DNA of 64,000 nucleotides from the IMG/VR virus record IMGVR_UViG_3300017707_000735, positions 1 through 64,000 of that record; one strand, given 5' to 3'. Below, one piece after another: positions 1 to 64,000 of the stretch (position 1 is the stretch's first letter; each line of letters opens with the position of its first letter). A program made the translations under genes and the position numbers. The stretch is from a virus. Lineage: Duplodnaviria > Caudoviricetes. Below the pieces are notes generated by a model that had not been told where the DNA came from, made no database searches, and worked only from the letters and a program-made list of their open reading frames with translations.

Positions 1-426
1 ATATGTGGGCAGTCTGACTTAGTAGAGGTAGTCAATAGTAAAGTAAACATTATTGACTACAAGACTAATAAAGAGATTAAGACAGAATCATTCAAGAACT
101 GGGAAGGAATATCTGATAAGATGCAGCACCCGGTAAGTCATTTGGATGACTGTAACTTCAACCACTATGCACTACAGCTTAGTATTTATATGTATATTAT
201 ACTAAAGCATAACCGTAAGCTTAGACCAGGTAAGATATACATCCATCACGTTATCTTTGAAGTAGAGGGAACAGATGAGTATGGATATCCTATTACTAGG
301 TATTCATCAAATGGAGATCCCGTAGTCAAAGAAGTTATACAAATGGAAGTACCATATCTTGCAGATGAAGTTATCTCAATCATCAACTGGCTATATGATA
401 ACAGAGACCAAATTAAAAAGAAATAA
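1..426 (+). CDS. PD-(D/E)XK (RecB/Cas4-like) nuclease, 5'-truncated by the window; the track's 121 start is an internal Met
   Basis: Frame 1 is open from base 1: ICGQSDLVEVVNSKVNIIDYKTNK...HYALQLSIY, containing the G-x2-D, DYKT and Y-x-LQLS-x-Y motifs. Confidence 0.85.
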   Translation: MCGQSDLVEVVNSKVNIIDYKTNKEIKTESFKNWEGISDKMQHPVSHLDDCNFNHYALQLSIYMYIILKHNRKLRPGKIYIHHVIFEVEGTDEYGYPITRYSSNGDPVVKEVIQMEVPYLADEVISIINWLYDNRDQIKKK

Positions 427-428
427 CT

Positions 429-692
429 ATGAGATTTTATAAGATTGAAACCAATTACTTAGGTAACCCTGCTTGGTTTAACTATGAAGAAATTAAAGCT
501 GTTAAGATATTCAAATACAAGGGTAACGTATTTTGTTATTTTAAAAAGAACAGTACTCAGTATAATGGATATATAGTGTGTAAAGACTCCCATATAATTC
601 GCAGTGCATATTTTGCATCTGGCTTTTGGGACGGTCTAAGAAACTTATTAGGCCTACCAAAAAAAATACAAAAAGGGGACTTACCTTTTTAA
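429..692 (+). CDS. Hypothetical protein (87 aa)
   Basis: Fits tightly between the nuclease stop and the next start; AT-rich codons; no recognisable motif. Confidence 0.6.
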   Translation: MRFYKIETNYLGNPAWFNYEEIKAVKIFKYKGNVFCYFKKNSTQYNGYIVCKDSHIIRSAYFASGFWDGLRNLLGLPKKIQKGDLPF

Positions 693-703
693 ATTAAAAA
701 GAA

Positions 704-1219
704 ATGATAGTAAGATTATTTGACGTGCAGAACGGGGTAGTGGTACCTACTGAGCATTGTTTTACAATGAAAGCGCTTAAAGATATCATGGATAACTATC
801 CAGAGGATTATCTTAAGATCTACCAGTACTTGTTCTACATGACATGTCCTAATCCTGATTTGAACATATTCTTTCATACTCCAGCAATGGATAAGGAGGA
901 TCTAATCTTAGATCAGATAGAGGCAGAGTTTTCCCCAGAAGACAAAGATATCTATACTGCGCTGCAATTCTGCTCTAGATTATATGAGACACCAACATCC
1001 CGCGCGTATGATGGTATGCAGAAAGCACTAGATAGAATAGCAAGATACTTAGCTACTACTCAGATTACTGATGGTAAGGATGGTAACATAGGTCAAATCA
1101 GAGCTATGGCAAAAGACTTTGACTCAATCAGACAATCATTTAAGGGTGCCTACAAGGACCTACAGGATGAGCAGCAAAGCAAAGTAAGAGGTGGACAAGG
1201 ACTAGCATATGACTCATAA
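704..1219 (+). CDS. Conserved hypothetical protein immediately upstream of TerL (possible small terminase; unproven)
   Basis: 171 aa, helical C-terminus, TAATG stop-start overlap with TerL. Function inferred from position only. Confidence 0.6.
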   Translation: MIVRLFDVQNGVVVPTEHCFTMKALKDIMDNYPEDYLKIYQYLFYMTCPNPDLNIFFHTPAMDKEDLILDQIEAEFSPEDKDIYTALQFCSRLYETPTSRAYDGMQKALDRIARYLATTQITDGKDGNIGQIRAMAKDFDSIRQSFKGAYKDLQDEQQSKVRGGQGLAYDS

Positions 1220-3420
1220 TGGATTTTTGGAACGACATACCTACCTGGGATAATGGTACCTGGACTACTACTGACTTTGCTTCAAGAGATGACTTCAAGC
1301 TTTTTATAGTAAGTATATTCAAAGAGCCCGGTCAATACAACTTTAATGAAGATAGCTCATTGATATTTAATGAGCAGTCTAGATTATTCAATCAAAACAA
1401 AGTATACTGTACAGCCCCTTATAAATCCAAAGACTTTATTAAGTACTGGGATGATCAAAAGGAAAGATGTAGAAAAGGTGTTATTGTAAAGTCCGGTAAA
1501 GAGATCTGGTTCCTAGCTAGAGAGTATTACATGTGGCTTAACTTCCTGCCTATCTTTAACAAAGAGATTCAAGCATTTGGATTTGCAGATATACGGGATG
1601 CTCAGTATCACATGGCTCTTTATGAGCTATTAGCTGAGTTACACTACAAGCATTCAGCTATCCTTAAGAAACGTCAGATAGCCTCTTCATATTATCATGC
1701 CGGTAAACTGATAAATCAGCAGTGGTTTGAGGCAGGGGTTACACTTAAGATGGGTGCATCACTTAAAGATTACATCAATGAGAAAGGTACATGGAAGTTC
1801 TTATCTGAATATGCAGCCTTCTTAAATGAACATACCGCATGGTATAGACCTATGTCACCAGACAAGGTCATGATGTGGCAGCAGAAGATTGAGGTAAGAA
1901 AAGGGGACCGCAAGACTGAGGTTGGTCTCAAAGGTACTATTCAAGGTATGTCATTTGAGAAAGATCCAACAAATGGTGTAGGGGGTCCGGTTAAATACTT
2001 CTTCCATGAGGAAGCGGGAATTGCACCTAAGATGGATACAACCTTTGGATATATCAAACCAGCACTTAAGTCAGGTATGATGACCACGGGTATGTTTATT
2101 GCTGCAGGATCTGTGGGAGACTTAGATCAATGTGAGCCACTGAAGGAAATGATACTTAATCCAGAAGGTCAAGATATCTATGCAGTAGATACAGATCTTA
2201 TAGATAAGAAAGGTACTGTAGGTATATCAGGTTTGTTTATTCCTGAACAGTGGTCTATGCCGCCATATATAGATGCATATGGAAACTCCCTGGTAGAAGA
2301 AGCGCTTCAGGCTCTAGATGATTACTTTGAAGAGTGCAAAAAGAAAATGACTCCGGAAGCATATCAGCTTGAAGTATCACAGCATCCAAGAAACATTGAA
2401 GAAGCGTTTGCACATAGAAAGGTATCTATATTCCCGCAGCATTTAGTTGGAGCCCAGCTCAGAAGAATAGAAGACAAAGAATACTCATATGAGTTCTTAG
2501 ATATCTACAGAGATGAGCAAGGTATACCAAAGGTGAGAGAAACAAATAAACTTCCTATATCTGAATTTCCTATATCTAAGAAGACAGAAGATAAAACAGG
2601 GACGCTTGTAGTATGGGAAAGGCCGGTGAAGGATCCAAGCTTTGGGATGTACTATGCCTCAATTGACCCCGTGTCTGAGGGAAAAACAACTACCTCAGAT
2701 TCCTTGTGTTCTATATATGTGATGAAAGCACCAGTAGAAGTAACCAAAGTCACCGGTGTTGAGACAGAGAATTACATAGAACAAGACAAGATAGTAGCTG
2801 CATGGTGTGGTAGATTTGATGATATCAAGAAGACTCATGAGAGACTGGAGATGATCATAGAGTGGTACAACGCCTGGACGGTAATAGAGAACAACATTTC
2901 CTTGTTTATCCAGTACATGATATCAAGAAAGAAGCAAAAGTATCTAGTACCTAGAACACAGATCATGTTCCTCAAAGATCTAGGTGCTAATGCAAATGTA
3001 TTTCAGGAGTATGGTTGGAAGAATACCGGGATATTATTTAAGTCTCACCTTCTAAGTTATGTCATAGAATATACTAGAGAAGAATTAGATACAGTTACTA
3101 GGGAAGATGGAACTATAGTCAAGACCACATATGGTATTGAACGTATTCCTGATCCTATGTTACTCAAAGAAATGCAAGCCTACACAGAGGGACTCAACGT
3201 GGATAGACTGGTTTCATTCTCCGCACTGGTTGCATTCATGAAAATTCAGCAATCAAATAGGGGTTACCAGAAGCGTGTAGTCATGGATGAGGCTGCCAAA
3301 AACTTGCAAAAGTCAGATAATTTGTTTAAATTACCTCATAGCCCTTTCCGGCACATGGGGAAAGGTATGCGAAGTGGGGGCCAAACAATTAAGAGATCAC
3401 CATTTAAAAACTTTAAATAA
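1219..3420 (+). CDS. terL: Terminase large subunit
   Basis: Walker A-like LKKRQIASSY, Walker B-like YFFHEEAG, GSVG coupling motif, RNase H-like nuclease ASIDPVSEG...SDS and C-terminal NVDRL; 733 aa, upstream of portal. Confidence 0.93.
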   Translation: MDFWNDIPTWDNGTWTTTDFASRDDFKLFIVSIFKEPGQYNFNEDSSLIFNEQSRLFNQNKVYCTAPYKSKDFIKYWDDQKERCRKGVIVKSGKEIWFLAREYYMWLNFLPIFNKEIQAFGFADIRDAQYHMALYELLAELHYKHSAILKKRQIASSYYHAGKLINQQWFEAGVTLKMGASLKDYINEKGTWKFLSEYAAFLNEHTAWYRPMSPDKVMMWQQKIEVRKGDRKTEVGLKGTIQGMSFEKDPTNGVGGPVKYFFHEEAGIAPKMDTTFGYIKPALKSGMMTTGMFIAAGSVGDLDQCEPLKEMILNPEGQDIYAVDTDLIDKKGTVGISGLFIPEQWSMPPYIDAYGNSLVEEALQALDDYFEECKKKMTPEAYQLEVSQHPRNIEEAFAHRKVSIFPQHLVGAQLRRIEDKEYSYEFLDIYRDEQGIPKVRETNKLPISEFPISKKTEDKTGTLVVWERPVKDPSFGMYYASIDPVSEGKTTTSDSLCSIYVMKAPVEVTKVTGVETENYIEQDKIVAAWCGRFDDIKKTHERLEMIIEWYNAWTVIENNISLFIQYMISRKKQKYLVPRTQIMFLKDLGANANVFQEYGWKNTGILFKSHLLSYVIEYTREELDTVTREDGTIVKTTYGIERIPDPMLLKEMQAYTEGLNVDRLVSFSALVAFMKIQQSNRGYQKRVVMDEAAKNLQKSDNLFKLPHSPFRHMGKGMRSGGQTIKRSPFKNFK

Positions 3421-3425
3421 AGGGT

Positions 3426-6158
3426 ATGGAAATATATAATGCAATGCAGCTCAAGAAAGGAGCTAAAGCGCAACATAATAGAATGGGTAGTATTACCCAA
3501 CCTTTACAATTTATCCCCAAGAAAGACAAAGACCAGGAGTGGGCAGCCTGGAACCTAGACTGGTTAGAATGGAACGGGTTAAAACAAATCCGTAGAAATG
3601 CCCGCAGGTTTATGAAGAACTATAAACTTGCTAAAGGTATCATAGACAAGTCAGACTACATTATTGAAGAGGACAATGAGTACAGAGATATTGTAGAAAC
3701 ACTTACAAAAGAAGATTACTCTGCATTAGAATTAAAGTTCTATCCAATTATTCCTAACGTTATCAATGTTCTAGTAGCTGAATTTGCTAAGAGATCAACC
3801 AAACTTACTTACCGTGCGGTAGATGAGTTCTCTTACAATGAAATGATGGAACAAAAGCGTGCAGCTGTAGAAGAGGTTCTTATGGCAGAAGCACAGATGA
3901 AGATTCAAGGTGCTTTGGTTAAACAAGGACTTGATCCAAATTCTGAAGAAGCTCAGCAGCAGTTAACACCTGAAAATATAAAGTCACTTCCTGAGATTGA
4001 GATGTTCTTTAAGAAAGACTATAGATCTTTAATAGAACAGTGGGCATCTCACCAGCATAAGGTTGACGTGGAAAGATTCCGCATGGATGAGCTTGAAGAA
4101 AGAGGATTCCGTGATAGCTTAATTACTGACCGTGAGTTCTGGCACATGCGTATGATGGAAGATGATTATGAAGTAGAGTTATGGAACCCGGTTCTTTGCT
4201 TTTACCATAAGTCACCAGATGCAAGATATATTTCTCAAGCTAACTGGGTTGGTAAGACAGATATGTTTACTGTAGCTGATGTAATTGACAAGTACGGTTA
4301 CATGATGACAGAAGACCAGATGCAGGCTCTTGAAGCAATCTACCCAATTAGATCCGCAGGATACAACATTGGTGGACAGCAAAATGATGGTTCTTTCTAT
4401 GATGCTACTAAGACACATGAGTGGAATACCAACATGCCGTCACTTGCATACAGACAGTATACATCAATGGTTGCTGGTAATATCACAGATGCTGGGGATG
4501 TAATCACGCAGATCCTATCTGAAGGTGAAGACTTCAATGTAGCTGGTACTGCTTATCTATTGAGAGTAACAACTGGTTATTGGAAGTCACAGCGTAGAGT
4601 AGGTCACCTTACCAAAGTAATGGATAATGGTGAAGTTATCACTGAGGTTATTACAGAAGACTACAAAGTAACAGATAACCCTATCTATGATACTAGACTC
4701 TTTAAGAACAAAACAAAAGATAATCTAGTATTTGGAGAACATATTGACTGGATCTGGATTAATGAAGTATGGGGAGGTATTAAGATTGGACCAAACATTC
4801 CTTCATTCTGGGGTATGAATAACCCGGGTGGTTTCTCACCTATTTATCTTGGTGCTGATAGAAATCATATTGGTCCAATTAAATTCCAGTTCAAAGGAGA
4901 TAATTCAATCTATGGATGTAAGCTTCCTGTAGAGGGTGCTGTGTTCTCAGATAGGAATACAAAGTCTACTGCACTACTTGATTTGATGAAGCCATACCAG
5001 ATTGGATATAACATTGTAAACAATCAGATAGCGGATATCTTAGTAGATGAACTAGGTACTGTAATCTTATTAGATCAGAATGCATTACCTAGACACTCAG
5101 CTGGAGAAGACTGGGGTAAGAACAATCTAGCAAAAGCATATGTAGCAATGAAGAATTTCCAGATGCTACCGCTAGATACATCTATCACAAATACAGAGAA
5201 TGCACTTAACTTTCAGCATTTCCAAAAGCTAGATCTAGAGCAAACAAACAGACTAATGTCAAGGATTCAGCTTGCCAACTATTTCAAGCAGCAAGCATAT
5301 GAAGTAATTGGTGTGAATCCTCAGCGTATGGGGCAACAAATTGCACAGGAAACTGCGACAGGAGTAGAGCAGGCTGTGGCTGCCTCATATGCACAGACAG
5401 AAACTTACTTCATTCAGCACTGTGATTACTTGATGCCAAGAGTACACCAAATGCGTACAGACTTAGCTCAATACTACCACTCAACAAAACCTTCTGCAAG
5501 ATTGCAATACATGACTACTGCGGATGAAAGAGTAAACTTTGAGATCAATGGTACTGACTTATTGATGAGAGATCTAAACATTTTTGCTAGTACAACAGCA
5601 AATCACCGGGCTATTCTAGAACAACTTAAGTCAATGTCTCTAAACAATAATACTACAGGAGCTAGTATATATGACTTAGGTAGAGTAATTCAGTCAGACT
5701 CAATTGCTGAGCTTAACTCAGTGCTTAAAGCATCTGAAGATAAAACAAATCAGATTAAACAACAAGAGCAGCAGTCTCAACAGCAAATGCAAGAGCAACA
5801 ACTTAAAGCACAGGCTGAACAAGAGAAGCTTAAACTTGATCATGAAGCAATGGAAGCTGAGAAGAATAGACAACGTGATATTCTTGTGGCTGAAATTAGA
5901 GCAGCAGGTATGGGTGCTATGACAGATGTGAACCAAAACCAAATGTCAGACTACCAGGATACAATGAAAGAGATCCGTGCTACTGAACAGTACCAGCATC
6001 AAACTTCTTTGGAAAGAGAGCGTGATACAAACAGAAACATGCTTGCTTCAGAGAAGAATCAAATAGAAAGAGAGAAACTTCAGGTACAGAGAGAGCTAGC
6101 TGACAAACAACTGCAAATTGCAAGAGAGAATAAAAATAAGTATGACAAAGGAAAATAA
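3426..6158 (+). CDS. Portal protein
   Basis: 910 aa between TerL and scaffold/MCP; YPIIPNVINVL segment and long Q/E-rich C-terminal coiled coil typical of crAss-like portals. Confidence 0.88.
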   Translation: MEIYNAMQLKKGAKAQHNRMGSITQPLQFIPKKDKDQEWAAWNLDWLEWNGLKQIRRNARRFMKNYKLAKGIIDKSDYIIEEDNEYRDIVETLTKEDYSALELKFYPIIPNVINVLVAEFAKRSTKLTYRAVDEFSYNEMMEQKRAAVEEVLMAEAQMKIQGALVKQGLDPNSEEAQQQLTPENIKSLPEIEMFFKKDYRSLIEQWASHQHKVDVERFRMDELEERGFRDSLITDREFWHMRMMEDDYEVELWNPVLCFYHKSPDARYISQANWVGKTDMFTVADVIDKYGYMMTEDQMQALEAIYPIRSAGYNIGGQQNDGSFYDATKTHEWNTNMPSLAYRQYTSMVAGNITDAGDVITQILSEGEDFNVAGTAYLLRVTTGYWKSQRRVGHLTKVMDNGEVITEVITEDYKVTDNPIYDTRLFKNKTKDNLVFGEHIDWIWINEVWGGIKIGPNIPSFWGMNNPGGFSPIYLGADRNHIGPIKFQFKGDNSIYGCKLPVEGAVFSDRNTKSTALLDLMKPYQIGYNIVNNQIADILVDELGTVILLDQNALPRHSAGEDWGKNNLAKAYVAMKNFQMLPLDTSITNTENALNFQHFQKLDLEQTNRLMSRIQLANYFKQQAYEVIGVNPQRMGQQIAQETATGVEQAVAASYAQTETYFIQHCDYLMPRVHQMRTDLAQYYHSTKPSARLQYMTTADERVNFEINGTDLLMRDLNIFASTTANHRAILEQLKSMSLNNNTTGASIYDLGRVIQSDSIAELNSVLKASEDKTNQIKQQEQQSQQQMQEQQLKAQAEQEKLKLDHEAMEAEKNRQRDILVAEIRAAGMGAMTDVNQNQMSDYQDTMKEIRATEQYQHQTSLERERDTNRNMLASEKNQIEREKLQVQRELADKQLQIARENKNKYDKGK

Positions 6159-6202
6159 GATTAGTGTTTAGCTATATAATGCAAAAATTCAATTTTCCGT
6201 TT

Positions 6203-6219
6203 TAAATTTCATAAGTTTA
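6203..6219 (+). promoter_or_regulatory. 17-bp palindromic site TAAATTT-CAT-AAGTTTA upstream of the scaffold/MCP operon
   Basis: Same motif recurs at 31178, 36453 and 41822; TATATT follows 16 nt downstream. Confidence 0.5.
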
Positions 6220-6269
6220 TTTTTACAATTTTGCTTATATTAAATTAATAACCAACAAAAACCAACAAC

Positions 6270-7508
6270 ATGTCAGAACCTAATGATGACGCACAATTAC
6301 TTGACAATACATCAGTATCACAAGTAGATGTAAACATTGATGAAATCTTTGGAATGCCTGGTGCTGAAAACATCATGCTTCCTGAAGAAGAAGAAGAAAA
6401 ACCCAAATCTATTTTCTCAAAGGAGAATGTAGATACAACGTTCCTTGACAACCCTACTAGTACTAAGACTACAGTAGAAGAGAAACAAGTAGTAGAAGAA
6501 ACTATTGCTGAACTTGATGGACTTATTTCACAGGAAGAAGATGCCGGGAATAAAGGAAGACCAAAGATTGATAAATCAGGTCTTGCTGAACTAGCATCTA
6601 AAATGATTGAAGAAGGAACTCTTGTGCCTTTTGATGATGATAAACCGCTAGAGGATTACACAACAAAAGACTTCAGAGAACTTTTTGAAGCAAACTTCCA
6701 AGAACGTGAGAATGCTATTAGAGAAAACACTCCTAGAGAATTCTTTAATGCACTTCCAGAAGAACTTCAATATGCTGCAAAGTATGTAGCTGATGGAGGT
6801 CAAGATCTTAAAGGTCTGTTCAGAACTCTTGCTCAAGTAGAAGAGATGAGAACATTGGATCCAGCTGATGAGTATGATCAAGCAGAGATTGCACGTCAGT
6901 ACTTACACGCTACACAATTTGGCTCACCTGAAGAGATTGAAGCTGAGATTGAAGAGTGGAGAGATCTTGATAGACTTGAGCAAAAAGCTAATCAGTTCAA
7001 ACCAAAGTTAGATAGAATGCAAGATGAAATCATTGCAAGACAACTAGCTGAACAGGAAGCAAAGAAAGAACAACAAGAAAAAGCAGCAAGAGCTTACACA
7101 GATAATGTGTATAACACACTCTCTAGAGGTGAGATTGGTGGAGTGAAGCTTGACAAGAAATTGCAAAGCATGCTTTACTCAGGATTAGTTCAACCAAACT
7201 ATCCATCAATTTCTGGTAAGCCTACTAACTTGCTTGGTCACTTACTTGAGAAGTACCAGTTTGTAGAACCTAGACATGACCTGATTGCAGAAGCACTTTG
7301 GTTACTAGCAGATCCAGGAAGCTACAAAGCTAGAATTCAAGAGCAAGGTGGTAAAGCTGCTACTGAAAAAACAGTAAGAGCACTTAAGACTGAACAACAA
7401 AGAAAGATCAGTTCTTCTGTGCAACACGAAGAAGAAGAAAGACCAAGAAGCGGTAACAAAAGTCAAAAAACAATATCAAGAAATAACAACATATTCAGAC
7501 GCTTTTAA
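6270..7508 (+). CDS. Acidic head assembly (scaffold-like) protein
   Basis: 412 aa, D/E-rich N-terminus, helical, basic C-terminus, directly upstream of MCP as in crAss-like phages. Confidence 0.65.
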   Translation: MSEPNDDAQLLDNTSVSQVDVNIDEIFGMPGAENIMLPEEEEEKPKSIFSKENVDTTFLDNPTSTKTTVEEKQVVEETIAELDGLISQEEDAGNKGRPKIDKSGLAELASKMIEEGTLVPFDDDKPLEDYTTKDFRELFEANFQERENAIRENTPREFFNALPEELQYAAKYVADGGQDLKGLFRTLAQVEEMRTLDPADEYDQAEIARQYLHATQFGSPEEIEAEIEEWRDLDRLEQKANQFKPKLDRMQDEIIARQLAEQEAKKEQQEKAARAYTDNVYNTLSRGEIGGVKLDKKLQSMLYSGLVQPNYPSISGKPTNLLGHLLEKYQFVEPRHDLIAEALWLLADPGSYKARIQEQGGKAATEKTVRALKTEQQRKISSSVQHEEEERPRSGNKSQKTISRNNNIFRRF

Positions 7509-7536
7509 CTAGTAACAATTAACAAACAAATACAAA

Positions 7537-9153
7537 ATGGCAACTCCAGTTTTAAACAATGGTATATTCCTGCGTGATACTGCATACAATGCATCGTCCC
7601 ACGTAGATTCATACCACCTTACAAACATGTTGAAAGATGCAGATCCTATGGATTTGGGTCCGGTAGACCTTTGGGCAATGGCTCAAAAAGTTGAAATGCC
7701 TCTTTATCAAATGTCTTCATTTGGAGGTAAGAATGTAATCATGGTAGACAATGCACGCGGTGAATACCGTTGGCAGACACCTGTGTCAATTGACCTACCT
7801 TATATCGTTGAAGATATTGAGCCACTCAATGACTTCAAAGGTGTAGATGGTACTACATTCAAAATTAAACTTAACAGACGTGAATTTGGACATGGTGATA
7901 TCCTTACCTATGACAAGTACAACGGAGTTGAGATGTACATCACACAGGATGATATCCTTCCTATTGGAGACGGATTCATCTATACCGTACAGTTGGTAAA
8001 CAATGACAACTACAAGTATCTTGACAACAAGTATCTTGCTAGTGGTACTAAGATCTTCCGTAAAGGTTCTGCAAGAGGTGAATATGGTGAAAGATTCTCT
8101 GACATCATTACTAACGCTGGGTTCCGTGAATTCTACAACTACGTAGGAGGAGCAGAAGCACACGTTCACTATTCTATCTCTAGCCGTGCTGACTTGATGA
8201 TTAAAGGTGGAATGAATGCAGATGGTACAGTTCCTGTAACTGAGATCTGGAGAACATTCAACAAGAACCTTGATCCAGCAGTTACATCTTTGGAAGATAT
8301 GGTTAAAGTTATGGGTAAAGATTCTGTGAAGAAAGCTTTTGATAACGGAGACCTTTCAAGAACATTCTTGACAAATATGGAAGCAGCTCACCTTTCTAAA
8401 GTTGCATCTGACATTGAGACTTACTTGATGTGGGGACAAGGAGGTAGAGTACGCCAAGATGGTCCAGATGATATCCGTTTGTCTGTCGGTCTTTGGAAGC
8501 AGTTGGATAACTCATTCAAGAGAATCTACAACAAGAATAACTTTACATTGGATTTGTTCCGTGGAGAAATCTACAACTTCTTCAATGGTAAGGTTGAGTT
8601 CCAAGGTCCAGATCCTAAGCGTTCACTAGTTGTACAAACTGGTATGGGTGGTATGCGCATGGTGAATGAAGCTATCAGACGTGAGGCTGTTGCATCTGGT
8701 CTTTTGATTCAGGCTGCTGATATCGGTGCAATCACTGGTAAAGGAATGGACTTGAACTTTGGATTTGCTTATACTTCTTATGTTATCCCATTCTTGGCTA
8801 ACGTTAAGTTTGTGTTGAACCCAGCATTTGACAACGTTCATACAAATGATATTGAGAACCCAATCATTGATGGTTTCCCGTTGTCATCTTACTCATTCAT
8901 TATCTTTGATATCACTGATAATACAAATGATAACATCTACCTATTGAAGTTGTCTTGGGATAACCAATTGAAGTGGTGGTATCAAAATGGTACAATGGAC
9001 TACATGGGCCGTACACAAGGGTTCCAGTCTTCTGGCCAATTCAATGGGTACCGTGTGATGATGTCTCAAACAATGCCAGCTATCTGGGTTAAGGATCCAA
9101 CTAAAGTCCTTAAGATTGTTATGAGAAACCCAATCACAGGTGGATCATTCTAA
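7537..9153 (+). CDS. Major capsid protein
   Basis: 538 aa, highly biased codon usage, position after portal/scaffold, followed by a hairpin; size and sequence character match the crAss-like HK97-fold MCP. Confidence 0.9.
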   Translation: MATPVLNNGIFLRDTAYNASSHVDSYHLTNMLKDADPMDLGPVDLWAMAQKVEMPLYQMSSFGGKNVIMVDNARGEYRWQTPVSIDLPYIVEDIEPLNDFKGVDGTTFKIKLNRREFGHGDILTYDKYNGVEMYITQDDILPIGDGFIYTVQLVNNDNYKYLDNKYLASGTKIFRKGSARGEYGERFSDIITNAGFREFYNYVGGAEAHVHYSISSRADLMIKGGMNADGTVPVTEIWRTFNKNLDPAVTSLEDMVKVMGKDSVKKAFDNGDLSRTFLTNMEAAHLSKVASDIETYLMWGQGGRVRQDGPDDIRLSVGLWKQLDNSFKRIYNKNNFTLDLFRGEIYNFFNGKVEFQGPDPKRSLVVQTGMGGMRMVNEAIRREAVASGLLIQAADIGAITGKGMDLNFGFAYTSYVIPFLANVKFVLNPAFDNVHTNDIENPIIDGFPLSSYSFIIFDITDNTNDNIYLLKLSWDNQLKWWYQNGTMDYMGRTQGFQSSGQFNGYRVMMSQTMPAIWVKDPTKVLKIVMRNPITGGSF

Positions 9154-9164
9154 TATATAATCAG

Positions 9165-9205
9165 AAACATAGAGGAGGGCGTAAATTCCCTCCTCTCCCT
9201 GTTTT
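9165..9205 (+). terminator. Hairpin (probable intrinsic terminator/attenuator) after MCP
   Basis: AGAGGAGGG (9171-9179) pairs with CCCTCCTCT (9188-9196); AAACA (9165-9169) can pair with TGTTT (9200-9204); short T tract. Confidence 0.7.
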
Positions 9206-9244
9206 AAAGAACCAACAAATTTTAACCAACAAACAACCAACAAA

Positions 9245-10264
9245 ATGCAAAACACACCTTTTACAATGGTAGAAACTAGAGACACTAAAGTTTCTAAAGT
9301 TTCTGTTAAACCTTATTTTGACAATTCAGTTTCTAACATGGGGTTAGAACAGTACGGTCTTTCATTATTTGATGGTGTTACACACACTGAACAATTAGCT
9401 TGCTTAGAAAGAAATGGCGTTATTCAGTATGTAACAGGACTAAATGAGTTTGCACCGGAAATTAAGCTAATCAAAAACCCTGAAGAAAGAGAGGCTAAGA
9501 TTAGAGAGATTAGATCTATAGTAGCGGAACTTGAAAGAGAACTTGCTGCTAATGTACTAGATGTTGAGGATCCACAATTCTGGACCAACGTCAAATTACT
9601 TAGACCAGATAACTCAGATTTCTGGAATAAGATTTATCTAGCATGCGGGAATGAACCAGTATATCTGGATGTCAAAGACCCGTTTGATAGAATTAAGTTA
9701 TGTGCTATTGAAGCAGGAGGATTTTCTCTTGTATCAAGAAGCTATGATGAAGCACGGTCAAGAGCAGTACCACCAAAGTTTTATCTAGATAAAGCTCAGG
9801 AAACTGCAGGAGCTAGAACAGAGTACAAGAAACTCCGTAACAAAGCGCTTGCTGAACTTCAGAAATTGTTTGATAAGAACAGCACTAAGCTATTCTACAT
9901 TGCTAAGGCAGTGGATGTTGCTAGTGTGAACTATAAAAAATACACTCCAAATGATGTAATCTATGAGAACATGGATATGCATATCAATGGAGAGGGAAGC
10001 GAAGGAAATAAGGAAAGAGCTGCTAAAGGCTTCTTAGATGCTGCTGCAATGGATATGGAAACATTAAAAATTAAGGCAATTGTCAAAGATTCCATATTTT
10101 TTAAGTATATTATTAATAAGGCTGATGGATACATCTATCATGTTCAATCTGGAGCACTGCTAGGTAGAAACACATCAGACGTTATTGAGTACTTGAAGAA
10201 CCCTTTAAATGAGGATGTACTTAAGGATCTCAATAGCAAAGTAGAGAAACTTTGGAATTCTTAA
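9245..10264 (+). CDS. Conserved crAss-like post-MCP protein (339 aa), function unknown
   Basis: Position directly after MCP; globular, mixed composition; long A/C-rich leader. Confidence 0.7.
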   Translation: MQNTPFTMVETRDTKVSKVSVKPYFDNSVSNMGLEQYGLSLFDGVTHTEQLACLERNGVIQYVTGLNEFAPEIKLIKNPEEREAKIREIRSIVAELERELAANVLDVEDPQFWTNVKLLRPDNSDFWNKIYLACGNEPVYLDVKDPFDRIKLCAIEAGGFSLVSRSYDEARSRAVPPKFYLDKAQETAGARTEYKKLRNKALAELQKLFDKNSTKLFYIAKAVDVASVNYKKYTPNDVIYENMDMHINGEGSEGNKERAAKGFLDAAAMDMETLKIKAIVKDSIFFKYIINKADGYIYHVQSGALLGRNTSDVIEYLKNPLNEDVLKDLNSKVEKLWNS

Positions 10265-10291
10265 TTTATAAATAATTTAATAAATAGTACC

Positions 10292-11290
10292 ATGCCTAAT
10301 AATCCAAAAAAAGAAGCCCGTGTTGCAAAACGTGAGGCCCGTCAAGATGAAAAAAGAACTGTCAATCAGAAAAAAAAATATGACAGTTTTGTTAAACAAG
10401 GAGATAAGGAAAAAATGAAACTTGAGAAAAAGTATTCACCTACTCAAATTAGACAAATCATAGATGAGACTCCTGCGGGAATGAGAACTCCTTGGATGAA
10501 TAGTTATAAGGCACCTGCTACAATGAAAAAAGGAGGAGTTGCTAAATATCAAACGGGTGGTACTGCTAAAGCTGGTTTAGGTTCACCAAAAGCTAAAATT
10601 GCAGCTGCATCAAAAGCAATGAAGGGTATGAAGCCCGCTGCATCTAAAGTTGGTAAAACAGGTGCCGGTGCTGCTAAGTATAAAATGGGTGGTGCTAAGA
10701 AGTATCAAACCGGAGGAGGAACAGATCCGTATGCTTATAAAAAGAAAATGACTGATACTGCAAAGTATTGGGGTTCACAACCAAATGGTGAGTTTGATGA
10801 CTTAGCCTATACTAGAGATAACCTCTCTGATATGGAAAACACAAATGCGATGGACAGATCTTTTTATGACAGTTTAGGTCCTGTTGCACCAGGAAGAGCT
10901 AGAGCAGAATATGCACCTAGTTTTTCTCCAAGTAGAATAGCGTATACTAAAAGTAAATTAGCAGATTTAGAAACACCAAAACAAAAAAGAGGAGGTGCTG
11001 CTAAAGCTACTTACAAAACAGGTGGTATGGTAAATCCTAATGCTAAAGTTTCTGCACTTAAGAAAGCTGGATCTAAAGGAGTTAAGTCTGGAGTTAATCC
11101 TAAAGCAACTGCTGCTAAGCGTGCAACGGGTAGAGTAGGTGGTACATCTACGGCTCCTAAGAAGGCAATGCCAAAAGCTCAAATGGGCGGTAGTAAAACA
11201 CCATACATGAAGCCAACACCAATTGATTCTACCCTTACTAAAAAGGATGTGAAAAAAGTATTTAAGACTATTAAGAAAAGAAAAAACTAA
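10292..11290 (+). CDS. Basic K/A/G-rich protein with seven GG-motif repeats (putative virion-internal DNA-binding polyprotein)
   Basis: MKKGG, YQTGG, YKMGG, YQTGG, QKRGG, YKTGG, AQMGG; very Lys-rich. Confidence 0.75.
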   Translation: MPNNPKKEARVAKREARQDEKRTVNQKKKYDSFVKQGDKEKMKLEKKYSPTQIRQIIDETPAGMRTPWMNSYKAPATMKKGGVAKYQTGGTAKAGLGSPKAKIAAASKAMKGMKPAASKVGKTGAGAAKYKMGGAKKYQTGGGTDPYAYKKKMTDTAKYWGSQPNGEFDDLAYTRDNLSDMENTNAMDRSFYDSLGPVAPGRARAEYAPSFSPSRIAYTKSKLADLETPKQKRGGAAKATYKTGGMVNPNAKVSALKKAGSKGVKSGVNPKATAAKRATGRVGGTSTAPKKAMPKAQMGGSKTPYMKPTPIDSTLTKKDVKKVFKTIKKRKN

Positions 11291-11295
11291 ATAAG

Positions 11296-11463
11296 ATGGA
11301 AAACTATACAACAGGGAAACTTAAGAACCCAAATGCAAGTGTACAAGTACAAACAGTTCCGGGAAGCAAAGGGACCTTTGTTGGTCTTAATCCAGCAGCT
11401 ACTGTTCAGACAGTTGCTAAAGGTAGAGTAGGAGGAACTAGTGTTGCTCCAAAAAAATGCTGA
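11296..11463 (+). CDS. 55-aa basic protein missed by the ORF track; paralogue of an internal module of 10292..11290
   Basis: MENYTTGKLKNPNASVQVQTVPGSKGTFVGLNPAATVQTVAKGRVGGTSVAPKKC; ATG 11296, TGA 11461-11463; fills the gap between neighbours. Confidence 0.8.
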   Translation: MENYTTGKLKNPNASVQVQTVPGSKGTFVGLNPAATVQTVAKGRVGGTSVAPKKC

Positions 11464-11484
11464 GCCATCTAAAGAATTGAGATA

Positions 11485-11637
11485 ATGGCTAAGCAAATGC
11501 TTAAAAGAAAAGACGGTAGTTATTCCCAGAGAGGTCTCTGGGATAACATCCGTGCTGCTAAAGGTTCTGGAAAGAAACCTACTCAAGCAATGATTAAGCA
11601 AGAGAAAAAGATTAGAGCTACTACTAAAAAGAAATAG
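11485..11637 (+). CDS. 50-aa basic protein missed by the ORF track
   Basis: MAKQMLKRKDGSYSQRGLWDNIRAAKGSGKKPTQAMIKQEKKIRATTKKK; 16/50 K+R; TAG followed after 2 nt by the next ATG. Confidence 0.8.
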   Translation: MAKQMLKRKDGSYSQRGLWDNIRAAKGSGKKPTQAMIKQEKKIRATTKKK

Positions 11638-11639
11638 TC

Positions 11640-11792
11640 ATGGCAACAGCTAAGAAGAAAGATAAGAACTGGATTCAGAAAGCAGTTAATCCTGCTCACA
11701 AAGGCTATTGTACTCCAATGACAAAACCGACTTGTACACCAAAGCGTAAAGCATTGGCTAAGACATTTAAAGCAATGGCTAAAAAAAGATAA
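11640..11792 (+). CDS. 50-aa basic protein with a Cys pair, missed by the ORF track
   Basis: MATAKKKDKNWIQKAVNPAHKGYCTPMTKPTCTPKRKALAKTFKAMAKKR; 15/50 K+R and one acidic residue. Confidence 0.8.
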   Translation: MATAKKKDKNWIQKAVNPAHKGYCTPMTKPTCTPKRKALAKTFKAMAKKR

Positions 11793-11809
11793 TTATAAAA
11801 AATACAGAT

Positions 11810-12121
11810 ATGAAAAAGGCAAGTTTAGGAGCAATTGTCAAAAGCATAAGTTCAGGGGTAAAGGCTGGTAAGAAAACTTACAAAGCTGTTAAAACTGCAC
11901 AAAAAGTAAAAAAGGCTACTAAGGCTGCTAAAAATCCTAATGGATTTGATAGTGCTTTCTTAAAAGTATTTGGCTTAGCTGGTCTTGGTACAACTGCTGC
12001 CGCAATGAGTCAATACGGTGCTCAAAAGAAACGTTACATGGCTGAGGGTAAACGTAGAGAAGCTCTTAAAAAAGCTCAAAAACCTGCCGCTAAAAAACCT
12101 ACAAATACTAAAAAGAAATAA
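11810..12121 (+). CDS. Basic protein with a central Gly/Ala hydrophobic segment (103 aa)
   Basis: Lys-rich ends flanking AFLKVFGLAGLGTTAAAM; ends TKKK. Confidence 0.75.
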   Translation: MKKASLGAIVKSISSGVKAGKKTYKAVKTAQKVKKATKAAKNPNGFDSAFLKVFGLAGLGTTAAAMSQYGAQKKRYMAEGKRREALKKAQKPAAKKPTNTKKK

Positions 12122-12123
12122 TC

Positions 12124-12405
12124 ATGAAAGCACAAAACAAAACAAATCCACTTAAGCACTTTAATGATGTTAAAGAAGCTCAGTTAAAGAGAGCTAGCAA
12201 AGGTGCTATCATCAGTAATATGAATTCATTGCCTGAAGCACAACGTGGTGGTTGTAACTTTAGCCGTGCTCAAAAGAAAAACAAGAGAGCTAGAGCTTGG
12301 AACAACTTTAAAGAGAAAGCTGGTAATGTAGTAGGTGGTGTTCTTGGAGCAGGAGCTGCAGGTGCCGGTGGTTACTTTGCTTATAAAAAGCTTAAGAAAC
12401 AATAG
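12124..12405 (+). CDS. Basic protein with a GG motif and C-terminal glycine-zipper segment (93 aa)
   Basis: LPEAQRGG; VVGGVLGAGAAGAGGYFAYKKLKKQ. Confidence 0.75.
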   Translation: MKAQNKTNPLKHFNDVKEAQLKRASKGAIISNMNSLPEAQRGGCNFSRAQKKNKRARAWNNFKEKAGNVVGGVLGAGAAGAGGYFAYKKLKKQ

Positions 12406-12407
12406 TT

Positions 12408-12950
12408 ATGAAATCTCCTAAAGTTAAAGTTACTGCAGGTGGAGAAAAACATGTAGTATACAAGAAGACTACAAAAAGAGGTGAGGGAAAGGTTGGCAAC
12501 ATTATGGTCAACCACCCAACCAAAGATAAAGGGCAGTGGGACACAATAGATCTTACTGCCAAAGGAAGAGCAAAGACAATTAAACAGGGTGTGGCAGCTA
12601 CAAAGAAATGGCATAGAGATAACCCTGATTATGACTATAAAGGCAAAGGGTTGTCAAAGATGAAGTCTGGTGGAAGCACTGCAGCTTGGACACGCAAAGA
12701 AGGTAAGAATCCAGAGGGTGGTCTTAATGCTAAAGGTGTAGCAAGCTATAGAGCAGCTAATCCAGGTAGTAAACTTAAGACAGCTGTAACTACTAAACCT
12801 TCAAAGATTAAACCTGGAAGTGAAGCTGCAGGTAGACGCAAGTCTTTCTGTAGCAGAATGTCAGGGATGAAGAAAAAACTAACAAGTGCAAAGACAGCTA
12901 ATGATCCTAACTCAAGGATTAACAAGTCTTTAAGAAAGTGGAATTGTTAA
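12408..12950 (+). CDS. Two-domain basic protein; C-terminal domain resembles the widespread phage family AWxRKEGKNPxGGLN...SFCxRM...NKSLRKWNC (recalled as DUF6321)
   Basis: AWTRKEGKNPEGGLNAKG...RRKSFCSRMSGMKKKLTSAKTANDPNSRINKSLRKWNC, joined to the N-terminal domain by KMKSGG. Family name is from memory and not verified. Confidence 0.7.
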   Translation: MKSPKVKVTAGGEKHVVYKKTTKRGEGKVGNIMVNHPTKDKGQWDTIDLTAKGRAKTIKQGVAATKKWHRDNPDYDYKGKGLSKMKSGGSTAAWTRKEGKNPEGGLNAKGVASYRAANPGSKLKTAVTTKPSKIKPGSEAAGRRKSFCSRMSGMKKKLTSAKTANDPNSRINKSLRKWNC

Positions 12951-12971
12951 ATTTTATATATATAATTAATC

Positions 12972-13520
12972 ATGGCAACAACAAAAAAAACCAGTCCTAC
13001 AAAAATGGCTACCACGGCTATTAAGAAAAAGAAAGCTTCTTCTAAAAGAAGTACCTTAACACCTAATGCTCATACTTACCGTTCTAGAAAAGATGGCTCA
13101 CATGTGTTTAAATCAACTAATGAGAAGGGTAAGATTGACTACATTGGTAGTAGTCAAGATAGATCTAAAGGTGCCGGTATGAAAAGTAAAACTTTTTATG
13201 CTGGTTATGATGGTGGTGTTACTGGTTATGCTAAGAAACCTGTGAGTTATACAGTAACAAGCAGTAGTGATAGTAATAAGTCAGGGACTAAACACTTTGA
13301 AAAGAGTATTGATACTACAGGATTTGCTGCAGGTAAGAAAAACTTTACTGTTGTAAGTAAACAAAAGTTGCCGGGAGGTAATATGTATAAAATTACAAAG
13401 TCTAAGACTGATAGAAAAGGTGCTCTAGATACTATTAATAGAATGAAGAAGAGAGCAAGAAAACCTTTCACATCTTCAAAAGCAACTAGCTCTAAACCAT
13501 TAACTACCAAAAAGAAATAA
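12972..13520 (+). CDS. Basic K/S/T-rich protein (182 aa)
   Basis: Lys-rich, ends TTKKK, 2-nt spacing to the next ATG. Confidence 0.75.
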   Translation: MATTKKTSPTKMATTAIKKKKASSKRSTLTPNAHTYRSRKDGSHVFKSTNEKGKIDYIGSSQDRSKGAGMKSKTFYAGYDGGVTGYAKKPVSYTVTSSSDSNKSGTKHFEKSIDTTGFAAGKKNFTVVSKQKLPGGNMYKITKSKTDRKGALDTINRMKKRARKPFTSSKATSSKPLTTKKK

Positions 13521-13522
13521 TC

Positions 13523-14596
13523 ATGGCAAAGATGGCATGCGCTCAATGTGGTGGCGCAAAAAGAATGCAAGATGGAGGAACTGCTTCTAAGAAAGCAATA
13601 AGACAAGGTATGCGTGCAGTAAAAAAAGCAGACCGTCAGGATAAGCGTTACATGAATAAATATGAAAAACAAAAAGCTGAAGAACTTATGAAATCTAAAA
13701 GATTCCAAAAAGGTGGTATGACTGGTATTATTGGTATGCCTAAATATGGTAATAATCCAAATACTCAAGAAGGACGTATGCTTAAGAAGGGCGGCTCTGC
13801 TGCATCTAAAGGTTGTCCTGATGGATATTACTGGACTATTGATGGTTGTCAACCAAAGTATTCTGGTTATAAAGGACCATTATCATCTATTGGTGCTAAA
13901 TTAGGTGTTGGTTCTGGAATTGCTGCGGGCATTGGTATAGCTGCAAAAGCTATTAGTGATAGAAAGAAAAGAAAAGCAGCAGAGAAAGAAGAATCAATGA
14001 AGTTGGTTAACGATGCTAAAAAAATCAAAGACAAGTTGGCTCCTAAAAAACATGGGGGTCTTGCTAAAGCTGATTCTGGTATGCAGGTAAAACGTAATAT
14101 CACTAGACCTCTTCCTCCTAATACATCTGGTGTAAGAAAGAAATACGCTAATGGTGGAGTAACACAATCATTTGCTCAAAACCGTGCTGTAATGGCGTCA
14201 TGTAAAAATGGAATGGTTAGAGATGCTGGTGGTAAATGTGTTATGGAACGTAAGATGTCCAAAGGTGGTTTAGCAAAAGCACAAACTGGTACAACTGTAC
14301 CGGCAGGAACTGTGGTAAAAGGAGGTAAGGTCTGGAATGGTAAAGGATACAATCCTGCCCCTGTAAATCCAGCACCTGCTAATACTGTTCCTGTAGGAAC
14401 TGTTATCAACGATGGCAGAATCTGGAATGGAAAAGGTTATGATCCAGCTCCGGTAAAAGGAAAAAGAGGTGGTACTAAAATGGCTAAAGGAGGTATGACC
14501 AAAGCAAAGAAGTTTGCTGCACTAGCTCCACCATATAACAAAGCTACAGCTGCTGATAGAATTGCAGGCGCTAAGAAGAACTCAAGAAAAAAATAA
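13523..14596 (+). CDS. Basic K/G/A-rich protein with about seven GG-motif repeats (357 aa)
   Basis: MQDGG, FQKGG, LKKGG, KKHGG, YANGG, MSKGG, MAKGG; N-terminal CxxC; internal hydrophobic segment. Confidence 0.75.
   Translation: MAKMACAQCGGAKRMQDGGTASKKAIRQGMRAVKKADRQDKRYMNKYEKQKAEELMKSKRFQKGGMTGIIGMPKYGNNPNTQEGRMLKKGGSAASKGCPDGYYWTIDGCQPKYSGYKGPLSSIGAKLGVGSGIAAGIGIAAKAISDRKKRKAAEKEESMKLVNDAKKIKDKLAPKKHGGLAKADSGMQVKRNITRPLPPNTSGVRKKYANGGVTQSFAQNRAVMASCKNGMVRDAGGKCVMERKMSKGGLAKAQTGTTVPAGTVVKGGKVWNGKGYNPAPVNPAPANTVPVGTVINDGRIWNGKGYDPAPVKGKRGGTKMAKGGMTKAKKFAALAPPYNKATAADRIAGAKKNSRKK
14294..14455 (+). repeat. Degenerate 72-nt tandem duplication (TVPAGTVVKGGKVWNGKGYNPAPV / TVPVGTVINDGRIWNGKGYDPAPV)
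   Basis: Copies at 14294-14365 and 14384-14455. Confidence 0.8.
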
Positions 14597-14603
14597 TACT
14601 GTT

Positions 14604-15368
14604 ATGAAAAGTTCATTACCTAAAGCTAGATTTGGAAAAATAATCAAAGCCGTTGCTACAACAGGTAAAGCTGCTAAAGTTGTTAGATCAACTAGAAAAG
14701 TTGCAGGTACTACTATGGCTAAAGATGCCATAGCTGCAGCATCTAAAAGAACAACTGCAGCTAAGAAGGTGACAACAGCAGCTCCTAAAAAAACAACAGC
14801 TCAGCTAAAAGCTGAAAAATCTGCTGCTGATAAAAAGGCTAAAAATGTTGCACATGAAAAAACTGTGGCAGAAACTAAAAGAAGATCTGCTAAAAACACA
14901 GCTACCATTACTGCTAAACCTAAGTTAGAATCTGTTCCTAAACCAGCAGATGTTAAAAAAGCTAAAGGACCTAAAATCAGTAATAGTGTTTTGAAGAGTG
15001 CTCTAGAAGAAGCTTATGGAATTCCTAAAGCTACTAGAGGACGTCCAGCTAAAGCTAAAGTAGAAGCTCCAAAAGCGGAAGCACCTAAAGCTGAAACACC
15101 AAAGCCTGCAGAAGCTAAACCAAAAACTCCAACAACTTCAAAGAAGAAAACTACCACAGCTACTTCTAAGAAAAAACCTGAAGCCAAAAAGAAGGAAGAT
15201 CCTAAGAAAAAGGAAAAGCCTATGACTAAAGAGGAGATCAAAGACAACGCTGCAAAGTGGAAAAAAAGACTTGGTCTTAGTGTAGGTATTGCTGGTGGTC
15301 TTGGACTTTGGGCAGCATCTAAAAGTAAAGCAAAGAAAAAAGAAGGATGGAATCCACCTTATAAATAA
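14604..15368 (+). CDS. Histone H1-like K/A/P/T-rich protein with C-terminal hydrophobic segment; start revised from 14562 to 14604
   Basis: KAEAPKAETPKPAEAKPK-type repeats; LGLSVGIAGGLGLWAA near the C-terminus; ATG 14604 follows the upstream stop at 14596. Confidence 0.75.
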   Translation: MKSSLPKARFGKIIKAVATTGKAAKVVRSTRKVAGTTMAKDAIAAASKRTTAAKKVTTAAPKKTTAQLKAEKSAADKKAKNVAHEKTVAETKRRSAKNTATITAKPKLESVPKPADVKKAKGPKISNSVLKSALEEAYGIPKATRGRPAKAKVEAPKAEAPKAETPKPAEAKPKTPTTSKKKTTTATSKKKPEAKKKEDPKKKEKPMTKEEIKDNAAKWKKRLGLSVGIAGGLGLWAASKSKAKKKEGWNPPYK

Positions 15369-15373
15369 TTGAG

Positions 15374-16072
15374 ATGTTAAATAGTGTATTAACCATAAAA
15401 GTAAAACAACGCCTGAACAAATTAGATTCTCAGGACTATGACAACATTGAATGTTGGCAGATAGTAGAGGCATTTAATAAAGCTCAGGTAGAGTGGTCTA
15501 GAAGACAGCTTCATGGTTTGAATATAGTTAAAGAAGGTGATGAACAGTCAACAAGAAGAATTGATGACCTTCAAGCCTTGCTTATTACATCTACTATACC
15601 TGCTACTGATGAAGAGATATCATGGTCTATTGCTATCCCGGAAAATTATTTCCAGTGGAAAAGAGTAGATGCTTATGCTAATCAAGGTTGTTGTTCAGAT
15701 AGACGCATGGTAGTTTACTTAGCAGAAGAAGCTAACTTGAGTCAACTACTTAGAGATGATGCAAAGAAACCTAGCTTTGAGTGGGGTGAAACTTTTGCTA
15801 CCTTAAAGAATAACAGGATTTATGTTTACACTAATGGTGAGTTTAATGTGTCATCTATGGCGTTAACTTACTACAGACAACCGCAAAAGATTCAAGTTGA
15901 AGGTTGTGTAGATCCATACACAGGAGTGCAGTCTACTACAAATGTAGAATGTGAATTCAAAGATGATATAATTGAAGTAATAATTGATGAAGCAGTGAGC
16001 ATACTTGCTGGAGATATTGAGTCAGGAAACCAATTCTCTAGAGGTTCAGAAACTGCAGAACGTAACAACTAA
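15374..16072 (+). CDS. Head-tail connector / ring-type protein (232 aa)
   Basis: N-terminal KQRLNKLDSQDY...EAFNKAQ and C-terminal EVIIDEAV pattern, size and synteny of crAss-like ring proteins. Confidence 0.65.
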   Translation: MLNSVLTIKVKQRLNKLDSQDYDNIECWQIVEAFNKAQVEWSRRQLHGLNIVKEGDEQSTRRIDDLQALLITSTIPATDEEISWSIAIPENYFQWKRVDAYANQGCCSDRRMVVYLAEEANLSQLLRDDAKKPSFEWGETFATLKNNRIYVYTNGEFNVSSMALTYYRQPQKIQVEGCVDPYTGVQSTTNVECEFKDDIIEVIIDEAVSILAGDIESGNQFSRGSETAERNN

Positions 16073-16077
16073 TAGTA

Positions 16078-16527
16078 ATGGACAAACCAAGAATGTTAAA
16101 AAGAAATCCTGAGCCCGCAGCAAGTTATTCAGCACCGGCAGGAGGATCAATTGATTCAATGACGTCAGCATGTGTATCAGAGTTAATGAATGCTGCAACA
16201 AGCTTTCACAAACTTCACCTTAAAGTAACTGGTATAGGATCACATGCTGCACATACAGCGCTTAATGATTTGTATGATGCATTACCCGGACACGCGGATA
16301 GTTTAGCAGAAGGATATCAGGGAGCATCAGAAAAACTACTAGAGTACCAAGATGTATCTCCAAGATCACTTTCATCTGTAGAAGATGGTATAAGTTACCT
16401 TAGAGATATGTATGCAATGGTGACTAGCTTGCAAGCTAAGATGCCTTATTCTGAGATTGTAAATTCATTAGATACCCTAAAGGATAGCATCAACTCAGCT
16501 AAGTACAAACTTATTTTCTTAAAATAA
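16078..16527 (+). CDS. Dps/ferritin-like four-helix-bundle protein (149 aa)
   Basis: FHKLHLKVTGIGSHAAHTALNDLYDALPGHADSLAEGYQG matches the H...H.AL..LYD....D..AE pattern of phage Dps-like proteins. Confidence 0.7.
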   Translation: MDKPRMLKRNPEPAASYSAPAGGSIDSMTSACVSELMNAATSFHKLHLKVTGIGSHAAHTALNDLYDALPGHADSLAEGYQGASEKLLEYQDVSPRSLSSVEDGISYLRDMYAMVTSLQAKMPYSEIVNSLDTLKDSINSAKYKLIFLK

Positions 16528-16592
16528 TTTGGAAATCTTAATTTGATTTCCTATATTATAGTGTATATATTTATTAACTAAAAACAAAAACA

Positions 16593-18215
16593 ATGGCTTA
16601 TTTTAATCACGCCTTTAACAAAGTGTTCTTGGGAACAGGAAAAACAAATAATGATCTTCAGTTACCTGTAGGACTTGTTAGTACCGTTGAGGGTTACGTA
16701 ACAACAGAACATTCAATTCCTACTTATGGATTGAACCAATTGCATGACTATGCAATGCAAAGTGGTAGTCCTTACGAATCTGGATACTTTGGAGCATTCT
16801 ACTCTACAGGAGCTAATGCTAACAAATCTTGGACAGCTACTGACAACTGCTGCAGCATTTACTTTGCTGGTTCAGCTATCTACTCTAGCGACAAGATTGG
16901 TCCATTTGCTGGAGGTTACCAAGAGACTAACAAGTCTAAAATGGTTAACCCTAAGTATGTCTCTAGATTCTACCGTGTAGATCCTTGTCAACCATCTAAC
17001 AATGTAATCAACATTGGTCATACACCTTACACTAGCTCACGTGCTTTATCACTTGCTATTACAAATGATGGTGTTGATTTGGTAAACGGGGTTTATACAG
17101 ATATTCCATTGGTTGATACAACTGCTCCAACAGGATCAGGTCTTATTGTTACAATTACAGTTTCTGGAAACAATGTAACATTTGTAGAAATTACTAATGG
17201 TGGTACAGGATGGGTAACAGGTGATATTGTTACTACATCAACTGAATTGATTCCATATACAAACCCAGGTGGTGAAAATGCTCAACCTACATTTACAGTA
17301 ACTGCTGGAATTGGTGCTGACTGTTGTAGAGAATTCTTGTGTGGTGAAACTTATACTCTACGTGTAGACATCAAAGGTTCTCCAGCACTACGTTATTTGA
17401 ACCACAATGCTTATATCCTTGCTGATTACTATACAGGATGTTGCCCTACAGGAGATATCGCTCCTACACCAGTAGACTCAACATTGGTAATGATTGGATG
17501 GGCTAACCGTATTGTTAACTACCCAGTAGTTAATCCATTTGTTCTTCCTATTGTAATTGATGAAGCAGGTAATGAGTGGTACAAGCCAGGAACATTGAAT
17601 AACCTTGGACAACCAGTAGCTAATACTTGGGATAAATATGTATCTACAGGACACGCTGAAGGTGAGTGTGCAGGTTTGATCCTTAACGGAGCTTATGTTG
17701 ATACTAAGTTTGGTGATTGTACTTTCCAAGTATCTGACTTCTATGAAAAAGAGCCTGTACGTTTGTACGCTTCTGAAGTTGACTTGAATGGTGACCCATG
17801 TGAATTTAGTGGAGTATGTGTTATCACTGAGTGTCAACCTATCCAAGCACAAGGTTTTGGTGAGACAGTTCTACGTGAGTTGATTCTTTCTGAGAAATAC
17901 CGTCAGAACTTCTTCCACAGTGACTTCCGTATCCGTGAGATTACTCAAGGAAACCAGATTGTAAATGTTATTGACCGCAATGCATTGTATTTTAAGTACT
18001 ACTTATTGCACAATGTTCCACGTTTCAATAACCCATCAAGTACATTTGACAATGATCAATACTTGCTTGAGTTTGTAACTAATGCTCGTATTAATTCATT
18101 TGAAGCTGATATTACTGATTGGTTAGATACATGTGGTAACTTGTGTGAATTTGAAACATATGAGTGTGAATCTTCTTGTACACCAGTAGTACCAGTAGTA
18201 CCAGTTGTTGGCTAA
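16593..18215 (+). CDS. Virion structural protein (540 aa; auxiliary-capsid-like by synteny)
   Basis: Own AT-rich leader and downstream terminator, biased codons suggesting high expression, Thr/Gly-rich beta insert at about 17040-17310. Confidence 0.6.
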   Translation: MAYFNHAFNKVFLGTGKTNNDLQLPVGLVSTVEGYVTTEHSIPTYGLNQLHDYAMQSGSPYESGYFGAFYSTGANANKSWTATDNCCSIYFAGSAIYSSDKIGPFAGGYQETNKSKMVNPKYVSRFYRVDPCQPSNNVINIGHTPYTSSRALSLAITNDGVDLVNGVYTDIPLVDTTAPTGSGLIVTITVSGNNVTFVEITNGGTGWVTGDIVTTSTELIPYTNPGGENAQPTFTVTAGIGADCCREFLCGETYTLRVDIKGSPALRYLNHNAYILADYYTGCCPTGDIAPTPVDSTLVMIGWANRIVNYPVVNPFVLPIVIDEAGNEWYKPGTLNNLGQPVANTWDKYVSTGHAEGECAGLILNGAYVDTKFGDCTFQVSDFYEKEPVRLYASEVDLNGDPCEFSGVCVITECQPIQAQGFGETVLRELILSEKYRQNFFHSDFRIREITQGNQIVNVIDRNALYFKYYLLHNVPRFNNPSSTFDNDQYLLEFVTNARINSFEADITDWLDTCGNLCEFETYECESSCTPVVPVVPVVG

Positions 18216-18238
18216 TTAATTTATCACAAACTAGAATC

Positions 18239-18281
18239 GGGAGAGTGAGAGTTCCAAACTCTTCTCTCCCTTTCTTTTTTT
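18239..18281 (+). terminator. Intrinsic terminator
   Basis: GGGAGAG-T-GAGAGTT / AACTCTT-CTCTCCC stem followed by TTTCTTTTTTT. Confidence 0.85.
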
Positions 18282-18292
18282 ATATTACACCC

Positions 18293-18835
18293 ATGGCAAA
18301 TCATGTATTAAGTTTAGAGGTACCTACGGTAATGAATAACTGTATCTTGTCTATCAATGATACAAGTGTTTATGCTGACTTAGTACCCGTTACCTGTGCT
18401 ACACTAAATGTGACAGTACCAGGTTTTACTTATTCTAATCAGATTGATGTAACACCTGGGTTTAACCAGATTCTTACAGGATGTGATTTAGGATTGCAGT
18501 CTACAAACTGCGGGACTACTTATGTACCGCTAGCTGATGGTATCTATATAATCAAGTATAGTGTATCACCAAATGATATAGTGTATGTAGAGTACAATCA
18601 TTTAAGAATTACACAAGCTCTTATTAGATATAACAAAGCATTATGTTCTCTAGATCTTGCAGCATGTGAGCCACCGGCTAAAACTCAAGAGAAACTAGAA
18701 AGACTGAGAATGATCAGAATGTACTTAGATGCTGCTAAAGCTAAAGTAGAATTTTGTCATGAGCCGCAAAAAGGTATGAGCTTGTATAACTATGCAATCA
18801 AACTTTTGAATAAATTTGACTGTAAAAATTGTTAA
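18293..18835 (+). CDS. Tail hub/collar-like structural protein (180 aa); start revised from 18176 to 18293
   Basis: The track's start overlaps the previous gene and spans the terminator; in-frame ATG at 18293 gives MANHVLSLEV...; beta-rich N-terminus and helical Cys-containing C-terminus. Function from synteny only. Confidence 0.55.
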   Translation: MANHVLSLEVPTVMNNCILSINDTSVYADLVPVTCATLNVTVPGFTYSNQIDVTPGFNQILTGCDLGLQSTNCGTTYVPLADGIYIIKYSVSPNDIVYVEYNHLRITQALIRYNKALCSLDLAACEPPAKTQEKLERLRMIRMYLDAAKAKVEFCHEPQKGMSLYNYAIKLLNKFDCKNC

Positions 18836-18853
18836 CCATAAAAAACCAACAAT

Positions 18854-19057
18854 ATGTCAAAATGTTTAAACTGCGGAGCTCAATTAACCTGTGGATGTCA
18901 AAAGAGAAAAGCATCTGATGGTAAACAAGTATGTGCCAATTGTGTTGGCAGATATGAGGCAGGGGCAACACAAAAGATTATTAAACCATTGGCTAAGCCA
19001 ACTATCACTGTTCCTCAGCATAATGCTTGGGGACCAAACAGATATAAGAAAACCTAA
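18854..19057 (+). CDS. Small Cys-rich (Zn-finger-like) protein (67 aa)
   Basis: C-x2-C-x5-C-x-C-x11-C-x2-C; tight packing with neighbours. Confidence 0.65.
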   Translation: MSKCLNCGAQLTCGCQKRKASDGKQVCANCVGRYEAGATQKIIKPLAKPTITVPQHNAWGPNRYKKT

Positions 19058-19062
19058 GTAAG

Positions 19063-20889
19063 ATGGCATACGCATATTACCCAGTCATACCTTGTGGACA
19101 ACAGTCTTCAATTGCTTTCATTAGTAATGAAAGACTTGCTGGATACCCAGGATTCTTTATTAGATTTACTTCAGGTGTTCCTGCAGAATTTCTGGGTGTA
19201 TGCTTCCATGTAGATCCAGGAGCATCTAATACTCTTATTGATACTACTATAAATTGGCTTACCGCAACATATGAAACGTTTACAACATGTGAAGCATGTG
19301 GGTCAGCACCAACTCTTAACAATCCAATACCAACATACCAGTTTGATGCATGCTGTGGTGGACAACCTCAGATATACAGTATTGATACTAATACAATAGT
19401 AGACGGGGGTGTGTATATGTATGGGGGTCCTTCTGTAGGACCTTTGGTACCGGGATGCTATACTCTAACAGAAGTACAGAGTATCACCCCTTTTCCATTT
19501 GTAGATGTAGATGACTTAGCTTTACAAGGAGACTGTACAGATGTAGCATGTCAAGCTTACTGTAATCCGTGCCAATGCTATAGTTTTACTGGAGGAAAAA
19601 CAGGTGGTCTTGTAGAAGCTTTAGATTGTAATGGGGATCCTATCTCTATTGTAATAGCTGGTGACGAATTAACAGACAAGTATTGTTTGTCAGCTATTGT
19701 ATCTATAACTGGAGCTACTTCTACAGCATACGGTTTATGTCAAGATGTAAACGGTACATTTGAATGTGCTGCTTGTTACACCTTACTAGACTGTGCTGGT
19801 ATAGAAGAACCAATAGAAAGCACTAACCCTAGCTTAGCTCAATATGCTGGGACTGGTATAGCTATACAAATAGCAGGATCCACGGTTTGCTGGAATGTTA
19901 TTTTATCTAACAAAACAGTTTGTGATTGTGCTGTAAATGTTACTATACAGTTTGTCTATCAGACATGTATAGAATGTAACTATCCACAAGCATATAAAGT
20001 TACAGAGTGTACTACTGGTGATGTAATCTATACAACATCAGATTTATCAGCTTACGTTAATACAGGAGCTACATTAAATTTAGACTGTGGTGGATGTTGG
20101 TTCATAGAACCTATTGAAGGCATACCACCTTCAAATCAACCAGTAGTTGTTGAAGCCTCTTTTGAAGATTGCCCAACTTGTAACTCACAGTTCTATGAAC
20201 TAACAGACTGTCTAGGTAATGAAGATTCTATAATCACTATAAATGATTTATCAGAGTATGTAGGAAAAGTAATACAGCTTCAGTTCTGTCCTGATATTTG
20301 TTGGTTGGTTACCGAAACAGAACCACAAACCCTTTCAGGTAATGTTCTTATAGAACAATCTTTTGATACATGTCCTATATGTCTTGAAGCTTTATTAACA
20401 CCAAAGTGTGCAAGTTTTGAGAATACTGGAATCACACCCGCAACAATTACTTATACCAATCTAGCAGGTATCACGGGACTAAGATTTACAGCTCAACCAG
20501 GTGAAATTATACCTAAGAGTTGTTACCTAAGTTGGAGCGTACCGTCTACTGTATTAGTTACAGAATATGGAGATTGTATTGATGGGCAGTGTCCGCCTAT
20601 ACCATCACCACTTTTATATAGAGCTGTAACTCCAGGATATGGTACGCCCGCGTGTACAACAGAATATTATGAGACAGTAGAGTGCGCATACTCTGAATGG
20701 ATGTACAAAGATGTACTTGAAAAAAGATATGGAATTTCAAATTGTTGTCCAGATGAACTCATGAAATGGGAAATCAAACATGAGATGTTAATGCTGGACA
20801 TACTAGTTAATCCAAACTATGTATGCCAAGGGGTAAGTGGATGTGGTTGTAATCAAACACATACTCCACCACCTCCTTGCAATTCTTGA
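19063..20889 (+). CDS. Cys-rich repeat tail fibre/hub protein (608 aa)
   Basis: 45 Cys; roughly 70-aa repeats of the form Y-x-L-x-D-C ... C-W/Y ... F-x2-C-x2-C; helical C-terminal domain. Confidence 0.6.
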   Translation: MAYAYYPVIPCGQQSSIAFISNERLAGYPGFFIRFTSGVPAEFLGVCFHVDPGASNTLIDTTINWLTATYETFTTCEACGSAPTLNNPIPTYQFDACCGGQPQIYSIDTNTIVDGGVYMYGGPSVGPLVPGCYTLTEVQSITPFPFVDVDDLALQGDCTDVACQAYCNPCQCYSFTGGKTGGLVEALDCNGDPISIVIAGDELTDKYCLSAIVSITGATSTAYGLCQDVNGTFECAACYTLLDCAGIEEPIESTNPSLAQYAGTGIAIQIAGSTVCWNVILSNKTVCDCAVNVTIQFVYQTCIECNYPQAYKVTECTTGDVIYTTSDLSAYVNTGATLNLDCGGCWFIEPIEGIPPSNQPVVVEASFEDCPTCNSQFYELTDCLGNEDSIITINDLSEYVGKVIQLQFCPDICWLVTETEPQTLSGNVLIEQSFDTCPICLEALLTPKCASFENTGITPATITYTNLAGITGLRFTAQPGEIIPKSCYLSWSVPSTVLVTEYGDCIDGQCPPIPSPLLYRAVTPGYGTPACTTEYYETVECAYSEWMYKDVLEKRYGISNCCPDELMKWEIKHEMLMLDILVNPNYVCQGVSGCGCNQTHTPPPPCNS

Positions 20890-20922
20890 GAATAATTAGT
20901 ATATTATAAATATATGTAAAGT

Positions 20923-22587
20923 ATGAGACCGTTAAATTTAGATAACTCACCATGTACACCAATTGCAAGTAATTGCGTGATTTGGACTGGACCAAGTATT
21001 TCATGTATCAAACTATGTACAGGTGACACAGTCTCTGATGTAGTATTTAAACTTGCTACAGAATTATGTACACTGCTTGATCAAACAAATGTTACAACAT
21101 ATGACTTAGCTTGCTTTAATCTAGCAGCATGTCCTCCAACTACATTTGATCAGTTGATTCAACTATTGATTGATAAGATCTGTGCATTAGAAAATATTAC
21201 ACCTACAACCACAACTACAACAACTACAAGTACAACTTCCCCAGGCAAAAGCACAACAGCCAGCGCACTTGTATCTGATTACTTGCTTACGGCAGCACCT
21301 TGTCTGGGTGGTGGTACTGTTGGATTGGTTGACTATGTGAATATGATTGCTGCAAAGATCTGTGACATTGTTACTCAGATCACAATCATCAATGCGGAGA
21401 TTAACTCATTAGACATTAGAGTTACTGCACTTGAGACAGCACCAATTCCAGTATTCACATTACCTACATTCACAATTCAATGTGCAATCAGTACATTGCC
21501 GGCATTATCTGTACAGGCAATAGATACTGTATTAGAAGCATTCATTAATGATGAGTGGTGTCCTTACAAAGTAGCATTGGGAACATATAGTGATTTGTCT
21601 ACTGCAGTTAGTTCACAGTGTGTATCAGGATTAGATACAGCTTTGGTAACACAGTACACTACGTCAACTATTATGCAGGTGTACTATCCAAGTTATGTAG
21701 GAACACCTACTACAGTAGCAGAAGCATTATCCAATCTATGGATTGCATTATGTGATGTAAGAAATGCAGGTAAAGCAGAAACAACAGTTACGGCAGGAGA
21801 TAATGTTACAGTAACTCCTACAGTAACAGTAGTAGGAAACAACCAAATAACAGATTACCTAATTGATGCAAAAGATACAGTAGTTGCGGCAGGAAATAAT
21901 ATCACTATTACACCAGCTGGACCAGTTGCAGGAGTGACTACTTATACAGTAAATGGACTTAGCTCAGTAGTAACTGGAGCTGATGACATTGTTGTTACAC
22001 CAACAGGACCAGTAGCGGGAGTTACAACTTATGCAATCTCAAGACCTAAACAAAACTTCTTTAATCAAGTAGTAGGGTGGGCTGATGTACAATTTGATCC
22101 AGGACCAGCAACTTACCATTTTCCATTAGGTTATTCAGGGTTAACTTATACAAATGCTACTGGAGCAACTAAGACGTTTGCGGTTCATGTAAGTTATGAT
22201 ACAAGTTTAACAGGTCCCGGTACAGCATTAAATAATAACATTAACTTGATTAACTGGTTAGATGGTGCTATCATTAAAACTGTTGTCGGTGTTGATACTG
22301 TACAGTATGAAAGCTTTGCCGGAAGATTAGATATCAGTGGTTCATTATTTAATGGAATACTAGCAACAGACATTGTAAACTTGACTAGTACAGAAACTGT
22401 AGTAACTACACCTGGTGTTGATCCAGTTGAGTTTAGATTTTTGAATGGTGAGATACAAAGAAACATTGCTTTTTTCTCTATGGTAACTTTGAATAATGGA
22501 GAATCAGTTAGTCTTAAGTTTAAGGCAAAGGATGCGCTGACACCGGCACTCCTTGGTAGAGCTCAGATTCTTGTAACAGAATTATAA
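20923..22587 (+). CDS. Tail fibre-like protein (554 aa) with Cys-rich N-terminal domain
   Basis: C...SNCVIWTG...C...VSDV...LC N-terminal domain, short coiled coil, T/V/G-rich beta repeats (AGDNVTV, AGNNITI, GPVAGVTTY x2). Confidence 0.65.
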   Translation: MRPLNLDNSPCTPIASNCVIWTGPSISCIKLCTGDTVSDVVFKLATELCTLLDQTNVTTYDLACFNLAACPPTTFDQLIQLLIDKICALENITPTTTTTTTTSTTSPGKSTTASALVSDYLLTAAPCLGGGTVGLVDYVNMIAAKICDIVTQITIINAEINSLDIRVTALETAPIPVFTLPTFTIQCAISTLPALSVQAIDTVLEAFINDEWCPYKVALGTYSDLSTAVSSQCVSGLDTALVTQYTTSTIMQVYYPSYVGTPTTVAEALSNLWIALCDVRNAGKAETTVTAGDNVTVTPTVTVVGNNQITDYLIDAKDTVVAAGNNITITPAGPVAGVTTYTVNGLSSVVTGADDIVVTPTGPVAGVTTYAISRPKQNFFNQVVGWADVQFDPGPATYHFPLGYSGLTYTNATGATKTFAVHVSYDTSLTGPGTALNNNINLINWLDGAIIKTVVGVDTVQYESFAGRLDISGSLFNGILATDIVNLTSTETVVTTPGVDPVEFRFLNGEIQRNIAFFSMVTLNNGESVSLKFKAKDALTPALLGRAQILVTEL

Positions 22588-22597
22588 TATTTAAAAG

Positions 22598-23263
22598 ATG
22601 GCAAATAATTGTACAAACTGTGGATGCAGTAAAATAAGCTGTGGATGTGGAGATTCATTTCTTACCACTCCACCACCATGTCCTACACCAGTAGACTGCC
22701 CAACAGCACAACCATGCTCTGAAGTATTTGATGCGCAGTGTGTAGTATATACAGGACTTGACATAGAATGTGGAACAGATGTGGTTGTTGCTACAAATGA
22801 TTCAGTAGCCGATGCTTTACAAAATGTAGTAGATTACTTCTGTACAAAACCAGAATCTGATATTACAATTGTTGAGGCTGGAGATAATGTAAGCGTAGAT
22901 GTGGTTACTGTAGGTAACACAACTACTTACACGGTCAATGCAATTATTCCATGTCCAATGGATGTGACTATTGTAGATAGTATAGTTATACCTAGAGGTT
23001 ACTTTGCTGATGTAACAGGAGGTACCGCTCCATACACTTATCAATGGACTCTTGCTGATAATAGAGGCTTGATCTTATTTACAACAGCAACAAACCAGGC
23101 TGATGTAAATATAGGTGTAGACAATACCGACCCATGTAGATTTGACACAGGTGGTTTTACAAATAGAGGTAGCATAGGAATGTTTAAAGTAACCGTAACG
23201 GATGCCAACGGTTGTATTGCTAAAGACACATTTATGTGGATAGACTATAATTGTGGTATGTAA
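22598..23263 (+). CDS. Short tail/head fibre-like protein (221 aa), paralogous to 20923..22587
   Basis: Shares the PC..V.DAQCVVYTG..I.C....V.D.L...V..FC domain and the AGDNVSV...TTYTVN repeat; C-terminal VTGGTAPYTYQW...VTVTDANGC is a PKD/SprB-like beta motif. Confidence 0.6.
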   Translation: MANNCTNCGCSKISCGCGDSFLTTPPPCPTPVDCPTAQPCSEVFDAQCVVYTGLDIECGTDVVVATNDSVADALQNVVDYFCTKPESDITIVEAGDNVSVDVVTVGNTTTYTVNAIIPCPMDVTIVDSIVIPRGYFADVTGGTAPYTYQWTLADNRGLILFTTATNQADVNIGVDNTDPCRFDTGGFTNRGSIGMFKVTVTDANGCIAKDTFMWIDYNCGM

Positions 23264-23304
23264 AATATGTCGCAGGTTGTTGGTTTCTGTGGCTGACAAG
23301 TGGA

Positions 23305-23340
23305 GACCCCGGGCAAATGAGCCTGGGGTTTTCTATATTT
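23305..23340 (+). terminator. Intrinsic terminator after the fibre cluster
   Basis: GACCCCGGGC / GCCTGGGGTT stem with two G-U pairs, followed by TTCTATATTT. Confidence 0.75.
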
Positions 23341-23389
23341 AGTATATTTGCTTAACTTGATTATTTTTCGTATATTAAATAAGTATAGC

Positions 23390-23974
23390 ATGGCTACAGA
23401 ATTTAGAGTACCAGATGTTAAAGCCCCACGGTTTAGACAGACAGCAGTGAACATAATAGACACGGAGTTCATTGCAAGATTTTACGAGAAGCACCCTAAG
23501 CATAAGAACTTGAGTGCATCTCAAATTAGAAAGATTATCAAGAGCTTCAATGAAGCGCTTTGGGAAGCAGTCTTAGAGAACCGAGATGGTGTAAGACTAC
23601 CTGAAGCATTGGGCAGTCTTTTTATTGGAACATGTAAAGGAACCAATGGGAGAAACATAGACTACGCCAAGTCAAAGAAGTATGGTGTGGTTGTGAGTAA
23701 TAACAACTGGGAGACTGATGGAAAGCTAGCCAAGATATTCTATACAAGTTACTCAAGCAAATATAAGTTTGCCTTCAGAGAATGTTGGAGCTTTACTGCC
23801 TGTAGAAACTTTAAGAGAGGAGTTGCTAAAGCTTACCCTGAGAACTGGAACATGTATGTCCAGGTAGATTCTACAAAAAAACTCAGAAGCTTGTACAATG
23901 TAGCAATGACAAAAGAAAAGAAGATAAGAGAGCAAAATGCTCAATTGAAAACATATAATGAATTTGATCTATGA
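23390..23974 (+). CDS. IHF/HU-like protein of the crAss-like tail module; start revised from 23348 to 23390
   Basis: Helix-helix-beta pattern IRKIIKSFNEALWEAVLENRDGVRLPEALGSLFIG; synteny before ring genes; in-frame ATG at 23390 after an AT-rich leader. Confidence 0.6.
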   Translation: MATEFRVPDVKAPRFRQTAVNIIDTEFIARFYEKHPKHKNLSASQIRKIIKSFNEALWEAVLENRDGVRLPEALGSLFIGTCKGTNGRNIDYAKSKKYGVVVSNNNWETDGKLAKIFYTSYSSKYKFAFRECWSFTACRNFKRGVAKAYPENWNMYVQVDSTKKLRSLYNVAMTKEKKIREQNAQLKTYNEFDL

Positions 23975-24642
23975 CAACTGTTGGGGAAGCAATAACAAGA
24001 GTTAGAGCTGCGTTAAAGGCAGTGAAGGAAGATCCGTTCTTAACTGATAGAAACATATACTATGCAATAAGCAAGTATGGGAAGACATTACTTAAGAGAG
24101 AGGACAACCAATACAGATTGATGAAGATTAGTTCACTCTTCACAGTGCTTCCTTATGTAGAACTTATTGACATTGACAAAGTAGAAGCAGGATGTACTGG
24201 AGTTTACTCTGGTTGTTATTTCAAAAGAAGCAAGGATAAGTTACCAAAACTGTTTGAAGGTGCAATAGGACCAGTGATCCGTTTGGCTAGTTCAATTGAT
24301 GGATCTATCCAGTTGTTCAAAACTGAAAGACCTACTTTTGCTTCTATGGCAAAGACAACTACATTCAAGTATAATAAAAGACCTTACTTCTGGTATCTTG
24401 ACGGTTACATCTATGTGCCTAATGTAGAGTGGGACGCAATTAGACTAGAAGGAATTTTTGAAGGAGACACATCTGATTTCTTGTGTCCGTCAGATCAATC
24501 TTGTACATTGAAGCAAGACCAGCAATTGCCATTTCCTGATTACTTGTTTTCAGAAATTGAGCAGTATGTAATTAAAGAATTTTCAATTACTATGCAGATT
24601 CCAGTTGATGGTTCTGATGATAGTCAAAACGTACTTAGATAA
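23971..24642 (+). CDS. Tail ring (tubular, P22 gp4-like) protein (223 aa)
   Basis: ATGA overlap with the upstream gene; size, synteny, and YFWYLDGYIYV...EGIFE pattern. Confidence 0.65.
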   Translation: MTTVGEAITRVRAALKAVKEDPFLTDRNIYYAISKYGKTLLKREDNQYRLMKISSLFTVLPYVELIDIDKVEAGCTGVYSGCYFKRSKDKLPKLFEGAIGPVIRLASSIDGSIQLFKTERPTFASMAKTTTFKYNKRPYFWYLDGYIYVPNVEWDAIRLEGIFEGDTSDFLCPSDQSCTLKQDQQLPFPDYLFSEIEQYVIKEFSITMQIPVDGSDDSQNVLR

Positions 24643-25682
24643 TGGACTTCAACTACACATTAAAATACAGAACATTTGATGAGTTACTCAATGATGTTCT
24701 TGTAGACTTCCAGGTATTCTCACTTGAGAATATGATTGATCCACAAACTCTAATCAAAGTAGCTAGAAGGCTTAACTATGATTTGGGTCTGAGAATTAAT
24801 CAAACCAAGGAAGTGATATTGGAAGTAGAACACAATAAGGTAAAGCTACCAGATGACTTCTATGTTTTCAATTACGCACTAGTGTGTGGTGAATACTCTG
24901 TAGCCGTAGGTAATGACATGGGTGGTACTCACATTGAAGAAGTACCCTATGTAGAAACACCTTCTACAGTTGACTTTTGTGCAGCACCTACAGTAAACTG
25001 TTCCACATGTAATGCAAATCCATGTAATAATACAGCAGCATGCGTAGGTTCTGTAAGACCACCAGAGAATTATATCCCTGGACAGTATGATCCTAATAAC
25101 CCTTATGGTGATACATGTATAAGACCACGCGTGTTTATGAACTGTAAGGGAGATAAGTATGAGTTAGTCCAGATTATAAAACCTGGAGTGACTCGTACAT
25201 TTAGAGTACTCATTCCGTTGAGAATGAAGCCTAGTCAAAATATAGATTGCCAATGTCCTAACCTGTATTGGAATTCTCCTAATGAGGGTTGGATTAAAAA
25301 TGGTTTTCTACATACAACATTTGATTGTGGTAAAGTATATCTAAACTACCAAGGGGAACTAGAAGATGAAGATGGTAACATGATGGTACCTGATCATGCT
25401 TTGCTTAATGACTACTATGAGTATGCATTAAAACAAAGAATTCTAGAGAATCTATTTATGAATGGTGAAGATGTAAGTCAAAGAATACAGCTTATTGAAC
25501 CAAGAACAAAAGCTGCTAGAAACCAAGCTTTAGGTTTTGTGAATACACCAAACTTTGAAGAGATGAAGAAACTCTGGTGGGCTAATAGAGTTGCTCAATA
25601 TGGTAAGTACTATAACATGTTTAAGAGCTACCCTATTGACCCAGCTTACTTCAGATATTATACAGGATCAAGAGTAATATGA
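24642..25682 (+). CDS. Tail ring protein with Cys-rich insertion (346 aa)
   Basis: TAATG coupling; G.VYLNY.G...DEDG..M.PD motif and YALKQRILE helix; insertion FCAAPTVNCSTCNANPCNNTAAC. Confidence 0.65.
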   Translation: MDFNYTLKYRTFDELLNDVLVDFQVFSLENMIDPQTLIKVARRLNYDLGLRINQTKEVILEVEHNKVKLPDDFYVFNYALVCGEYSVAVGNDMGGTHIEEVPYVETPSTVDFCAAPTVNCSTCNANPCNNTAACVGSVRPPENYIPGQYDPNNPYGDTCIRPRVFMNCKGDKYELVQIIKPGVTRTFRVLIPLRMKPSQNIDCQCPNLYWNSPNEGWIKNGFLHTTFDCGKVYLNYQGELEDEDGNMMVPDHALLNDYYEYALKQRILENLFMNGEDVSQRIQLIEPRTKAARNQALGFVNTPNFEEMKKLWWANRVAQYGKYYNMFKSYPIDPAYFRYYTGSRVI

Positions 25683-25683
25683 T

Positions 25684-28600
25684 ATGGCTAAAGAATCACA
25701 AGGTATTGATCAAAATCAATTAAACACTTTCATCAAAGGTCTTAATAAGGACCTTGATCCGTCATTTGTATCTGAAGGTATGTGGACGCATGCGCGTAAT
25801 GCTACTAACAATACAAGAGAAGGAGATGCAGGAAGCTTATCCAATGAGCCTTCTAACATCTACTGTGGACAAGTTGCTGCTGATATTACAGGATCAAAAT
25901 TTATTATTGGTGCTATACATTTGTTTAGTGACAAGTGGATTCTCTTTACAGCAGTACATCTGAATGACACATCTAACACAGTGGTGGGTTGTGAGATTGG
26001 ATTGTATGAAGAAGAACTTTGTAAGTACAGACCTATTGTTCAAGACAACTGTCTCAAGTTCAGTAAATGGAATTTGATTACAGGAGCAGCAAGAAAAGTT
26101 AATGATTGCTCTTGGCAAGTATACTTTGCTGACTCTAATAATCCAGATAGAGTAATTAATGTGGGAGATCCAAACACTTGGCCGCCAGAAGGGTATCAGT
26201 GGATGGGTAATAATCAATACTCTAATGGACCAAATACAATTCAATGGCCAGGTGTAGCATGGAAACAATTGTGTCATACTGATGAGGGATGTCAACAAAC
26301 TGAACCTGGAGTATGGCCAGCTGGTTGTCCAGGAGTTAATGCATGTATCTCTTGCGATGACTATCCTGAACTAGACTGTGATCAATTAAGATTAGCAAGA
26401 CTTGTGCAGACACCCTGCATACATGTATCTCCAGGTAAAGCTGGTGGGAATCTTAGAAATGGTTCTTACATGGCATTGGTAGCATATTCAATTGAAGGTG
26501 TGAAAGTTACTGACTGGTATTCACCAAGTAATGTTCAACCTATTTGGTATACTAATGAAACTTCAGGAGCTTTAGAAATTGATCTTACAGTAGACCAAGA
26601 TAACTTTGATGAGTTCATACTAGTTATTGTAGCTACAGTAAATCAAGCTGCTGTTGCAAAACAAGTTGGTATTTATTCAACAAGTACAAACAAGATCTAC
26701 ATTGATCAGATTAAAGAAGATATTCCGGCATATCCACTAGAGCAATTGCCTTTACAGAATCCGGTGTATGAAACATCAGATCAGATTGTAGAGGTAAACA
26801 ATTACTTGTTGAGAGTTGGACCAACTACTAAGTTTGATTTTAACTACCAGCCATTAGCTAATCTTATTCAGACTAACTGGGTATCTGTAGAATATCCTTC
26901 TGACTATTATACTAAAGGAGGTTACAAACCAAGTTACTTAAGAGATGAAGTATATACTTTCTTTATTAGATGGATATACAATACAGGTGATAAATCTGCA
27001 GCATATCATATTCCAGGAAGACCAGCTAAGAGTGATTTTGTTGAACCATGTACTCTACAAGAATTAGCTGAAACAGATATTGCTGTAGGTCCAAATACAT
27101 TATTTGATCCTGAGAGAATCTTTGAAGTATACAATACTGCAACAGTTACAGAAACTCCTACTAACGAAGTACTCCCTGATGGGGGTGTAGTGGTGGCAAG
27201 AGGTGAAATGGCATATTGGGAATCTACCGAGAGATATCCAGACAAACAACCGGAGATATGGAATCCTACCGCACACTGTTGGACAAATGAAACAACAGGT
27301 ATGTATGATCTATGTGGTAAACCAATCAGACATCATAAGTTTCCAGATACAGGTGTAGGGAATACAGGACAGGCATCTTTACTATCTCACTTTAGAAAAA
27401 ACACAACCAACGGAGACACCTATATCAGAATACTAGGTGTAGAGTTTGGCAATATTATTTACCCAAAAGATAATAACGGTCAAGACATACCAGGTATAGT
27501 AGGTTATGAAATCTTAAGAGGTTCAAGAGAAGGTAATAAGTCTATTGTTGCTAAGGGTATGTTGAATAACATGCGTCCTTATAACATCAATGGACAGCAG
27601 ACAGATAATCCAAACAGAAGAAGAGGTCTATATCCTAACCATCCATTTAATACAATCAAACCTGCTAACCCGCAGAATAGCCAGCAGTATGGTGTATTAA
27701 ACCCAGGTAACCAGATCAATGACCCTTATATTAAAGTTATTGATGAGGAAGGTGAAAGACAGAATGTAAATTTAGGTGACATGCCTAAAAACATCATGAC
27801 TTTCCATTCACCAGATACTAACTTTAAAAACCCATACATATCAACACCAGAGTTGAAGATCTACGGTAATCTCCGTGGTGTAGCTACTAACAACTTTGTG
27901 GAACCGGAGAAACATCCACAACACAAACTGATTAGTAACCAAGCAGCCTACACAGCATTCCAAGGTGGTGCTGTTGAAGCTATCATATCTCAAATTGGTA
28001 AACAAAGTACTAGAACTTCAGGTGCTGGTTACACAAGAAAGTTTGGACCAGACTATACACAAGAAGAAATTGGTGGAGGTAGTGGTGACATGAATTTCAA
28101 TTTCTTTGGTGCTTGGTCTCCTGTGTTTGGTTCTCAAACAGGAAGTGGTAGCGGTAACTGGACAGACTTAGAAGGCAATGATGGAAATACAGAAGAAGAT
28201 GAGTACACAGAGAATGGTGAAGATACGGATCCTGACGGTGCACAGAATACAGGCGACTTTATAGATGGGCCACTAGCTGACTTTAATAATGATTTTACAG
28301 CATGGAGTGGTTTTAATGAAGCATGGGGCAACGGTGACTCACTAGCTGATATCTATGACAGATTTAACAATGAGGGTGGATTCTTCCGTGGTGGTTATTA
28401 TACAGCACCATCTGGTGATATGGAGTTATCAAAATTCCAGTACTTCAAAGATTCACCTTTACAAACTGCATTATCTTTAGTAGGTGTATTAAATCCATTG
28501 TTGTACTATTTCTCTGAAGGAGCTACAATCACATTAGATATAATCTATGCGTTGTTACCATTTAGACAATACGCTTTGCAATTGCAAGCACATGGTTTCT

Positions 28601-31269
28601 ATGATGTGTTTGTTGGGCAGGCATGTAACACAGACTTTAGATTTAAGATTGAAGATTCTTTTTACTTGAAAGATTCAGTTCAGGATGCTAAGCCTTACTT
28701 TGATGGAGAGCAAAAATTCTACAGAATTAATAACCTCAAGAGACAAACAACTTTTGTTGTTAGAACTGTAGATGGGGATGGAAATAATACCGGACCTGAT
28801 TATATTACAGATACAACATCTATTACTGGTTATGCTGATACATCTCTAGTAACCGTAGGAACGGCAATTAATAATCAGTTGGCACCAGCACCGTCCGCGG
28901 CTGTGCCAGGTAACTTGTTTAAGAATGATCATAACAATGATACTTTTAATACAGCTATAGCAAGTCACTATGCTGGATTAAAATACAGAATTGTAAATCA
29001 GTATGGTCAGCTGGATTCAATCAAACTGATTCCAATCACACCATGTGAACAGACTATTGGGGACATAGATGAAACTATAACAAGTACATTCTGTACAGGG
29101 TACACTGAATACAATGTACCTTACCTCTATCAGTTAAAGCAAAAAGTGCTGCCTAAGACAATATCATTGTTTAATGGAGATACATATATCAATAGATACA
29201 CAGAAAAGAATAGTATGTTCTTCTTCTATGATTGGTTGTATGATCAGCCTGATGGTATTGAGTATAATTACTTTAACCGTCAAATGTTGCCTGAGCCAAG
29301 ATTCTGGATGAACTCAGCAAGATATGAGGTGAGTACTTTGTTTACAGATCCATCAACTTGGTTTACTAACCTTAACGGTATCATGCCAGGTACAGGAGTA
29401 TTACCAAGAGGATTCTATAATCTAGACCATGGACCACCAACAGCAACTGCATGGTTAAGCTTCTTGTTCCCACAAGGATATAATTATTCTAATGACAACT
29501 CTGGAGATACACCAGGTATATTTGGAGTAAAAGATTCTTACTTCTATTTAGCTACATCAGCTATTAGAGACTTCTTTGTGGAGAGTGATGTTATAGTAGA
29601 CTTTAGAATTGCCGGGGATGAACAGTGGCAGAAGTTTTACAATCCTTATGAGTATACGGATCTAGGTAGTTTATTTAACATGAATCCTGATATTATTCAG
29701 AGAGGTAACTACTACAGATATGATTACTCATTGAGTATCTCAAAACTATTTACTCAGTACTTTAGTCAGGGTAACTTACAGTCAAGATACTACAGTCCTT
29801 CTGTAGCTAAGCTTTGCTATACGTATTATCCAAACAGGATCTTGTATTCTTTACCACAGAATGATGAGTCATCCATTGATTCATGGTCTTTATTCTTGAC
29901 TAACAATTACAAAGACTTTGTTGATAATATATCTGGAGTTAAGAACTTTGCTAAGACGGGTATTTTTATAACATTTAAAAACTCAAGCCCTTTAGCTTTC
30001 CAAGGAATAGATCAAATTGAGACAACTTCAGGAACTAAAGTTACTTTAGGAGATGGTGGTTTGTTTGCACAAACACCACAAGCTATTGTTATTGCTGATA
30101 AGCCATATGAGTATGGTTCATCACAAAGTAGTAGAAGTGTTATGTCAACACCGGCAGGCTTGTTCTATGTATCTCAAAACCAAGGAAAGATCTTTACTTA
30201 TGCTGACGGTCTTACAGAGATATCACAGCAGGGTCTTAAATGGTGGTTCAGTATATTCTTGCCATACAAGATTCTAGAAGACTTCCCAGACTATCCGCAT
30301 ATTGACAACCCGGTAGCGGCAGTAGGATGCCAGTCTATCTATGACAATCAGAACTCTATCATATACTTCTCTAAAAAGGACTATAAGCTTAAAGAAGAGT
30401 TTCAAGGAAGAATCTATTATGATGCTGTAACTAATGTATTTAGATTAGATAAGGCACAAGTATACTTAGGTGACCCTAACTTCTTTGATGATGCTTCTTG
30501 GACTATCAGTTATGATCCTAAGTCACAGTTCTTTATTTCATTCCATGACTGGCACCCAGATATGGTGATCCCTAATAAGATTACTTTCCTGAGTACAAAG
30601 TTTGGTACACTGTGGAAACACAATACTTCATGTTCATCTTACTGTACTTTCTATGGGGAAGATAAACCATTTGAGGTAGAGTTCCCTATTGTCAGTGGAC
30701 AGACTGTGGTAACGAAAAGAAGTACAGAGTATATTCTAGAATGTTATAGACGTTCTGACTATAACTGTGTTGATCAGTTCCAAGTATTGGATTACAACTT
30801 TGACCAGGCTGTAGTGTTTAATGCAGAGCAGGTTTCCGGGTATCTGAATCTAAACATATTCCCAAAGAATAACGTCACACTTAGCTTACAGTATCCACAG
30901 GTAAATCTAAACTCTATTGACATCTTATTCTCTAAAGAAGAGAATAAATATAGATTCAATCAGTTCTGGGATATTACAAAAGACCGTGGTGAGTTCCCTA
31001 TTGGTTCTAACTATCCACCAACTGGGCCGGTGGTACCAGGAACAACTGTATTGCAAGGACCATATGCTCAAGAGTTCTTATGGTTAACTGAACCTAATGG
31101 TTATATCAAATCATTAAACCCAGCAAATCTGGACTACCAGAAGCCTGAGCTGCAAAGAAAAAAATTCAGACATTATTTAAATTTCTTAAATTTATCCAAG
31201 TCTGTCTCAGGTAATACTAACATGGTACTCAAGATAGTAAACAGTAAGAATATAATTTCTCCAAGATAA
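25684..31269 (+). CDS. Muzzle / tail stabilisation protein (P22 gp10-like beta-propeller), 1861 aa
   Basis: N-terminal F.KGLNKD.DP...W..ARNA; YLRDEVYTFFIRW motif; C-terminal propeller with W.ISYDP...F.SFHDW.P; follows the ring genes. Confidence 0.75.
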   Translation: MAKESQGIDQNQLNTFIKGLNKDLDPSFVSEGMWTHARNATNNTREGDAGSLSNEPSNIYCGQVAADITGSKFIIGAIHLFSDKWILFTAVHLNDTSNTVVGCEIGLYEEELCKYRPIVQDNCLKFSKWNLITGAARKVNDCSWQVYFADSNNPDRVINVGDPNTWPPEGYQWMGNNQYSNGPNTIQWPGVAWKQLCHTDEGCQQTEPGVWPAGCPGVNACISCDDYPELDCDQLRLARLVQTPCIHVSPGKAGGNLRNGSYMALVAYSIEGVKVTDWYSPSNVQPIWYTNETSGALEIDLTVDQDNFDEFILVIVATVNQAAVAKQVGIYSTSTNKIYIDQIKEDIPAYPLEQLPLQNPVYETSDQIVEVNNYLLRVGPTTKFDFNYQPLANLIQTNWVSVEYPSDYYTKGGYKPSYLRDEVYTFFIRWIYNTGDKSAAYHIPGRPAKSDFVEPCTLQELAETDIAVGPNTLFDPERIFEVYNTATVTETPTNEVLPDGGVVVARGEMAYWESTERYPDKQPEIWNPTAHCWTNETTGMYDLCGKPIRHHKFPDTGVGNTGQASLLSHFRKNTTNGDTYIRILGVEFGNIIYPKDNNGQDIPGIVGYEILRGSREGNKSIVAKGMLNNMRPYNINGQQTDNPNRRRGLYPNHPFNTIKPANPQNSQQYGVLNPGNQINDPYIKVIDEEGERQNVNLGDMPKNIMTFHSPDTNFKNPYISTPELKIYGNLRGVATNNFVEPEKHPQHKLISNQAAYTAFQGGAVEAIISQIGKQSTRTSGAGYTRKFGPDYTQEEIGGGSGDMNFNFFGAWSPVFGSQTGSGSGNWTDLEGNDGNTEEDEYTENGEDTDPDGAQNTGDFIDGPLADFNNDFTAWSGFNEAWGNGDSLADIYDRFNNEGGFFRGGYYTAPSGDMELSKFQYFKDSPLQTALSLVGVLNPLLYYFSEGATITLDIIYALLPFRQYALQLQAHGFYDVFVGQACNTDFRFKIEDSFYLKDSVQDAKPYFDGEQKFYRINNLKRQTTFVVRTVDGDGNNTGPDYITDTTSITGYADTSLVTVGTAINNQLAPAPSAAVPGNLFKNDHNNDTFNTAIASHYAGLKYRIVNQYGQLDSIKLIPITPCEQTIGDIDETITSTFCTGYTEYNVPYLYQLKQKVLPKTISLFNGDTYINRYTEKNSMFFFYDWLYDQPDGIEYNYFNRQMLPEPRFWMNSARYEVSTLFTDPSTWFTNLNGIMPGTGVLPRGFYNLDHGPPTATAWLSFLFPQGYNYSNDNSGDTPGIFGVKDSYFYLATSAIRDFFVESDVIVDFRIAGDEQWQKFYNPYEYTDLGSLFNMNPDIIQRGNYYRYDYSLSISKLFTQYFSQGNLQSRYYSPSVAKLCYTYYPNRILYSLPQNDESSIDSWSLFLTNNYKDFVDNISGVKNFAKTGIFITFKNSSPLAFQGIDQIETTSGTKVTLGDGGLFAQTPQAIVIADKPYEYGSSQSSRSVMSTPAGLFYVSQNQGKIFTYADGLTEISQQGLKWWFSIFLPYKILEDFPDYPHIDNPVAAVGCQSIYDNQNSIIYFSKKDYKLKEEFQGRIYYDAVTNVFRLDKAQVYLGDPNFFDDASWTISYDPKSQFFISFHDWHPDMVIPNKITFLSTKFGTLWKHNTSCSSYCTFYGEDKPFEVEFPIVSGQTVVTKRSTEYILECYRRSDYNCVDQFQVLDYNFDQAVVFNAEQVSGYLNLNIFPKNNVTLSLQYPQVNLNSIDILFSKEENKYRFNQFWDITKDRGEFPIGSNYPPTGPVVPGTTVLQGPYAQEFLWLTEPNGYIKSLNPANLDYQKPELQRKKFRHYLNFLNLSKSVSGNTNMVLKIVNSKNIISPR
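31178..31194 (+). promoter_or_regulatory. Palindromic site TAAATTT-CTT-AAATTTA upstream of the cargo gene at 31269
   Basis: Perfect inverted repeat inside an unusually AT-rich codon stretch at the end of the muzzle gene. Confidence 0.4.
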
Positions 31270-33674
31270 TGTATAATAAGCGCTCCTTATCTAAAGATAC
31301 TAAAGCTTCTAAAGCTCCTAAGTCTATATCTAAACCTAGATATATTATTACAGATCCTATGGGTCAGTGGAAACACCCGGGTAAGAACACTAGAATACCA
31401 AGTAGTGATATTACGATGAAAGGTGTTCCTTATCCCGTGTTAGGAGTAGGCTCTAACGGTCAGAAACAAATGATGTATCCTGGACAAGAGTATACATTCC
31501 CTGGAGCTGATTATGTAGATGAGTATCCGCAGATGCGTAAGGGAGGTGGTCTAAAGTCTAAGAAGTATTCAAGAGACTTAGAAGCTACTAACCAAGTATT
31601 CCATGAGTCACCTTTGTTTAAGAAGAAGAAGTCTAAGAAGAAGAAGATCTATAATCCAAAGGCTAAGTATTATCAAGATGGAGGTACACCATATAACTAC
31701 AATCCGTTTGTATCTACTGAACCAGAAGTTCCAGAACAACCACAACAGTTTACACCAATAAGAACTGAGAATGATCCGGAGGACTATGATCAATTCTTGA
31801 ACTACTCACAGACAGCTCCAGAAAACAGAAGACCTACTGAAGGATATACTTATGGTGACCCTAATGATTATGACCACTATGGTATGTGGGATGCATTAGG
31901 AAAACCTAAAGATTTTAATCAGGCTCTTGAGATGAATCCAGACTGGACTCCAGATCCTTATGATGGCTCTTATCACGGCTTCAGTGTTAATCCTAACACA
32001 GGAGTATTTCTTAAATCAGGTAAACCTGGATTCAAACCTGGGGATACTACTTGGATGGAAGTAGCAGGACATTATATGAGTCCAAGAGCTGATATGGATA
32101 CACCTGTCTATGATCCAGAGATGGGTAGATTCAAATATGTTCCTAATGAGAACTATATAGAAACAGAACTTACACCAGAAGAAATACAGCAGTATAGAGA
32201 TGGTGGGTACATAGTAGAAGAGTTAAATGACTATAAAGCAGGAGGCTCTTTACTTACTAAGAAAGTAACATGTAAAAAATGCGGTTGGGAGTGGGATGCT
32301 GCTGATGGTGGTGATGATGTTACTACATGTCACAAGTGCGGTGGTCAAGGATTAGTGCATGCACAGAAAGGTGGTACAAAACCTAAGTCTGAATCTAAAC
32401 CTGATTTAGGAAAACAAGTTTATACCTATGAAGATAGACCAGAAGCCAAGTATAAGAAAGACTCAAAAGGCAACTGGCATATTATGTTACCATCTACACA
32501 CGGTAAGTATGTTCCTATTAAAGATCCAGATAAGAAAAGATCAGGAGAACTTAATGAGAAAGCTAAACCTGTAAAACCACCACAGTGGCAACAGGATAAA
32601 AAGAAGTATGGGAAAGACAAGGTAGAATGGTATGAAAGTTACAATCCAAATGACTGGTTCCTGAATGACTATTCAAAGTATAGCTCATACAACTCTGCTT
32701 TTAGAAACGCTAGAGAATCCGGTGAAAAGGAATTCTTATACAAGGGTGAAAGATATAATACTAAACTAGTAGACAAGAAACATTCAGATAGATACTGGGA
32801 TAGTAAGAAATTTGTAGAAGAGTATTACAAAAACCAACCTTTAACACCGGGTGATTTACTAGACTTAAAAGATGCTTACATACAAAAAAAGCATGGAACA
32901 AACTGGTATGACTATTATAATAATGTAGTGATGAATGATCCTATAAATAAAGACTACAATAAATGGAATAAAACAAGATATGAGGAAATGCAAGATTCAC
33001 TAGATATGTTAGACCCAAACAATCTTCCTACTGATGATCCTGATTTCTTGAAGTTTGCTCAAAAAAATAAGTACAAGACTCAGTTAAATGCACTAAAGAA
33101 ACCTACTTATTTTTCAATAACAGACTATAAACCTTCTGATATGTCAGAAGATGGTTACTGGGATGCTATGAAAAATAAAATGTTCATGACTACAAAAGCA
33201 GATCCTGGTCAACTTAATACAACCTTTGTACATGAGTTAAGTCATAAAGCTGATGATTATGATATTTATAGTAAAGTACCAGAACACAATACAAAAGAAT
33301 GGCAAAAGACTTCTTGGGCAGAAGGATGGGATCAAGACAAATATGACTATGTATCAAATCCTAGTGAGATAGAAGCAAGAAAACTATCTACGCTTTATTG
33401 GTTTAAAGAACATGGATGGCCGTACCAACCAGGAAAAATTAGAGAAGAAGGTTTAGATAGATTATATGACGCAAAACTTAATGACAAGATCCCTTATGAT
33501 ATAGATCAGTTGTTGGATTTTTATGGTAATCAATATGATGATTTATTAAGATACCTTAATAGTGATTATACTGAAAAAAGAGAGTTAGGTGGAAGCATAG
33601 GAGATGAAGTAGATTTAACTCCAGAGCAAGAAGCACATTTAAGAAGACTAGGATACAAACTTGAAAGAATATAA
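31269..33674 (+). CDS. Modular cargo-type protein (801 aa) with GG motifs, Zn ribbon and zincin metallopeptidase domain
   Basis: MRKGG, YQDGG, YKAGG, AQKGG, RELGG; CKKC...CHKC; HELSH at 33231-33245 with a downstream PSEIEAR glutamate. Confidence 0.7.
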   Translation: MYNKRSLSKDTKASKAPKSISKPRYIITDPMGQWKHPGKNTRIPSSDITMKGVPYPVLGVGSNGQKQMMYPGQEYTFPGADYVDEYPQMRKGGGLKSKKYSRDLEATNQVFHESPLFKKKKSKKKKIYNPKAKYYQDGGTPYNYNPFVSTEPEVPEQPQQFTPIRTENDPEDYDQFLNYSQTAPENRRPTEGYTYGDPNDYDHYGMWDALGKPKDFNQALEMNPDWTPDPYDGSYHGFSVNPNTGVFLKSGKPGFKPGDTTWMEVAGHYMSPRADMDTPVYDPEMGRFKYVPNENYIETELTPEEIQQYRDGGYIVEELNDYKAGGSLLTKKVTCKKCGWEWDAADGGDDVTTCHKCGGQGLVHAQKGGTKPKSESKPDLGKQVYTYEDRPEAKYKKDSKGNWHIMLPSTHGKYVPIKDPDKKRSGELNEKAKPVKPPQWQQDKKKYGKDKVEWYESYNPNDWFLNDYSKYSSYNSAFRNARESGEKEFLYKGERYNTKLVDKKHSDRYWDSKKFVEEYYKNQPLTPGDLLDLKDAYIQKKHGTNWYDYYNNVVMNDPINKDYNKWNKTRYEEMQDSLDMLDPNNLPTDDPDFLKFAQKNKYKTQLNALKKPTYFSITDYKPSDMSEDGYWDAMKNKMFMTTKADPGQLNTTFVHELSHKADDYDIYSKVPEHNTKEWQKTSWAEGWDQDKYDYVSNPSEIEARKLSTLYWFKEHGWPYQPGKIREEGLDRLYDAKLNDKIPYDIDQLLDFYGNQYDDLLRYLNSDYTEKRELGGSIGDEVDLTPEQEAHLRRLGYKLERI

Positions 33675-33675
33675 A

Positions 33676-36477
33676 ATGGCAAAGTTCAAGATAACAGGAT
33701 TACCTAAAGCACAAATAGGTGGTAAGACAGCTACCAGTTTATTGTTTTCACCATATGAACAAGGGATGTTTAGCAATAGCTTGCATTCAATTGGTGGTGC
33801 AGATCCTTCATTTATTTTAGGTGCTGAAAGATCTAACCTGTTTCCAATATGGGGACACAACAATGGTGTGCGTTCATCTTTATCAGGACAAGTACAGATT
33901 CCTTATGCTATGAATCAGATACCTGGAGTTAAAGGAAGATGGACAAGTGAGTATTCACCAAATGCCGGAAAGTCTCCTGTTCAATTTACAACCACAGGAC
34001 AGCTTGAAGGTGGATACAACCCAGATCAAGGATTTAATGCAAGTATAATGGGATGGCCTCATGTATGGGGATCTACTGTAGATGTATCAAGATGGAGAAA
34101 TCCTGAAAAATATTATGCAGGTGCTGTCCGTGCAGGTATTGGTCCTCAGCTTGGTGGATCTTATATGTCAGGAATGATGAACTCATCAGGACCAAATTAT
34201 ATTAGCGGTACAGATCAAATGAATACTAATAAAGGAAGTGTTCATATTGGTGGTAGAGGTTATGTTGAGTATACGCCTACTGACTGGTTAAAATTAAGAC
34301 TTGATGCACAGGGAATGTTTGACCCTCTTACAAAAAAAGTAGCAGAGGGAACTGACGCAGGAAATGCAGCTGAAACAGAAAATGTTAATCTAAAGTTTTC
34401 TCCAGGAGTACAACTTACAGCTACAGTTCCTATTAAAGCTTTAGCAAGTAATAAGAAGAAAGCTTCAGAAGAGAAGGTTAAAATGGATGCTGTTAAAGCT
34501 GATGATAAAAATATCATGGTTGAAGCACCTGTTATGACAGGACCTGGAATAGATTGGGAGTACAGACAAAAACAACAAAGTACTGGAGTACCAGTAGGAC
34601 ACTTGCCAGGATATGAACCTGAAACAGGAAGACAACTCACTGAAGCAGAATTAATGCAAAGATACGGTCAAGGACCACGTTTAACAAAAGGTGGAACAGC
34701 TAATGATATCTATCTTGATCTTGATGATGATGAAATAGAACAGTACAGAAACGCAGGTTACATAGTAGAGGATTTACCAGAAGCACAGAAGGGTGGTGAA
34801 CAGACATATACCTATGCTGACAGACCTGAAGCTACTTATAAAAAAGATGCTAAGGGTAATTGGTTAATCAGTCTTCCATCAACTGATGGAAAGTATGTAC
34901 CTATCAAAGATCCATCAGGTAAGCGTGCAGGAGAGTTAAATGAAAAAGCTAAGCCTGTTGAGAAGCCTACTCTTATGACAAAGGCATACAGCTCTGTAAA
35001 AGACTTCAACCGTTTGCCAGAAGCAGACAAAAAAGCTAGAGCATCTATGTATGCATTTAATGAAAAAATGCGAAACTCCGGAATGTATTATGGGGCTAAT
35101 GGATGGCAAAGACCTATGGCAAGTGGAGCTGCTCAATCTGCTGACTGGTTCTGGACACTTCCGATAGCATTACCTGCTATAACACAAACACTAGGAGGTA
35201 TCGGAGCTATGTCATTACCCGGTATGGCGTCTATACCTGGAGCAACTGTAGGTAACCTTGTTAATTCTGGGTTTATTGCTAGTAGCTTAATGGGTGCTCC
35301 TGGAAATGTTATGGATTGGTATAATGTAATACAAGGTAAAAAAGATTGGAAGGATGCGGCAATGGATAGTGCAGATATAGCATTAGGGTTTATTGGTTCT
35401 GGTTCTGGATGGAAATCACTAATACAAGATGCAAAAACATTGAAAGCCCCATCTAAAATAGTAAGCAAAACTCGTAGCACTGTGGGTAATGTAATAAAGC
35501 CAGGTGTATTATCAGCAAAACCAAATCAGTACTCAATTGCAGGTCAACGTGGTGCTGCAGGTAAAACTGGGTTAGATGCATCTCATGTAGAAGACGTAAG
35601 AAAAAAAGCTATTGCTAGATTACAGTCAGATGACTATCTAAAAAAGAGAATGGCTAATACTGGAGAAACTGAAGAACAGGTTAGAGCGGATGTGAAAAAA
35701 ATAATTTCTGAAGCTGAGGATGCAAAGTATAATTTGAATGCATATATTAGCACAGAAGGAGTGCAGACACCAAAAGGATTGCAAAACTTATGGAGATATC
35801 CTACAGTAGATATATCAAAAAATGCAGAGAATCCTATAACTACTTTGATTCATGAGAATAATCACTTGTATTCTCCTGCTGGTTACTCACAACATCTAGG
35901 ACGTATGGTTCAGGGTCGAGGTAATCCAAATATTGCTTCAATCCCTTTTGGTAAAAAGAGAGGTGTTTATGCTAATTATCCTCAACTAGGTGTAACGGAT
36001 GACATTGGTGAGTATGAAGCAAGAGAATGGGAACAACAAGTTAGACACTTGAACGCAAGAGATCAAATTATTTCAGCAAATAATCTAGCAGAAGATGCTA
36101 AAGTAACACCAGAAATGGTAGAGAAGTTTGCAGGTGATTGGTTTAAACGTATGAAGACTGAAGGTGCTGTTGGAGAAGATTATGATCTTATTTGGAATTC
36201 TGAACTAAGGAACGTAAGAGAAACTTTGGCTAAAGAAAAAGGTTATGCAAATACTGCAGAACTTGAGAAAAATTTAACAGAAGCTGATAAAGCAGCATTC
36301 CTAGCAGAGGTTAGAAAGAGATTTTCAGAAAAAGTTGCTGGTGTATTAAACAATGCATGGATGGGTGTTCCTGCTGTAATAGGTGCCGGTGCATTAGGTG
36401 CAGGAGCTACAGACGGTGAGTTTAAAAAAGGTGGTTTCCCAAAGAATATAGGTAAACTTAAAAAGTTTATCAGATAA
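33676..36477 (+). CDS. Modular cargo-type protein (933 aa): beta-rich N-domain, hydrophobic helices, zincin domain; start revised from TTG 33661 to ATG 33676
   Basis: AQIGG, LTKGG, AQKGG, FKKGG; HENNH at 35851-35865; hydrophobic segments at about 35140-35304 and 36355-36408. Confidence 0.7.
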   Translation: MAKFKITGLPKAQIGGKTATSLLFSPYEQGMFSNSLHSIGGADPSFILGAERSNLFPIWGHNNGVRSSLSGQVQIPYAMNQIPGVKGRWTSEYSPNAGKSPVQFTTTGQLEGGYNPDQGFNASIMGWPHVWGSTVDVSRWRNPEKYYAGAVRAGIGPQLGGSYMSGMMNSSGPNYISGTDQMNTNKGSVHIGGRGYVEYTPTDWLKLRLDAQGMFDPLTKKVAEGTDAGNAAETENVNLKFSPGVQLTATVPIKALASNKKKASEEKVKMDAVKADDKNIMVEAPVMTGPGIDWEYRQKQQSTGVPVGHLPGYEPETGRQLTEAELMQRYGQGPRLTKGGTANDIYLDLDDDEIEQYRNAGYIVEDLPEAQKGGEQTYTYADRPEATYKKDAKGNWLISLPSTDGKYVPIKDPSGKRAGELNEKAKPVEKPTLMTKAYSSVKDFNRLPEADKKARASMYAFNEKMRNSGMYYGANGWQRPMASGAAQSADWFWTLPIALPAITQTLGGIGAMSLPGMASIPGATVGNLVNSGFIASSLMGAPGNVMDWYNVIQGKKDWKDAAMDSADIALGFIGSGSGWKSLIQDAKTLKAPSKIVSKTRSTVGNVIKPGVLSAKPNQYSIAGQRGAAGKTGLDASHVEDVRKKAIARLQSDDYLKKRMANTGETEEQVRADVKKIISEAEDAKYNLNAYISTEGVQTPKGLQNLWRYPTVDISKNAENPITTLIHENNHLYSPAGYSQHLGRMVQGRGNPNIASIPFGKKRGVYANYPQLGVTDDIGEYEAREWEQQVRHLNARDQIISANNLAEDAKVTPEMVEKFAGDWFKRMKTEGAVGEDYDLIWNSELRNVRETLAKEKGYANTAELEKNLTEADKAAFLAEVRKRFSEKVAGVLNNAWMGVPAVIGAGALGAGATDGEFKKGGFPKNIGKLKKFIR
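36453..36469 (+). promoter_or_regulatory. Palindromic site TAAACTT-AAA-AAGTTTA upstream of the cargo gene at 36515
   Basis: Perfect inverted repeat 45 nt before the ATG; TATATT at 36490-36495. Confidence 0.5.
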
Positions 36478-36514
36478 ATTTAAAATAAGTATATTTAGTA
36501 TATAGCATGCTATT

Positions 36515-39500
36515 ATGAAAAGAAAAGTAAGAGTTTACAAAGCAGAAGACGGACAAGGTCAATACCATAACCAAATGTCCCAGTTCTTAAAAAGAGCTCA
36601 GATGGGTATGGAACAACAAGCTCAACAGCCAGACATGCAACAAATTGTAATGCAAGTTGCTGGAATGCTAATGCCACCACCAGATGGTCAGGGAGCAGAT
36701 GCAGAACAAGTGTATCAGTCTTTGATTCAATCATATGGTGAAGCGGCAGCAACTCAGATTATTAATGTTGCTGTAGGTATGGTACAACAATCTTCAGGTT
36801 CTGAACAAGCTGCCGGTCAAGAGATGGCACAAGAAGAAGAGGAGTCTGTAGATGATCTTACTATGCAAGAAGAACTTATTAGAGAAGAGCGGGAACGTCA
36901 GCAAGAACAAAGAGATGCTGAGTACATGGCTGAAGATGACGAGTTCATGTATGATTTGTTGTATGGTGATGAAGAAGCTCAACAAGAAGAACAGCCTGAA
37001 GCTAAACATGGTGGTGCTCATCATAAAAAGTTTGTAAAGAAAGCAATGAAACTTGCTAGAAAACAAATGGGTGATGCCGGCAACGGTCAAGGTAAAAACA
37101 AAGCAGACATTTTTGATGGGGCTATGAAGAGATCAGAAGACTTCACCAACAATCTTAAAAATGAAGCTACCTTATCTTTATTAGAAAAGCAGTTTAAGAA
37201 TATGTCACAAGCTGCACCTCAAATGAATGCAGGACAGCAGTTTGCATATGGAGGATCACAGTTCGGTGGGATGACTGGATATGGTCTAGATAGATTTGTA
37301 TATGGTGGTTATGATCCGTCTGTACCCGATTTAACAGAGGCCATGTATGGTTATCAAACCGGTGGTATGATTGCTATCAATGATAAAGATGGTAACAGAA
37401 GATATGTGACTCAAGAAGAAGCTGACAACTGGAACAATGCTATTAAAGATGATCCTGATATGTTATTGTCAGACTTATCATTCAAGAGTGAAAGTCCTAT
37501 GAATGATCCTAACTATAAAATGTGGAGTGATCTTAAGGACAAAGGTGTAAATGTAGGTGATTACCGTCAGGGAATAAACTATAAGCAGTTTGCTAACTCT
37601 GGAAATAAAAACACAAACTATAATTATGTTGAGAAACCATACTCAACAGATAATATCTGGGATGCTCTTATTCCTAATAATAGAATCTTTGGTAAGAAGT
37701 ATACTATGTATGGTCCTATGAATCATTTAGGACTACCTTTTACAGGGCCATTCAATCCAATGAGTATGATGAATGGGTTTGATGTAGATAAACAAAGATT
37801 AGGTTTTGGTCATAAGCGTTATACATTTACACCAAAAGGTGCATCATCCGCTAGCGGTACCGGAATGGGTACAGGAGCAGGTAGTGGTGCAGGTTTTGTT
37901 CCAGGTCCTGGGCAAGCAGTAGATGCTATGGGCAAACCAGTTACATCTCAGAAACAACTTGAGATGTCATACTTAAATCCAGCATACTTACGTCAGTCAG
38001 GTAAAGAGTTAAAAGATCTTAACTTACATCCTTATAGCAAACAAGAAATGAGAAATGCTAGACAGGACTTAAGACAGTATGACAGAGCTGGCAGAAAAAT
38101 GGATAGGAAAAGTGATTGGGCTCAAGATAAATTTGGAAATAATGGTCAAAAACAAAAGGGTGACTTTTGGCCAAGATTAGCTGGATTCTTAAGAACAGCA
38201 GAGAAAGCTAGAGATGGTTTACAAACTTTCCAAGGTAACGTGAATGGATCTTCTGTAAATAATCAAGAGACTCCTATTGAATTTAAACCTAGAACAGCAA
38301 AAGAAGTTTGGGATAAATATGAGCCAGAACTTAGAAAACAATGGGGTAGTAAGATTGGTCAAGAATCAGAATTAGAAAAAGGTACACCAAGTTTTCGAGT
38401 TGATGAGGAAAACTATTTCAATGGGGAGAACTTTTTGAATATGGCTAACCCTATGCTTAAAGGTTTGACTAACCTGTTTAACAGAGGTGAAAAGAAAAAC
38501 TTCTTTGGTTATCAAAACAATACTTCAGATGATCTAGCTGATGTAAATGAGCAAAGATTTCATGGTAACTACAATCCTTTGTCAGGTGATTTTAGAGAAG
38601 ATTTACAAGGTCAGAATTGGCAAAGTAAATATGGTGGTGTACCTCATATGAAAATGGGTGGACCTAAAGGTAGAACTGGGCAACAGGTAGATTACTCATT
38701 AGGTATTTTCCCTACAGCTATGGGAGGCTCAGACATCAACCAGTATATTGGAAAAAAAAAGCCAGAGATATCAAGTACACTAAAACCCGTACCAAGAGAT
38801 AAAGCAAATCTAGAAGCTGAGAAAGGTGAAACTGCATACGGAGATCTTAATGGAGATGGATTCCCAGAACACTATGAGATTGGCGGCAAGCGTCACTACC
38901 AAGGTGGTACACCATTAGATCTTCCAGATGATACATTTATCTTTAGTGACACTAGATCTATGAGAATTAGCGACCCTAAGATTCTTAAGATGTTTGGTAA
39001 GTCACCTAAGAAAGGTGGTTATACACCTGCAGAACTTGCTAAGCAATATGATATCAATGCATACCGTAAGATTCTTGATGATCCAGATTCAGATGTAGTA
39101 GATAGAAAGACTGCAGAGCAAATGATTAAGAACTTCAACATTAAACTTGGAGCTCTGGCACTTGCACAGGAATCTAAGAAAGGTTTCCCTCAAGGTATTC
39201 CAGTTGTGGCAAAACCATATATGGAGACTATGGGAATCAGTGAAGAAGATATCTTACCTAAAGAAGAAGAAGCACAACAAATGGCTCAACAAATGATGGG
39301 TCAACAAGGAATGCCTCAAGGTGAACAACAAGCTATGATACCGGAAGAGCAAATGGCAATGGCTTCACAAGAAGGTATGATGGCTAGCCCAGAAGAAATG
39401 GGAATGAGTCCTGAAGGTATGATGAGATATGGTGGTATGCGTAGATTGAGAAGAGCTCAAGAAGGTATGGCACAAGGTCAACCATCTCCTGAAGAAATGG

Positions 39501-41824
39501 CTATGATGCAACAACAGCAACAACAAGGTGGTGGTGATGAGATGGCGCAAGTAATGCAACAGGTACAACAAGCTCTTCAACAAGGAGCACAACCTGAAGA
39601 AGTTGCTGCGCAGTTAATGCAAAACCAAATGCCGCCAGAAGCTATAATGCAAATCTTTATGCAGATTGGCATACCACAAGAAGAAGCTGCGGGTATTATA
39701 CAATCAGTAATACAGGGTGCTCAGCAAGCACCAATGGCTGCTTATGGAATGCAGATGGGGGGTTACGACATGCCTTTTGCACAAGAAGGTACGTTTGTAA
39801 TGCCTAATCTTGGTGATCCTTTAGAAATTGAAAAGCGCAATCAAGAATGGGCTACAAGACTGGAGAACAATCCTATTAAACTTAATGTTGCTAAAGATGA
39901 TACAAAAAGTGATTTTACTGATTGGAGAGGTGACACATATCATGCTTCAAAACATGGTTATGCTGATGAGCCATGGTTTAATATGGGTCTAACTCATGAT
40001 CAATTAAGAAATTTCTACCAGCATCGTGGTGATAATATGTTACCAATTAATCATCCTAACAACACTAACTATTTTTGGGACCCGTCTAAGATGGCTTATG
40101 GAGGATCACTTGATAGATACCAAACTAAAGGTGAGGTAAAACAAAAAGTATATACTGAAGATAACTTACCTGAAGGTGCTGTTATTGTAGAAAAATATAC
40201 ACGCGGAAAAAAACCAGGTGACTTTGAACTACAAGAAGATGGTACTTATAGAAAGGTGACTAAGTATGACCTTAAACCTTCTGCATCAAGTGCAACTAAG
40301 CAGCAAACTGCAGCTGATTTTGCCGCACAGTCTGAAGAAAATAAAAAACTACTAGAGCAGGCTAATGCAATTATTGCAAGAGAAATTGGTAAAGGAACTA
40401 TTGAAGGTGATGCGGATGGCGGTGATATTAAACTACTAGGTAATCTTAGCTTACCATTCAATGAAAGAATCATTTTAAGTAAAGCACTTAACTCTAATAA
40501 AGATTTTGGTACTGATAAGTTTAAGGTAACTAAACAAAGTGCTACCACAGGTTATTCTCAAAAAAGTAGCAGAGGTGACTATAAAGGTACCGGATCATTT
40601 GTAGCAGGATTTACTCCAGAAGATTATGAGAAGCGCTACGTATATGAGCAGTTAAAAGGAATGGGTGCAGATGATGAAACAGCATTTGCTGAAATTGATA
40701 AAATTTATTCTGACCCTAAACAAAAAGCAGGAGCAAGAAGAGAGTATCTAAACTTCTTAGGTGTTACAGCACCAGCAGATGATGCTGAGTTACTAGATGC
40801 TAACTTCTATAAGACACGTTACAAAGATGTGACAACTGCTATGGAAAGATTGGATGAGAGTACGTTTAGAACATCTAAAGCTGGAGGTAATGACTTGATT
40901 TCAGGGTTTGACCACTTTGATGCAATGGGTTTTGAATATAATCCAGAGTATGAGGCTGAACAACAAGAGCAAGAAGAAGAAGAAACTGATGAAGAAGGTG
41001 ATGTTACAGAAGATGTAGAAGTACCTGTTCCTAAGTATGCACCATGGTGGTTGCAAGATACTATAAAAACAGCAGGAGCATTTGGTGATCTTATGGGTGT
41101 TAAGAAGTATTATCCTTGGGCGCCTAAGTACAATCCGTCAATTCCGGATCCAACATTCCTAGATCCTACAAGATCTATTGCTGCACAAAGTGAACAAGCA
41201 AGAATCCTTGGTGATACAATGTCTAAGATAACTCCTAGTTCTTCTATGGCGGCTTCTAGATTAGCTGGTCTACAAGGAGAGTTGGCTAAGGGTGCTGCAG
41301 ACACTGCTAATCAATATGACAAAGCTAACGTAGAGATAGCAAATCAATTTGCACCTATGCAAGCTGAGATGTCTAACAAAGCTCAGGAATACAATCTTGG
41401 TCAGACTAAAGCACTATATGATGCTAATACGTTGATGAACCAGCAGTATGATAACTCTAAGCGTGCTATGAAGCAGAACTTGCTTAACCAGTACACTAAT
41501 GCTATCACTAACCGTTGGAAGACAGATGCTATGAATCAGTTGTATCCTCAGTACGCTGTTGACCCAGCAACTGGTGGTAGACTTGATTTCAAAGGAGGTA
41601 AAAAACAGAAACCTACAGTTGCTAAATCATATGGTGACTATTACAATGAAGCATTTGAGATTACTGGTGACAGTGATGCATCAGCTAAATATGCATTGCT
41701 TGCTTGGAAACAAAGTCAAGGTGAAGATATTGGTGGAGGTGCTGAAGCTGTAATGAGCATGTATCAAAAGAATGGCGGTACCTTCACAATAGGACCAGGA
41801 ATGCTTCCACCGTTTATACTGTAA
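36515..41824 (+). CDS. Large cargo (ejected) protein with many GG motifs (1769 aa)
   Basis: More than ten GG motifs, Q/M/E-rich low-complexity blocks, EAEKGE...GGKRHYQGG domain, N/Q-rich helical C-terminus; position after the muzzle. Confidence 0.7.
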   Translation: MKRKVRVYKAEDGQGQYHNQMSQFLKRAQMGMEQQAQQPDMQQIVMQVAGMLMPPPDGQGADAEQVYQSLIQSYGEAAATQIINVAVGMVQQSSGSEQAAGQEMAQEEEESVDDLTMQEELIREERERQQEQRDAEYMAEDDEFMYDLLYGDEEAQQEEQPEAKHGGAHHKKFVKKAMKLARKQMGDAGNGQGKNKADIFDGAMKRSEDFTNNLKNEATLSLLEKQFKNMSQAAPQMNAGQQFAYGGSQFGGMTGYGLDRFVYGGYDPSVPDLTEAMYGYQTGGMIAINDKDGNRRYVTQEEADNWNNAIKDDPDMLLSDLSFKSESPMNDPNYKMWSDLKDKGVNVGDYRQGINYKQFANSGNKNTNYNYVEKPYSTDNIWDALIPNNRIFGKKYTMYGPMNHLGLPFTGPFNPMSMMNGFDVDKQRLGFGHKRYTFTPKGASSASGTGMGTGAGSGAGFVPGPGQAVDAMGKPVTSQKQLEMSYLNPAYLRQSGKELKDLNLHPYSKQEMRNARQDLRQYDRAGRKMDRKSDWAQDKFGNNGQKQKGDFWPRLAGFLRTAEKARDGLQTFQGNVNGSSVNNQETPIEFKPRTAKEVWDKYEPELRKQWGSKIGQESELEKGTPSFRVDEENYFNGENFLNMANPMLKGLTNLFNRGEKKNFFGYQNNTSDDLADVNEQRFHGNYNPLSGDFREDLQGQNWQSKYGGVPHMKMGGPKGRTGQQVDYSLGIFPTAMGGSDINQYIGKKKPEISSTLKPVPRDKANLEAEKGETAYGDLNGDGFPEHYEIGGKRHYQGGTPLDLPDDTFIFSDTRSMRISDPKILKMFGKSPKKGGYTPAELAKQYDINAYRKILDDPDSDVVDRKTAEQMIKNFNIKLGALALAQESKKGFPQGIPVVAKPYMETMGISEEDILPKEEEAQQMAQQMMGQQGMPQGEQQAMIPEEQMAMASQEGMMASPEEMGMSPEGMMRYGGMRRLRRAQEGMAQGQPSPEEMAMMQQQQQQGGGDEMAQVMQQVQQALQQGAQPEEVAAQLMQNQMPPEAIMQIFMQIGIPQEEAAGIIQSVIQGAQQAPMAAYGMQMGGYDMPFAQEGTFVMPNLGDPLEIEKRNQEWATRLENNPIKLNVAKDDTKSDFTDWRGDTYHASKHGYADEPWFNMGLTHDQLRNFYQHRGDNMLPINHPNNTNYFWDPSKMAYGGSLDRYQTKGEVKQKVYTEDNLPEGAVIVEKYTRGKKPGDFELQEDGTYRKVTKYDLKPSASSATKQQTAADFAAQSEENKKLLEQANAIIAREIGKGTIEGDADGGDIKLLGNLSLPFNERIILSKALNSNKDFGTDKFKVTKQSATTGYSQKSSRGDYKGTGSFVAGFTPEDYEKRYVYEQLKGMGADDETAFAEIDKIYSDPKQKAGARREYLNFLGVTAPADDAELLDANFYKTRYKDVTTAMERLDESTFRTSKAGGNDLISGFDHFDAMGFEYNPEYEAEQQEQEEEETDEEGDVTEDVEVPVPKYAPWWLQDTIKTAGAFGDLMGVKKYYPWAPKYNPSIPDPTFLDPTRSIAAQSEQARILGDTMSKITPSSSMAASRLAGLQGELAKGAADTANQYDKANVEIANQFAPMQAEMSNKAQEYNLGQTKALYDANTLMNQQYDNSKRAMKQNLLNQYTNAITNRWKTDAMNQLYPQYAVDPATGGRLDFKGGKKQKPTVAKSYGDYYNEAFEITGDSDASAKYALLAWKQSQGEDIGGGAEAVMSMYQKNGGTFTIGPGMLPPFIL

Positions 41825-41856
41825 ACTTGTGAGGTTTATTAAACTTATAAAATTTT
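41822..41856 (+). promoter_or_regulatory. Tandem palindromic sites TAAACTT-GTG-AGGTTTA and TAAACTT-ATA-AAATTTT upstream of the cargo gene at 41888
   Basis: First copy ends 49 nt before the ATG; GATATT at 41857-41862. Confidence 0.5.
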
Positions 41857-41887
41857 GATATTTTTACAATACAAAGAATACTAAAGC

Positions 41888-44800
41888 ATGGCAACGTATT
41901 TACAAGGAGTCACGGATTATATACCAGAGTTTCAGCCCTTTCAACCGGACTTAAATTTCTATAATAACGTCCTGCAGACAAAGCAAACTCAATATGATTC
42001 AAACTGGAAAGCAATCAATAATGTTTACGGGCAGTATTTCTATTCTGATTTAACTCGTGATAACAATATTGAAAAGAAGGATGAGTTGATGAAACAGATT
42101 GATTTTAATCTTAAGAGAGTATCTGGATTAGATCTATCACTTGACCAGAATGTTGAGCAAGCTACACAAGTATTCAAACCTTTCTATGAGGATAACTTTC
42201 TTATGAAGGACATGGCTTGGACAAAGAATTATAAGACCAATAGACAAAGAGGTGTTGCTCTTAAAAATTCTAAGAACAAGGAAGACCGTGGTATGTATTG
42301 GGATACTGGTATCCGCTACATGGACTACATGAGAGAGGACTTTAAAAAAGTATCTGATGAAGAGTCACTAGGTTTTGATAATGTTACTTACACACCTTAT
42401 GTAAACTCCATTAAAGAGTTCCAACAGATTGCAAAGGACTACGGAGGTATAGATGTAGAGCACCCTTCTGAGGACGGTAGATATATGATCAGAGAAAAGA
42501 ATGGTCAAAGACTTATTGCACCTCTTACAGCATTGTTTGAAGCAAGTGTAGCTAATGACCCAAGAATGGCTGATGTCTACAGAGTTCAAGCTATTGTAAA
42601 TAGAAAGGACTATGTATATTCAAAAAAGGATTCTGAGTTTAAAGGTGATGAGAAGGCTGCGGAGACAGCATACTTATCACAACAGAACAAGACTATCCAA
42701 GAATATATCCGTAGAAAGAAAGAGTCTGCTAGTAAAGATGTTGCTGTTACTAATAACAACATTACAGATGCACAGAATGCGGTAGAGACTGGTAATGATA
42801 ATCCATTGACATTTGATTACCTTACACAGTTACAGAAAGCGCAGGGTATCTACCAAGCAGTTGAAGCCCGAGCAGATGACTTAGATGCGCAAACATCTAA
42901 CGGTTCTTCTACAATGACTACATCATCCTACATACCGGATGACCAATTAGACCTAGAAGCTCTCAGATCTAAGGTAGATGTAGGTACGGCAGCAATGCTA
43001 ATGGACCAAGACATCCAACAGGCAGCTAATCTATTTGCTTATAGTGACTATAAGTATGAGATGACTGCTGACCAGTTTGCTTTAGAGAGTGTAAGACAAC
43101 AAAATAGAAAAGCTCTTCAGAATGATAAAGAAGCTTTTGATATGAAGAAGATGGCTATTGAAGAAGGTTTAAAAACCGGCTTCTATCTATTTGATCAAAA
43201 GACTCAATCTATAATTCAGAATCCTATATACCAAACTACTAATGTTAAGAAAGGTGCTGGAGGTTCTGGAGGTACAACTGATGAGCCTACAACGGCAGCA
43301 GAAGAGAATGCAAGAATAGAAGAAGAACAATCTCAGGATTATGCTGATGGTTGGTTCTCTACTGTAGCACAGATATTAGGAGATAGTGAAGCTACTGATA
43401 GAGTAACTGCAAAAAGGCTTGCACAAATACTTGCACCAAGTTCTGGTGATAAAGATGCGCCTGTTAAAAACGTAAGTTCTTATGTTGATAAGGAAACAGG
43501 ACAGACTCTTTATAGATATGATGAGCCTAAGTATAGTCAATCTGAGAAAGAAGCTTTCATTGAAAAAACATATGGTAAAAACTTTGCTCAACAAATAAAG
43601 AATAAGTCACGTCAGTCTGGTGAGAAAGCTCTTAAAGCATGGAGAAAAGATCCTAAAGCTTACTTTGCTGGTCTTGATGCTAAGGCTATGAAGAATGTTA
43701 AGTCTAAGATTGATGCTTTCCTTCTAGAGAGAACTGCAGCAGGCGATGTTAATGCAAAAGAACAACTTCTTAGCAAGAGTAATGTCATGATGGATATGTT
43801 CATTATAGGCAAAGAAAGTGATGAGCTTATCAATCAGAAAAATGAAAAGACTCTTACTACAGCTATGTTAGGTAGTTTACCGTTCCCTGATAAGAATAGT
43901 AAAGATCTAGTTAAACTCTACTACAATAATGGAAATCCATTGAGTGAGAACATGTTTAAGATGATGGCTAAGAATTTTGTTAAGGCTCCGCAAAGAGAAA
44001 TTTGGGTAGAGGCAAGAGACTATTCTATCAGACCAATGTCTGAAACATTTACTTCAAGAGATGAAGAAGAGAAGGGAACATTTGCTAATAGACAGAAGTA
44101 TAACATTAATACAATGTTTAAGAATGGTGACTTAACTTCTTCTAACATTGATGTATTTATGAAAAGAGACTTGATGCATAACATGCCTAAAGAGCAATAT
44201 ATTGCATTAAGAAAACAGATCTTGTCCGCTCAACAAGAGAAAAAACAGTTAATGAAAAAAGTTGAGGATGGTGACAAACTTTCTTTCAAAGAAGAATACA
44301 CATTAAAGAGGTCACGTGATTTAGGTACTCTAATCAACAACTTTACATCTACTCAAAATAACTGGGACCAACAATTATCTACTACTTATGAAGCTTTGTC
44401 TGGTGCCTTAACTAAAGACTTTGTATCTACAAAGATGCTTTCTAAAAGTAACCTTATTGATTACGGTAAAGAAGGTAGCAAGTTTTCAACAGCTGCAACA
44501 GACTATTCTGGTCAACAGGTTAATACAAAAATTGTTGGTACGTTTGGTTTTAAAGCCTTTCAACAAATGATGTCTCAGGATCTTGCAAAAAATGCATGGA
44601 CAAATGACACACGTACATTTAGAGTTTCTTGGGATGGTACAACAAGATCTGGTTTTGAACCTGAATCAGACAGTGATGAAGGAGAGAATCCAAAATTTAG
44701 AGCACAGGTTACTGATATGGTCTTAAGACACCTTCAATCAAAAATAGGTACGGAAGCCGTTGATTTCGGGTTGTATCAAGCTCAGATTGCAAATGAACAC

Positions 44801-45307
44801 AGGGGAACTGGTGCAATGATTATTTACCCTACGTATGAGACTCTTAAAGCAATGGATATCATTGGAACTGACAAAGCACCTAAGTTAATTACAGAAGGTC
44901 AAGCTAGACGTATTGTGGCTAATGGTATGGCAATTGCCGGACCAAGAACTATGTGGAAGAATGACTTATTTATGGATAACAAAACAAGTCCAGCTGAAGG
45001 TGTCTTAAATGCATTAGGTGAAATTAAGTATGAGCACCCACTAGGAGCAGGTGGTTATACAATTACCAAATCAAAAGGGGGTGCTGCACCGTATAGCGTT
45101 AATGTAACCTTCAATGGTTATGATCCAATTACTGGTAAAAAAGGCGGTAAAAGTTATACTGTAGCTTATACAGACTTTGGTAACAACTTAGATGAAGCTA
45201 TCTTAAATTTAAGATACAATCTGGATATTACATCAACAGAAATGTGGGATGAATGGGCAACAAACCCACTAGTCAAAAAGAACAATCAATCTATGCGCAA
45301 TAGATAA
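41888..45307 (+). CDS. Large helical cargo protein (1139 aa)
   Basis: Coiled-coil character; position between the GG-motif cargo genes and the giant genes. Confidence 0.7.
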   Translation: MATYLQGVTDYIPEFQPFQPDLNFYNNVLQTKQTQYDSNWKAINNVYGQYFYSDLTRDNNIEKKDELMKQIDFNLKRVSGLDLSLDQNVEQATQVFKPFYEDNFLMKDMAWTKNYKTNRQRGVALKNSKNKEDRGMYWDTGIRYMDYMREDFKKVSDEESLGFDNVTYTPYVNSIKEFQQIAKDYGGIDVEHPSEDGRYMIREKNGQRLIAPLTALFEASVANDPRMADVYRVQAIVNRKDYVYSKKDSEFKGDEKAAETAYLSQQNKTIQEYIRRKKESASKDVAVTNNNITDAQNAVETGNDNPLTFDYLTQLQKAQGIYQAVEARADDLDAQTSNGSSTMTTSSYIPDDQLDLEALRSKVDVGTAAMLMDQDIQQAANLFAYSDYKYEMTADQFALESVRQQNRKALQNDKEAFDMKKMAIEEGLKTGFYLFDQKTQSIIQNPIYQTTNVKKGAGGSGGTTDEPTTAAEENARIEEEQSQDYADGWFSTVAQILGDSEATDRVTAKRLAQILAPSSGDKDAPVKNVSSYVDKETGQTLYRYDEPKYSQSEKEAFIEKTYGKNFAQQIKNKSRQSGEKALKAWRKDPKAYFAGLDAKAMKNVKSKIDAFLLERTAAGDVNAKEQLLSKSNVMMDMFIIGKESDELINQKNEKTLTTAMLGSLPFPDKNSKDLVKLYYNNGNPLSENMFKMMAKNFVKAPQREIWVEARDYSIRPMSETFTSRDEEEKGTFANRQKYNINTMFKNGDLTSSNIDVFMKRDLMHNMPKEQYIALRKQILSAQQEKKQLMKKVEDGDKLSFKEEYTLKRSRDLGTLINNFTSTQNNWDQQLSTTYEALSGALTKDFVSTKMLSKSNLIDYGKEGSKFSTAATDYSGQQVNTKIVGTFGFKAFQQMMSQDLAKNAWTNDTRTFRVSWDGTTRSGFEPESDSDEGENPKFRAQVTDMVLRHLQSKIGTEAVDFGLYQAQIANEHRGTGAMIIYPTYETLKAMDIIGTDKAPKLITEGQARRIVANGMAIAGPRTMWKNDLFMDNKTSPAEGVLNALGEIKYEHPLGAGGYTITKSKGGAAPYSVNVTFNGYDPITGKKGGKSYTVAYTDFGNNLDEAILNLRYNLDITSTEMWDEWATNPLVKKNNQSMRNR

Positions 45308-45324
45308 TTTAATAAAAAACTATA

Positions 45325-48300
45325 ATGGCTGAAAATCAAACACCAGAACCAGAAGATATTTCTGGAGGGGCTCAGATGATTAATCAAGGTAGCACAGACA
45401 TTGATAATTTTTTACCATTTGGTGGAGACAATCCTATGGGTGGCGTAACACCTACCTATAATCCGTCTCCGCTTAGACAAGCTTTTCCTAGAATCAGTAG
45501 TCTTGATAACTCTACTTATCCAGTTAAAGATAATGTAACTGGTTTAGCGCCATTTACTACTAAGCCAAATCAAGCTGCACCAATATCTTTAAATGATAAG
45601 CTTGATGCGCGCTTTGCCCACATGAATAACCAGCTCCGTGGTTTACAAGATAATAATGCATATGCAAAGATTCAAGCTTATGATGCATCTTCAGCCGGAG
45701 CACACAGAGCTAGATATAAAGCCTATGGTCAAGCAACGTTTGACAAGATTGGATTCAACCCTGAGTTAAACAATGAGGAATTATTTAATGCTGGTACAAC
45801 TGGTTTTGATGATTTTGCAAGATGGGCAACTGTATCAGCGTGGCCATTATTCTCAAGAGGTTTCATTGCTAACCCAAAAAGCTACGGTGGATTATTTACC
45901 GGGGACTTTGGACAAGACATAGAAGAAGCTAAAGCATATGAAGAATACAATGCTATTGGTTACTCAAGTAAAGGTGGTATAGGTGCATTTATGACTAATG
46001 CTCTAAACAGCTTTTCCTATACAGCAGGTATCATTGTAGAAGCTATTGCTGAAGAAGCATTAGTAGGTGGTATCATTGGTGCGGCCGGTGGTCCGCAAGG
46101 AGCTGCTGGAGGTACTTTTGTTGGAGGTGCTGTGGGTGCACTCAAAGGATTGGCAGCTGTACCAAAAGCTCTATTCCAAATGGGGAGACAGGGTGCTACA
46201 TTAGCGGCTAACCTTAGAAGACTGGATGAGATGAGTGAAGCAAGAAGACTCTTTAATGATGCTTCTTCTACAGTAGGTAACTTCCTTAACCCATTTGACA
46301 ATACTACAAATGCTGTTACTGCTGGTCTAAACAATGCTAACAACATAACACGTCTAGCAAGATCTGCTAACACCTTTGGCGGTTTCTATAATGACATCAA
46401 GAATGTAAACATGGCCCTTTCTGAGGGTAGACTAGAAGGTGGTTTTGTGGAAAACAATACATACAAAGAACTGTATGATGATTATTATGCTAAGTTTGGT
46501 GTAGCACCTGATGATCAAAAGCAAAGAGAGTTCCGTGATGTAGCCAGAAAAGCTGGAGCTGATGCAACTTTCTACAATACACTATTGATTAACTACTCTA
46601 ACAAGTTGGTTATCCCTAATGTAATGAAGGGTGGTGTACTTAGATCATTATCTGGATACACAGATGATATTGCAGACTTTGGTACACATAGTATTGTACT
46701 TAACCCTAAGAAAGGATTTGAGCTTGTAAGAAACAACTTGGTTACTTCTTTAAAAGCACTTAAGAATCCTGCAACTTACGGTAAAGTATCACTTAATTAC
46801 TTTAAGAGAAACGTAACAGAAGGTATTCAAGAGAATGCTCAGGATGTGATAGCGGATTATCTACAGAGAAGCTACATTGCTGCCTATAATGATCCTGCTA
46901 AGACTAATCATGACTATGCAAAAGCTATCTTGAAGAATGCTGTATGGAAACAATTCAGTGCTCAAGGTCTTGAAACATTTGCTTCAGGGTTTGTAATGGG
47001 TGCGTTTGCAGGACCATTGAATAACATTCCAAAGTATGCAGGTATTGGATACAATAAGTATATCAAGTACCGCGGTGAGTATGATAAGTATGTTACTGAA
47101 AGAGGTGAGTCAGGAAAACAATTGGTTGATACACTTAACCAGATTTACAATGACCCTAAAGAGTTCTTCAAACACAGATACTTTAACTATGGTAACCAGT
47201 CTTTAGCATCTAAGATTGCTGATGATGACAAGACTACTCCAGGAGAGTACATGGACCAAAGAGATGCTGCATTTATTTCTCAAATGCAAACTGTCCTGAG
47301 TACAGGTACAATGAAATACTTCATTGATCAGATTAAGAGCTACCAACAGAGAAGTCCTAAAGATGTAGAGGATGCGCTTGGTCTTGCAGAAGGAGAAGGT
47401 ATGAAAGCCATACAACGTGTAGACACTCTTGTAGCTAGAGCTAAGAGAATGGAAAGAAGATACGACTACTTTAAGAAGAAAGTTGGAAAGAATCCTGTAG
47501 ACCTTAGTTTGTTTGATAAAGACTCTGATGATTATAGAAAGGCAGCTCTTTTGCATAGTGCATGGGAAGTTGGTGTAAACTCTCAGCTATTTATGGGTGA
47601 GTCATTTGACAGAAACCTAGAAAGAATTGCGGGTATAACAGATACATTTGGTCAGATTAGCCAGTTCTCTAATATTCCGAGCTCTGCAGTTATGCCATTG
47701 CTTGACCAACAACGTTTAGCTAATGAGTTTGACTTACTTAAAAGTGAGATATCAGTATTAGAGCAAAGTGGTAAACCTCAGACAGCTGAGTTATCTAAGA
47801 AGAAACAACAACTCGAAGACCTTAGTGATTTTCAAAAGTCTCTTGCTGCAGTACAACTTACAGTTATTCAAAAAGAAGCTATTCAAATACGAAAGCAAGA
47901 GCTGATTGAGCAAGGGATGACACCTAAAGACGCTGCGGTACAAGCTGAACAAAAGTTTGAAGAAGACTTTGATGATCTAGCTAATGAACTGATCAGTGAC
48001 CTAAAGGAAACAGTGACTAAGTACTTACTTAATCTTTCTGGTTCTGAGGTTGAGTATACTAAGTTGATGAATAAACTCCAAGAAGAAGGAGAGATAGAAG
48101 GTATTGACTATGCAATGACTCAGCTAATTGACTTACATAAGTTAACTTATGAGAATCAAGCCTTAGTTAAGTATATCAATGTGCTTCAGGATCCTGTAGA
48201 GTTTGCTATTCATGTGAATAGAAACTTGGAGTGGATGACTGAGATGTATAACAACAAGACTGAGTACTTCAAAGATGTAGTAAATAATACTGTTGAGCAG

Positions 48301-51300
48301 AAAGAATACAATGACTTACTACAAGCATTAGCTGATAAAGGTATCTATGTAGACCTAGAAGAGTTTGCTGATTGGATTGAAGATAAAGAGAAGTTACCTT
48401 CACAGTTTGAAGATGCTGTTAATAAGCGTGTCATCAAAAAGGGTAGCATTCTATATGATGAGTATGCTAAAATGTTCCAGCAAATAGCTGACATGCAGTT
48501 AAAGAAACCTGCTGGAGAAAAACTAGATGTAGACGGACAGCTTAAAGCTGAGATTGAAAAAGCAGAGGAAGCAAAAGCAGCTAAGCTAGCTAAAGCTAAG
48601 AATGACTATGATGAGAAGTTAAAAGAAGCTATTGGTTATACAGAAGAAGAATACGCAGCACGTGTAAAAGAAACTACTTCTGAACTTACGCCTGAACAAA
48701 AAGAAAGGTTAGATGATCTCACTGCATTAAAAGAACGTGTAGATAATACTATAGTAAATTCAGATGAAGACATAGAAGCTATGCTAGCAATATCTAAAGA
48801 CTTTAAGAGTCTTGATCTTCTAGAATTGTATACTATGCAACTACTTGCTCTTAGTAAAGACAGAGCAGGTAAGAAAAAAGCTAAAGAATTTAATAGTGAA
48901 ACGTCAGAAGAATTTTTTAAAGAAAAGGTTTCTGACCCAGAAGAGAAGAATGATTTCTATGCAGCCTATTATGGGCGTTATGTAGCAAGTACTCTTCTAG
49001 AAAAAGAGATTAAAAAACTTGAAGATCTAGCTGGTGAAACAGAAGAAGATACTGCAGAAGAAATAGTAATCAAAGAACAGCCTGCTTACATTGAGTATCA
49101 AGAGATTGTAGCTAAGATTAATGAAGAGTATGAAAAGATCTTTGCTGAGATTATTGAACGTTATAAAGAGAAAGGTTCAAAGGTAACATCTGTGGATGAT
49201 GCTAAAGCTGTACCTGCTAAGTCTACCATTACAGTAGACACACCATGGAATGAATTACCAAAGGATCTTCAGAAATTACTACAGCCTAAGTTTAATGAGT
49301 ATACTAAGAAAAGAAAGTATGCTAAAGAAGATGCTGCTACTAAAGCTAAGATCAGAGAAAACTGGTTAAAGACTCCGGAAGCGCAAGAGATAGTTAAAGA
49401 TTATCTGAATGCACAGATTGGTACGGAAGAAGAAGTAGAAGTGCTTCTTGAAGAACCACCAACATTGTTGTTTGAAAAGAAAACTCCATTAGAGTTGTCT
49501 CAAGCAAGCTTTCAGGAATTACAAACACTTATTGATTCTCTTCAAAAAACTGTTAACACTAAACAAAAATTTGACAAAAGAACCAAGAAGTATGTCTCTG
49601 CAACTGCAAAAGAGCTTAATAATGCAAAGGAAGATTTAAAAAATCTTAAGGCTTATATTGCATTTAGAAGATCAATCACTCCGGTTAAACCAGAGGCAGA
49701 ACGTGTAGCGGCAGTACTTAAGCGTAATATTCTTGATAGACAAGGTGAAGTTACAATAGATAGAGATTCTGAAGGTGAAACAATTGGTAGAAGAATTGAG
49801 GGTGTAGAGTATGAAGATGGAGAGTATGCAGCACGTGTAACACAAGAAGTGGAAGATGTATTGCAAGATATTAATCCTGACTATGAGCCTTATCTATACT
49901 CAGGTTTAAAACCAAAAGTCAATGCTCAAACAGGAAAAGTTCAACCAAGTACAATTGATACTGTGCTTATTGAATTAGATGCTTATGTTACTTCTGGTAA
50001 AAAGGATAAGACACTAGACGAAAAAGTTACAAAACTTACAGATCTATTGTCTACCTATTTTAAACGAGGATTGCTTAAAAGATTTGGTACTGAAAAGAAA
50101 TTAAAGCTTGTACGAGAAAGATTTATACTGAATGGCAAAGCAACCGGTTTAGAATTTACTGATGATAATATCAAGAAAGTTATTCAAGAGTATGCTGACT
50201 GGGGCAGCTCCTTTGCAGGAACAACAGTAGATAGATTAGGACGTGACTTCTTTATGGATAAGAAGCTCACTAAGCCTGATAACATGTCACCTGAAGCATT
50301 CAAGTCTTTATTAGAAATACTTAACCGTTTTGCTAACCAGATCCGGGACAGAAATATGGTTGTGATTTCTGAGAACATGCTTGTCTTTGATAAAGATTAC
50401 AAAGGTAAAAATGGAGATAAGAAAGGTATAGTAGGTGAGATGGACTTACTTGGCTTCAGAGAAGATGGTAGCTTTATCATTATTGATATGAAGACCGGTA
50501 CTTCAGCACGTTGGGAGAACTTTAATCCTCCGGCAGATATTAATGTTGACTTGCTTAAAAAAGCCAGCTTTGGTAAAAAACCAATTCTAATCAATGAGTC
50601 AATCATTAACTGGAAGAAAACAGGTTTTGAAAGCATTGATGAAGTAACAGATAGAGTTGGAGAAATTGATGCCATTGTTCTTAAAGAAACCTATGGTGAA
50701 GATAAAAGAGGAAATGTTACCGGTTTAGTAGAAATTGAAGGAGATGGTGGAACTATTGATGTAGAAGTTACATTCAATACTGATAAGTATACAGCTAAAG
50801 GTACTCCTGATAAGTATAGCAAAAGACCTAACTATAGTGTTCAACAGACATTCTATAGAAATAGCTTCTTTAATATGTCAGGTGAAATGCCTGATGGTAT
50901 ATTCTTATTGGGCTTTGAAATTGAAGCTGATGAAGATGGTTACATCAAGTCACTTAAGTTGCCAGAAATTGCAGATGAAAAAACAATGCTTATTGAGCTT
51001 GAGCCAGTAGAAGAAGTAAACAACTATTTGCCTCTTAAGACTGCTGCTCCTCAAGAAGGTGGAGGTGAAACAAAGAAAGGTAGAAAGAAAAAGAAAGCTC
51101 CAACCAATCAATCAGACATAGAGACTAAGAAAGCTGATGTAGAAAAAAGGAGAAAAGAAGCGTTGAAAGGTAGTGAGATTAATTTTGAACCCCTCACGAG
51201 TACAGTTGATGGTAGTTGGAATAAAGCCAAACCCATTAATGATGAATTAGAAAATAGATTCAGAAACTCTTTAGAAGAAGGTGATAAAATAATTACTGGC

Positions 51301-53220
51301 AATAATGAAACTATTTTTTTTAGAAATGGTAAAATTGTAAAAAAAGATGGTAAAGATTATGGATTCTCAGATATTCCTGTTACAGCTATTTTAATGAGGG
51401 GAGCAAAGATAGATAGAACAGATAAAATCAATGCTAAATACGATGCAGAACTAGCTGCTTTAAGTGAAGAACAAGAAGAAGAGCCAAGTGAAGTTATAGA
51501 ATACAAACCTAAATCACCATTCCTAAAAGACAATGTAGGTAAACAGATCCTATTCAATGGTAGACTTGGTACGCTGGTATCATTCCCACATGACTATGGT
51601 GACTATGGTTTAGAGACAGAAGATGCAGTATACTCTATTCAAGGAGATGCAGAACAAACTCTAAGTGAAGCCGGGGTATCTACTGTAAGAGTTAATGGTA
51701 AAGATGTCTTTGGTGATCCTGTTGTAGCTGGAGAGATCTATGAGATTGAGTTTACTGATGAGTCTGAGACAAATGCTGTGATCAACGGTGTGGAATATAC
51801 AGTTGAAAGAAATGCTAAAGGTGGTGTTAAGTCTGTAAGATACAGAAAGAATGACAAGGCTATCAGTGATATATCAATTCAGATAAATGAACTTAAAGCT
51901 AAAGCTGCGGACTTAATAAAACAATATGACACTCTTTCAAAGAAAGATCCAGAGAATATTACTTTGGCTCCTTTGTTTGTCAATATAATGAGTACTGAGA
52001 ATAAGGTTGAACTTTTGGAAAGCAGGAGAGATGTTCTTATTGATGATAACATAGAAGTAATAAGTAGAGATAAGAATATTATTCAAGCTCTTCAAAGTTT
52101 ATCTAGTACTTTCAAGAACTCAAAAGGTAAAGATGAAGAGAAGGATGATCTTGAAAGTATAAAGAACAAGGCAGTCAACTCAGGCGCTATTGAAGCTATG
52201 GCAAATATAATGGATGAGGGATACCCTGAGAAGTTTGATATGCTAATAACTAACCCTGCATCACTCACAAAAATAGACATAATTAGATTCAGAGCATATC
52301 TTGAGAAGTGTCAAGATGCCTTTGAAGAGTTAAGAGTAAGAGAAGCTGCCGCATCAAAACTTACAACAGATATAGAAAAAGGTATTGCCCAATTGGGAAT
52401 TTTGTTAAATTATATTAAGAACCTAGAGTATACTCAGAATGGAAAAGTTAAAGCAAAGCAGTCAGCAGAAACCCAAGGACTCAGACAACAGCTACAAGAA
52501 GATGAAAATCAATCTGTTGTTCAGGACACTATCGGAAGACAACCAGGAGAAGTTCCTGCAGGAAAAGCTCCACGGGGAAGAAAAGCCAAAAACACAACGG
52601 AGCTAAAGAATTCCCTGAAAGCAGGCTTGGCTGGTAAGAGTCTTGAAGAGTTAAACCAAGAACTTGATGAAGAGAATGAAGGTGTCAGCATTGATGACAT
52701 AAGGGATGCCTTTGAGAATGCTACTAGAGAGACTTTAGATGAGCTTTACAAGTTTTACATGAGCGAGATCCAAGAAGGAAACATTCAGATTGGTGATCCT
52801 AATCTTATTACAGAAATGTATAAAAGACGTGATCTAGAGTTAGGTACTAAAGTGGATAAAAATTCTATTGAAGTGGGTACTAAACTTGCCCGCAAAAATG
52901 GTAAATTTACAGAGGTTGTGCAGGTAACAAACATAGTTGAGGACGAGTACACCATACTACCAGTAGGAGGTGAAGAAAGGGTTGTAAGCTTGAAAACACT
53001 TCAGAAATATAAAATTGTTAGTGATATGACAGACGAGGAAGAAGACGTTGAAACTTTTACAGATGAAACTGAAGAGTCAGCACAAGAAACACCAGAAACA
53101 ATTACTGATGCACTTAAAAATGAGGCTGTGATAAATGATGCCATTGAGAAAACTAGTAAAATGACTAGAGCAGAACGCAGAGCTCAGATGGCAGAGGAAA
53201 ATAAAAACTGTAAATTATAA
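45325..53220 (+). CDS. Giant cargo protein (2631 aa) with Gly-rich membrane segment and PD-(D/E)XK nuclease-like domain
   Basis: LVGGIIGAAGGPQGAAGGTFVGGAVGAL near 46060-46150; GEMD...IIIDMKT at 50434-50496; YSVQQTFY at 50833-50856. Confidence 0.75.
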   Translation: MAENQTPEPEDISGGAQMINQGSTDIDNFLPFGGDNPMGGVTPTYNPSPLRQAFPRISSLDNSTYPVKDNVTGLAPFTTKPNQAAPISLNDKLDARFAHMNNQLRGLQDNNAYAKIQAYDASSAGAHRARYKAYGQATFDKIGFNPELNNEELFNAGTTGFDDFARWATVSAWPLFSRGFIANPKSYGGLFTGDFGQDIEEAKAYEEYNAIGYSSKGGIGAFMTNALNSFSYTAGIIVEAIAEEALVGGIIGAAGGPQGAAGGTFVGGAVGALKGLAAVPKALFQMGRQGATLAANLRRLDEMSEARRLFNDASSTVGNFLNPFDNTTNAVTAGLNNANNITRLARSANTFGGFYNDIKNVNMALSEGRLEGGFVENNTYKELYDDYYAKFGVAPDDQKQREFRDVARKAGADATFYNTLLINYSNKLVIPNVMKGGVLRSLSGYTDDIADFGTHSIVLNPKKGFELVRNNLVTSLKALKNPATYGKVSLNYFKRNVTEGIQENAQDVIADYLQRSYIAAYNDPAKTNHDYAKAILKNAVWKQFSAQGLETFASGFVMGAFAGPLNNIPKYAGIGYNKYIKYRGEYDKYVTERGESGKQLVDTLNQIYNDPKEFFKHRYFNYGNQSLASKIADDDKTTPGEYMDQRDAAFISQMQTVLSTGTMKYFIDQIKSYQQRSPKDVEDALGLAEGEGMKAIQRVDTLVARAKRMERRYDYFKKKVGKNPVDLSLFDKDSDDYRKAALLHSAWEVGVNSQLFMGESFDRNLERIAGITDTFGQISQFSNIPSSAVMPLLDQQRLANEFDLLKSEISVLEQSGKPQTAELSKKKQQLEDLSDFQKSLAAVQLTVIQKEAIQIRKQELIEQGMTPKDAAVQAEQKFEEDFDDLANELISDLKETVTKYLLNLSGSEVEYTKLMNKLQEEGEIEGIDYAMTQLIDLHKLTYENQALVKYINVLQDPVEFAIHVNRNLEWMTEMYNNKTEYFKDVVNNTVEQKEYNDLLQALADKGIYVDLEEFADWIEDKEKLPSQFEDAVNKRVIKKGSILYDEYAKMFQQIADMQLKKPAGEKLDVDGQLKAEIEKAEEAKAAKLAKAKNDYDEKLKEAIGYTEEEYAARVKETTSELTPEQKERLDDLTALKERVDNTIVNSDEDIEAMLAISKDFKSLDLLELYTMQLLALSKDRAGKKKAKEFNSETSEEFFKEKVSDPEEKNDFYAAYYGRYVASTLLEKEIKKLEDLAGETEEDTAEEIVIKEQPAYIEYQEIVAKINEEYEKIFAEIIERYKEKGSKVTSVDDAKAVPAKSTITVDTPWNELPKDLQKLLQPKFNEYTKKRKYAKEDAATKAKIRENWLKTPEAQEIVKDYLNAQIGTEEEVEVLLEEPPTLLFEKKTPLELSQASFQELQTLIDSLQKTVNTKQKFDKRTKKYVSATAKELNNAKEDLKNLKAYIAFRRSITPVKPEAERVAAVLKRNILDRQGEVTIDRDSEGETIGRRIEGVEYEDGEYAARVTQEVEDVLQDINPDYEPYLYSGLKPKVNAQTGKVQPSTIDTVLIELDAYVTSGKKDKTLDEKVTKLTDLLSTYFKRGLLKRFGTEKKLKLVRERFILNGKATGLEFTDDNIKKVIQEYADWGSSFAGTTVDRLGRDFFMDKKLTKPDNMSPEAFKSLLEILNRFANQIRDRNMVVISENMLVFDKDYKGKNGDKKGIVGEMDLLGFREDGSFIIIDMKTGTSARWENFNPPADINVDLLKKASFGKKPILINESIINWKKTGFESIDEVTDRVGEIDAIVLKETYGEDKRGNVTGLVEIEGDGGTIDVEVTFNTDKYTAKGTPDKYSKRPNYSVQQTFYRNSFFNMSGEMPDGIFLLGFEIEADEDGYIKSLKLPEIADEKTMLIELEPVEEVNNYLPLKTAAPQEGGGETKKGRKKKKAPTNQSDIETKKADVEKRRKEALKGSEINFEPLTSTVDGSWNKAKPINDELENRFRNSLEEGDKIITGNNETIFFRNGKIVKKDGKDYGFSDIPVTAILMRGAKIDRTDKINAKYDAELAALSEEQEEEPSEVIEYKPKSPFLKDNVGKQILFNGRLGTLVSFPHDYGDYGLETEDAVYSIQGDAEQTLSEAGVSTVRVNGKDVFGDPVVAGEIYEIEFTDESETNAVINGVEYTVERNAKGGVKSVRYRKNDKAISDISIQINELKAKAADLIKQYDTLSKKDPENITLAPLFVNIMSTENKVELLESRRDVLIDDNIEVISRDKNIIQALQSLSSTFKNSKGKDEEKDDLESIKNKAVNSGAIEAMANIMDEGYPEKFDMLITNPASLTKIDIIRFRAYLEKCQDAFEELRVREAAASKLTTDIEKGIAQLGILLNYIKNLEYTQNGKVKAKQSAETQGLRQQLQEDENQSVVQDTIGRQPGEVPAGKAPRGRKAKNTTELKNSLKAGLAGKSLEELNQELDEENEGVSIDDIRDAFENATRETLDELYKFYMSEIQEGNIQIGDPNLITEMYKRRDLELGTKVDKNSIEVGTKLARKNGKFTEVVQVTNIVEDEYTILPVGGEERVVSLKTLQKYKIVSDMTDEEEDVETFTDETEESAQETPETITDALKNEAVINDAIEKTSKMTRAERRAQMAEENKNCKL

Positions 53221-53231
53221 AAGTTCTTAAG

Positions 53232-56200
53232 ATGGCTTGTAAAATAACTGAACAGCAGGTAATTCATATATATACTGATATCTATGAGGAATTAAAAGTA
53301 GGAATGGACAACCCGTCTGTTCCTGTTTTTGATATTAATTCATACATGAAGGACCTTTATGATGATTTAGTAGATGCCGCTGACCCAGATTCAGTACAGA
53401 AGACAATGCTTACAATACAAGCTGTTCCTGAGATTTATCAAAAGGTAGCCTTAAGATCAGATGTTAAAGCTTACATACTTAGTAAACCTAAGTTGAAGAA
53501 CTCTTTTATGGATGTTATGCAGATGTCTCAAGACTTTGCTGACCTAAATAATGTTGCTCAGTTTTTAAAAAAAGCTAAGGTATCTAAGAAGTATGTTGAT
53601 GCTGCTGTGCGTGTGTCAAATATGGCTAAAGGCCGTATGCAGATTATCAATGATGTTAACATGATTCTCAAAGAAGTGTTGATGCGAAGTGAGGCTACAG
53701 GTAGAATGAAGCCAATATCTGCATGGACACTGACTGGTCAAGAGTATATGCCCATTAATCCAGAGGGTGCTACTGATGAACAAAGAAATGCAATTATTGA
53801 TGAGTCACAAATTCTTACATATAAAGTAATCCGTGAAATAGTTAATAATGCTAAAAAGGCTACAGAAGAAGAGCAGGTTACATACCGTGGTATTCCTGTA
53901 GTTATTCAAGCAATGCGTAGCTCTGACATTGATATCAAATTCTTTGATGATTCTACTAGAGCAAAGTATGCTGAGAACAGAATTATAAACAGCGTACCTT
54001 TTAGAAAACTGCATGCAGAAGGTGTATCAGCTGTAATTTCAGATACAGATGGTAACGTTCTTTACTTTGATGAAGAGGGAAATATAGCTGATGAAGAATC
54101 TGGAAGACCGGTAATTCAAGGCTTTAGAAAAACGGCTATTAAAAATGGTAAACTTACTCTTAGTAACAATGCCAACTTTGCTACTGTATTAGTATCCCCA
54201 AAAGAGATAGCGGACAGACAACAAAGGGAAGCCTTAGCAATGGGTATTGATTTCACTGCTTCTCACTATGATTATATTGTAAAAAGAGAAACTGAAAGAA
54301 TTGAAAAAGAAGTAAATGATCTACATCTACTTAGAGAAAAGGTTTTAAGTGAGGAGAATGCAGGTGTACTATTACCTATCACAGGGGGTACGTTTGGTAT
54401 TGTAGGAGAGAAGTTTGTACCACTGTATACTACTAGTATTAAATCAGAAGACATTGCTGAGATACAAACTGAAAACATTAAAGAAGAAGGTGGGTATGCT
54501 TACTTTACTTTGAAAAGTGATCCGGATGCAGGGCGTATTTATATGCAGCGTGCTAATATGCCTGAAGATCTTATTGATAGAATTGTAGATGTACTTAGTA
54601 CAGATGCTAAGTTTAAAGGTGGTAAAACACTTACTGCAAAACAAAGAGTAGACTTTGCAAAAATCTTTTTAGGACCTTCTCCAAAATTACAAAACTATAG
54701 AACAACACCTATTTACATTAAGACTGTTGAGATAGACGGTGTTGAAGAGCTAATGGTATTGGTTAATGGTATTCCATTAGACATGGAAAGTGAAGATGAG
54801 ATAGAATTTTTAAGAGACCAGCTTAAAAATCAAATTGTAGGGAAAGAAAAAACTTTCAGTGCTCCATTAAACTACTCATCTGATTATACAAACAAGACTT
54901 TTATTGATTATAGAATTGAAGGTGACAAGATAATAGCGGAAGAGGTTGACTATTTTGATTTCATCAAACCCTTTATCAATGTACTTTATACAGAAGAGTC
55001 TGCTCCATTTGTACCTGCCCGCAATGCTTATTTGAGTTATGCAATCCCAACAGAAGTACTAGGTGACTTTGAATTAGAAAAAGAGGAAGAAGCTCCTACT
55101 AAAAAAGAAACCAAAAAAGAAGAAGAGGAAGCTGAAGCTGGTACAGAAGACATTGGTAAAATCAATTTCTCACAACATACTGTAGCTGGATATGCTCCAG
55201 TAAAACAAGAAGTGATTAAGAAGGCTGATCTTGTGTTAGCTTTCAATCCTAGATTTACATCAGCATCTTCTATAGTTACAGCGAATGCAGTAGATAGAGC
55301 TGGTAAAGATTATTTCCCACAACCTTTTGCAAAAAGTGGGGGTAAACTAGAATTGAAACAGGCTGCGATCAATGCTATTGTAACTCAAATCAATGCAGCT
55401 CCAGGTGGAGTGATTACTATTACAGGTGATGATATCACAGAGCTAAAAGGATACTCTCAGGACGTATTGAACAACTTTATGTATAATACACTTAAAGCTG
55501 TTGTAGAGTCAGACAAACTTAAGATAGATATCACTAATATCATTACCACAGGTCAAACAGGTATTGAGCAAGCAGCAACTATAGCGGCAGCAAGACTAGG
55601 TCTAGAAGTTACTGTGATTGCACCTAAAGGCTGGCAGTTTAAAGAATATGTAAAAGCACCAGCTAATACTAAATTTCAAAAGGGTACATTTAATAAAAGA
55701 GCTGACAAGCGTTCACCTGAGACTAAGTTCAAAGCAAGGTTCAAGGTAAACAAACGTACTGCAAAAGCTGCAACTACTACAAAGAAAACAGCTGCTGAAC
55801 AAAAAGCAGCAGATCAGGAAGTCTTAAATCAACCAACATCAGGTAGATTCAACATGGGTAAATTTAAAAGATCCATGAGTGTTGGGACTTTCTTTGATAA
55901 ATACTTTATTACAGAAGCAGATAAGAAAAGAGCTGATAACTGGTGGAGTAACTCTCCTTTGTCTACAGCTAAAGATGCTGATGGTAATTTGCTTATACCA
56001 GTTACTGTAATTACTGAGATACTTAACTCTGATGCATTTGCAACTTGGTCACGTGCAGGTATTACGCTTAATCAAGCAGATGGTGGTACATCTGTAGACC
56101 TTTACCATGAAGCATGGCATGCATTCTCTCAGTTGTACTTAAGTATAGATGAGAAGACTGCTTTGTATGAAGCAATGAGAAAGTCTCCTAAGTGGGCTGA

Positions 56201-59200
56201 TGCAGAATTTATAGAAATAGAAGAAGCAATAGCAGAGGACTTTAGAGATTTCATGCTTGGCAAAACTAAGCCTAAAGGTATCATTGGAAGAATCTTTGAC
56301 AGAATTGCAAAAGCCATTAGACTCTTGTTTGGTAAACTTACCAGAAGAGATATGGTTAGACCAAGGGACATAGCTGAAGTAAAAGGATACTTTGATGCTT
56401 TGTACAAGGGTGAGATTAATCATCTTACTCCATCTGTAGAAAATGTAATGCCTGAGTTTGATGTATTGAACAGATCTAAGACCATCAATGTATTAAAACA
56501 GGAGACTAAGAACTACAGTCCATTTACAATTGATGATTCTAAAAGAGTTACTGATGCTATTGATAGTGTCTTTGCGGAACTCTTCTTAAATTTTAATCAA
56601 CACTTTGGTACATCTTCTGGAATGTCTAGACTTCTTGATAACTCTTTTAATAGACAAGGGGCATATGAAAATGTTCTAGATGATTTTATCCGTAGAAGAG
56701 ATGAGGCTCAAGCTGAATTAAAAGAACTAGCTGCGGAAAACAGAAAGTCTGACAACCCTGATCTAGATGCTGAGGCTGTGCTATCTGATAATCTATTACT
56801 ATTAAGTAAAGTAATAGACAACTTTGGGGACATTCCAAACTCTTTAACAGGAAAAGAAAAGAAAGGTGTGGTTGCACATCACATCAATTCTACAAGATTT
56901 AATGTACTCAAGGATACATATGTAGAGCTTGAAGAAGATCCTGAAGCAACAGAAGAAAAAGAAGAAGAAACTAATAGTGTTGGTCAGACCATTCAATCAA
57001 GTGACGGTGGTAACATTAAGTCATCTAAAGAACTTGCTTCAGAAGAAACTCTAATGCTTATCTCTAGCATATTCAAATTAGAGAAAATAAAAGAAGGCAA
57101 GACTATTAGATATGAAAGAGTAAAAGACAAACTAGGCTTTTATGTTCTTGAGTCTAAAGACATCATGTGGAATAAACTAGCAAGAACTTTAGCTGGGTCA
57201 TTGACTGAAAAGGATATTTATAGTAGACTGATAAAGTTTGCTGATAACTATCCTGAGTTCCGTCAGATTACTGACTTGCTGCATAATCCTACTCAAGACT
57301 ACGTTGATAGTAAAGAGTTTAATACAGAAACAAAGTTCTGGCAGGATTTCAAGAAGCCAAGAATCCCATATGTGCAGTTAAACATTACAAAGAAAGTAAC
57401 ACCTTCATTAGAAGAAGGAAGAGATACAGTAGAGTTTTCATCAAGCATTGTAAATGCAAGCTTTGATGTATATGCTATTTACAAAGTGTGGTCATCCAAC
57501 TTTAAAATGGCAGACCCAGCAGATAGTAGATTCATTAGTTCAGATAAAATTTCTAACATACTTGATGTTGAATTACTTGTAGCTGAGTTTGGAAAAAATG
57601 GAAAGCTAGACCCAAAGAGAAGCTTTGACTTCTTAGAAGCTCTTGGTATTACACTAGATAAAAATAGTGCTGAGATCAGTGCAATGATGGCTAAACCTAA
57701 GTTTGCTCAAGTATATGGTGTTGAGTATATCTATAGTTTGCTTAGAATGGTGAGTAAAGCTCTTAAGTCAGCTGATGAAGAAAAGGTGGCTGCAGCTAAG
57801 AAGTTTACCCGTAATCCAATTGAATATTTGATGAACGGTTTACCAGAAGCATTGAGAACAGATGAAAAGAATACTGAAGATGTAAGAGCAAGACTAAGAG
57901 CATTAGCAGAAATCAATATTCAATTCTCCGATAACTACTCTAACTTTAGTGTATTAAGTCCTGAGAAGAACCGTGTATGGGAACACTTCTTAGACAGTAC
58001 TTTGACACGTGCCATGGGTGCTATTAATAAAGCAAAAAACCTGAAGTACCTGATTGATGAAGATGAAAATGAGTTTGACCTAGATGGTGAATTTAGACAT
58101 ATGCGTTGGTTAAAGGATTCTAATAATCCTCATATCAAGTACAGTGTTAATATGAACTCTATGTTCTTTATGAATGGACCTAATTTTGGGGACAGAAGAA
58201 AAATAGGAACAGACACTGAAGAAGTAAATCAACTTCTTTTGAATAATGTTGCTGGTACACAAATCTTAGAAGAGGGTAGTATAGAACCTGAAGATGGTGT
58301 GTCAACAAGTTCTGCTGATGCAACAACTAAGTTCTTACAAGAGATGAATACTATGTTGCTACGTGGTATTCAAGAGTTTATGCGTCATGCATCTAAATCA
58401 ATGTCACAGGGTATCAGAGCAGAGAAGATCAATACTGCTTTATATGGTAACCAAGGTAAAGCTACAGATTACTTATACGTTGATATTGCTGACTTCCGTC
58501 CTATCCGCAAAGGAGAAGGTGAGTTAGAAGCATTTGAAATCATTAAGGGTTATGTAGCAGGTGAGCTTGAAAGAATTCAAAGATTCAAAGCTAATCTTAA
58601 TGACAAGACTATTACTGATCCAGCTTTACAAATGAAGAACTGGGCTGGCTACAATAGAAAAGTCAGAAAGAAAGATGGGACTATTGTAATGGCCGGGGAA
58701 ATCTTTACAGCATTTGATGATGTTCTTAGTGAAGAAACTAAAGAAAAGTTATATGCTATTAAAGGTAACTTACTTGATGCCTTAGAGGCAGACGATGATC
58801 TATATCAGGATGTAAAAGCTGATGTGGATAGCTACTTTGAAAAGCAAACAAAAGCAAATCTTGAAAGACTGTCTGAAGCTAGATATGTAGATCCGGCTCT
58901 TACTGATATTGCTTACCAAGAAGGTTTGACAAAAAAGCAAACAGATAAGGTTCTTGTAAAGGCTTACACATACAACTCTTGGATTCATAACTATGAGACT
59001 GTGATTCTTACTTATGGTGACTTAGCACAGTATAACCATGAGAAGGAAGAGTTCCATAAGCGTAATGCCGGTATGACAGCACCGGGAAGAGGATTCAGAG
59101 CAGACCAAAGAGCTAGAAACTTCATAAACAGCAGTCTGTTCCAAAGATTATATGCAGAAAAGAACAATTACCAAATAAGAAATTATGATGGTAGATTACA

Positions 59201-62200
59201 TACTGCTATTATCAAAGAGAAGAAAGTAGACTCTATCATGTATGAAGAGTACAAAGAGACTCTTTACCAAGATATCTTAGACCGTCTTAAGAATAACAAG
59301 ACTATTAAGAACAAAAAAGACTACGCAAAAAAGCTTGCTGAAACAGAAGCTAAAGAGTACTTAGGAATGAAAGAGGGTGATGGACAAGGTCATGTTACTT
59401 TGGAATCATACCGCATGCTTAAGACTCTTGAAGGTAACTGGTCAGATGAGCAAGAAGCCCTGTACAAACGTATTGTGAATAAAGAAGAGATTGGGGTACA
59501 AGATATCATTGAATACTTCCCACCTTACAAATTACAGTACTTTGGAAACATGGATACAAAAGGTTTGTCATTAACTTCATTCCATAAGTTCTCATTGGCG
59601 CCATTAATTCCTTCAGTGAATGGATCTTCAGTTCTCAATGAGCTGCATGACAAGATGATGAAGGATAATATTGACTATGTAGTATTTGAAACTGGTTCTA
59701 AGATTGGGCACATTGCACCTGATGGAAAAGGTGATAATGTCTTTAATGAAGATGGTACTATAAACAAAGCTTCTACATTTACTGTAAATAAAGTATTTGC
59801 TGAGTTCTTAAAGAACCAGACAGAAGTAAACAGCTCATTCAAAGAGAAGTCAATCTTCTCTACTCAGTTGCGTAAGTTAATTCTTGAAGGTCTTTATGAG
59901 AGAGGTGTAATTCAATCTCCTGATGAAAGTGAGATTACAAATGATAAAGTAAGAAGATACATTGACAACGTAGCAGAGTATACCGGCATTCTAAAATTAG
60001 AACTTCTAGAACAAGTTGGTTATGATGAAAGAGTGATCAATGGTAAATCTGTTTATACACCAAGAAGCAAAGAAAGCACTAAGAAGCTAGCAGAACTTAT
60101 CCGTAAAGAACTTGAAAGAGATGATAAGTTAGGAGACCACTTGATTGAAGGTTTTGTGGATGTGACAGCGGACGGGTCATTAAGAAATGACTTATCACTA
60201 CACCCTGAAGCACCGAAGATTGAGAAGTTACTACTTTCTATAATCAACAAAAAGATTATTAAGCAAAAGGTAAAAGGTGAGCCATTGGTTCAGGTATCTG
60301 CTGCTATGTATGAAGGTGTCTTTGGTAATCCATTAGATAAACTTAAGGAGGCTACTGATGCTGAAAAGAAAAAGTATAGGGGTTCTAACTTCCTTCCTAC
60401 ATATCATAGAAAGATTATTGATTTAAATGCTCTCTATGAAAATGCTGATGTAGATGCTCTTAAGGCTTCCCTGAAAGAAAAGAAAAGAATACTTGAGGAG
60501 CAGTCAGCTTATTGGACACCTACACATCAGAATGCTCTAAGAGATGAGATTCAGTATTTGGAAGATAAGATTGCTGGTAGAAAGCCAAAAGTAACTACAA
60601 CTACAGATGGTACTACCTCAGCTATGAAAGTTATGATTGCTTTGCAAGGCGACTTCCAGTATCTACTGAATCTTAAGCATAATGATGGAGAAGAGATTGG
60701 TACAATTGACCGTCTCAATGAAATGATTAAGAATGAGGCATGGTTAGATAAAGACACTAACCGTAAGAGTATTACTATGGCCGGTGTAAGAATTCCAGTA
60801 CAGGGTCTTAACTCTATGGAATTCATGGAGGTGTATCACTTCCTTCCGCCAGAAGCAGGTAACATTATTATTCCTCCATCTGAGATTGTAGCTAAATCAG
60901 GGGCTGACTTTGATATTGATAAGTTGACTATTTTCATGCCTAACATTGGTGAAGACGGTGCTTACAAAGGTAGACTACTTAAAAAAGGTAAAACTAAAGA
61001 AGAGAGCATTCAGATTCTAAAAGATGCCATTGAAGAAGCTAAAACAAATAAAGAGTCTACTAAAGATATTATTAAGGCTCAGAAGGCAGCATTAGAAAAT
61101 GAACTCATAGAAGATATCAAAAACATTCTTGAGCTTCCACAAAACTATCCTTCTTTGATTAGACCAAATGGTACCTATATTCTGAAGCCAATTGCGGATG
61201 AACTTGCACAGTATGTGATGAAGTATAATCCATATACTAACATGTCTTCTGAGTCACTTAACTATAAAGTATCTGATGATAATGGTGTTAAAACACTCTC
61301 TAAAATCATTAGTCCTACACGTGTTCTTGAAGTAGGTTACAACATATATAAGCATGAATCTAATGAGATTGGTAAGAAGACACTTGGTTTAGGAGCTGTT
61401 GAGAATACTTTCAACGTGATCATGAACTCATTGGGCGCTAAGATGCCAGCTACATATCTACATGGTAAAGATAAGAAGCCAAGAAATATGGATCTATTCT
61501 TAAGACACCACACTATGCAGAATGATGAAGGAGAAGAAGTTATTTCCCTGTCTAGTAGATATGATGTAGATAATGTATATAAGGTAGCCGATTTATTCTC
61601 TCAGATGATTAACGGATGGGTGGATGTTGAAAAAGATGCATGGATTTTCTTCATTCAGGGGAACTATGAGTTGGCACCAACCTTATTATATCTACTTAAA
61701 ACTGGCGTACCTGTAGAAGAAGCTATTAGCTTTATGTCACAACCTTTAGTAAGAGAATATGTAAAAGAACAAAGACTTGGTAAAAGTACATTTGCCGAAC
61801 CTCTTGGTAAAAAATCTTTATATGCATCAAAGGTTAAACAAGATGCTGCAAGTCGTGTGCTTAAAAAATACTTTGGTACAGATATTCCTGAGAAAAGATA
61901 CTACTATGAAAGAAATGTTCTTTCAGATAAGTACTTTGCTGATAAAGAAGACAAAAACTTTACTAAAAAAGAAATGATGGATTTGATTAAAGGTTCATAT
62001 CCAGATCTTGATAAAGCTTGGGATAGGTTTGTTGAGAAAAACAAAAGAGATCCTTACATGTATGAGTATAAGGATTTGATAAAAGAGTCTGAAGCGGAGG
62101 CAACTAAAAATGCATCTAGTGACTTATCAAAAGTAATGTTTTTGCACTTCTTAGAGATTGAACAACAGATCAGTGGTCTTACTAAGTTAAAGATCAATTC

Positions 62201-64000
62201 AAATCCAGATACAGCAACTCAATCATCATTTGCTGAAGTGGAGATAGTGGAATCTACAAGAGAAGACTTAGAGGAAGAAACAAAAATTGATCAGGAGTTA
62301 AGACGTGGATTAAGAGAGGATGCTGTAATCAGTCCAATGTATAACAACGATCTTGCATTAGCATTGGTAGAGCCGTTGATGCCATTAAGATATCATGAAA
62401 ATGTTTCTCAATGGATCATTACAAACCTAGCAGACTTTAGAAATAATCTTGATGATACATTTGGTCCAGGAAAATTGACTCAAATGATTGATACTTTCAG
62501 AAATGACATGGTCAACATGCTTCTTCAGAATGCATTGAGAAAGTTCAATCTGGGACCTGCATACAAAGGTTATAATACAGAAACAGAAATTCCTGTAAAT
62601 CTAGTAGACTACTTAAAGTTTGGCGCCTACGTTAAGAAGAATGCCAAAGGTGAAGACACTTTGTACATTGATGAAAGACAACTTAAGGAAGACTTTAGAT
62701 ATTCCCTATGGGAAAAAGATTCAGAGTATGAAGGTTCTTATGAAGATAGAGGTTTATATCCATTAGATGGACCATACTTCAGCAGCAATGCAAGAACAAA
62801 TGAAGCTGCATACTTTGCGTTTGTAGCAGAACGTGAATACCTACGCTCAATCTTACCTGTTACAGATGTGGTTGAAACGAGAGAGTATAAAAAAGAGCTA
62901 CGTGATACTAAGATGATACATCCTGAAATGTCTGAAGTAGAACAAGGTAGATTCACTTATGAAAAGATTTTGGCAATGAGGGCATTGGATAATACGTTCA
63001 ATCCTTACAAGTTGTTCCAAGATCCTGAAAATGCATATGCTATCAAGTACAAAGAACTTATGGATAGAGATGCTGAAGTATACGGGGGTAAGCTTAAACA
63101 GGAGTATCCTGTACTAAGCAGACTTATGATGGATACTAACTCTAATCAAACTTTCTATAACTTGTATGTAAATGAGAAAGACTATGATAATTCATTGTCC
63201 AATCTTTACAAGAAAAACATTGCAGACTTGGGTAATCCAGGTGTTGTTAAAGTAGCAGATCCTGAAGAGAACATGATGATAAGTGACTTCTTTGCAAGGT
63301 TACCATTGATCTCAATGATTCAAACAGGTTTAAACAAAACAAAGTTAAACTTCAATAATGTAGTTCCTCTAGAGCAGTATATAGACATCATGCGTGAGCA
63401 GACAGAAGAGTTTATGGATATCTTAGAGGATGAAGAAAAAGCTGATAACTTCTTAGACAAATTCTTCTATACGTTCTTAGCTGCCAATAGAAGCAAAGCT
63501 GGTATGGAGGGTGGTTCAATTAACTCTAACAAAGGCAGATTTAAAGATTTATTCTTTACAAATAAACTAGAGAATGCTACTGAAAAGAAACTTAAAGGTG
63601 ATGAGGCTGCTAAGAAGTTCTTAACGCCTACTAATACAGAAGACTTGTATGTATACTCTGAGGGTAATAAGACTCCAAAAGTGTATGAAGCAATGGCTAA
63701 GTACAATCCGGATGTCATCTTTGTTGTAAATGCTCCTAGATCTATGATGCTTGATAGAGAATTGAGGTTTAATGGTCAAGCAAGATTAGCAAACATAGAA
63801 GATGCAATGTCAATCATTTTCCCAACTTCTAATAAGTCACTAACTGATAACTACACAGGAGTTAAATCTGACAAGTATGAAGTAGTAAAAGCTATCTTTG
63901 AAGATGCTATTCAAAGAATCAAAAAAGAGCAAATGTATGGGAAACCAATTGCTTTTCCTAGATCAGGATTTGGGGATCCGAGCATCATGCCTAAAGAATT
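53232..64000 (+). CDS. Virion-encapsidated single-chain DNA-dependent RNA polymerase polyprotein (>3589 aa, 3'-truncated); absent from the ORF track
   Basis: ATG at 53232; the track lists no closed ORF in this frame, and spot translations are in frame: HEAWH 56106-56120, DGQG 59379-59390, GVRIPVQGLNS...AKSGADFDIDKL with DFDID at 60906-60920. DFDID is the catalytic motif of crAss-like virion RNAPs such as phi14:2 gp66. Confidence 0.93.
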   Translation, partial: MACKITEQQVIHIYTDIYEELKVGMDNPSVPVFDINSYMKDLYDDLVDAADPDSVQKTMLTIQAVPEIYQKVALRSDVKAYILSKPKLKNSFMDVMQMSQDFADLNNVAQFLKKAKVSKKYVDAAVRVSNMAKGRMQIINDVNMILKEVLMRSEATGRMKPISAWTLTGQEYMPINPEGATDEQRNAIIDESQILTYKVIREIVNNAKKATEEEQVTYRGIPVVIQAMRSSDIDIKFFDDSTRAKYAENRIINSVPFRKLHAEGVSAVISDTDGNVLYFDEEGNIADEESGRPVIQGFRKTAIKNGKLTLSNNANFATVLVSPKEIADRQQREALAMGIDFTASHYDYIVKRETERIEKEVNDLHLLREKVLSEENAGVLLPITGGTFGIVGEKFVPLYTTSIKSEDIAEIQTENIKEEGGYAYFTLKSDPDAGRIYMQRANMPEDLIDRIVDVLSTDAKFKGGKTLTAKQRVDFAKIFLGPSPKLQNYRTTPIYIKTVEIDGVEELMVLVNGIPLDMESEDEIEFLRDQLKNQIVGKEKTFSAPLNYSSDYTNKTFIDYRIEGDKIIAEEVDYFDFIKPFINVLYTEESAPFVPARNAYLSYAIPTEVLGDFELEKEEEAPTKKETKKEEEEAEAGTEDIGKINFSQHTVAGYAPVKQEVIKKADLVLAFNPRFTSASSIVTANAVDRAGKDYFPQPFAKSGGKLELKQAAINAIVTQINAAPGGVITITGDDITELKGYSQDVLNNFMYNTLKAVVESDKLKIDITNIITTGQTGIEQAATIAAARLGLEVTVIAPKGWQFKEYVKAPANTKFQKGTFNKRADKRSPETKFKARFKVNKRTAKAATTTKKTAAEQKAADQEVLNQPTSGRFNMGKFKRSMSVGTFFDKYFITEADKKRADNWWSNSPLSTAKDADGNLLIPVTVITEILNSDAFATWSRAGITLNQADGGTSVDLYHEAWHAFSQLYLSIDEKTALYEAMRKSPKWADAEFIEIEEAIAEDFRDFMLGKTKPKGIIGRIFDRIAKAIRLLFGKLTRRDMVRPRDIAEVKGYFDALYKGEINHLTPSVENVMPEFDVLNRSKTINVLKQETKNYSPFTIDDSKRVTDAIDSVFAELFLNFNQHFGTSSGMSRLLDNSFNRQGAYENVLDDFIRRRDEAQAELKELAAENRKSDNPDLDAEAVLSDNLLLLSKVIDNFGDIPNSLTGKEKKGVVAHHINSTRFNVLKDTYVELEEDPEATEEKEEETNSVGQTIQSSDGGNIKSSKELASEETLMLISSIFKLEKIKEGKTIRYERVKDKLGFYVLESKDIMWNKLARTLAGSLTEKDIYSRLIKFADNYPEFRQITDLLHNPTQDYVDSKEFNTETKFWQDFKKPRIPYVQLNITKKVTPSLEEGRDTVEFSSSIVNASFDVYAIYKVWSSNFKMADPADSRFISSDKISNILDVELLVAEFGKNGKLDPKRSFDFLEALGITLDKNSAEISAMMAKPKFAQVYGVEYIYSLLRMVSKALKSADEEKVAAAKKFTRNPIEYLMNGLPEALRTDEKNTEDVRARLRALAEINIQFSDNYSNFSVLSPEKNRVWEHFLDSTLTRAMGAINKAKNLKYLIDEDENEFDLDGEFRHMRWLKDSNNPHIKYSVNMNSMFFMNGPNFGDRRKIGTDTEEVNQLLLNNVAGTQILEEGSIEPEDGVSTSSADATTKFLQEMNTMLLRGIQEFMRHASKSMSQGIRAEKINTALYGNQGKATDYLYVDIADFRPIRKGEGELEAFEIIKGYVAGELERIQRFKANLNDKTITDPALQMKNWAGYNRKVRKKDGTIVMAGEIFTAFDDVLSEETKEKLYAIKGNLLDALEADDDLYQDVKADVDSYFEKQTKANLERLSEARYVDPALTDIAYQEGLTKKQTDKVLVKAYTYNSWIHNYETVILTYGDLAQYNHEKEEFHKRNAGMTAPGRGFRADQRARNFINSSLFQRLYAEKNNYQIRNYDGRLHTAIIKEKKVDSIMYEEYKETLYQDILDRLKNNKTIKNKKDYAKKLAETEAKEYLGMKEGDGQGHVTLESYRMLKTLEGNWSDEQEALYKRIVNKEEIGVQDIIEYFPPYKLQYFGNMDTKGLSLTSFHKFSLAPLIPSVNGSSVLNELHDKMMKDNIDYVVFETGSKIGHIAPDGKGDNVFNEDGTINKASTFTVNKVFAEFLKNQTEVNSSFKEKSIFSTQLRKLILEGLYERGVIQSPDESEITNDKVRRYIDNVAEYTGILKLELLEQVGYDERVINGKSVYTPRSKESTKKLAELIRKELERDDKLGDHLIEGFVDVTADGSLRNDLSLHPEAPKIEKLLLSIINKKIIKQKVKGEPLVQVSAAMYEGVFGNPLDKLKEATDAEKKKYRGSNFLPTYHRKIIDLNALYENADVDALKASLKEKKRILEEQSAYWTPTHQNALRDEIQYLEDKIAGRKPKVTTTTDGTTSAMKVMIALQGDFQYLLNLKHNDGEEIGTIDRLNEMIKNEAWLDKDTNRKSITMAGVRIPVQGLNSMEFMEVYHFLPPEAGNIIIPPSEIVAKSGADFDIDKLTIFMPNIGEDGAYKGRLLKKGKTKEESIQILKDAIEEAKTNKESTKDIIKAQKAALENELIEDIKNILELPQNYPSLIRPNGTYILKPIADELAQYVMKYNPYTNMSSESLNYKVSDDNGVKTLSKIISPTRVLEVGYNIYKHESNEIGKKTLGLGAVENTFNVIMNSLGAKMPATYLHGKDKKPRNMDLFLRHHTMQNDEGEEVISLSSRYDVDNVYKVADLFSQMINGWVDVEKDAWIFFIQGNYELAPTLLYLLKTGVPVEEAISFMSQPLVREYVKEQRLGKSTFAEPLGKKSLYASKVKQDAASRVLKKYFGTDIPEKRYYYERNVLSDKYFADKEDKNFTKKEMMDLIKGSYPDLDKAWDRFVEKNKRDPYMYEYKDLIKESEAEATKNASSDLSKVMFLHFLEIEQQISGLTKLKINSNPDTATQSSFAEVEIVESTREDLEEETKIDQELRRGLREDAVISPMYNNDLALALVEPLMPLRYHENVSQWIITNLADFRNNLDDTFGPGKLTQMIDTFRNDMVNMLLQNALRKFNLGPAYKGYNTETEIPVNLVDYLKFGAYVKKNAKGEDTLYIDERQLKEDFRYSLWEKDSEYEGSYEDRGLYPLDGPYFSSNARTNEAAYFAFVAEREYLRSILPVTDVVETREYKKELRDTKMIHPEMSEVEQGRFTYEKILAMRALDNTFNPYKLFQDPENAYAIKYKELMDRDAEVYGGKLKQEYPVLSRLMMDTNSNQTFYNLYVNEKDYDNSLSNLYKKNIADLGNPGVVKVADPEENMMISDFFARLPLISMIQTGLNKTKLNFNNVVPLEQYIDIMREQTEEFMDILEDEEKADNFLDKFFYTFLAANRSKAGMEGGSINSNKGRFKDLFFTNKLENATEKKLKGDEAAKKFLTPTNTEDLYVYSEGNKTPKVYEAMAKYNPDVIFVVNAPRSMMLDRELRFNGQARLANIEDAMSIIFPTSNKSLTDNYTGVKSDKYEVVKAIFEDAIQRIKKEQMYGKPIAFPRSGFGDPSIMPKE

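Follow-up and report, generated by a model that had tools for sequence, protein, structure and literature searches.

Two gene blocks in the window, a 64,000-nt stretch of a crAss-like phage record (IMGVR_UViG_3300017707_000735), encode proteins that share a short peptide ending in Gly-Gly: the basic-protein array of the head operon (10292-15368) and three genes behind the muzzle gene (31269-41824). We defined this seam motif strictly as [MYFA][QKAR]xGG; the loose form accepts any of MYFAHLIWV at the first position. Lys or Arg usually precedes the pentapeptide and x-(Ile/Leu/Val) follows it. The array, muzzle, and post-muzzle genes all lie on the + strand.

The array opens with a gene for a 332-aa basic protein (10292..11290) with six strict motifs, compared to 0.3 expected, which start at nt 10523, 10547, 10679, 10703, 11012, and 11177. 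Residues 241-292 of this protein are paralogous to the product of the next gene, a 55-aa free-standing copy of the module (11296..11463; BLASTP, 56% identity over 52 aa, E 1e-12). The internal counterpart sits between YKTGG and AQMGG, and the N-terminal motif of the free copy has decayed to YTTGK. Two 50-aa free-standing basic modules follow. The first, MLKRKDGSYSQRGLWDNIRA... (11485..11637), shows 70-79% identity to internal segments of cargo-type proteins of 544-2000 aa and is contained in at least 997 longer proteins. Inside the large proteins it is entered through Y[AY]xGG, directly followed by M[IL]KRADGSYS, and left through KKIN, two variable residues and YxxGG. The second, KNWIQKAVNPAHKGYCTPMTKPTCTPKRKALAKTF (11640..11792), is fused behind FKNGG or AKKGG in the relatives L011 and L023, while L005 has it as the C-terminal portion of a 136-aa protein. 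Since the free-standing 50-aa modules carry no motif, the motif lies outside the module's own fold or function.

Further along, a 103-aa Lys/Ala-rich protein (11810..12121) has the tag-like N-terminus MKKASLG and a Gly-zipper-like hydrophobic stretch, and a 93-aa basic protein (12124..12405) has a single motif, LPEAQRGG at nt 12238, and a Gly-rich hydrophobic stretch. The 180-aa product of 12408..12950 consists of a VTAGGEKH...NPDYDYKG module, one motif (MKSGG, nt 12660), and DUF6321 (Pfam PF19846, E 1.3e-19). Its halves are separate genes in relatives, where the free DUF6321 begins with MAK before TPAWTR and the fused form reads MKSGGS before the same residues; the N-terminal half is also an internal module of large cargo-type proteins in other phages. 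A 182-aa basic protein without a strict motif (12972..13520) is followed by a 357-aa basic protein (13523..14596) that starts with MAKMACAQCGGAKRMQDGG, an N-terminal form seen again in relatives, and carries five strict and eight loose motifs (five compared to 0.6 expected). The last gene, 14604..15368, encodes a 254-aa Lys/Ala-rich, histone-H1-like protein with the single-Gly tag MKSSLPKARFG at its start, a C-terminal Gly-zipper-like stretch, and homologues in L011 and L014. The free-standing module genes occupy the hypervariable gap that separates the capsid-auxiliary-like gene from the ring gene.

The muzzle gene (25684..31269; PF25731 crAss_MUZ, E 9.5e-29), which lies downstream of the ring 1 and ring 2 genes and is free of the motif, anchors the synteny of the cargo genes behind it. 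The first post-muzzle cargo-type protein (801 aa, 31269..33674) contains six strict motifs. Its conserved N-terminal carrier (residues 25-88 and 160-295) is accompanied by a tail-like module, a Zn ribbon, a beta module (380-440), and an HExxH region (HELSH at residue 655). We found 601 homologues for residues 1-380, and homologues with this carrier end in SET (PF00856), VanY (PF02557), SLT (PF01464), or HC2 (PF07382) domains. AF2 modelling of the 801-aa protein gave folded domains that stop just ahead of motifs and segments with pLDDT < 50 that begin on them, falling on the sites 89-93, 135-139, 322-326, and 365-369. G92 and G93 are kept in at least 90% of alignment rows, the homologues being mostly ~25-50% identical to the query.

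The second cargo-type protein (933 aa, 33676..36477) has three strict motifs and begins with an N-terminal tag, MAKFKITGLPKAQIGG, followed by a beta-rich domain, a tail-like module ending at AQKGG, a hydrophobic region, a gluzincin domain (HENNH), and a C-terminal FKKGG tail; its 288 representative homologues match separate modules. The third (1769 aa, Gln/Met-rich, 36515..41824) carries seven strict and ten loose motifs and has 333 homologues, in which the Gly-Gly pairs at sites 166, 973, 1082, and 1196 are kept in 84-96% of aligned cases while the flanks are about 50% identical. A Pfam scan of the three proteins returned no family, and BLAST gave no match among GenBank phage records.

The two blocks together hold 29 strict and 41 loose motifs, which bracket the roughly 35 copies of the original prediction. 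When residues were shuffled within each protein, 2.97 ± 1.71 motifs were expected and the maximum in 2000 shuffles was 9, so that Lys/Gly-rich composition does not explain the motif. The residues upstream of the motif's Gly-Gly precede 29 of the 70 GG dipeptides in array and cargo ORFs (4.5 expected) compared to 3 of 72 in the other 22 ORFs (2.9 expected). The rest of the proteome contained three motifs with 2.4 expected from shuffles, a comparison that shows no avoidance and has no power to detect it. One of these three is in TerL and two are in a 3645-aa RNAP-like protein, and the pattern scan found none in the portal, the 412-aa ORF between portal and MCP (6270-7508), MCP, the ring proteins, and the muzzle; the motif had been described as nearly absent from TerL, portal, ring, and muzzle genes, and it is. 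The single-Gly variants that had been pointed out are likewise present (LAKAQTGT, RRAQEG, LPKARFG). Motif codons differ as the bulk sequence does, with a mix of GGT and GGA, which places conservation at the protein level and not in a DNA repeat. We found no published description of the seam motif in the literature searched.

Enrichment was repeated in metagenomic homologues. Three homologue sets contained 585, 476, and 302 motifs compared to 32, 50, and 67 expected, respectively, and 61 syntenic arrays contained 478 compared to 38 expected. Phe (5.3-fold), Tyr (4.6-fold), and Gln (3.1-fold) are enriched at the motif positions of homologues, with Phe, Tyr, or Met three positions before the Gly-Gly and Gln, Lys, Arg, or Ala two before it; the hydrophobic preference after it is weak. 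Among homologues at most 70% identical, whose mean residue identity is 49%, the Gly-Gly of the motif is kept in 77% of aligned cases compared to 45% for other Gly-Gly pairs. A 64%-identical relative has a single Gly at equivalent sites (LPKAQY-GK), showing that Gly-Gly is not strictly needed.

The position of the motif within the proteins is equally distinctive. Of 60,778 homology break points, 31% are no more than 5 residues away from a motif, which is 5.8 times the expectation, and they peak sharply on its second Gly (8231 ends); this confirms the predicted placement at module borders. Natural protein termini coincide with the motif some five times as often as chance would give. Within 4 residues of the second Gly, N-termini of free proteins were found at 142 of 224 sites (30 expected) and C-termini at 127 of 258 (55 expected). 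The units between seams measure 40-130 residues and include basic modules, DUF6321, Zn ribbons, beta domains, and enzymes (zincin, VanY, SLT, SET). A tag in the first 25 residues was present in 84 of 428 array ORFs compared to 2 of 609 flanking control ORFs, and 71 of 120 small homologues have an N-terminal tag, mostly ending in a single Gly. A motif close to the C-terminus, at a distance of 5-35 residues, is seen in well over 100 of 259 large homologues. The pentapeptide is thus a selected short linear motif in disordered linkers, and it marks the unit borders of a combinatorial phage protein family. Small head-array genes correspond to motif-flanked internal modules of large proteins, as 11485 and the N-terminal half of 12408 demonstrate, and both blocks therefore share one module pool.

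Array and cargo proteins are probably carried in the phage particle. Cellulophaga phage phi4:1, which is cultured, has the motif concentrated in gp040 (4 compared to 0.3 expected), a virion protein by MS/MS that adjoins gp041, a virion protein with lysozyme and HExxH. Composition and gene position further suggest that the head may be filled with DNA-binding and membrane-active peptides. Virion gels of PhicrAss001 show bands at 150, 270, and over 300 kDa (PMC6235969), which match near full-length giant cargo proteins and disfavor wholesale in-capsid cleavage in that phage. Its gp45 has three motif-like sites compared to 0.7 expected (FAEGG, AKDGG, and FAYGG), and the pieces resolved on the portal (425-552) and on the barrel (214-245) are situated between motif-like sites at 260, 370, and 559. 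The structural atlas paper on crassvirus mentions neither seams nor proteolysis (PMC10172136). A preprint describes fused crAss-like virion polyproteins as "likely cleaved" (10.1101/2020.03.07.982082), and zincins have been predicted to process multi-domain phage proteins (PMC5512222).

The zincin domain of the 933-aa protein was modelled with a pTM of 0.70. Zinc metallopeptidases account for all 12 of the best structural neighbours (Z 6.6-4.9), led by Zmp1 (Z 6.6, rmsd 4.6 over 166 residues), followed by ECE-1, PepO, neprilysin, and M1 aminopeptidases; Foldseek with the same model gave no match below E 0.001. The two His, the Glu, and a downstream Glu are invariant in the zincin alignment. 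In the AF2 model, the adjacent FKKGG tail is disordered and outside the cleft. The 76-kb contig is estimated to be 64% complete; Pfam and PHROGs scans that covered most of its predicted proteins, all but a few ORFs (including 121-426, 429-692, and 18176-18835), found no peptidase family, whether clan CE, C39, or prohead protease. Cysteine proteases, rather than gluzincins, are the enzymes for which Gly-Gly at P2-P1 is typical.

The original prediction had read the motif as a maturation cleavage site or a targeting and ejection signal. A selected and conserved border motif and the single module pool of array and post-muzzle genes stand; so does the expected conservation in homologues, with four independent sets enriched. 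The evidence for processing is equally compatible with a motif that stays uncut; the PhicrAss001 gels, the Gly-Gly at P2-P1 with its weak hydrophobic preference downstream, the single-Gly sites of the 64%-identical relative, and the disordered FKKGG tail of the zincin model all speak against cleavage. The reading we lean towards, with somewhat less than even confidence, is that processing at the motif sets units free, with the zincin domains of two cargo proteins perhaps making the cut, probably after ejection. Cleavage at Gly-Gly or directly behind it would turn the strings into counterparts of the free-standing proteins. The gluzincin domains in the same phage's cargo proteins are the candidate proteases, and a host enzyme might act instead; the cut would be likelier after ejection into the cell than inside the capsid. 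The single-Gly N-terminal tag MAxxKKAQxG of small proteins may be the same signal at a protein start, serving as a short propeptide or an address. We regard as doubtful the fuller version, in which the seam is the cut site of virion-borne zincins and crAss-like and related Bacteroidota phages encode true polyproteins. Post-ejection cutting at (F/Y/M)-x-x-G-G would then yield small units by the dozen, some basic, some membrane-active, some enzymatic, and the tagged small genes of the head operon would represent the same arsenal in pre-cut form.

Alternatively, although we consider this rather unlikely, the motif could be an uncut address or tether, a putative docking peptide that loads proteins into the procapsid or holds them on an internal partner. 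Scaffold, portal, capsid inner face, ring barrel, and DNA are candidate partners; multiple copies would provide avidity, and the KKAQxG tag would act like a T4 capsid-targeting sequence that need not be removed. The confinement of the motif to genes of virion modules, its many copies in accessible linkers, the tag frequencies in array ORFs and small homologues, and the C-terminal placement in large homologues are all consistent with this, as are the near full-length cargo proteins of PhicrAss001 virions and the gp45 pieces bound between motif-like sites. However, array genes 11485, 11640, 12972, and 14604 of the same operon have no GG motif, and the resolved, bound parts of gp45 themselves lack it.

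It is less probable still that the seam is passive, i.e., a domain-end cap with a flexible Gly-Gly hinge and no specific partner or cut, where modules fold independently, the string threads portal and tail, and cassettes are reused by recombination at the shared peptide. Such a role would fit the exact placement at module ends in linkers, the extreme cassette shuffling, and the tolerance of single-Gly variants. Yet a hinge needs neither an aromatic residue or Met three positions upstream nor an adjacent Gln or Lys, both of which are strongly enriched, and it does not predict the conservation of G92 and G93 within a linker of such divergent homologues. Moreover, the codons are not conserved, which excludes DNA microhomology as the driver within this genome, and free-standing proteins bear a related tag at their N-termini, a place that requires no hinge. 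An artefact of Lys/Gly/Ala-rich low-complexity proteins or of recent internal duplications, as some copies in 10292 might suggest (KYQTGG occurs twice in short tandem duplications), is refuted to near certainty by shuffles that never reached one third of the observed count and by enrichment in four homologue sets with conserved alignment columns.

Few known viruses are as abundant as the crAss-like phages. A delimiter readable from sequence allows their giant orphan proteins to be divided into working modules and ties hundreds of orphan small basic phage genes to one system. Any protein termini at Gly-Gly in virions or infected cells would bear on the long-standing idea of polyvalent phage proteins being processed by zincins; if the zincin cut-site reading is true, the motif would be the first defined processing code of such proteins, readable from sequence. 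If it is a packing tag instead, laboratory phage-host systems could use it as a handle with which to load foreign proteins into such particles.

The closest known frames for the seam proteins are polyvalent proteins and crassvirus cargo proteins. Gly-Gly also directs processing by adenovirus protease ((M/L/I)xGG-x), ASFV pS273R (GG-x), and the C39 peptidases that cut double-glycine leaders, all of which are cysteine proteases; poxviruses likewise belong to the clan-CE type of Gly-Gly polyprotein processing. In these systems, too, Gly-Gly follows a hydrophobic residue at a distance of a few positions, and mature products are bounded by the motif. These parallels, drawn in the original prediction, are analogies only: the scanned contig proteins contain no clan-CE or C39 peptidase, and the hydrophobic residue is one position further from Gly-Gly than in the adenain consensus, at -5 from the putative cut compared to -4. 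C39 leaders are single N-terminal peptides of 15-30 residues ending in GG and go with a C39-domain transporter, whereas seams are mostly internal and multicopy.

T4 packs internal proteins with a capsid-targeting sequence, and phiKZ-type inner-body proteins are cut by a prohead protease. The last residue of their sites is Glu (L/I-x-E, S/A/G-x-E), and the enzyme that cuts them is a dedicated serine prohead protease. As in these phages, where small basic proteins packed with the DNA and injected carry an N-terminal tag or internal sites of one consensus and processing defines the mature units, a short shared N-terminal peptide is found here on otherwise unrelated small head proteins. The seam consensus differs, however, and no such protease was found in the scanned contig proteins. 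Processing of phiKZ type is reported for SPN3US (PMC10052503).

Genes for crassvirus cargo proteins C1 and C2 (PhicrAss001 gp45 and gp46; Bayfield et al., 2023, PMC10172136) directly follow the muzzle gene, and the gene order here is the same as gp44-gp45-gp46. This position, together with the MS-verified, motif-bearing gp040 of phi4:1, suggests that the window's cargo proteins may be packaged in the virion and delivered on infection. The few motif-like sites of gp45 add to the likeness, although the motif is far denser in the window proteins; PF25725 crAss_CARG1, the model of the portal-binding domain, had no match at E ≤ 10 on the 76-kb contig.

Polyvalent proteins of phages and conjugative elements (Iyer, Burroughs, Anand, de Souza, and Aravind, 2017; PMC5512222) are large polypeptides that string together unrelated effector, nucleic-acid-binding, and virion-related domains. 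Their commonest domain is a zincin-like metallopeptidase, and head packaging, delivery with the DNA, and possible autoprocessing have been predicted for them (PMC5512222). The window proteins similarly join a carrier, Zn ribbon, beta modules, and a zincin, the last indicated by HExxH, the invariant downstream Glu, and the structural neighbours. That work defines no junction or cleavage motif, the terms "glycine" and "GG motif" being absent from its text. Unlike polyvalent proteins, the units described here are much smaller, are also arrayed as free-standing small genes, and share one conserved peptide at almost every joint.

We show that the seam motif, strictly defined as [MYFA][QKAR]xGG, is a selected junction peptide that lies in linkers, at unit borders equal to natural protein ends, and that the head array has in common with the post-muzzle genes. 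The seven flagged ORFs, which lie in the basic-protein array (10292-15368) and among the three cargo-type genes downstream of the muzzle gene (31269-41824), contain 29 strict copies and 41 when the first residue is widened to MYFAHLIWV, in keeping with the original prediction. As 2000 per-protein residue shuffles yielded only 2.97 ± 1.71 copies, with a maximum of 9, a composition artefact is ruled out. The upstream residues of the motif precede 29/70 GG dipeptides in the flagged ORFs (expected 4.5) versus 3/72 in the other ORFs (expected 2.9). Avoidance of the motif in non-cargo proteins, considered as a sign of a protease, was not seen, the numbers (3 versus 2.4 expected) being without statistical power. 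The Gly codons of the motif are as variable as bulk Gly codons, which places its conservation at the protein level and rules out a DNA-level repeat or microhomology.

Conservation in homologues, a point that had been left to be checked, proved to be pronounced. For residues 1-380 of the 801-aa protein (31269-33674) we found 601 homologues, the best 120 of which contain 585 motif copies (expected 32). An exhaustive search with the 33676 protein (33676-36477) yielded 288 cluster representatives; the 141 used for motif counting have 476 copies (expected 50), and 119 homologues of the 1769-aa protein (36515-41824) have 302 (expected 67). Three positions before GG, F, Y, and M are enriched 5.3-, 4.6-, and 2.4-fold, respectively, accompanied by Q/K/R/A two positions and D/E one position before GG, and by I/L/V two positions after it. 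Among homologues of at most 70% identity, the motif GG is kept in 77% of aligned cases and other GG in 45%, at a mean residue identity of 49%. In the 801-aa protein, G92 and G93 reach a conservation of at least 90%. The LPKAQIGG site is not kept and reads LPKAQY-GK in a 64%-identical relative, and in the 1769-aa protein sites 246 and 283 are likewise lost.

For the 801-aa protein, AlphaFold gives a model (mean pLDDT 66) with confident domains at residues 25-88, 160-295, and 380-440, and the stretches with pLDDT below 50 (90-97, 133-153, 318-329, and 363-375) start on motifs (89-93, 135-139, 322-326, and 365-369, respectively). The C-terminal FKKGG of the 33676 protein also falls into a disordered stretch of its model. 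For most sites, the AF2 model rules out that the motif is part of a folded domain; this does not apply to HYQGG in the 1769-aa protein (residue 797, inside a well-conserved block) or to the GG within the tail-like peptide EEIxxYRxGGYIVEEL. The proposed position at module borders was borne out by an all-against-all BLAST of 259 homologues, in which we counted alignment ends where both proteins continue. Of 60,778 such ends, 31% lie no more than 5 residues from a motif, which is 5.8-fold the expectation, and 8231 fall exactly on the second Gly, forming a sharp peak, though the ends are non-independent events. Modules are shuffled freely among the homologues. The seam-bounded Zn-ribbon cassette (CKKCGWEWDAADGGDDVTTCHKCGG, 32286-32372), with edges YKxGG and HAQxGG, is found at residue 158, 344, or 854, depending on the protein. 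Residues 25-88 of the 801-aa protein (31341-31532; pLDDT >90) form an N-terminal beta domain that is a conserved carrier, behind which relatives (P0002-P0120) have SET, VanY, SLT, HC2-like, or zincin payloads. The PDB contains no structural neighbor of this domain; a Foldseek search with the 801-aa model yielded nothing below E 0.001, and the protein Atlas provided no lead.

The view that the two gene blocks form one system held up, as seen from array modules that recur inside large cargo-type proteins. Segments inside 544-2000-aa cargo-type proteins from other phages are 70-79% identical to the free-standing 50-aa product of array gene 11485; they start directly after Y[AY]xGG and stop immediately ahead of the next YxxGG. 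The same holds for the N-terminal half of 12408, a two-module protein in which the seam MKSGG is followed by DUF6321, and the small gene 11296 matches residues 241-292 of 10292. The capsid-auxiliary-like gene 9245 has 491 relatives in IMG/VR, and the region from this gene to the ring gene (10265-15373 in the window; L011-L090 elsewhere) is a hypervariable hot spot with differing sets of small basic genes. This gap measures 1.1 to 5.9 kb in 61 loci with flanking genes that are 70-90% identical; its 428 small ORFs contain 478 motifs (expected 38), and the modules are split or fused differently from locus to locus. For example, DUF6321 starts as MAK|TPAWTR when free and as MKSGGS|TPAWTR when fused, and the free MATAKKKDKNWIQ is the counterpart of FKNGG|STKDKNWIQ. 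N-termini of free proteins lie within 4 residues of the second Gly at 142/224 distinct sites (expected 30), and C-termini at -10 to +4 at 127/258 (expected 55). DUF6321 itself was ruled out as a general motif carrier, since 531 cyanophage and pelagiphage records have this domain without the seam. A Gly/Ala-zipper-like hydrophobic stretch (e.g., LGLSVGIAGGLGLWAA) occurs once in each of four basic array proteins (11810-12121, 12124-12405, 13523-14596, and 14604-15368), where it could span or disturb membranes. DUF5856 (16078-16527; L005:8974-9396) adjoins the small-basic-gene array here and in L005-L007.

Related signals are found at protein termini. Among 259 large homologues, at least 100 have a conserved C-terminal tail made up of the motif, 5-10 residues, and (E)LTPEEIxxY(K/R)xxGYxVEEL(D), or directly of EIxxYRxGGYIVEELD. 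This roughly 20-residue peptide forms the C-terminus of the 801-aa protein (33585-33671) and also lies internally in the 801-aa and 33676 proteins (32175-32228 and about 34720-34780), in a module common to both (39% identity over 176 columns, E 1.5e-24); the internal copies therefore look like former C-termini. The tail may be a terminal docking peptide; Pfam returned DUF7210 alone, as a weak match (E 0.03). A peptide resembling it (LPEFTELQIDAMRKNGIEVEVVDE) occurs in a cyanophage structural protein (L008). Small free-standing proteins frequently carry an N-terminal tag with a single Gly, MA(T/K)(I/V/M)KK..AQxG (71/120 in one set), which is present in 84/428 array ORFs versus 2/609 neighboring ORFs. 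Forms in the window are MAKFKITGLPKAQIGG (33676-33723), MAKMACAQCGG (13523-13579), and MKSSLPKARFG (14604-14636). The tag MAxxKK..AQxG was also seen on small basic proteins encoded by large contigs with RecA, RNR, and GH19 genes (L005-L007).

We tentatively rank a processing site first among the readings of the motif, because free modules do without it and unit borders equal protein ends, and because zincins are part of the same proteins and published work has predicted processing of this kind (PMC5512222; 10.1101/2020.03.07.982082). HExxH is present in the 801-aa, 33676, 3645-aa, and 2241-aa proteins. In the zincin domain of the 33676 protein, which spans approximately residues 630-900, H, E, H, and a downstream E are invariant in 31 homologues, and the best 12 structural neighbors of its model (pTM 0.70) are all zinc metallopeptidases, including Zmp1 (Z 6.6), ECE-1, PepO, neprilysin, and M1 aminopeptidases, at modest Z. 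Foldseek with this model and PDB sequence searches with both HExxH regions gave nothing significant, and Pfam and PHROGs scans covering most of the contig's predicted proteins detected no other peptidase family. The 2241-aa protein, encoded after the RNAP-like giant (contig 64169-70894; L091:10938-17660), combines HExxH at residue 475 with LysM (1924-1962, E 9e-7), tying at least one virion zincin protein to peptidoglycan. Virion gels of PhicrAss001 show bands at 150, 270, and >300 kDa with only 'moderate' size discrepancies (PMC6235969), which argues that the giant cargo proteins are not cut up inside that capsid; cutting at the motif would most likely take place after ejection. A tag for packing or tethering that stays uncut is nearly as likely as processing. 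Less likely than such a tag, and rather doubtful, is a passive hinge, since it gives no easy account of the aromatic and Gln/Lys positions or of the N-terminal tags.

The window covers 64 kb of a 76,321-bp linear virus contig (completeness estimate 64%), and its source is an environmental crAss-like phage. TerL, portal, and major capsid protein have PHROGs matches, and Pfam identified crAss ring protein 2 (23971), crAss ring protein 1 (24642), and crAss_MUZ in the 1861-aa protein (25684-31269, E 9.5e-29). Identity of the capsid protein to that of any cultured phage reaches only 24-30%, the matches being Leptolyngbya phage Lbo-JY46, csAssE-Sib, and Cellulophaga phages phi4:1 and phi17:2. The 801-aa and 1769-aa proteins and the 50-aa module are without a match in GenBank phage records, and an IMG/VR search for close relatives of 13523 found one distant locus only. 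Neither the polyvalent-protein paper (PMC5512222) nor the crassvirus atlas (PMC10172136) nor full-text searches yielded a description of the motif, which we consider a new and general feature of an already known kind of protein. In Cellulophaga phage phi4:1, the motif is concentrated in gp040 (4 versus 0.3 expected), a virion protein by MS/MS that adjoins gp041, in which HExxH is combined with a phage tail lysozyme domain. The gp040 sites are FQAGG at 81, YQNGG at 324, FQIGG at 515, and FQSGG at 548. The only PhicrAss001 protein with the strict motif is gp45 (3 versus 0.7 expected), and the two gp45 pieces that cryo-EM resolved (214-245 and 425-552) fall between motif-like sites, which are near 260, 370, and 559. 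The post-muzzle genes 31269, 33676, and 36515 occupy the same place as the PhicrAss001 cargo proteins gp45/gp46.
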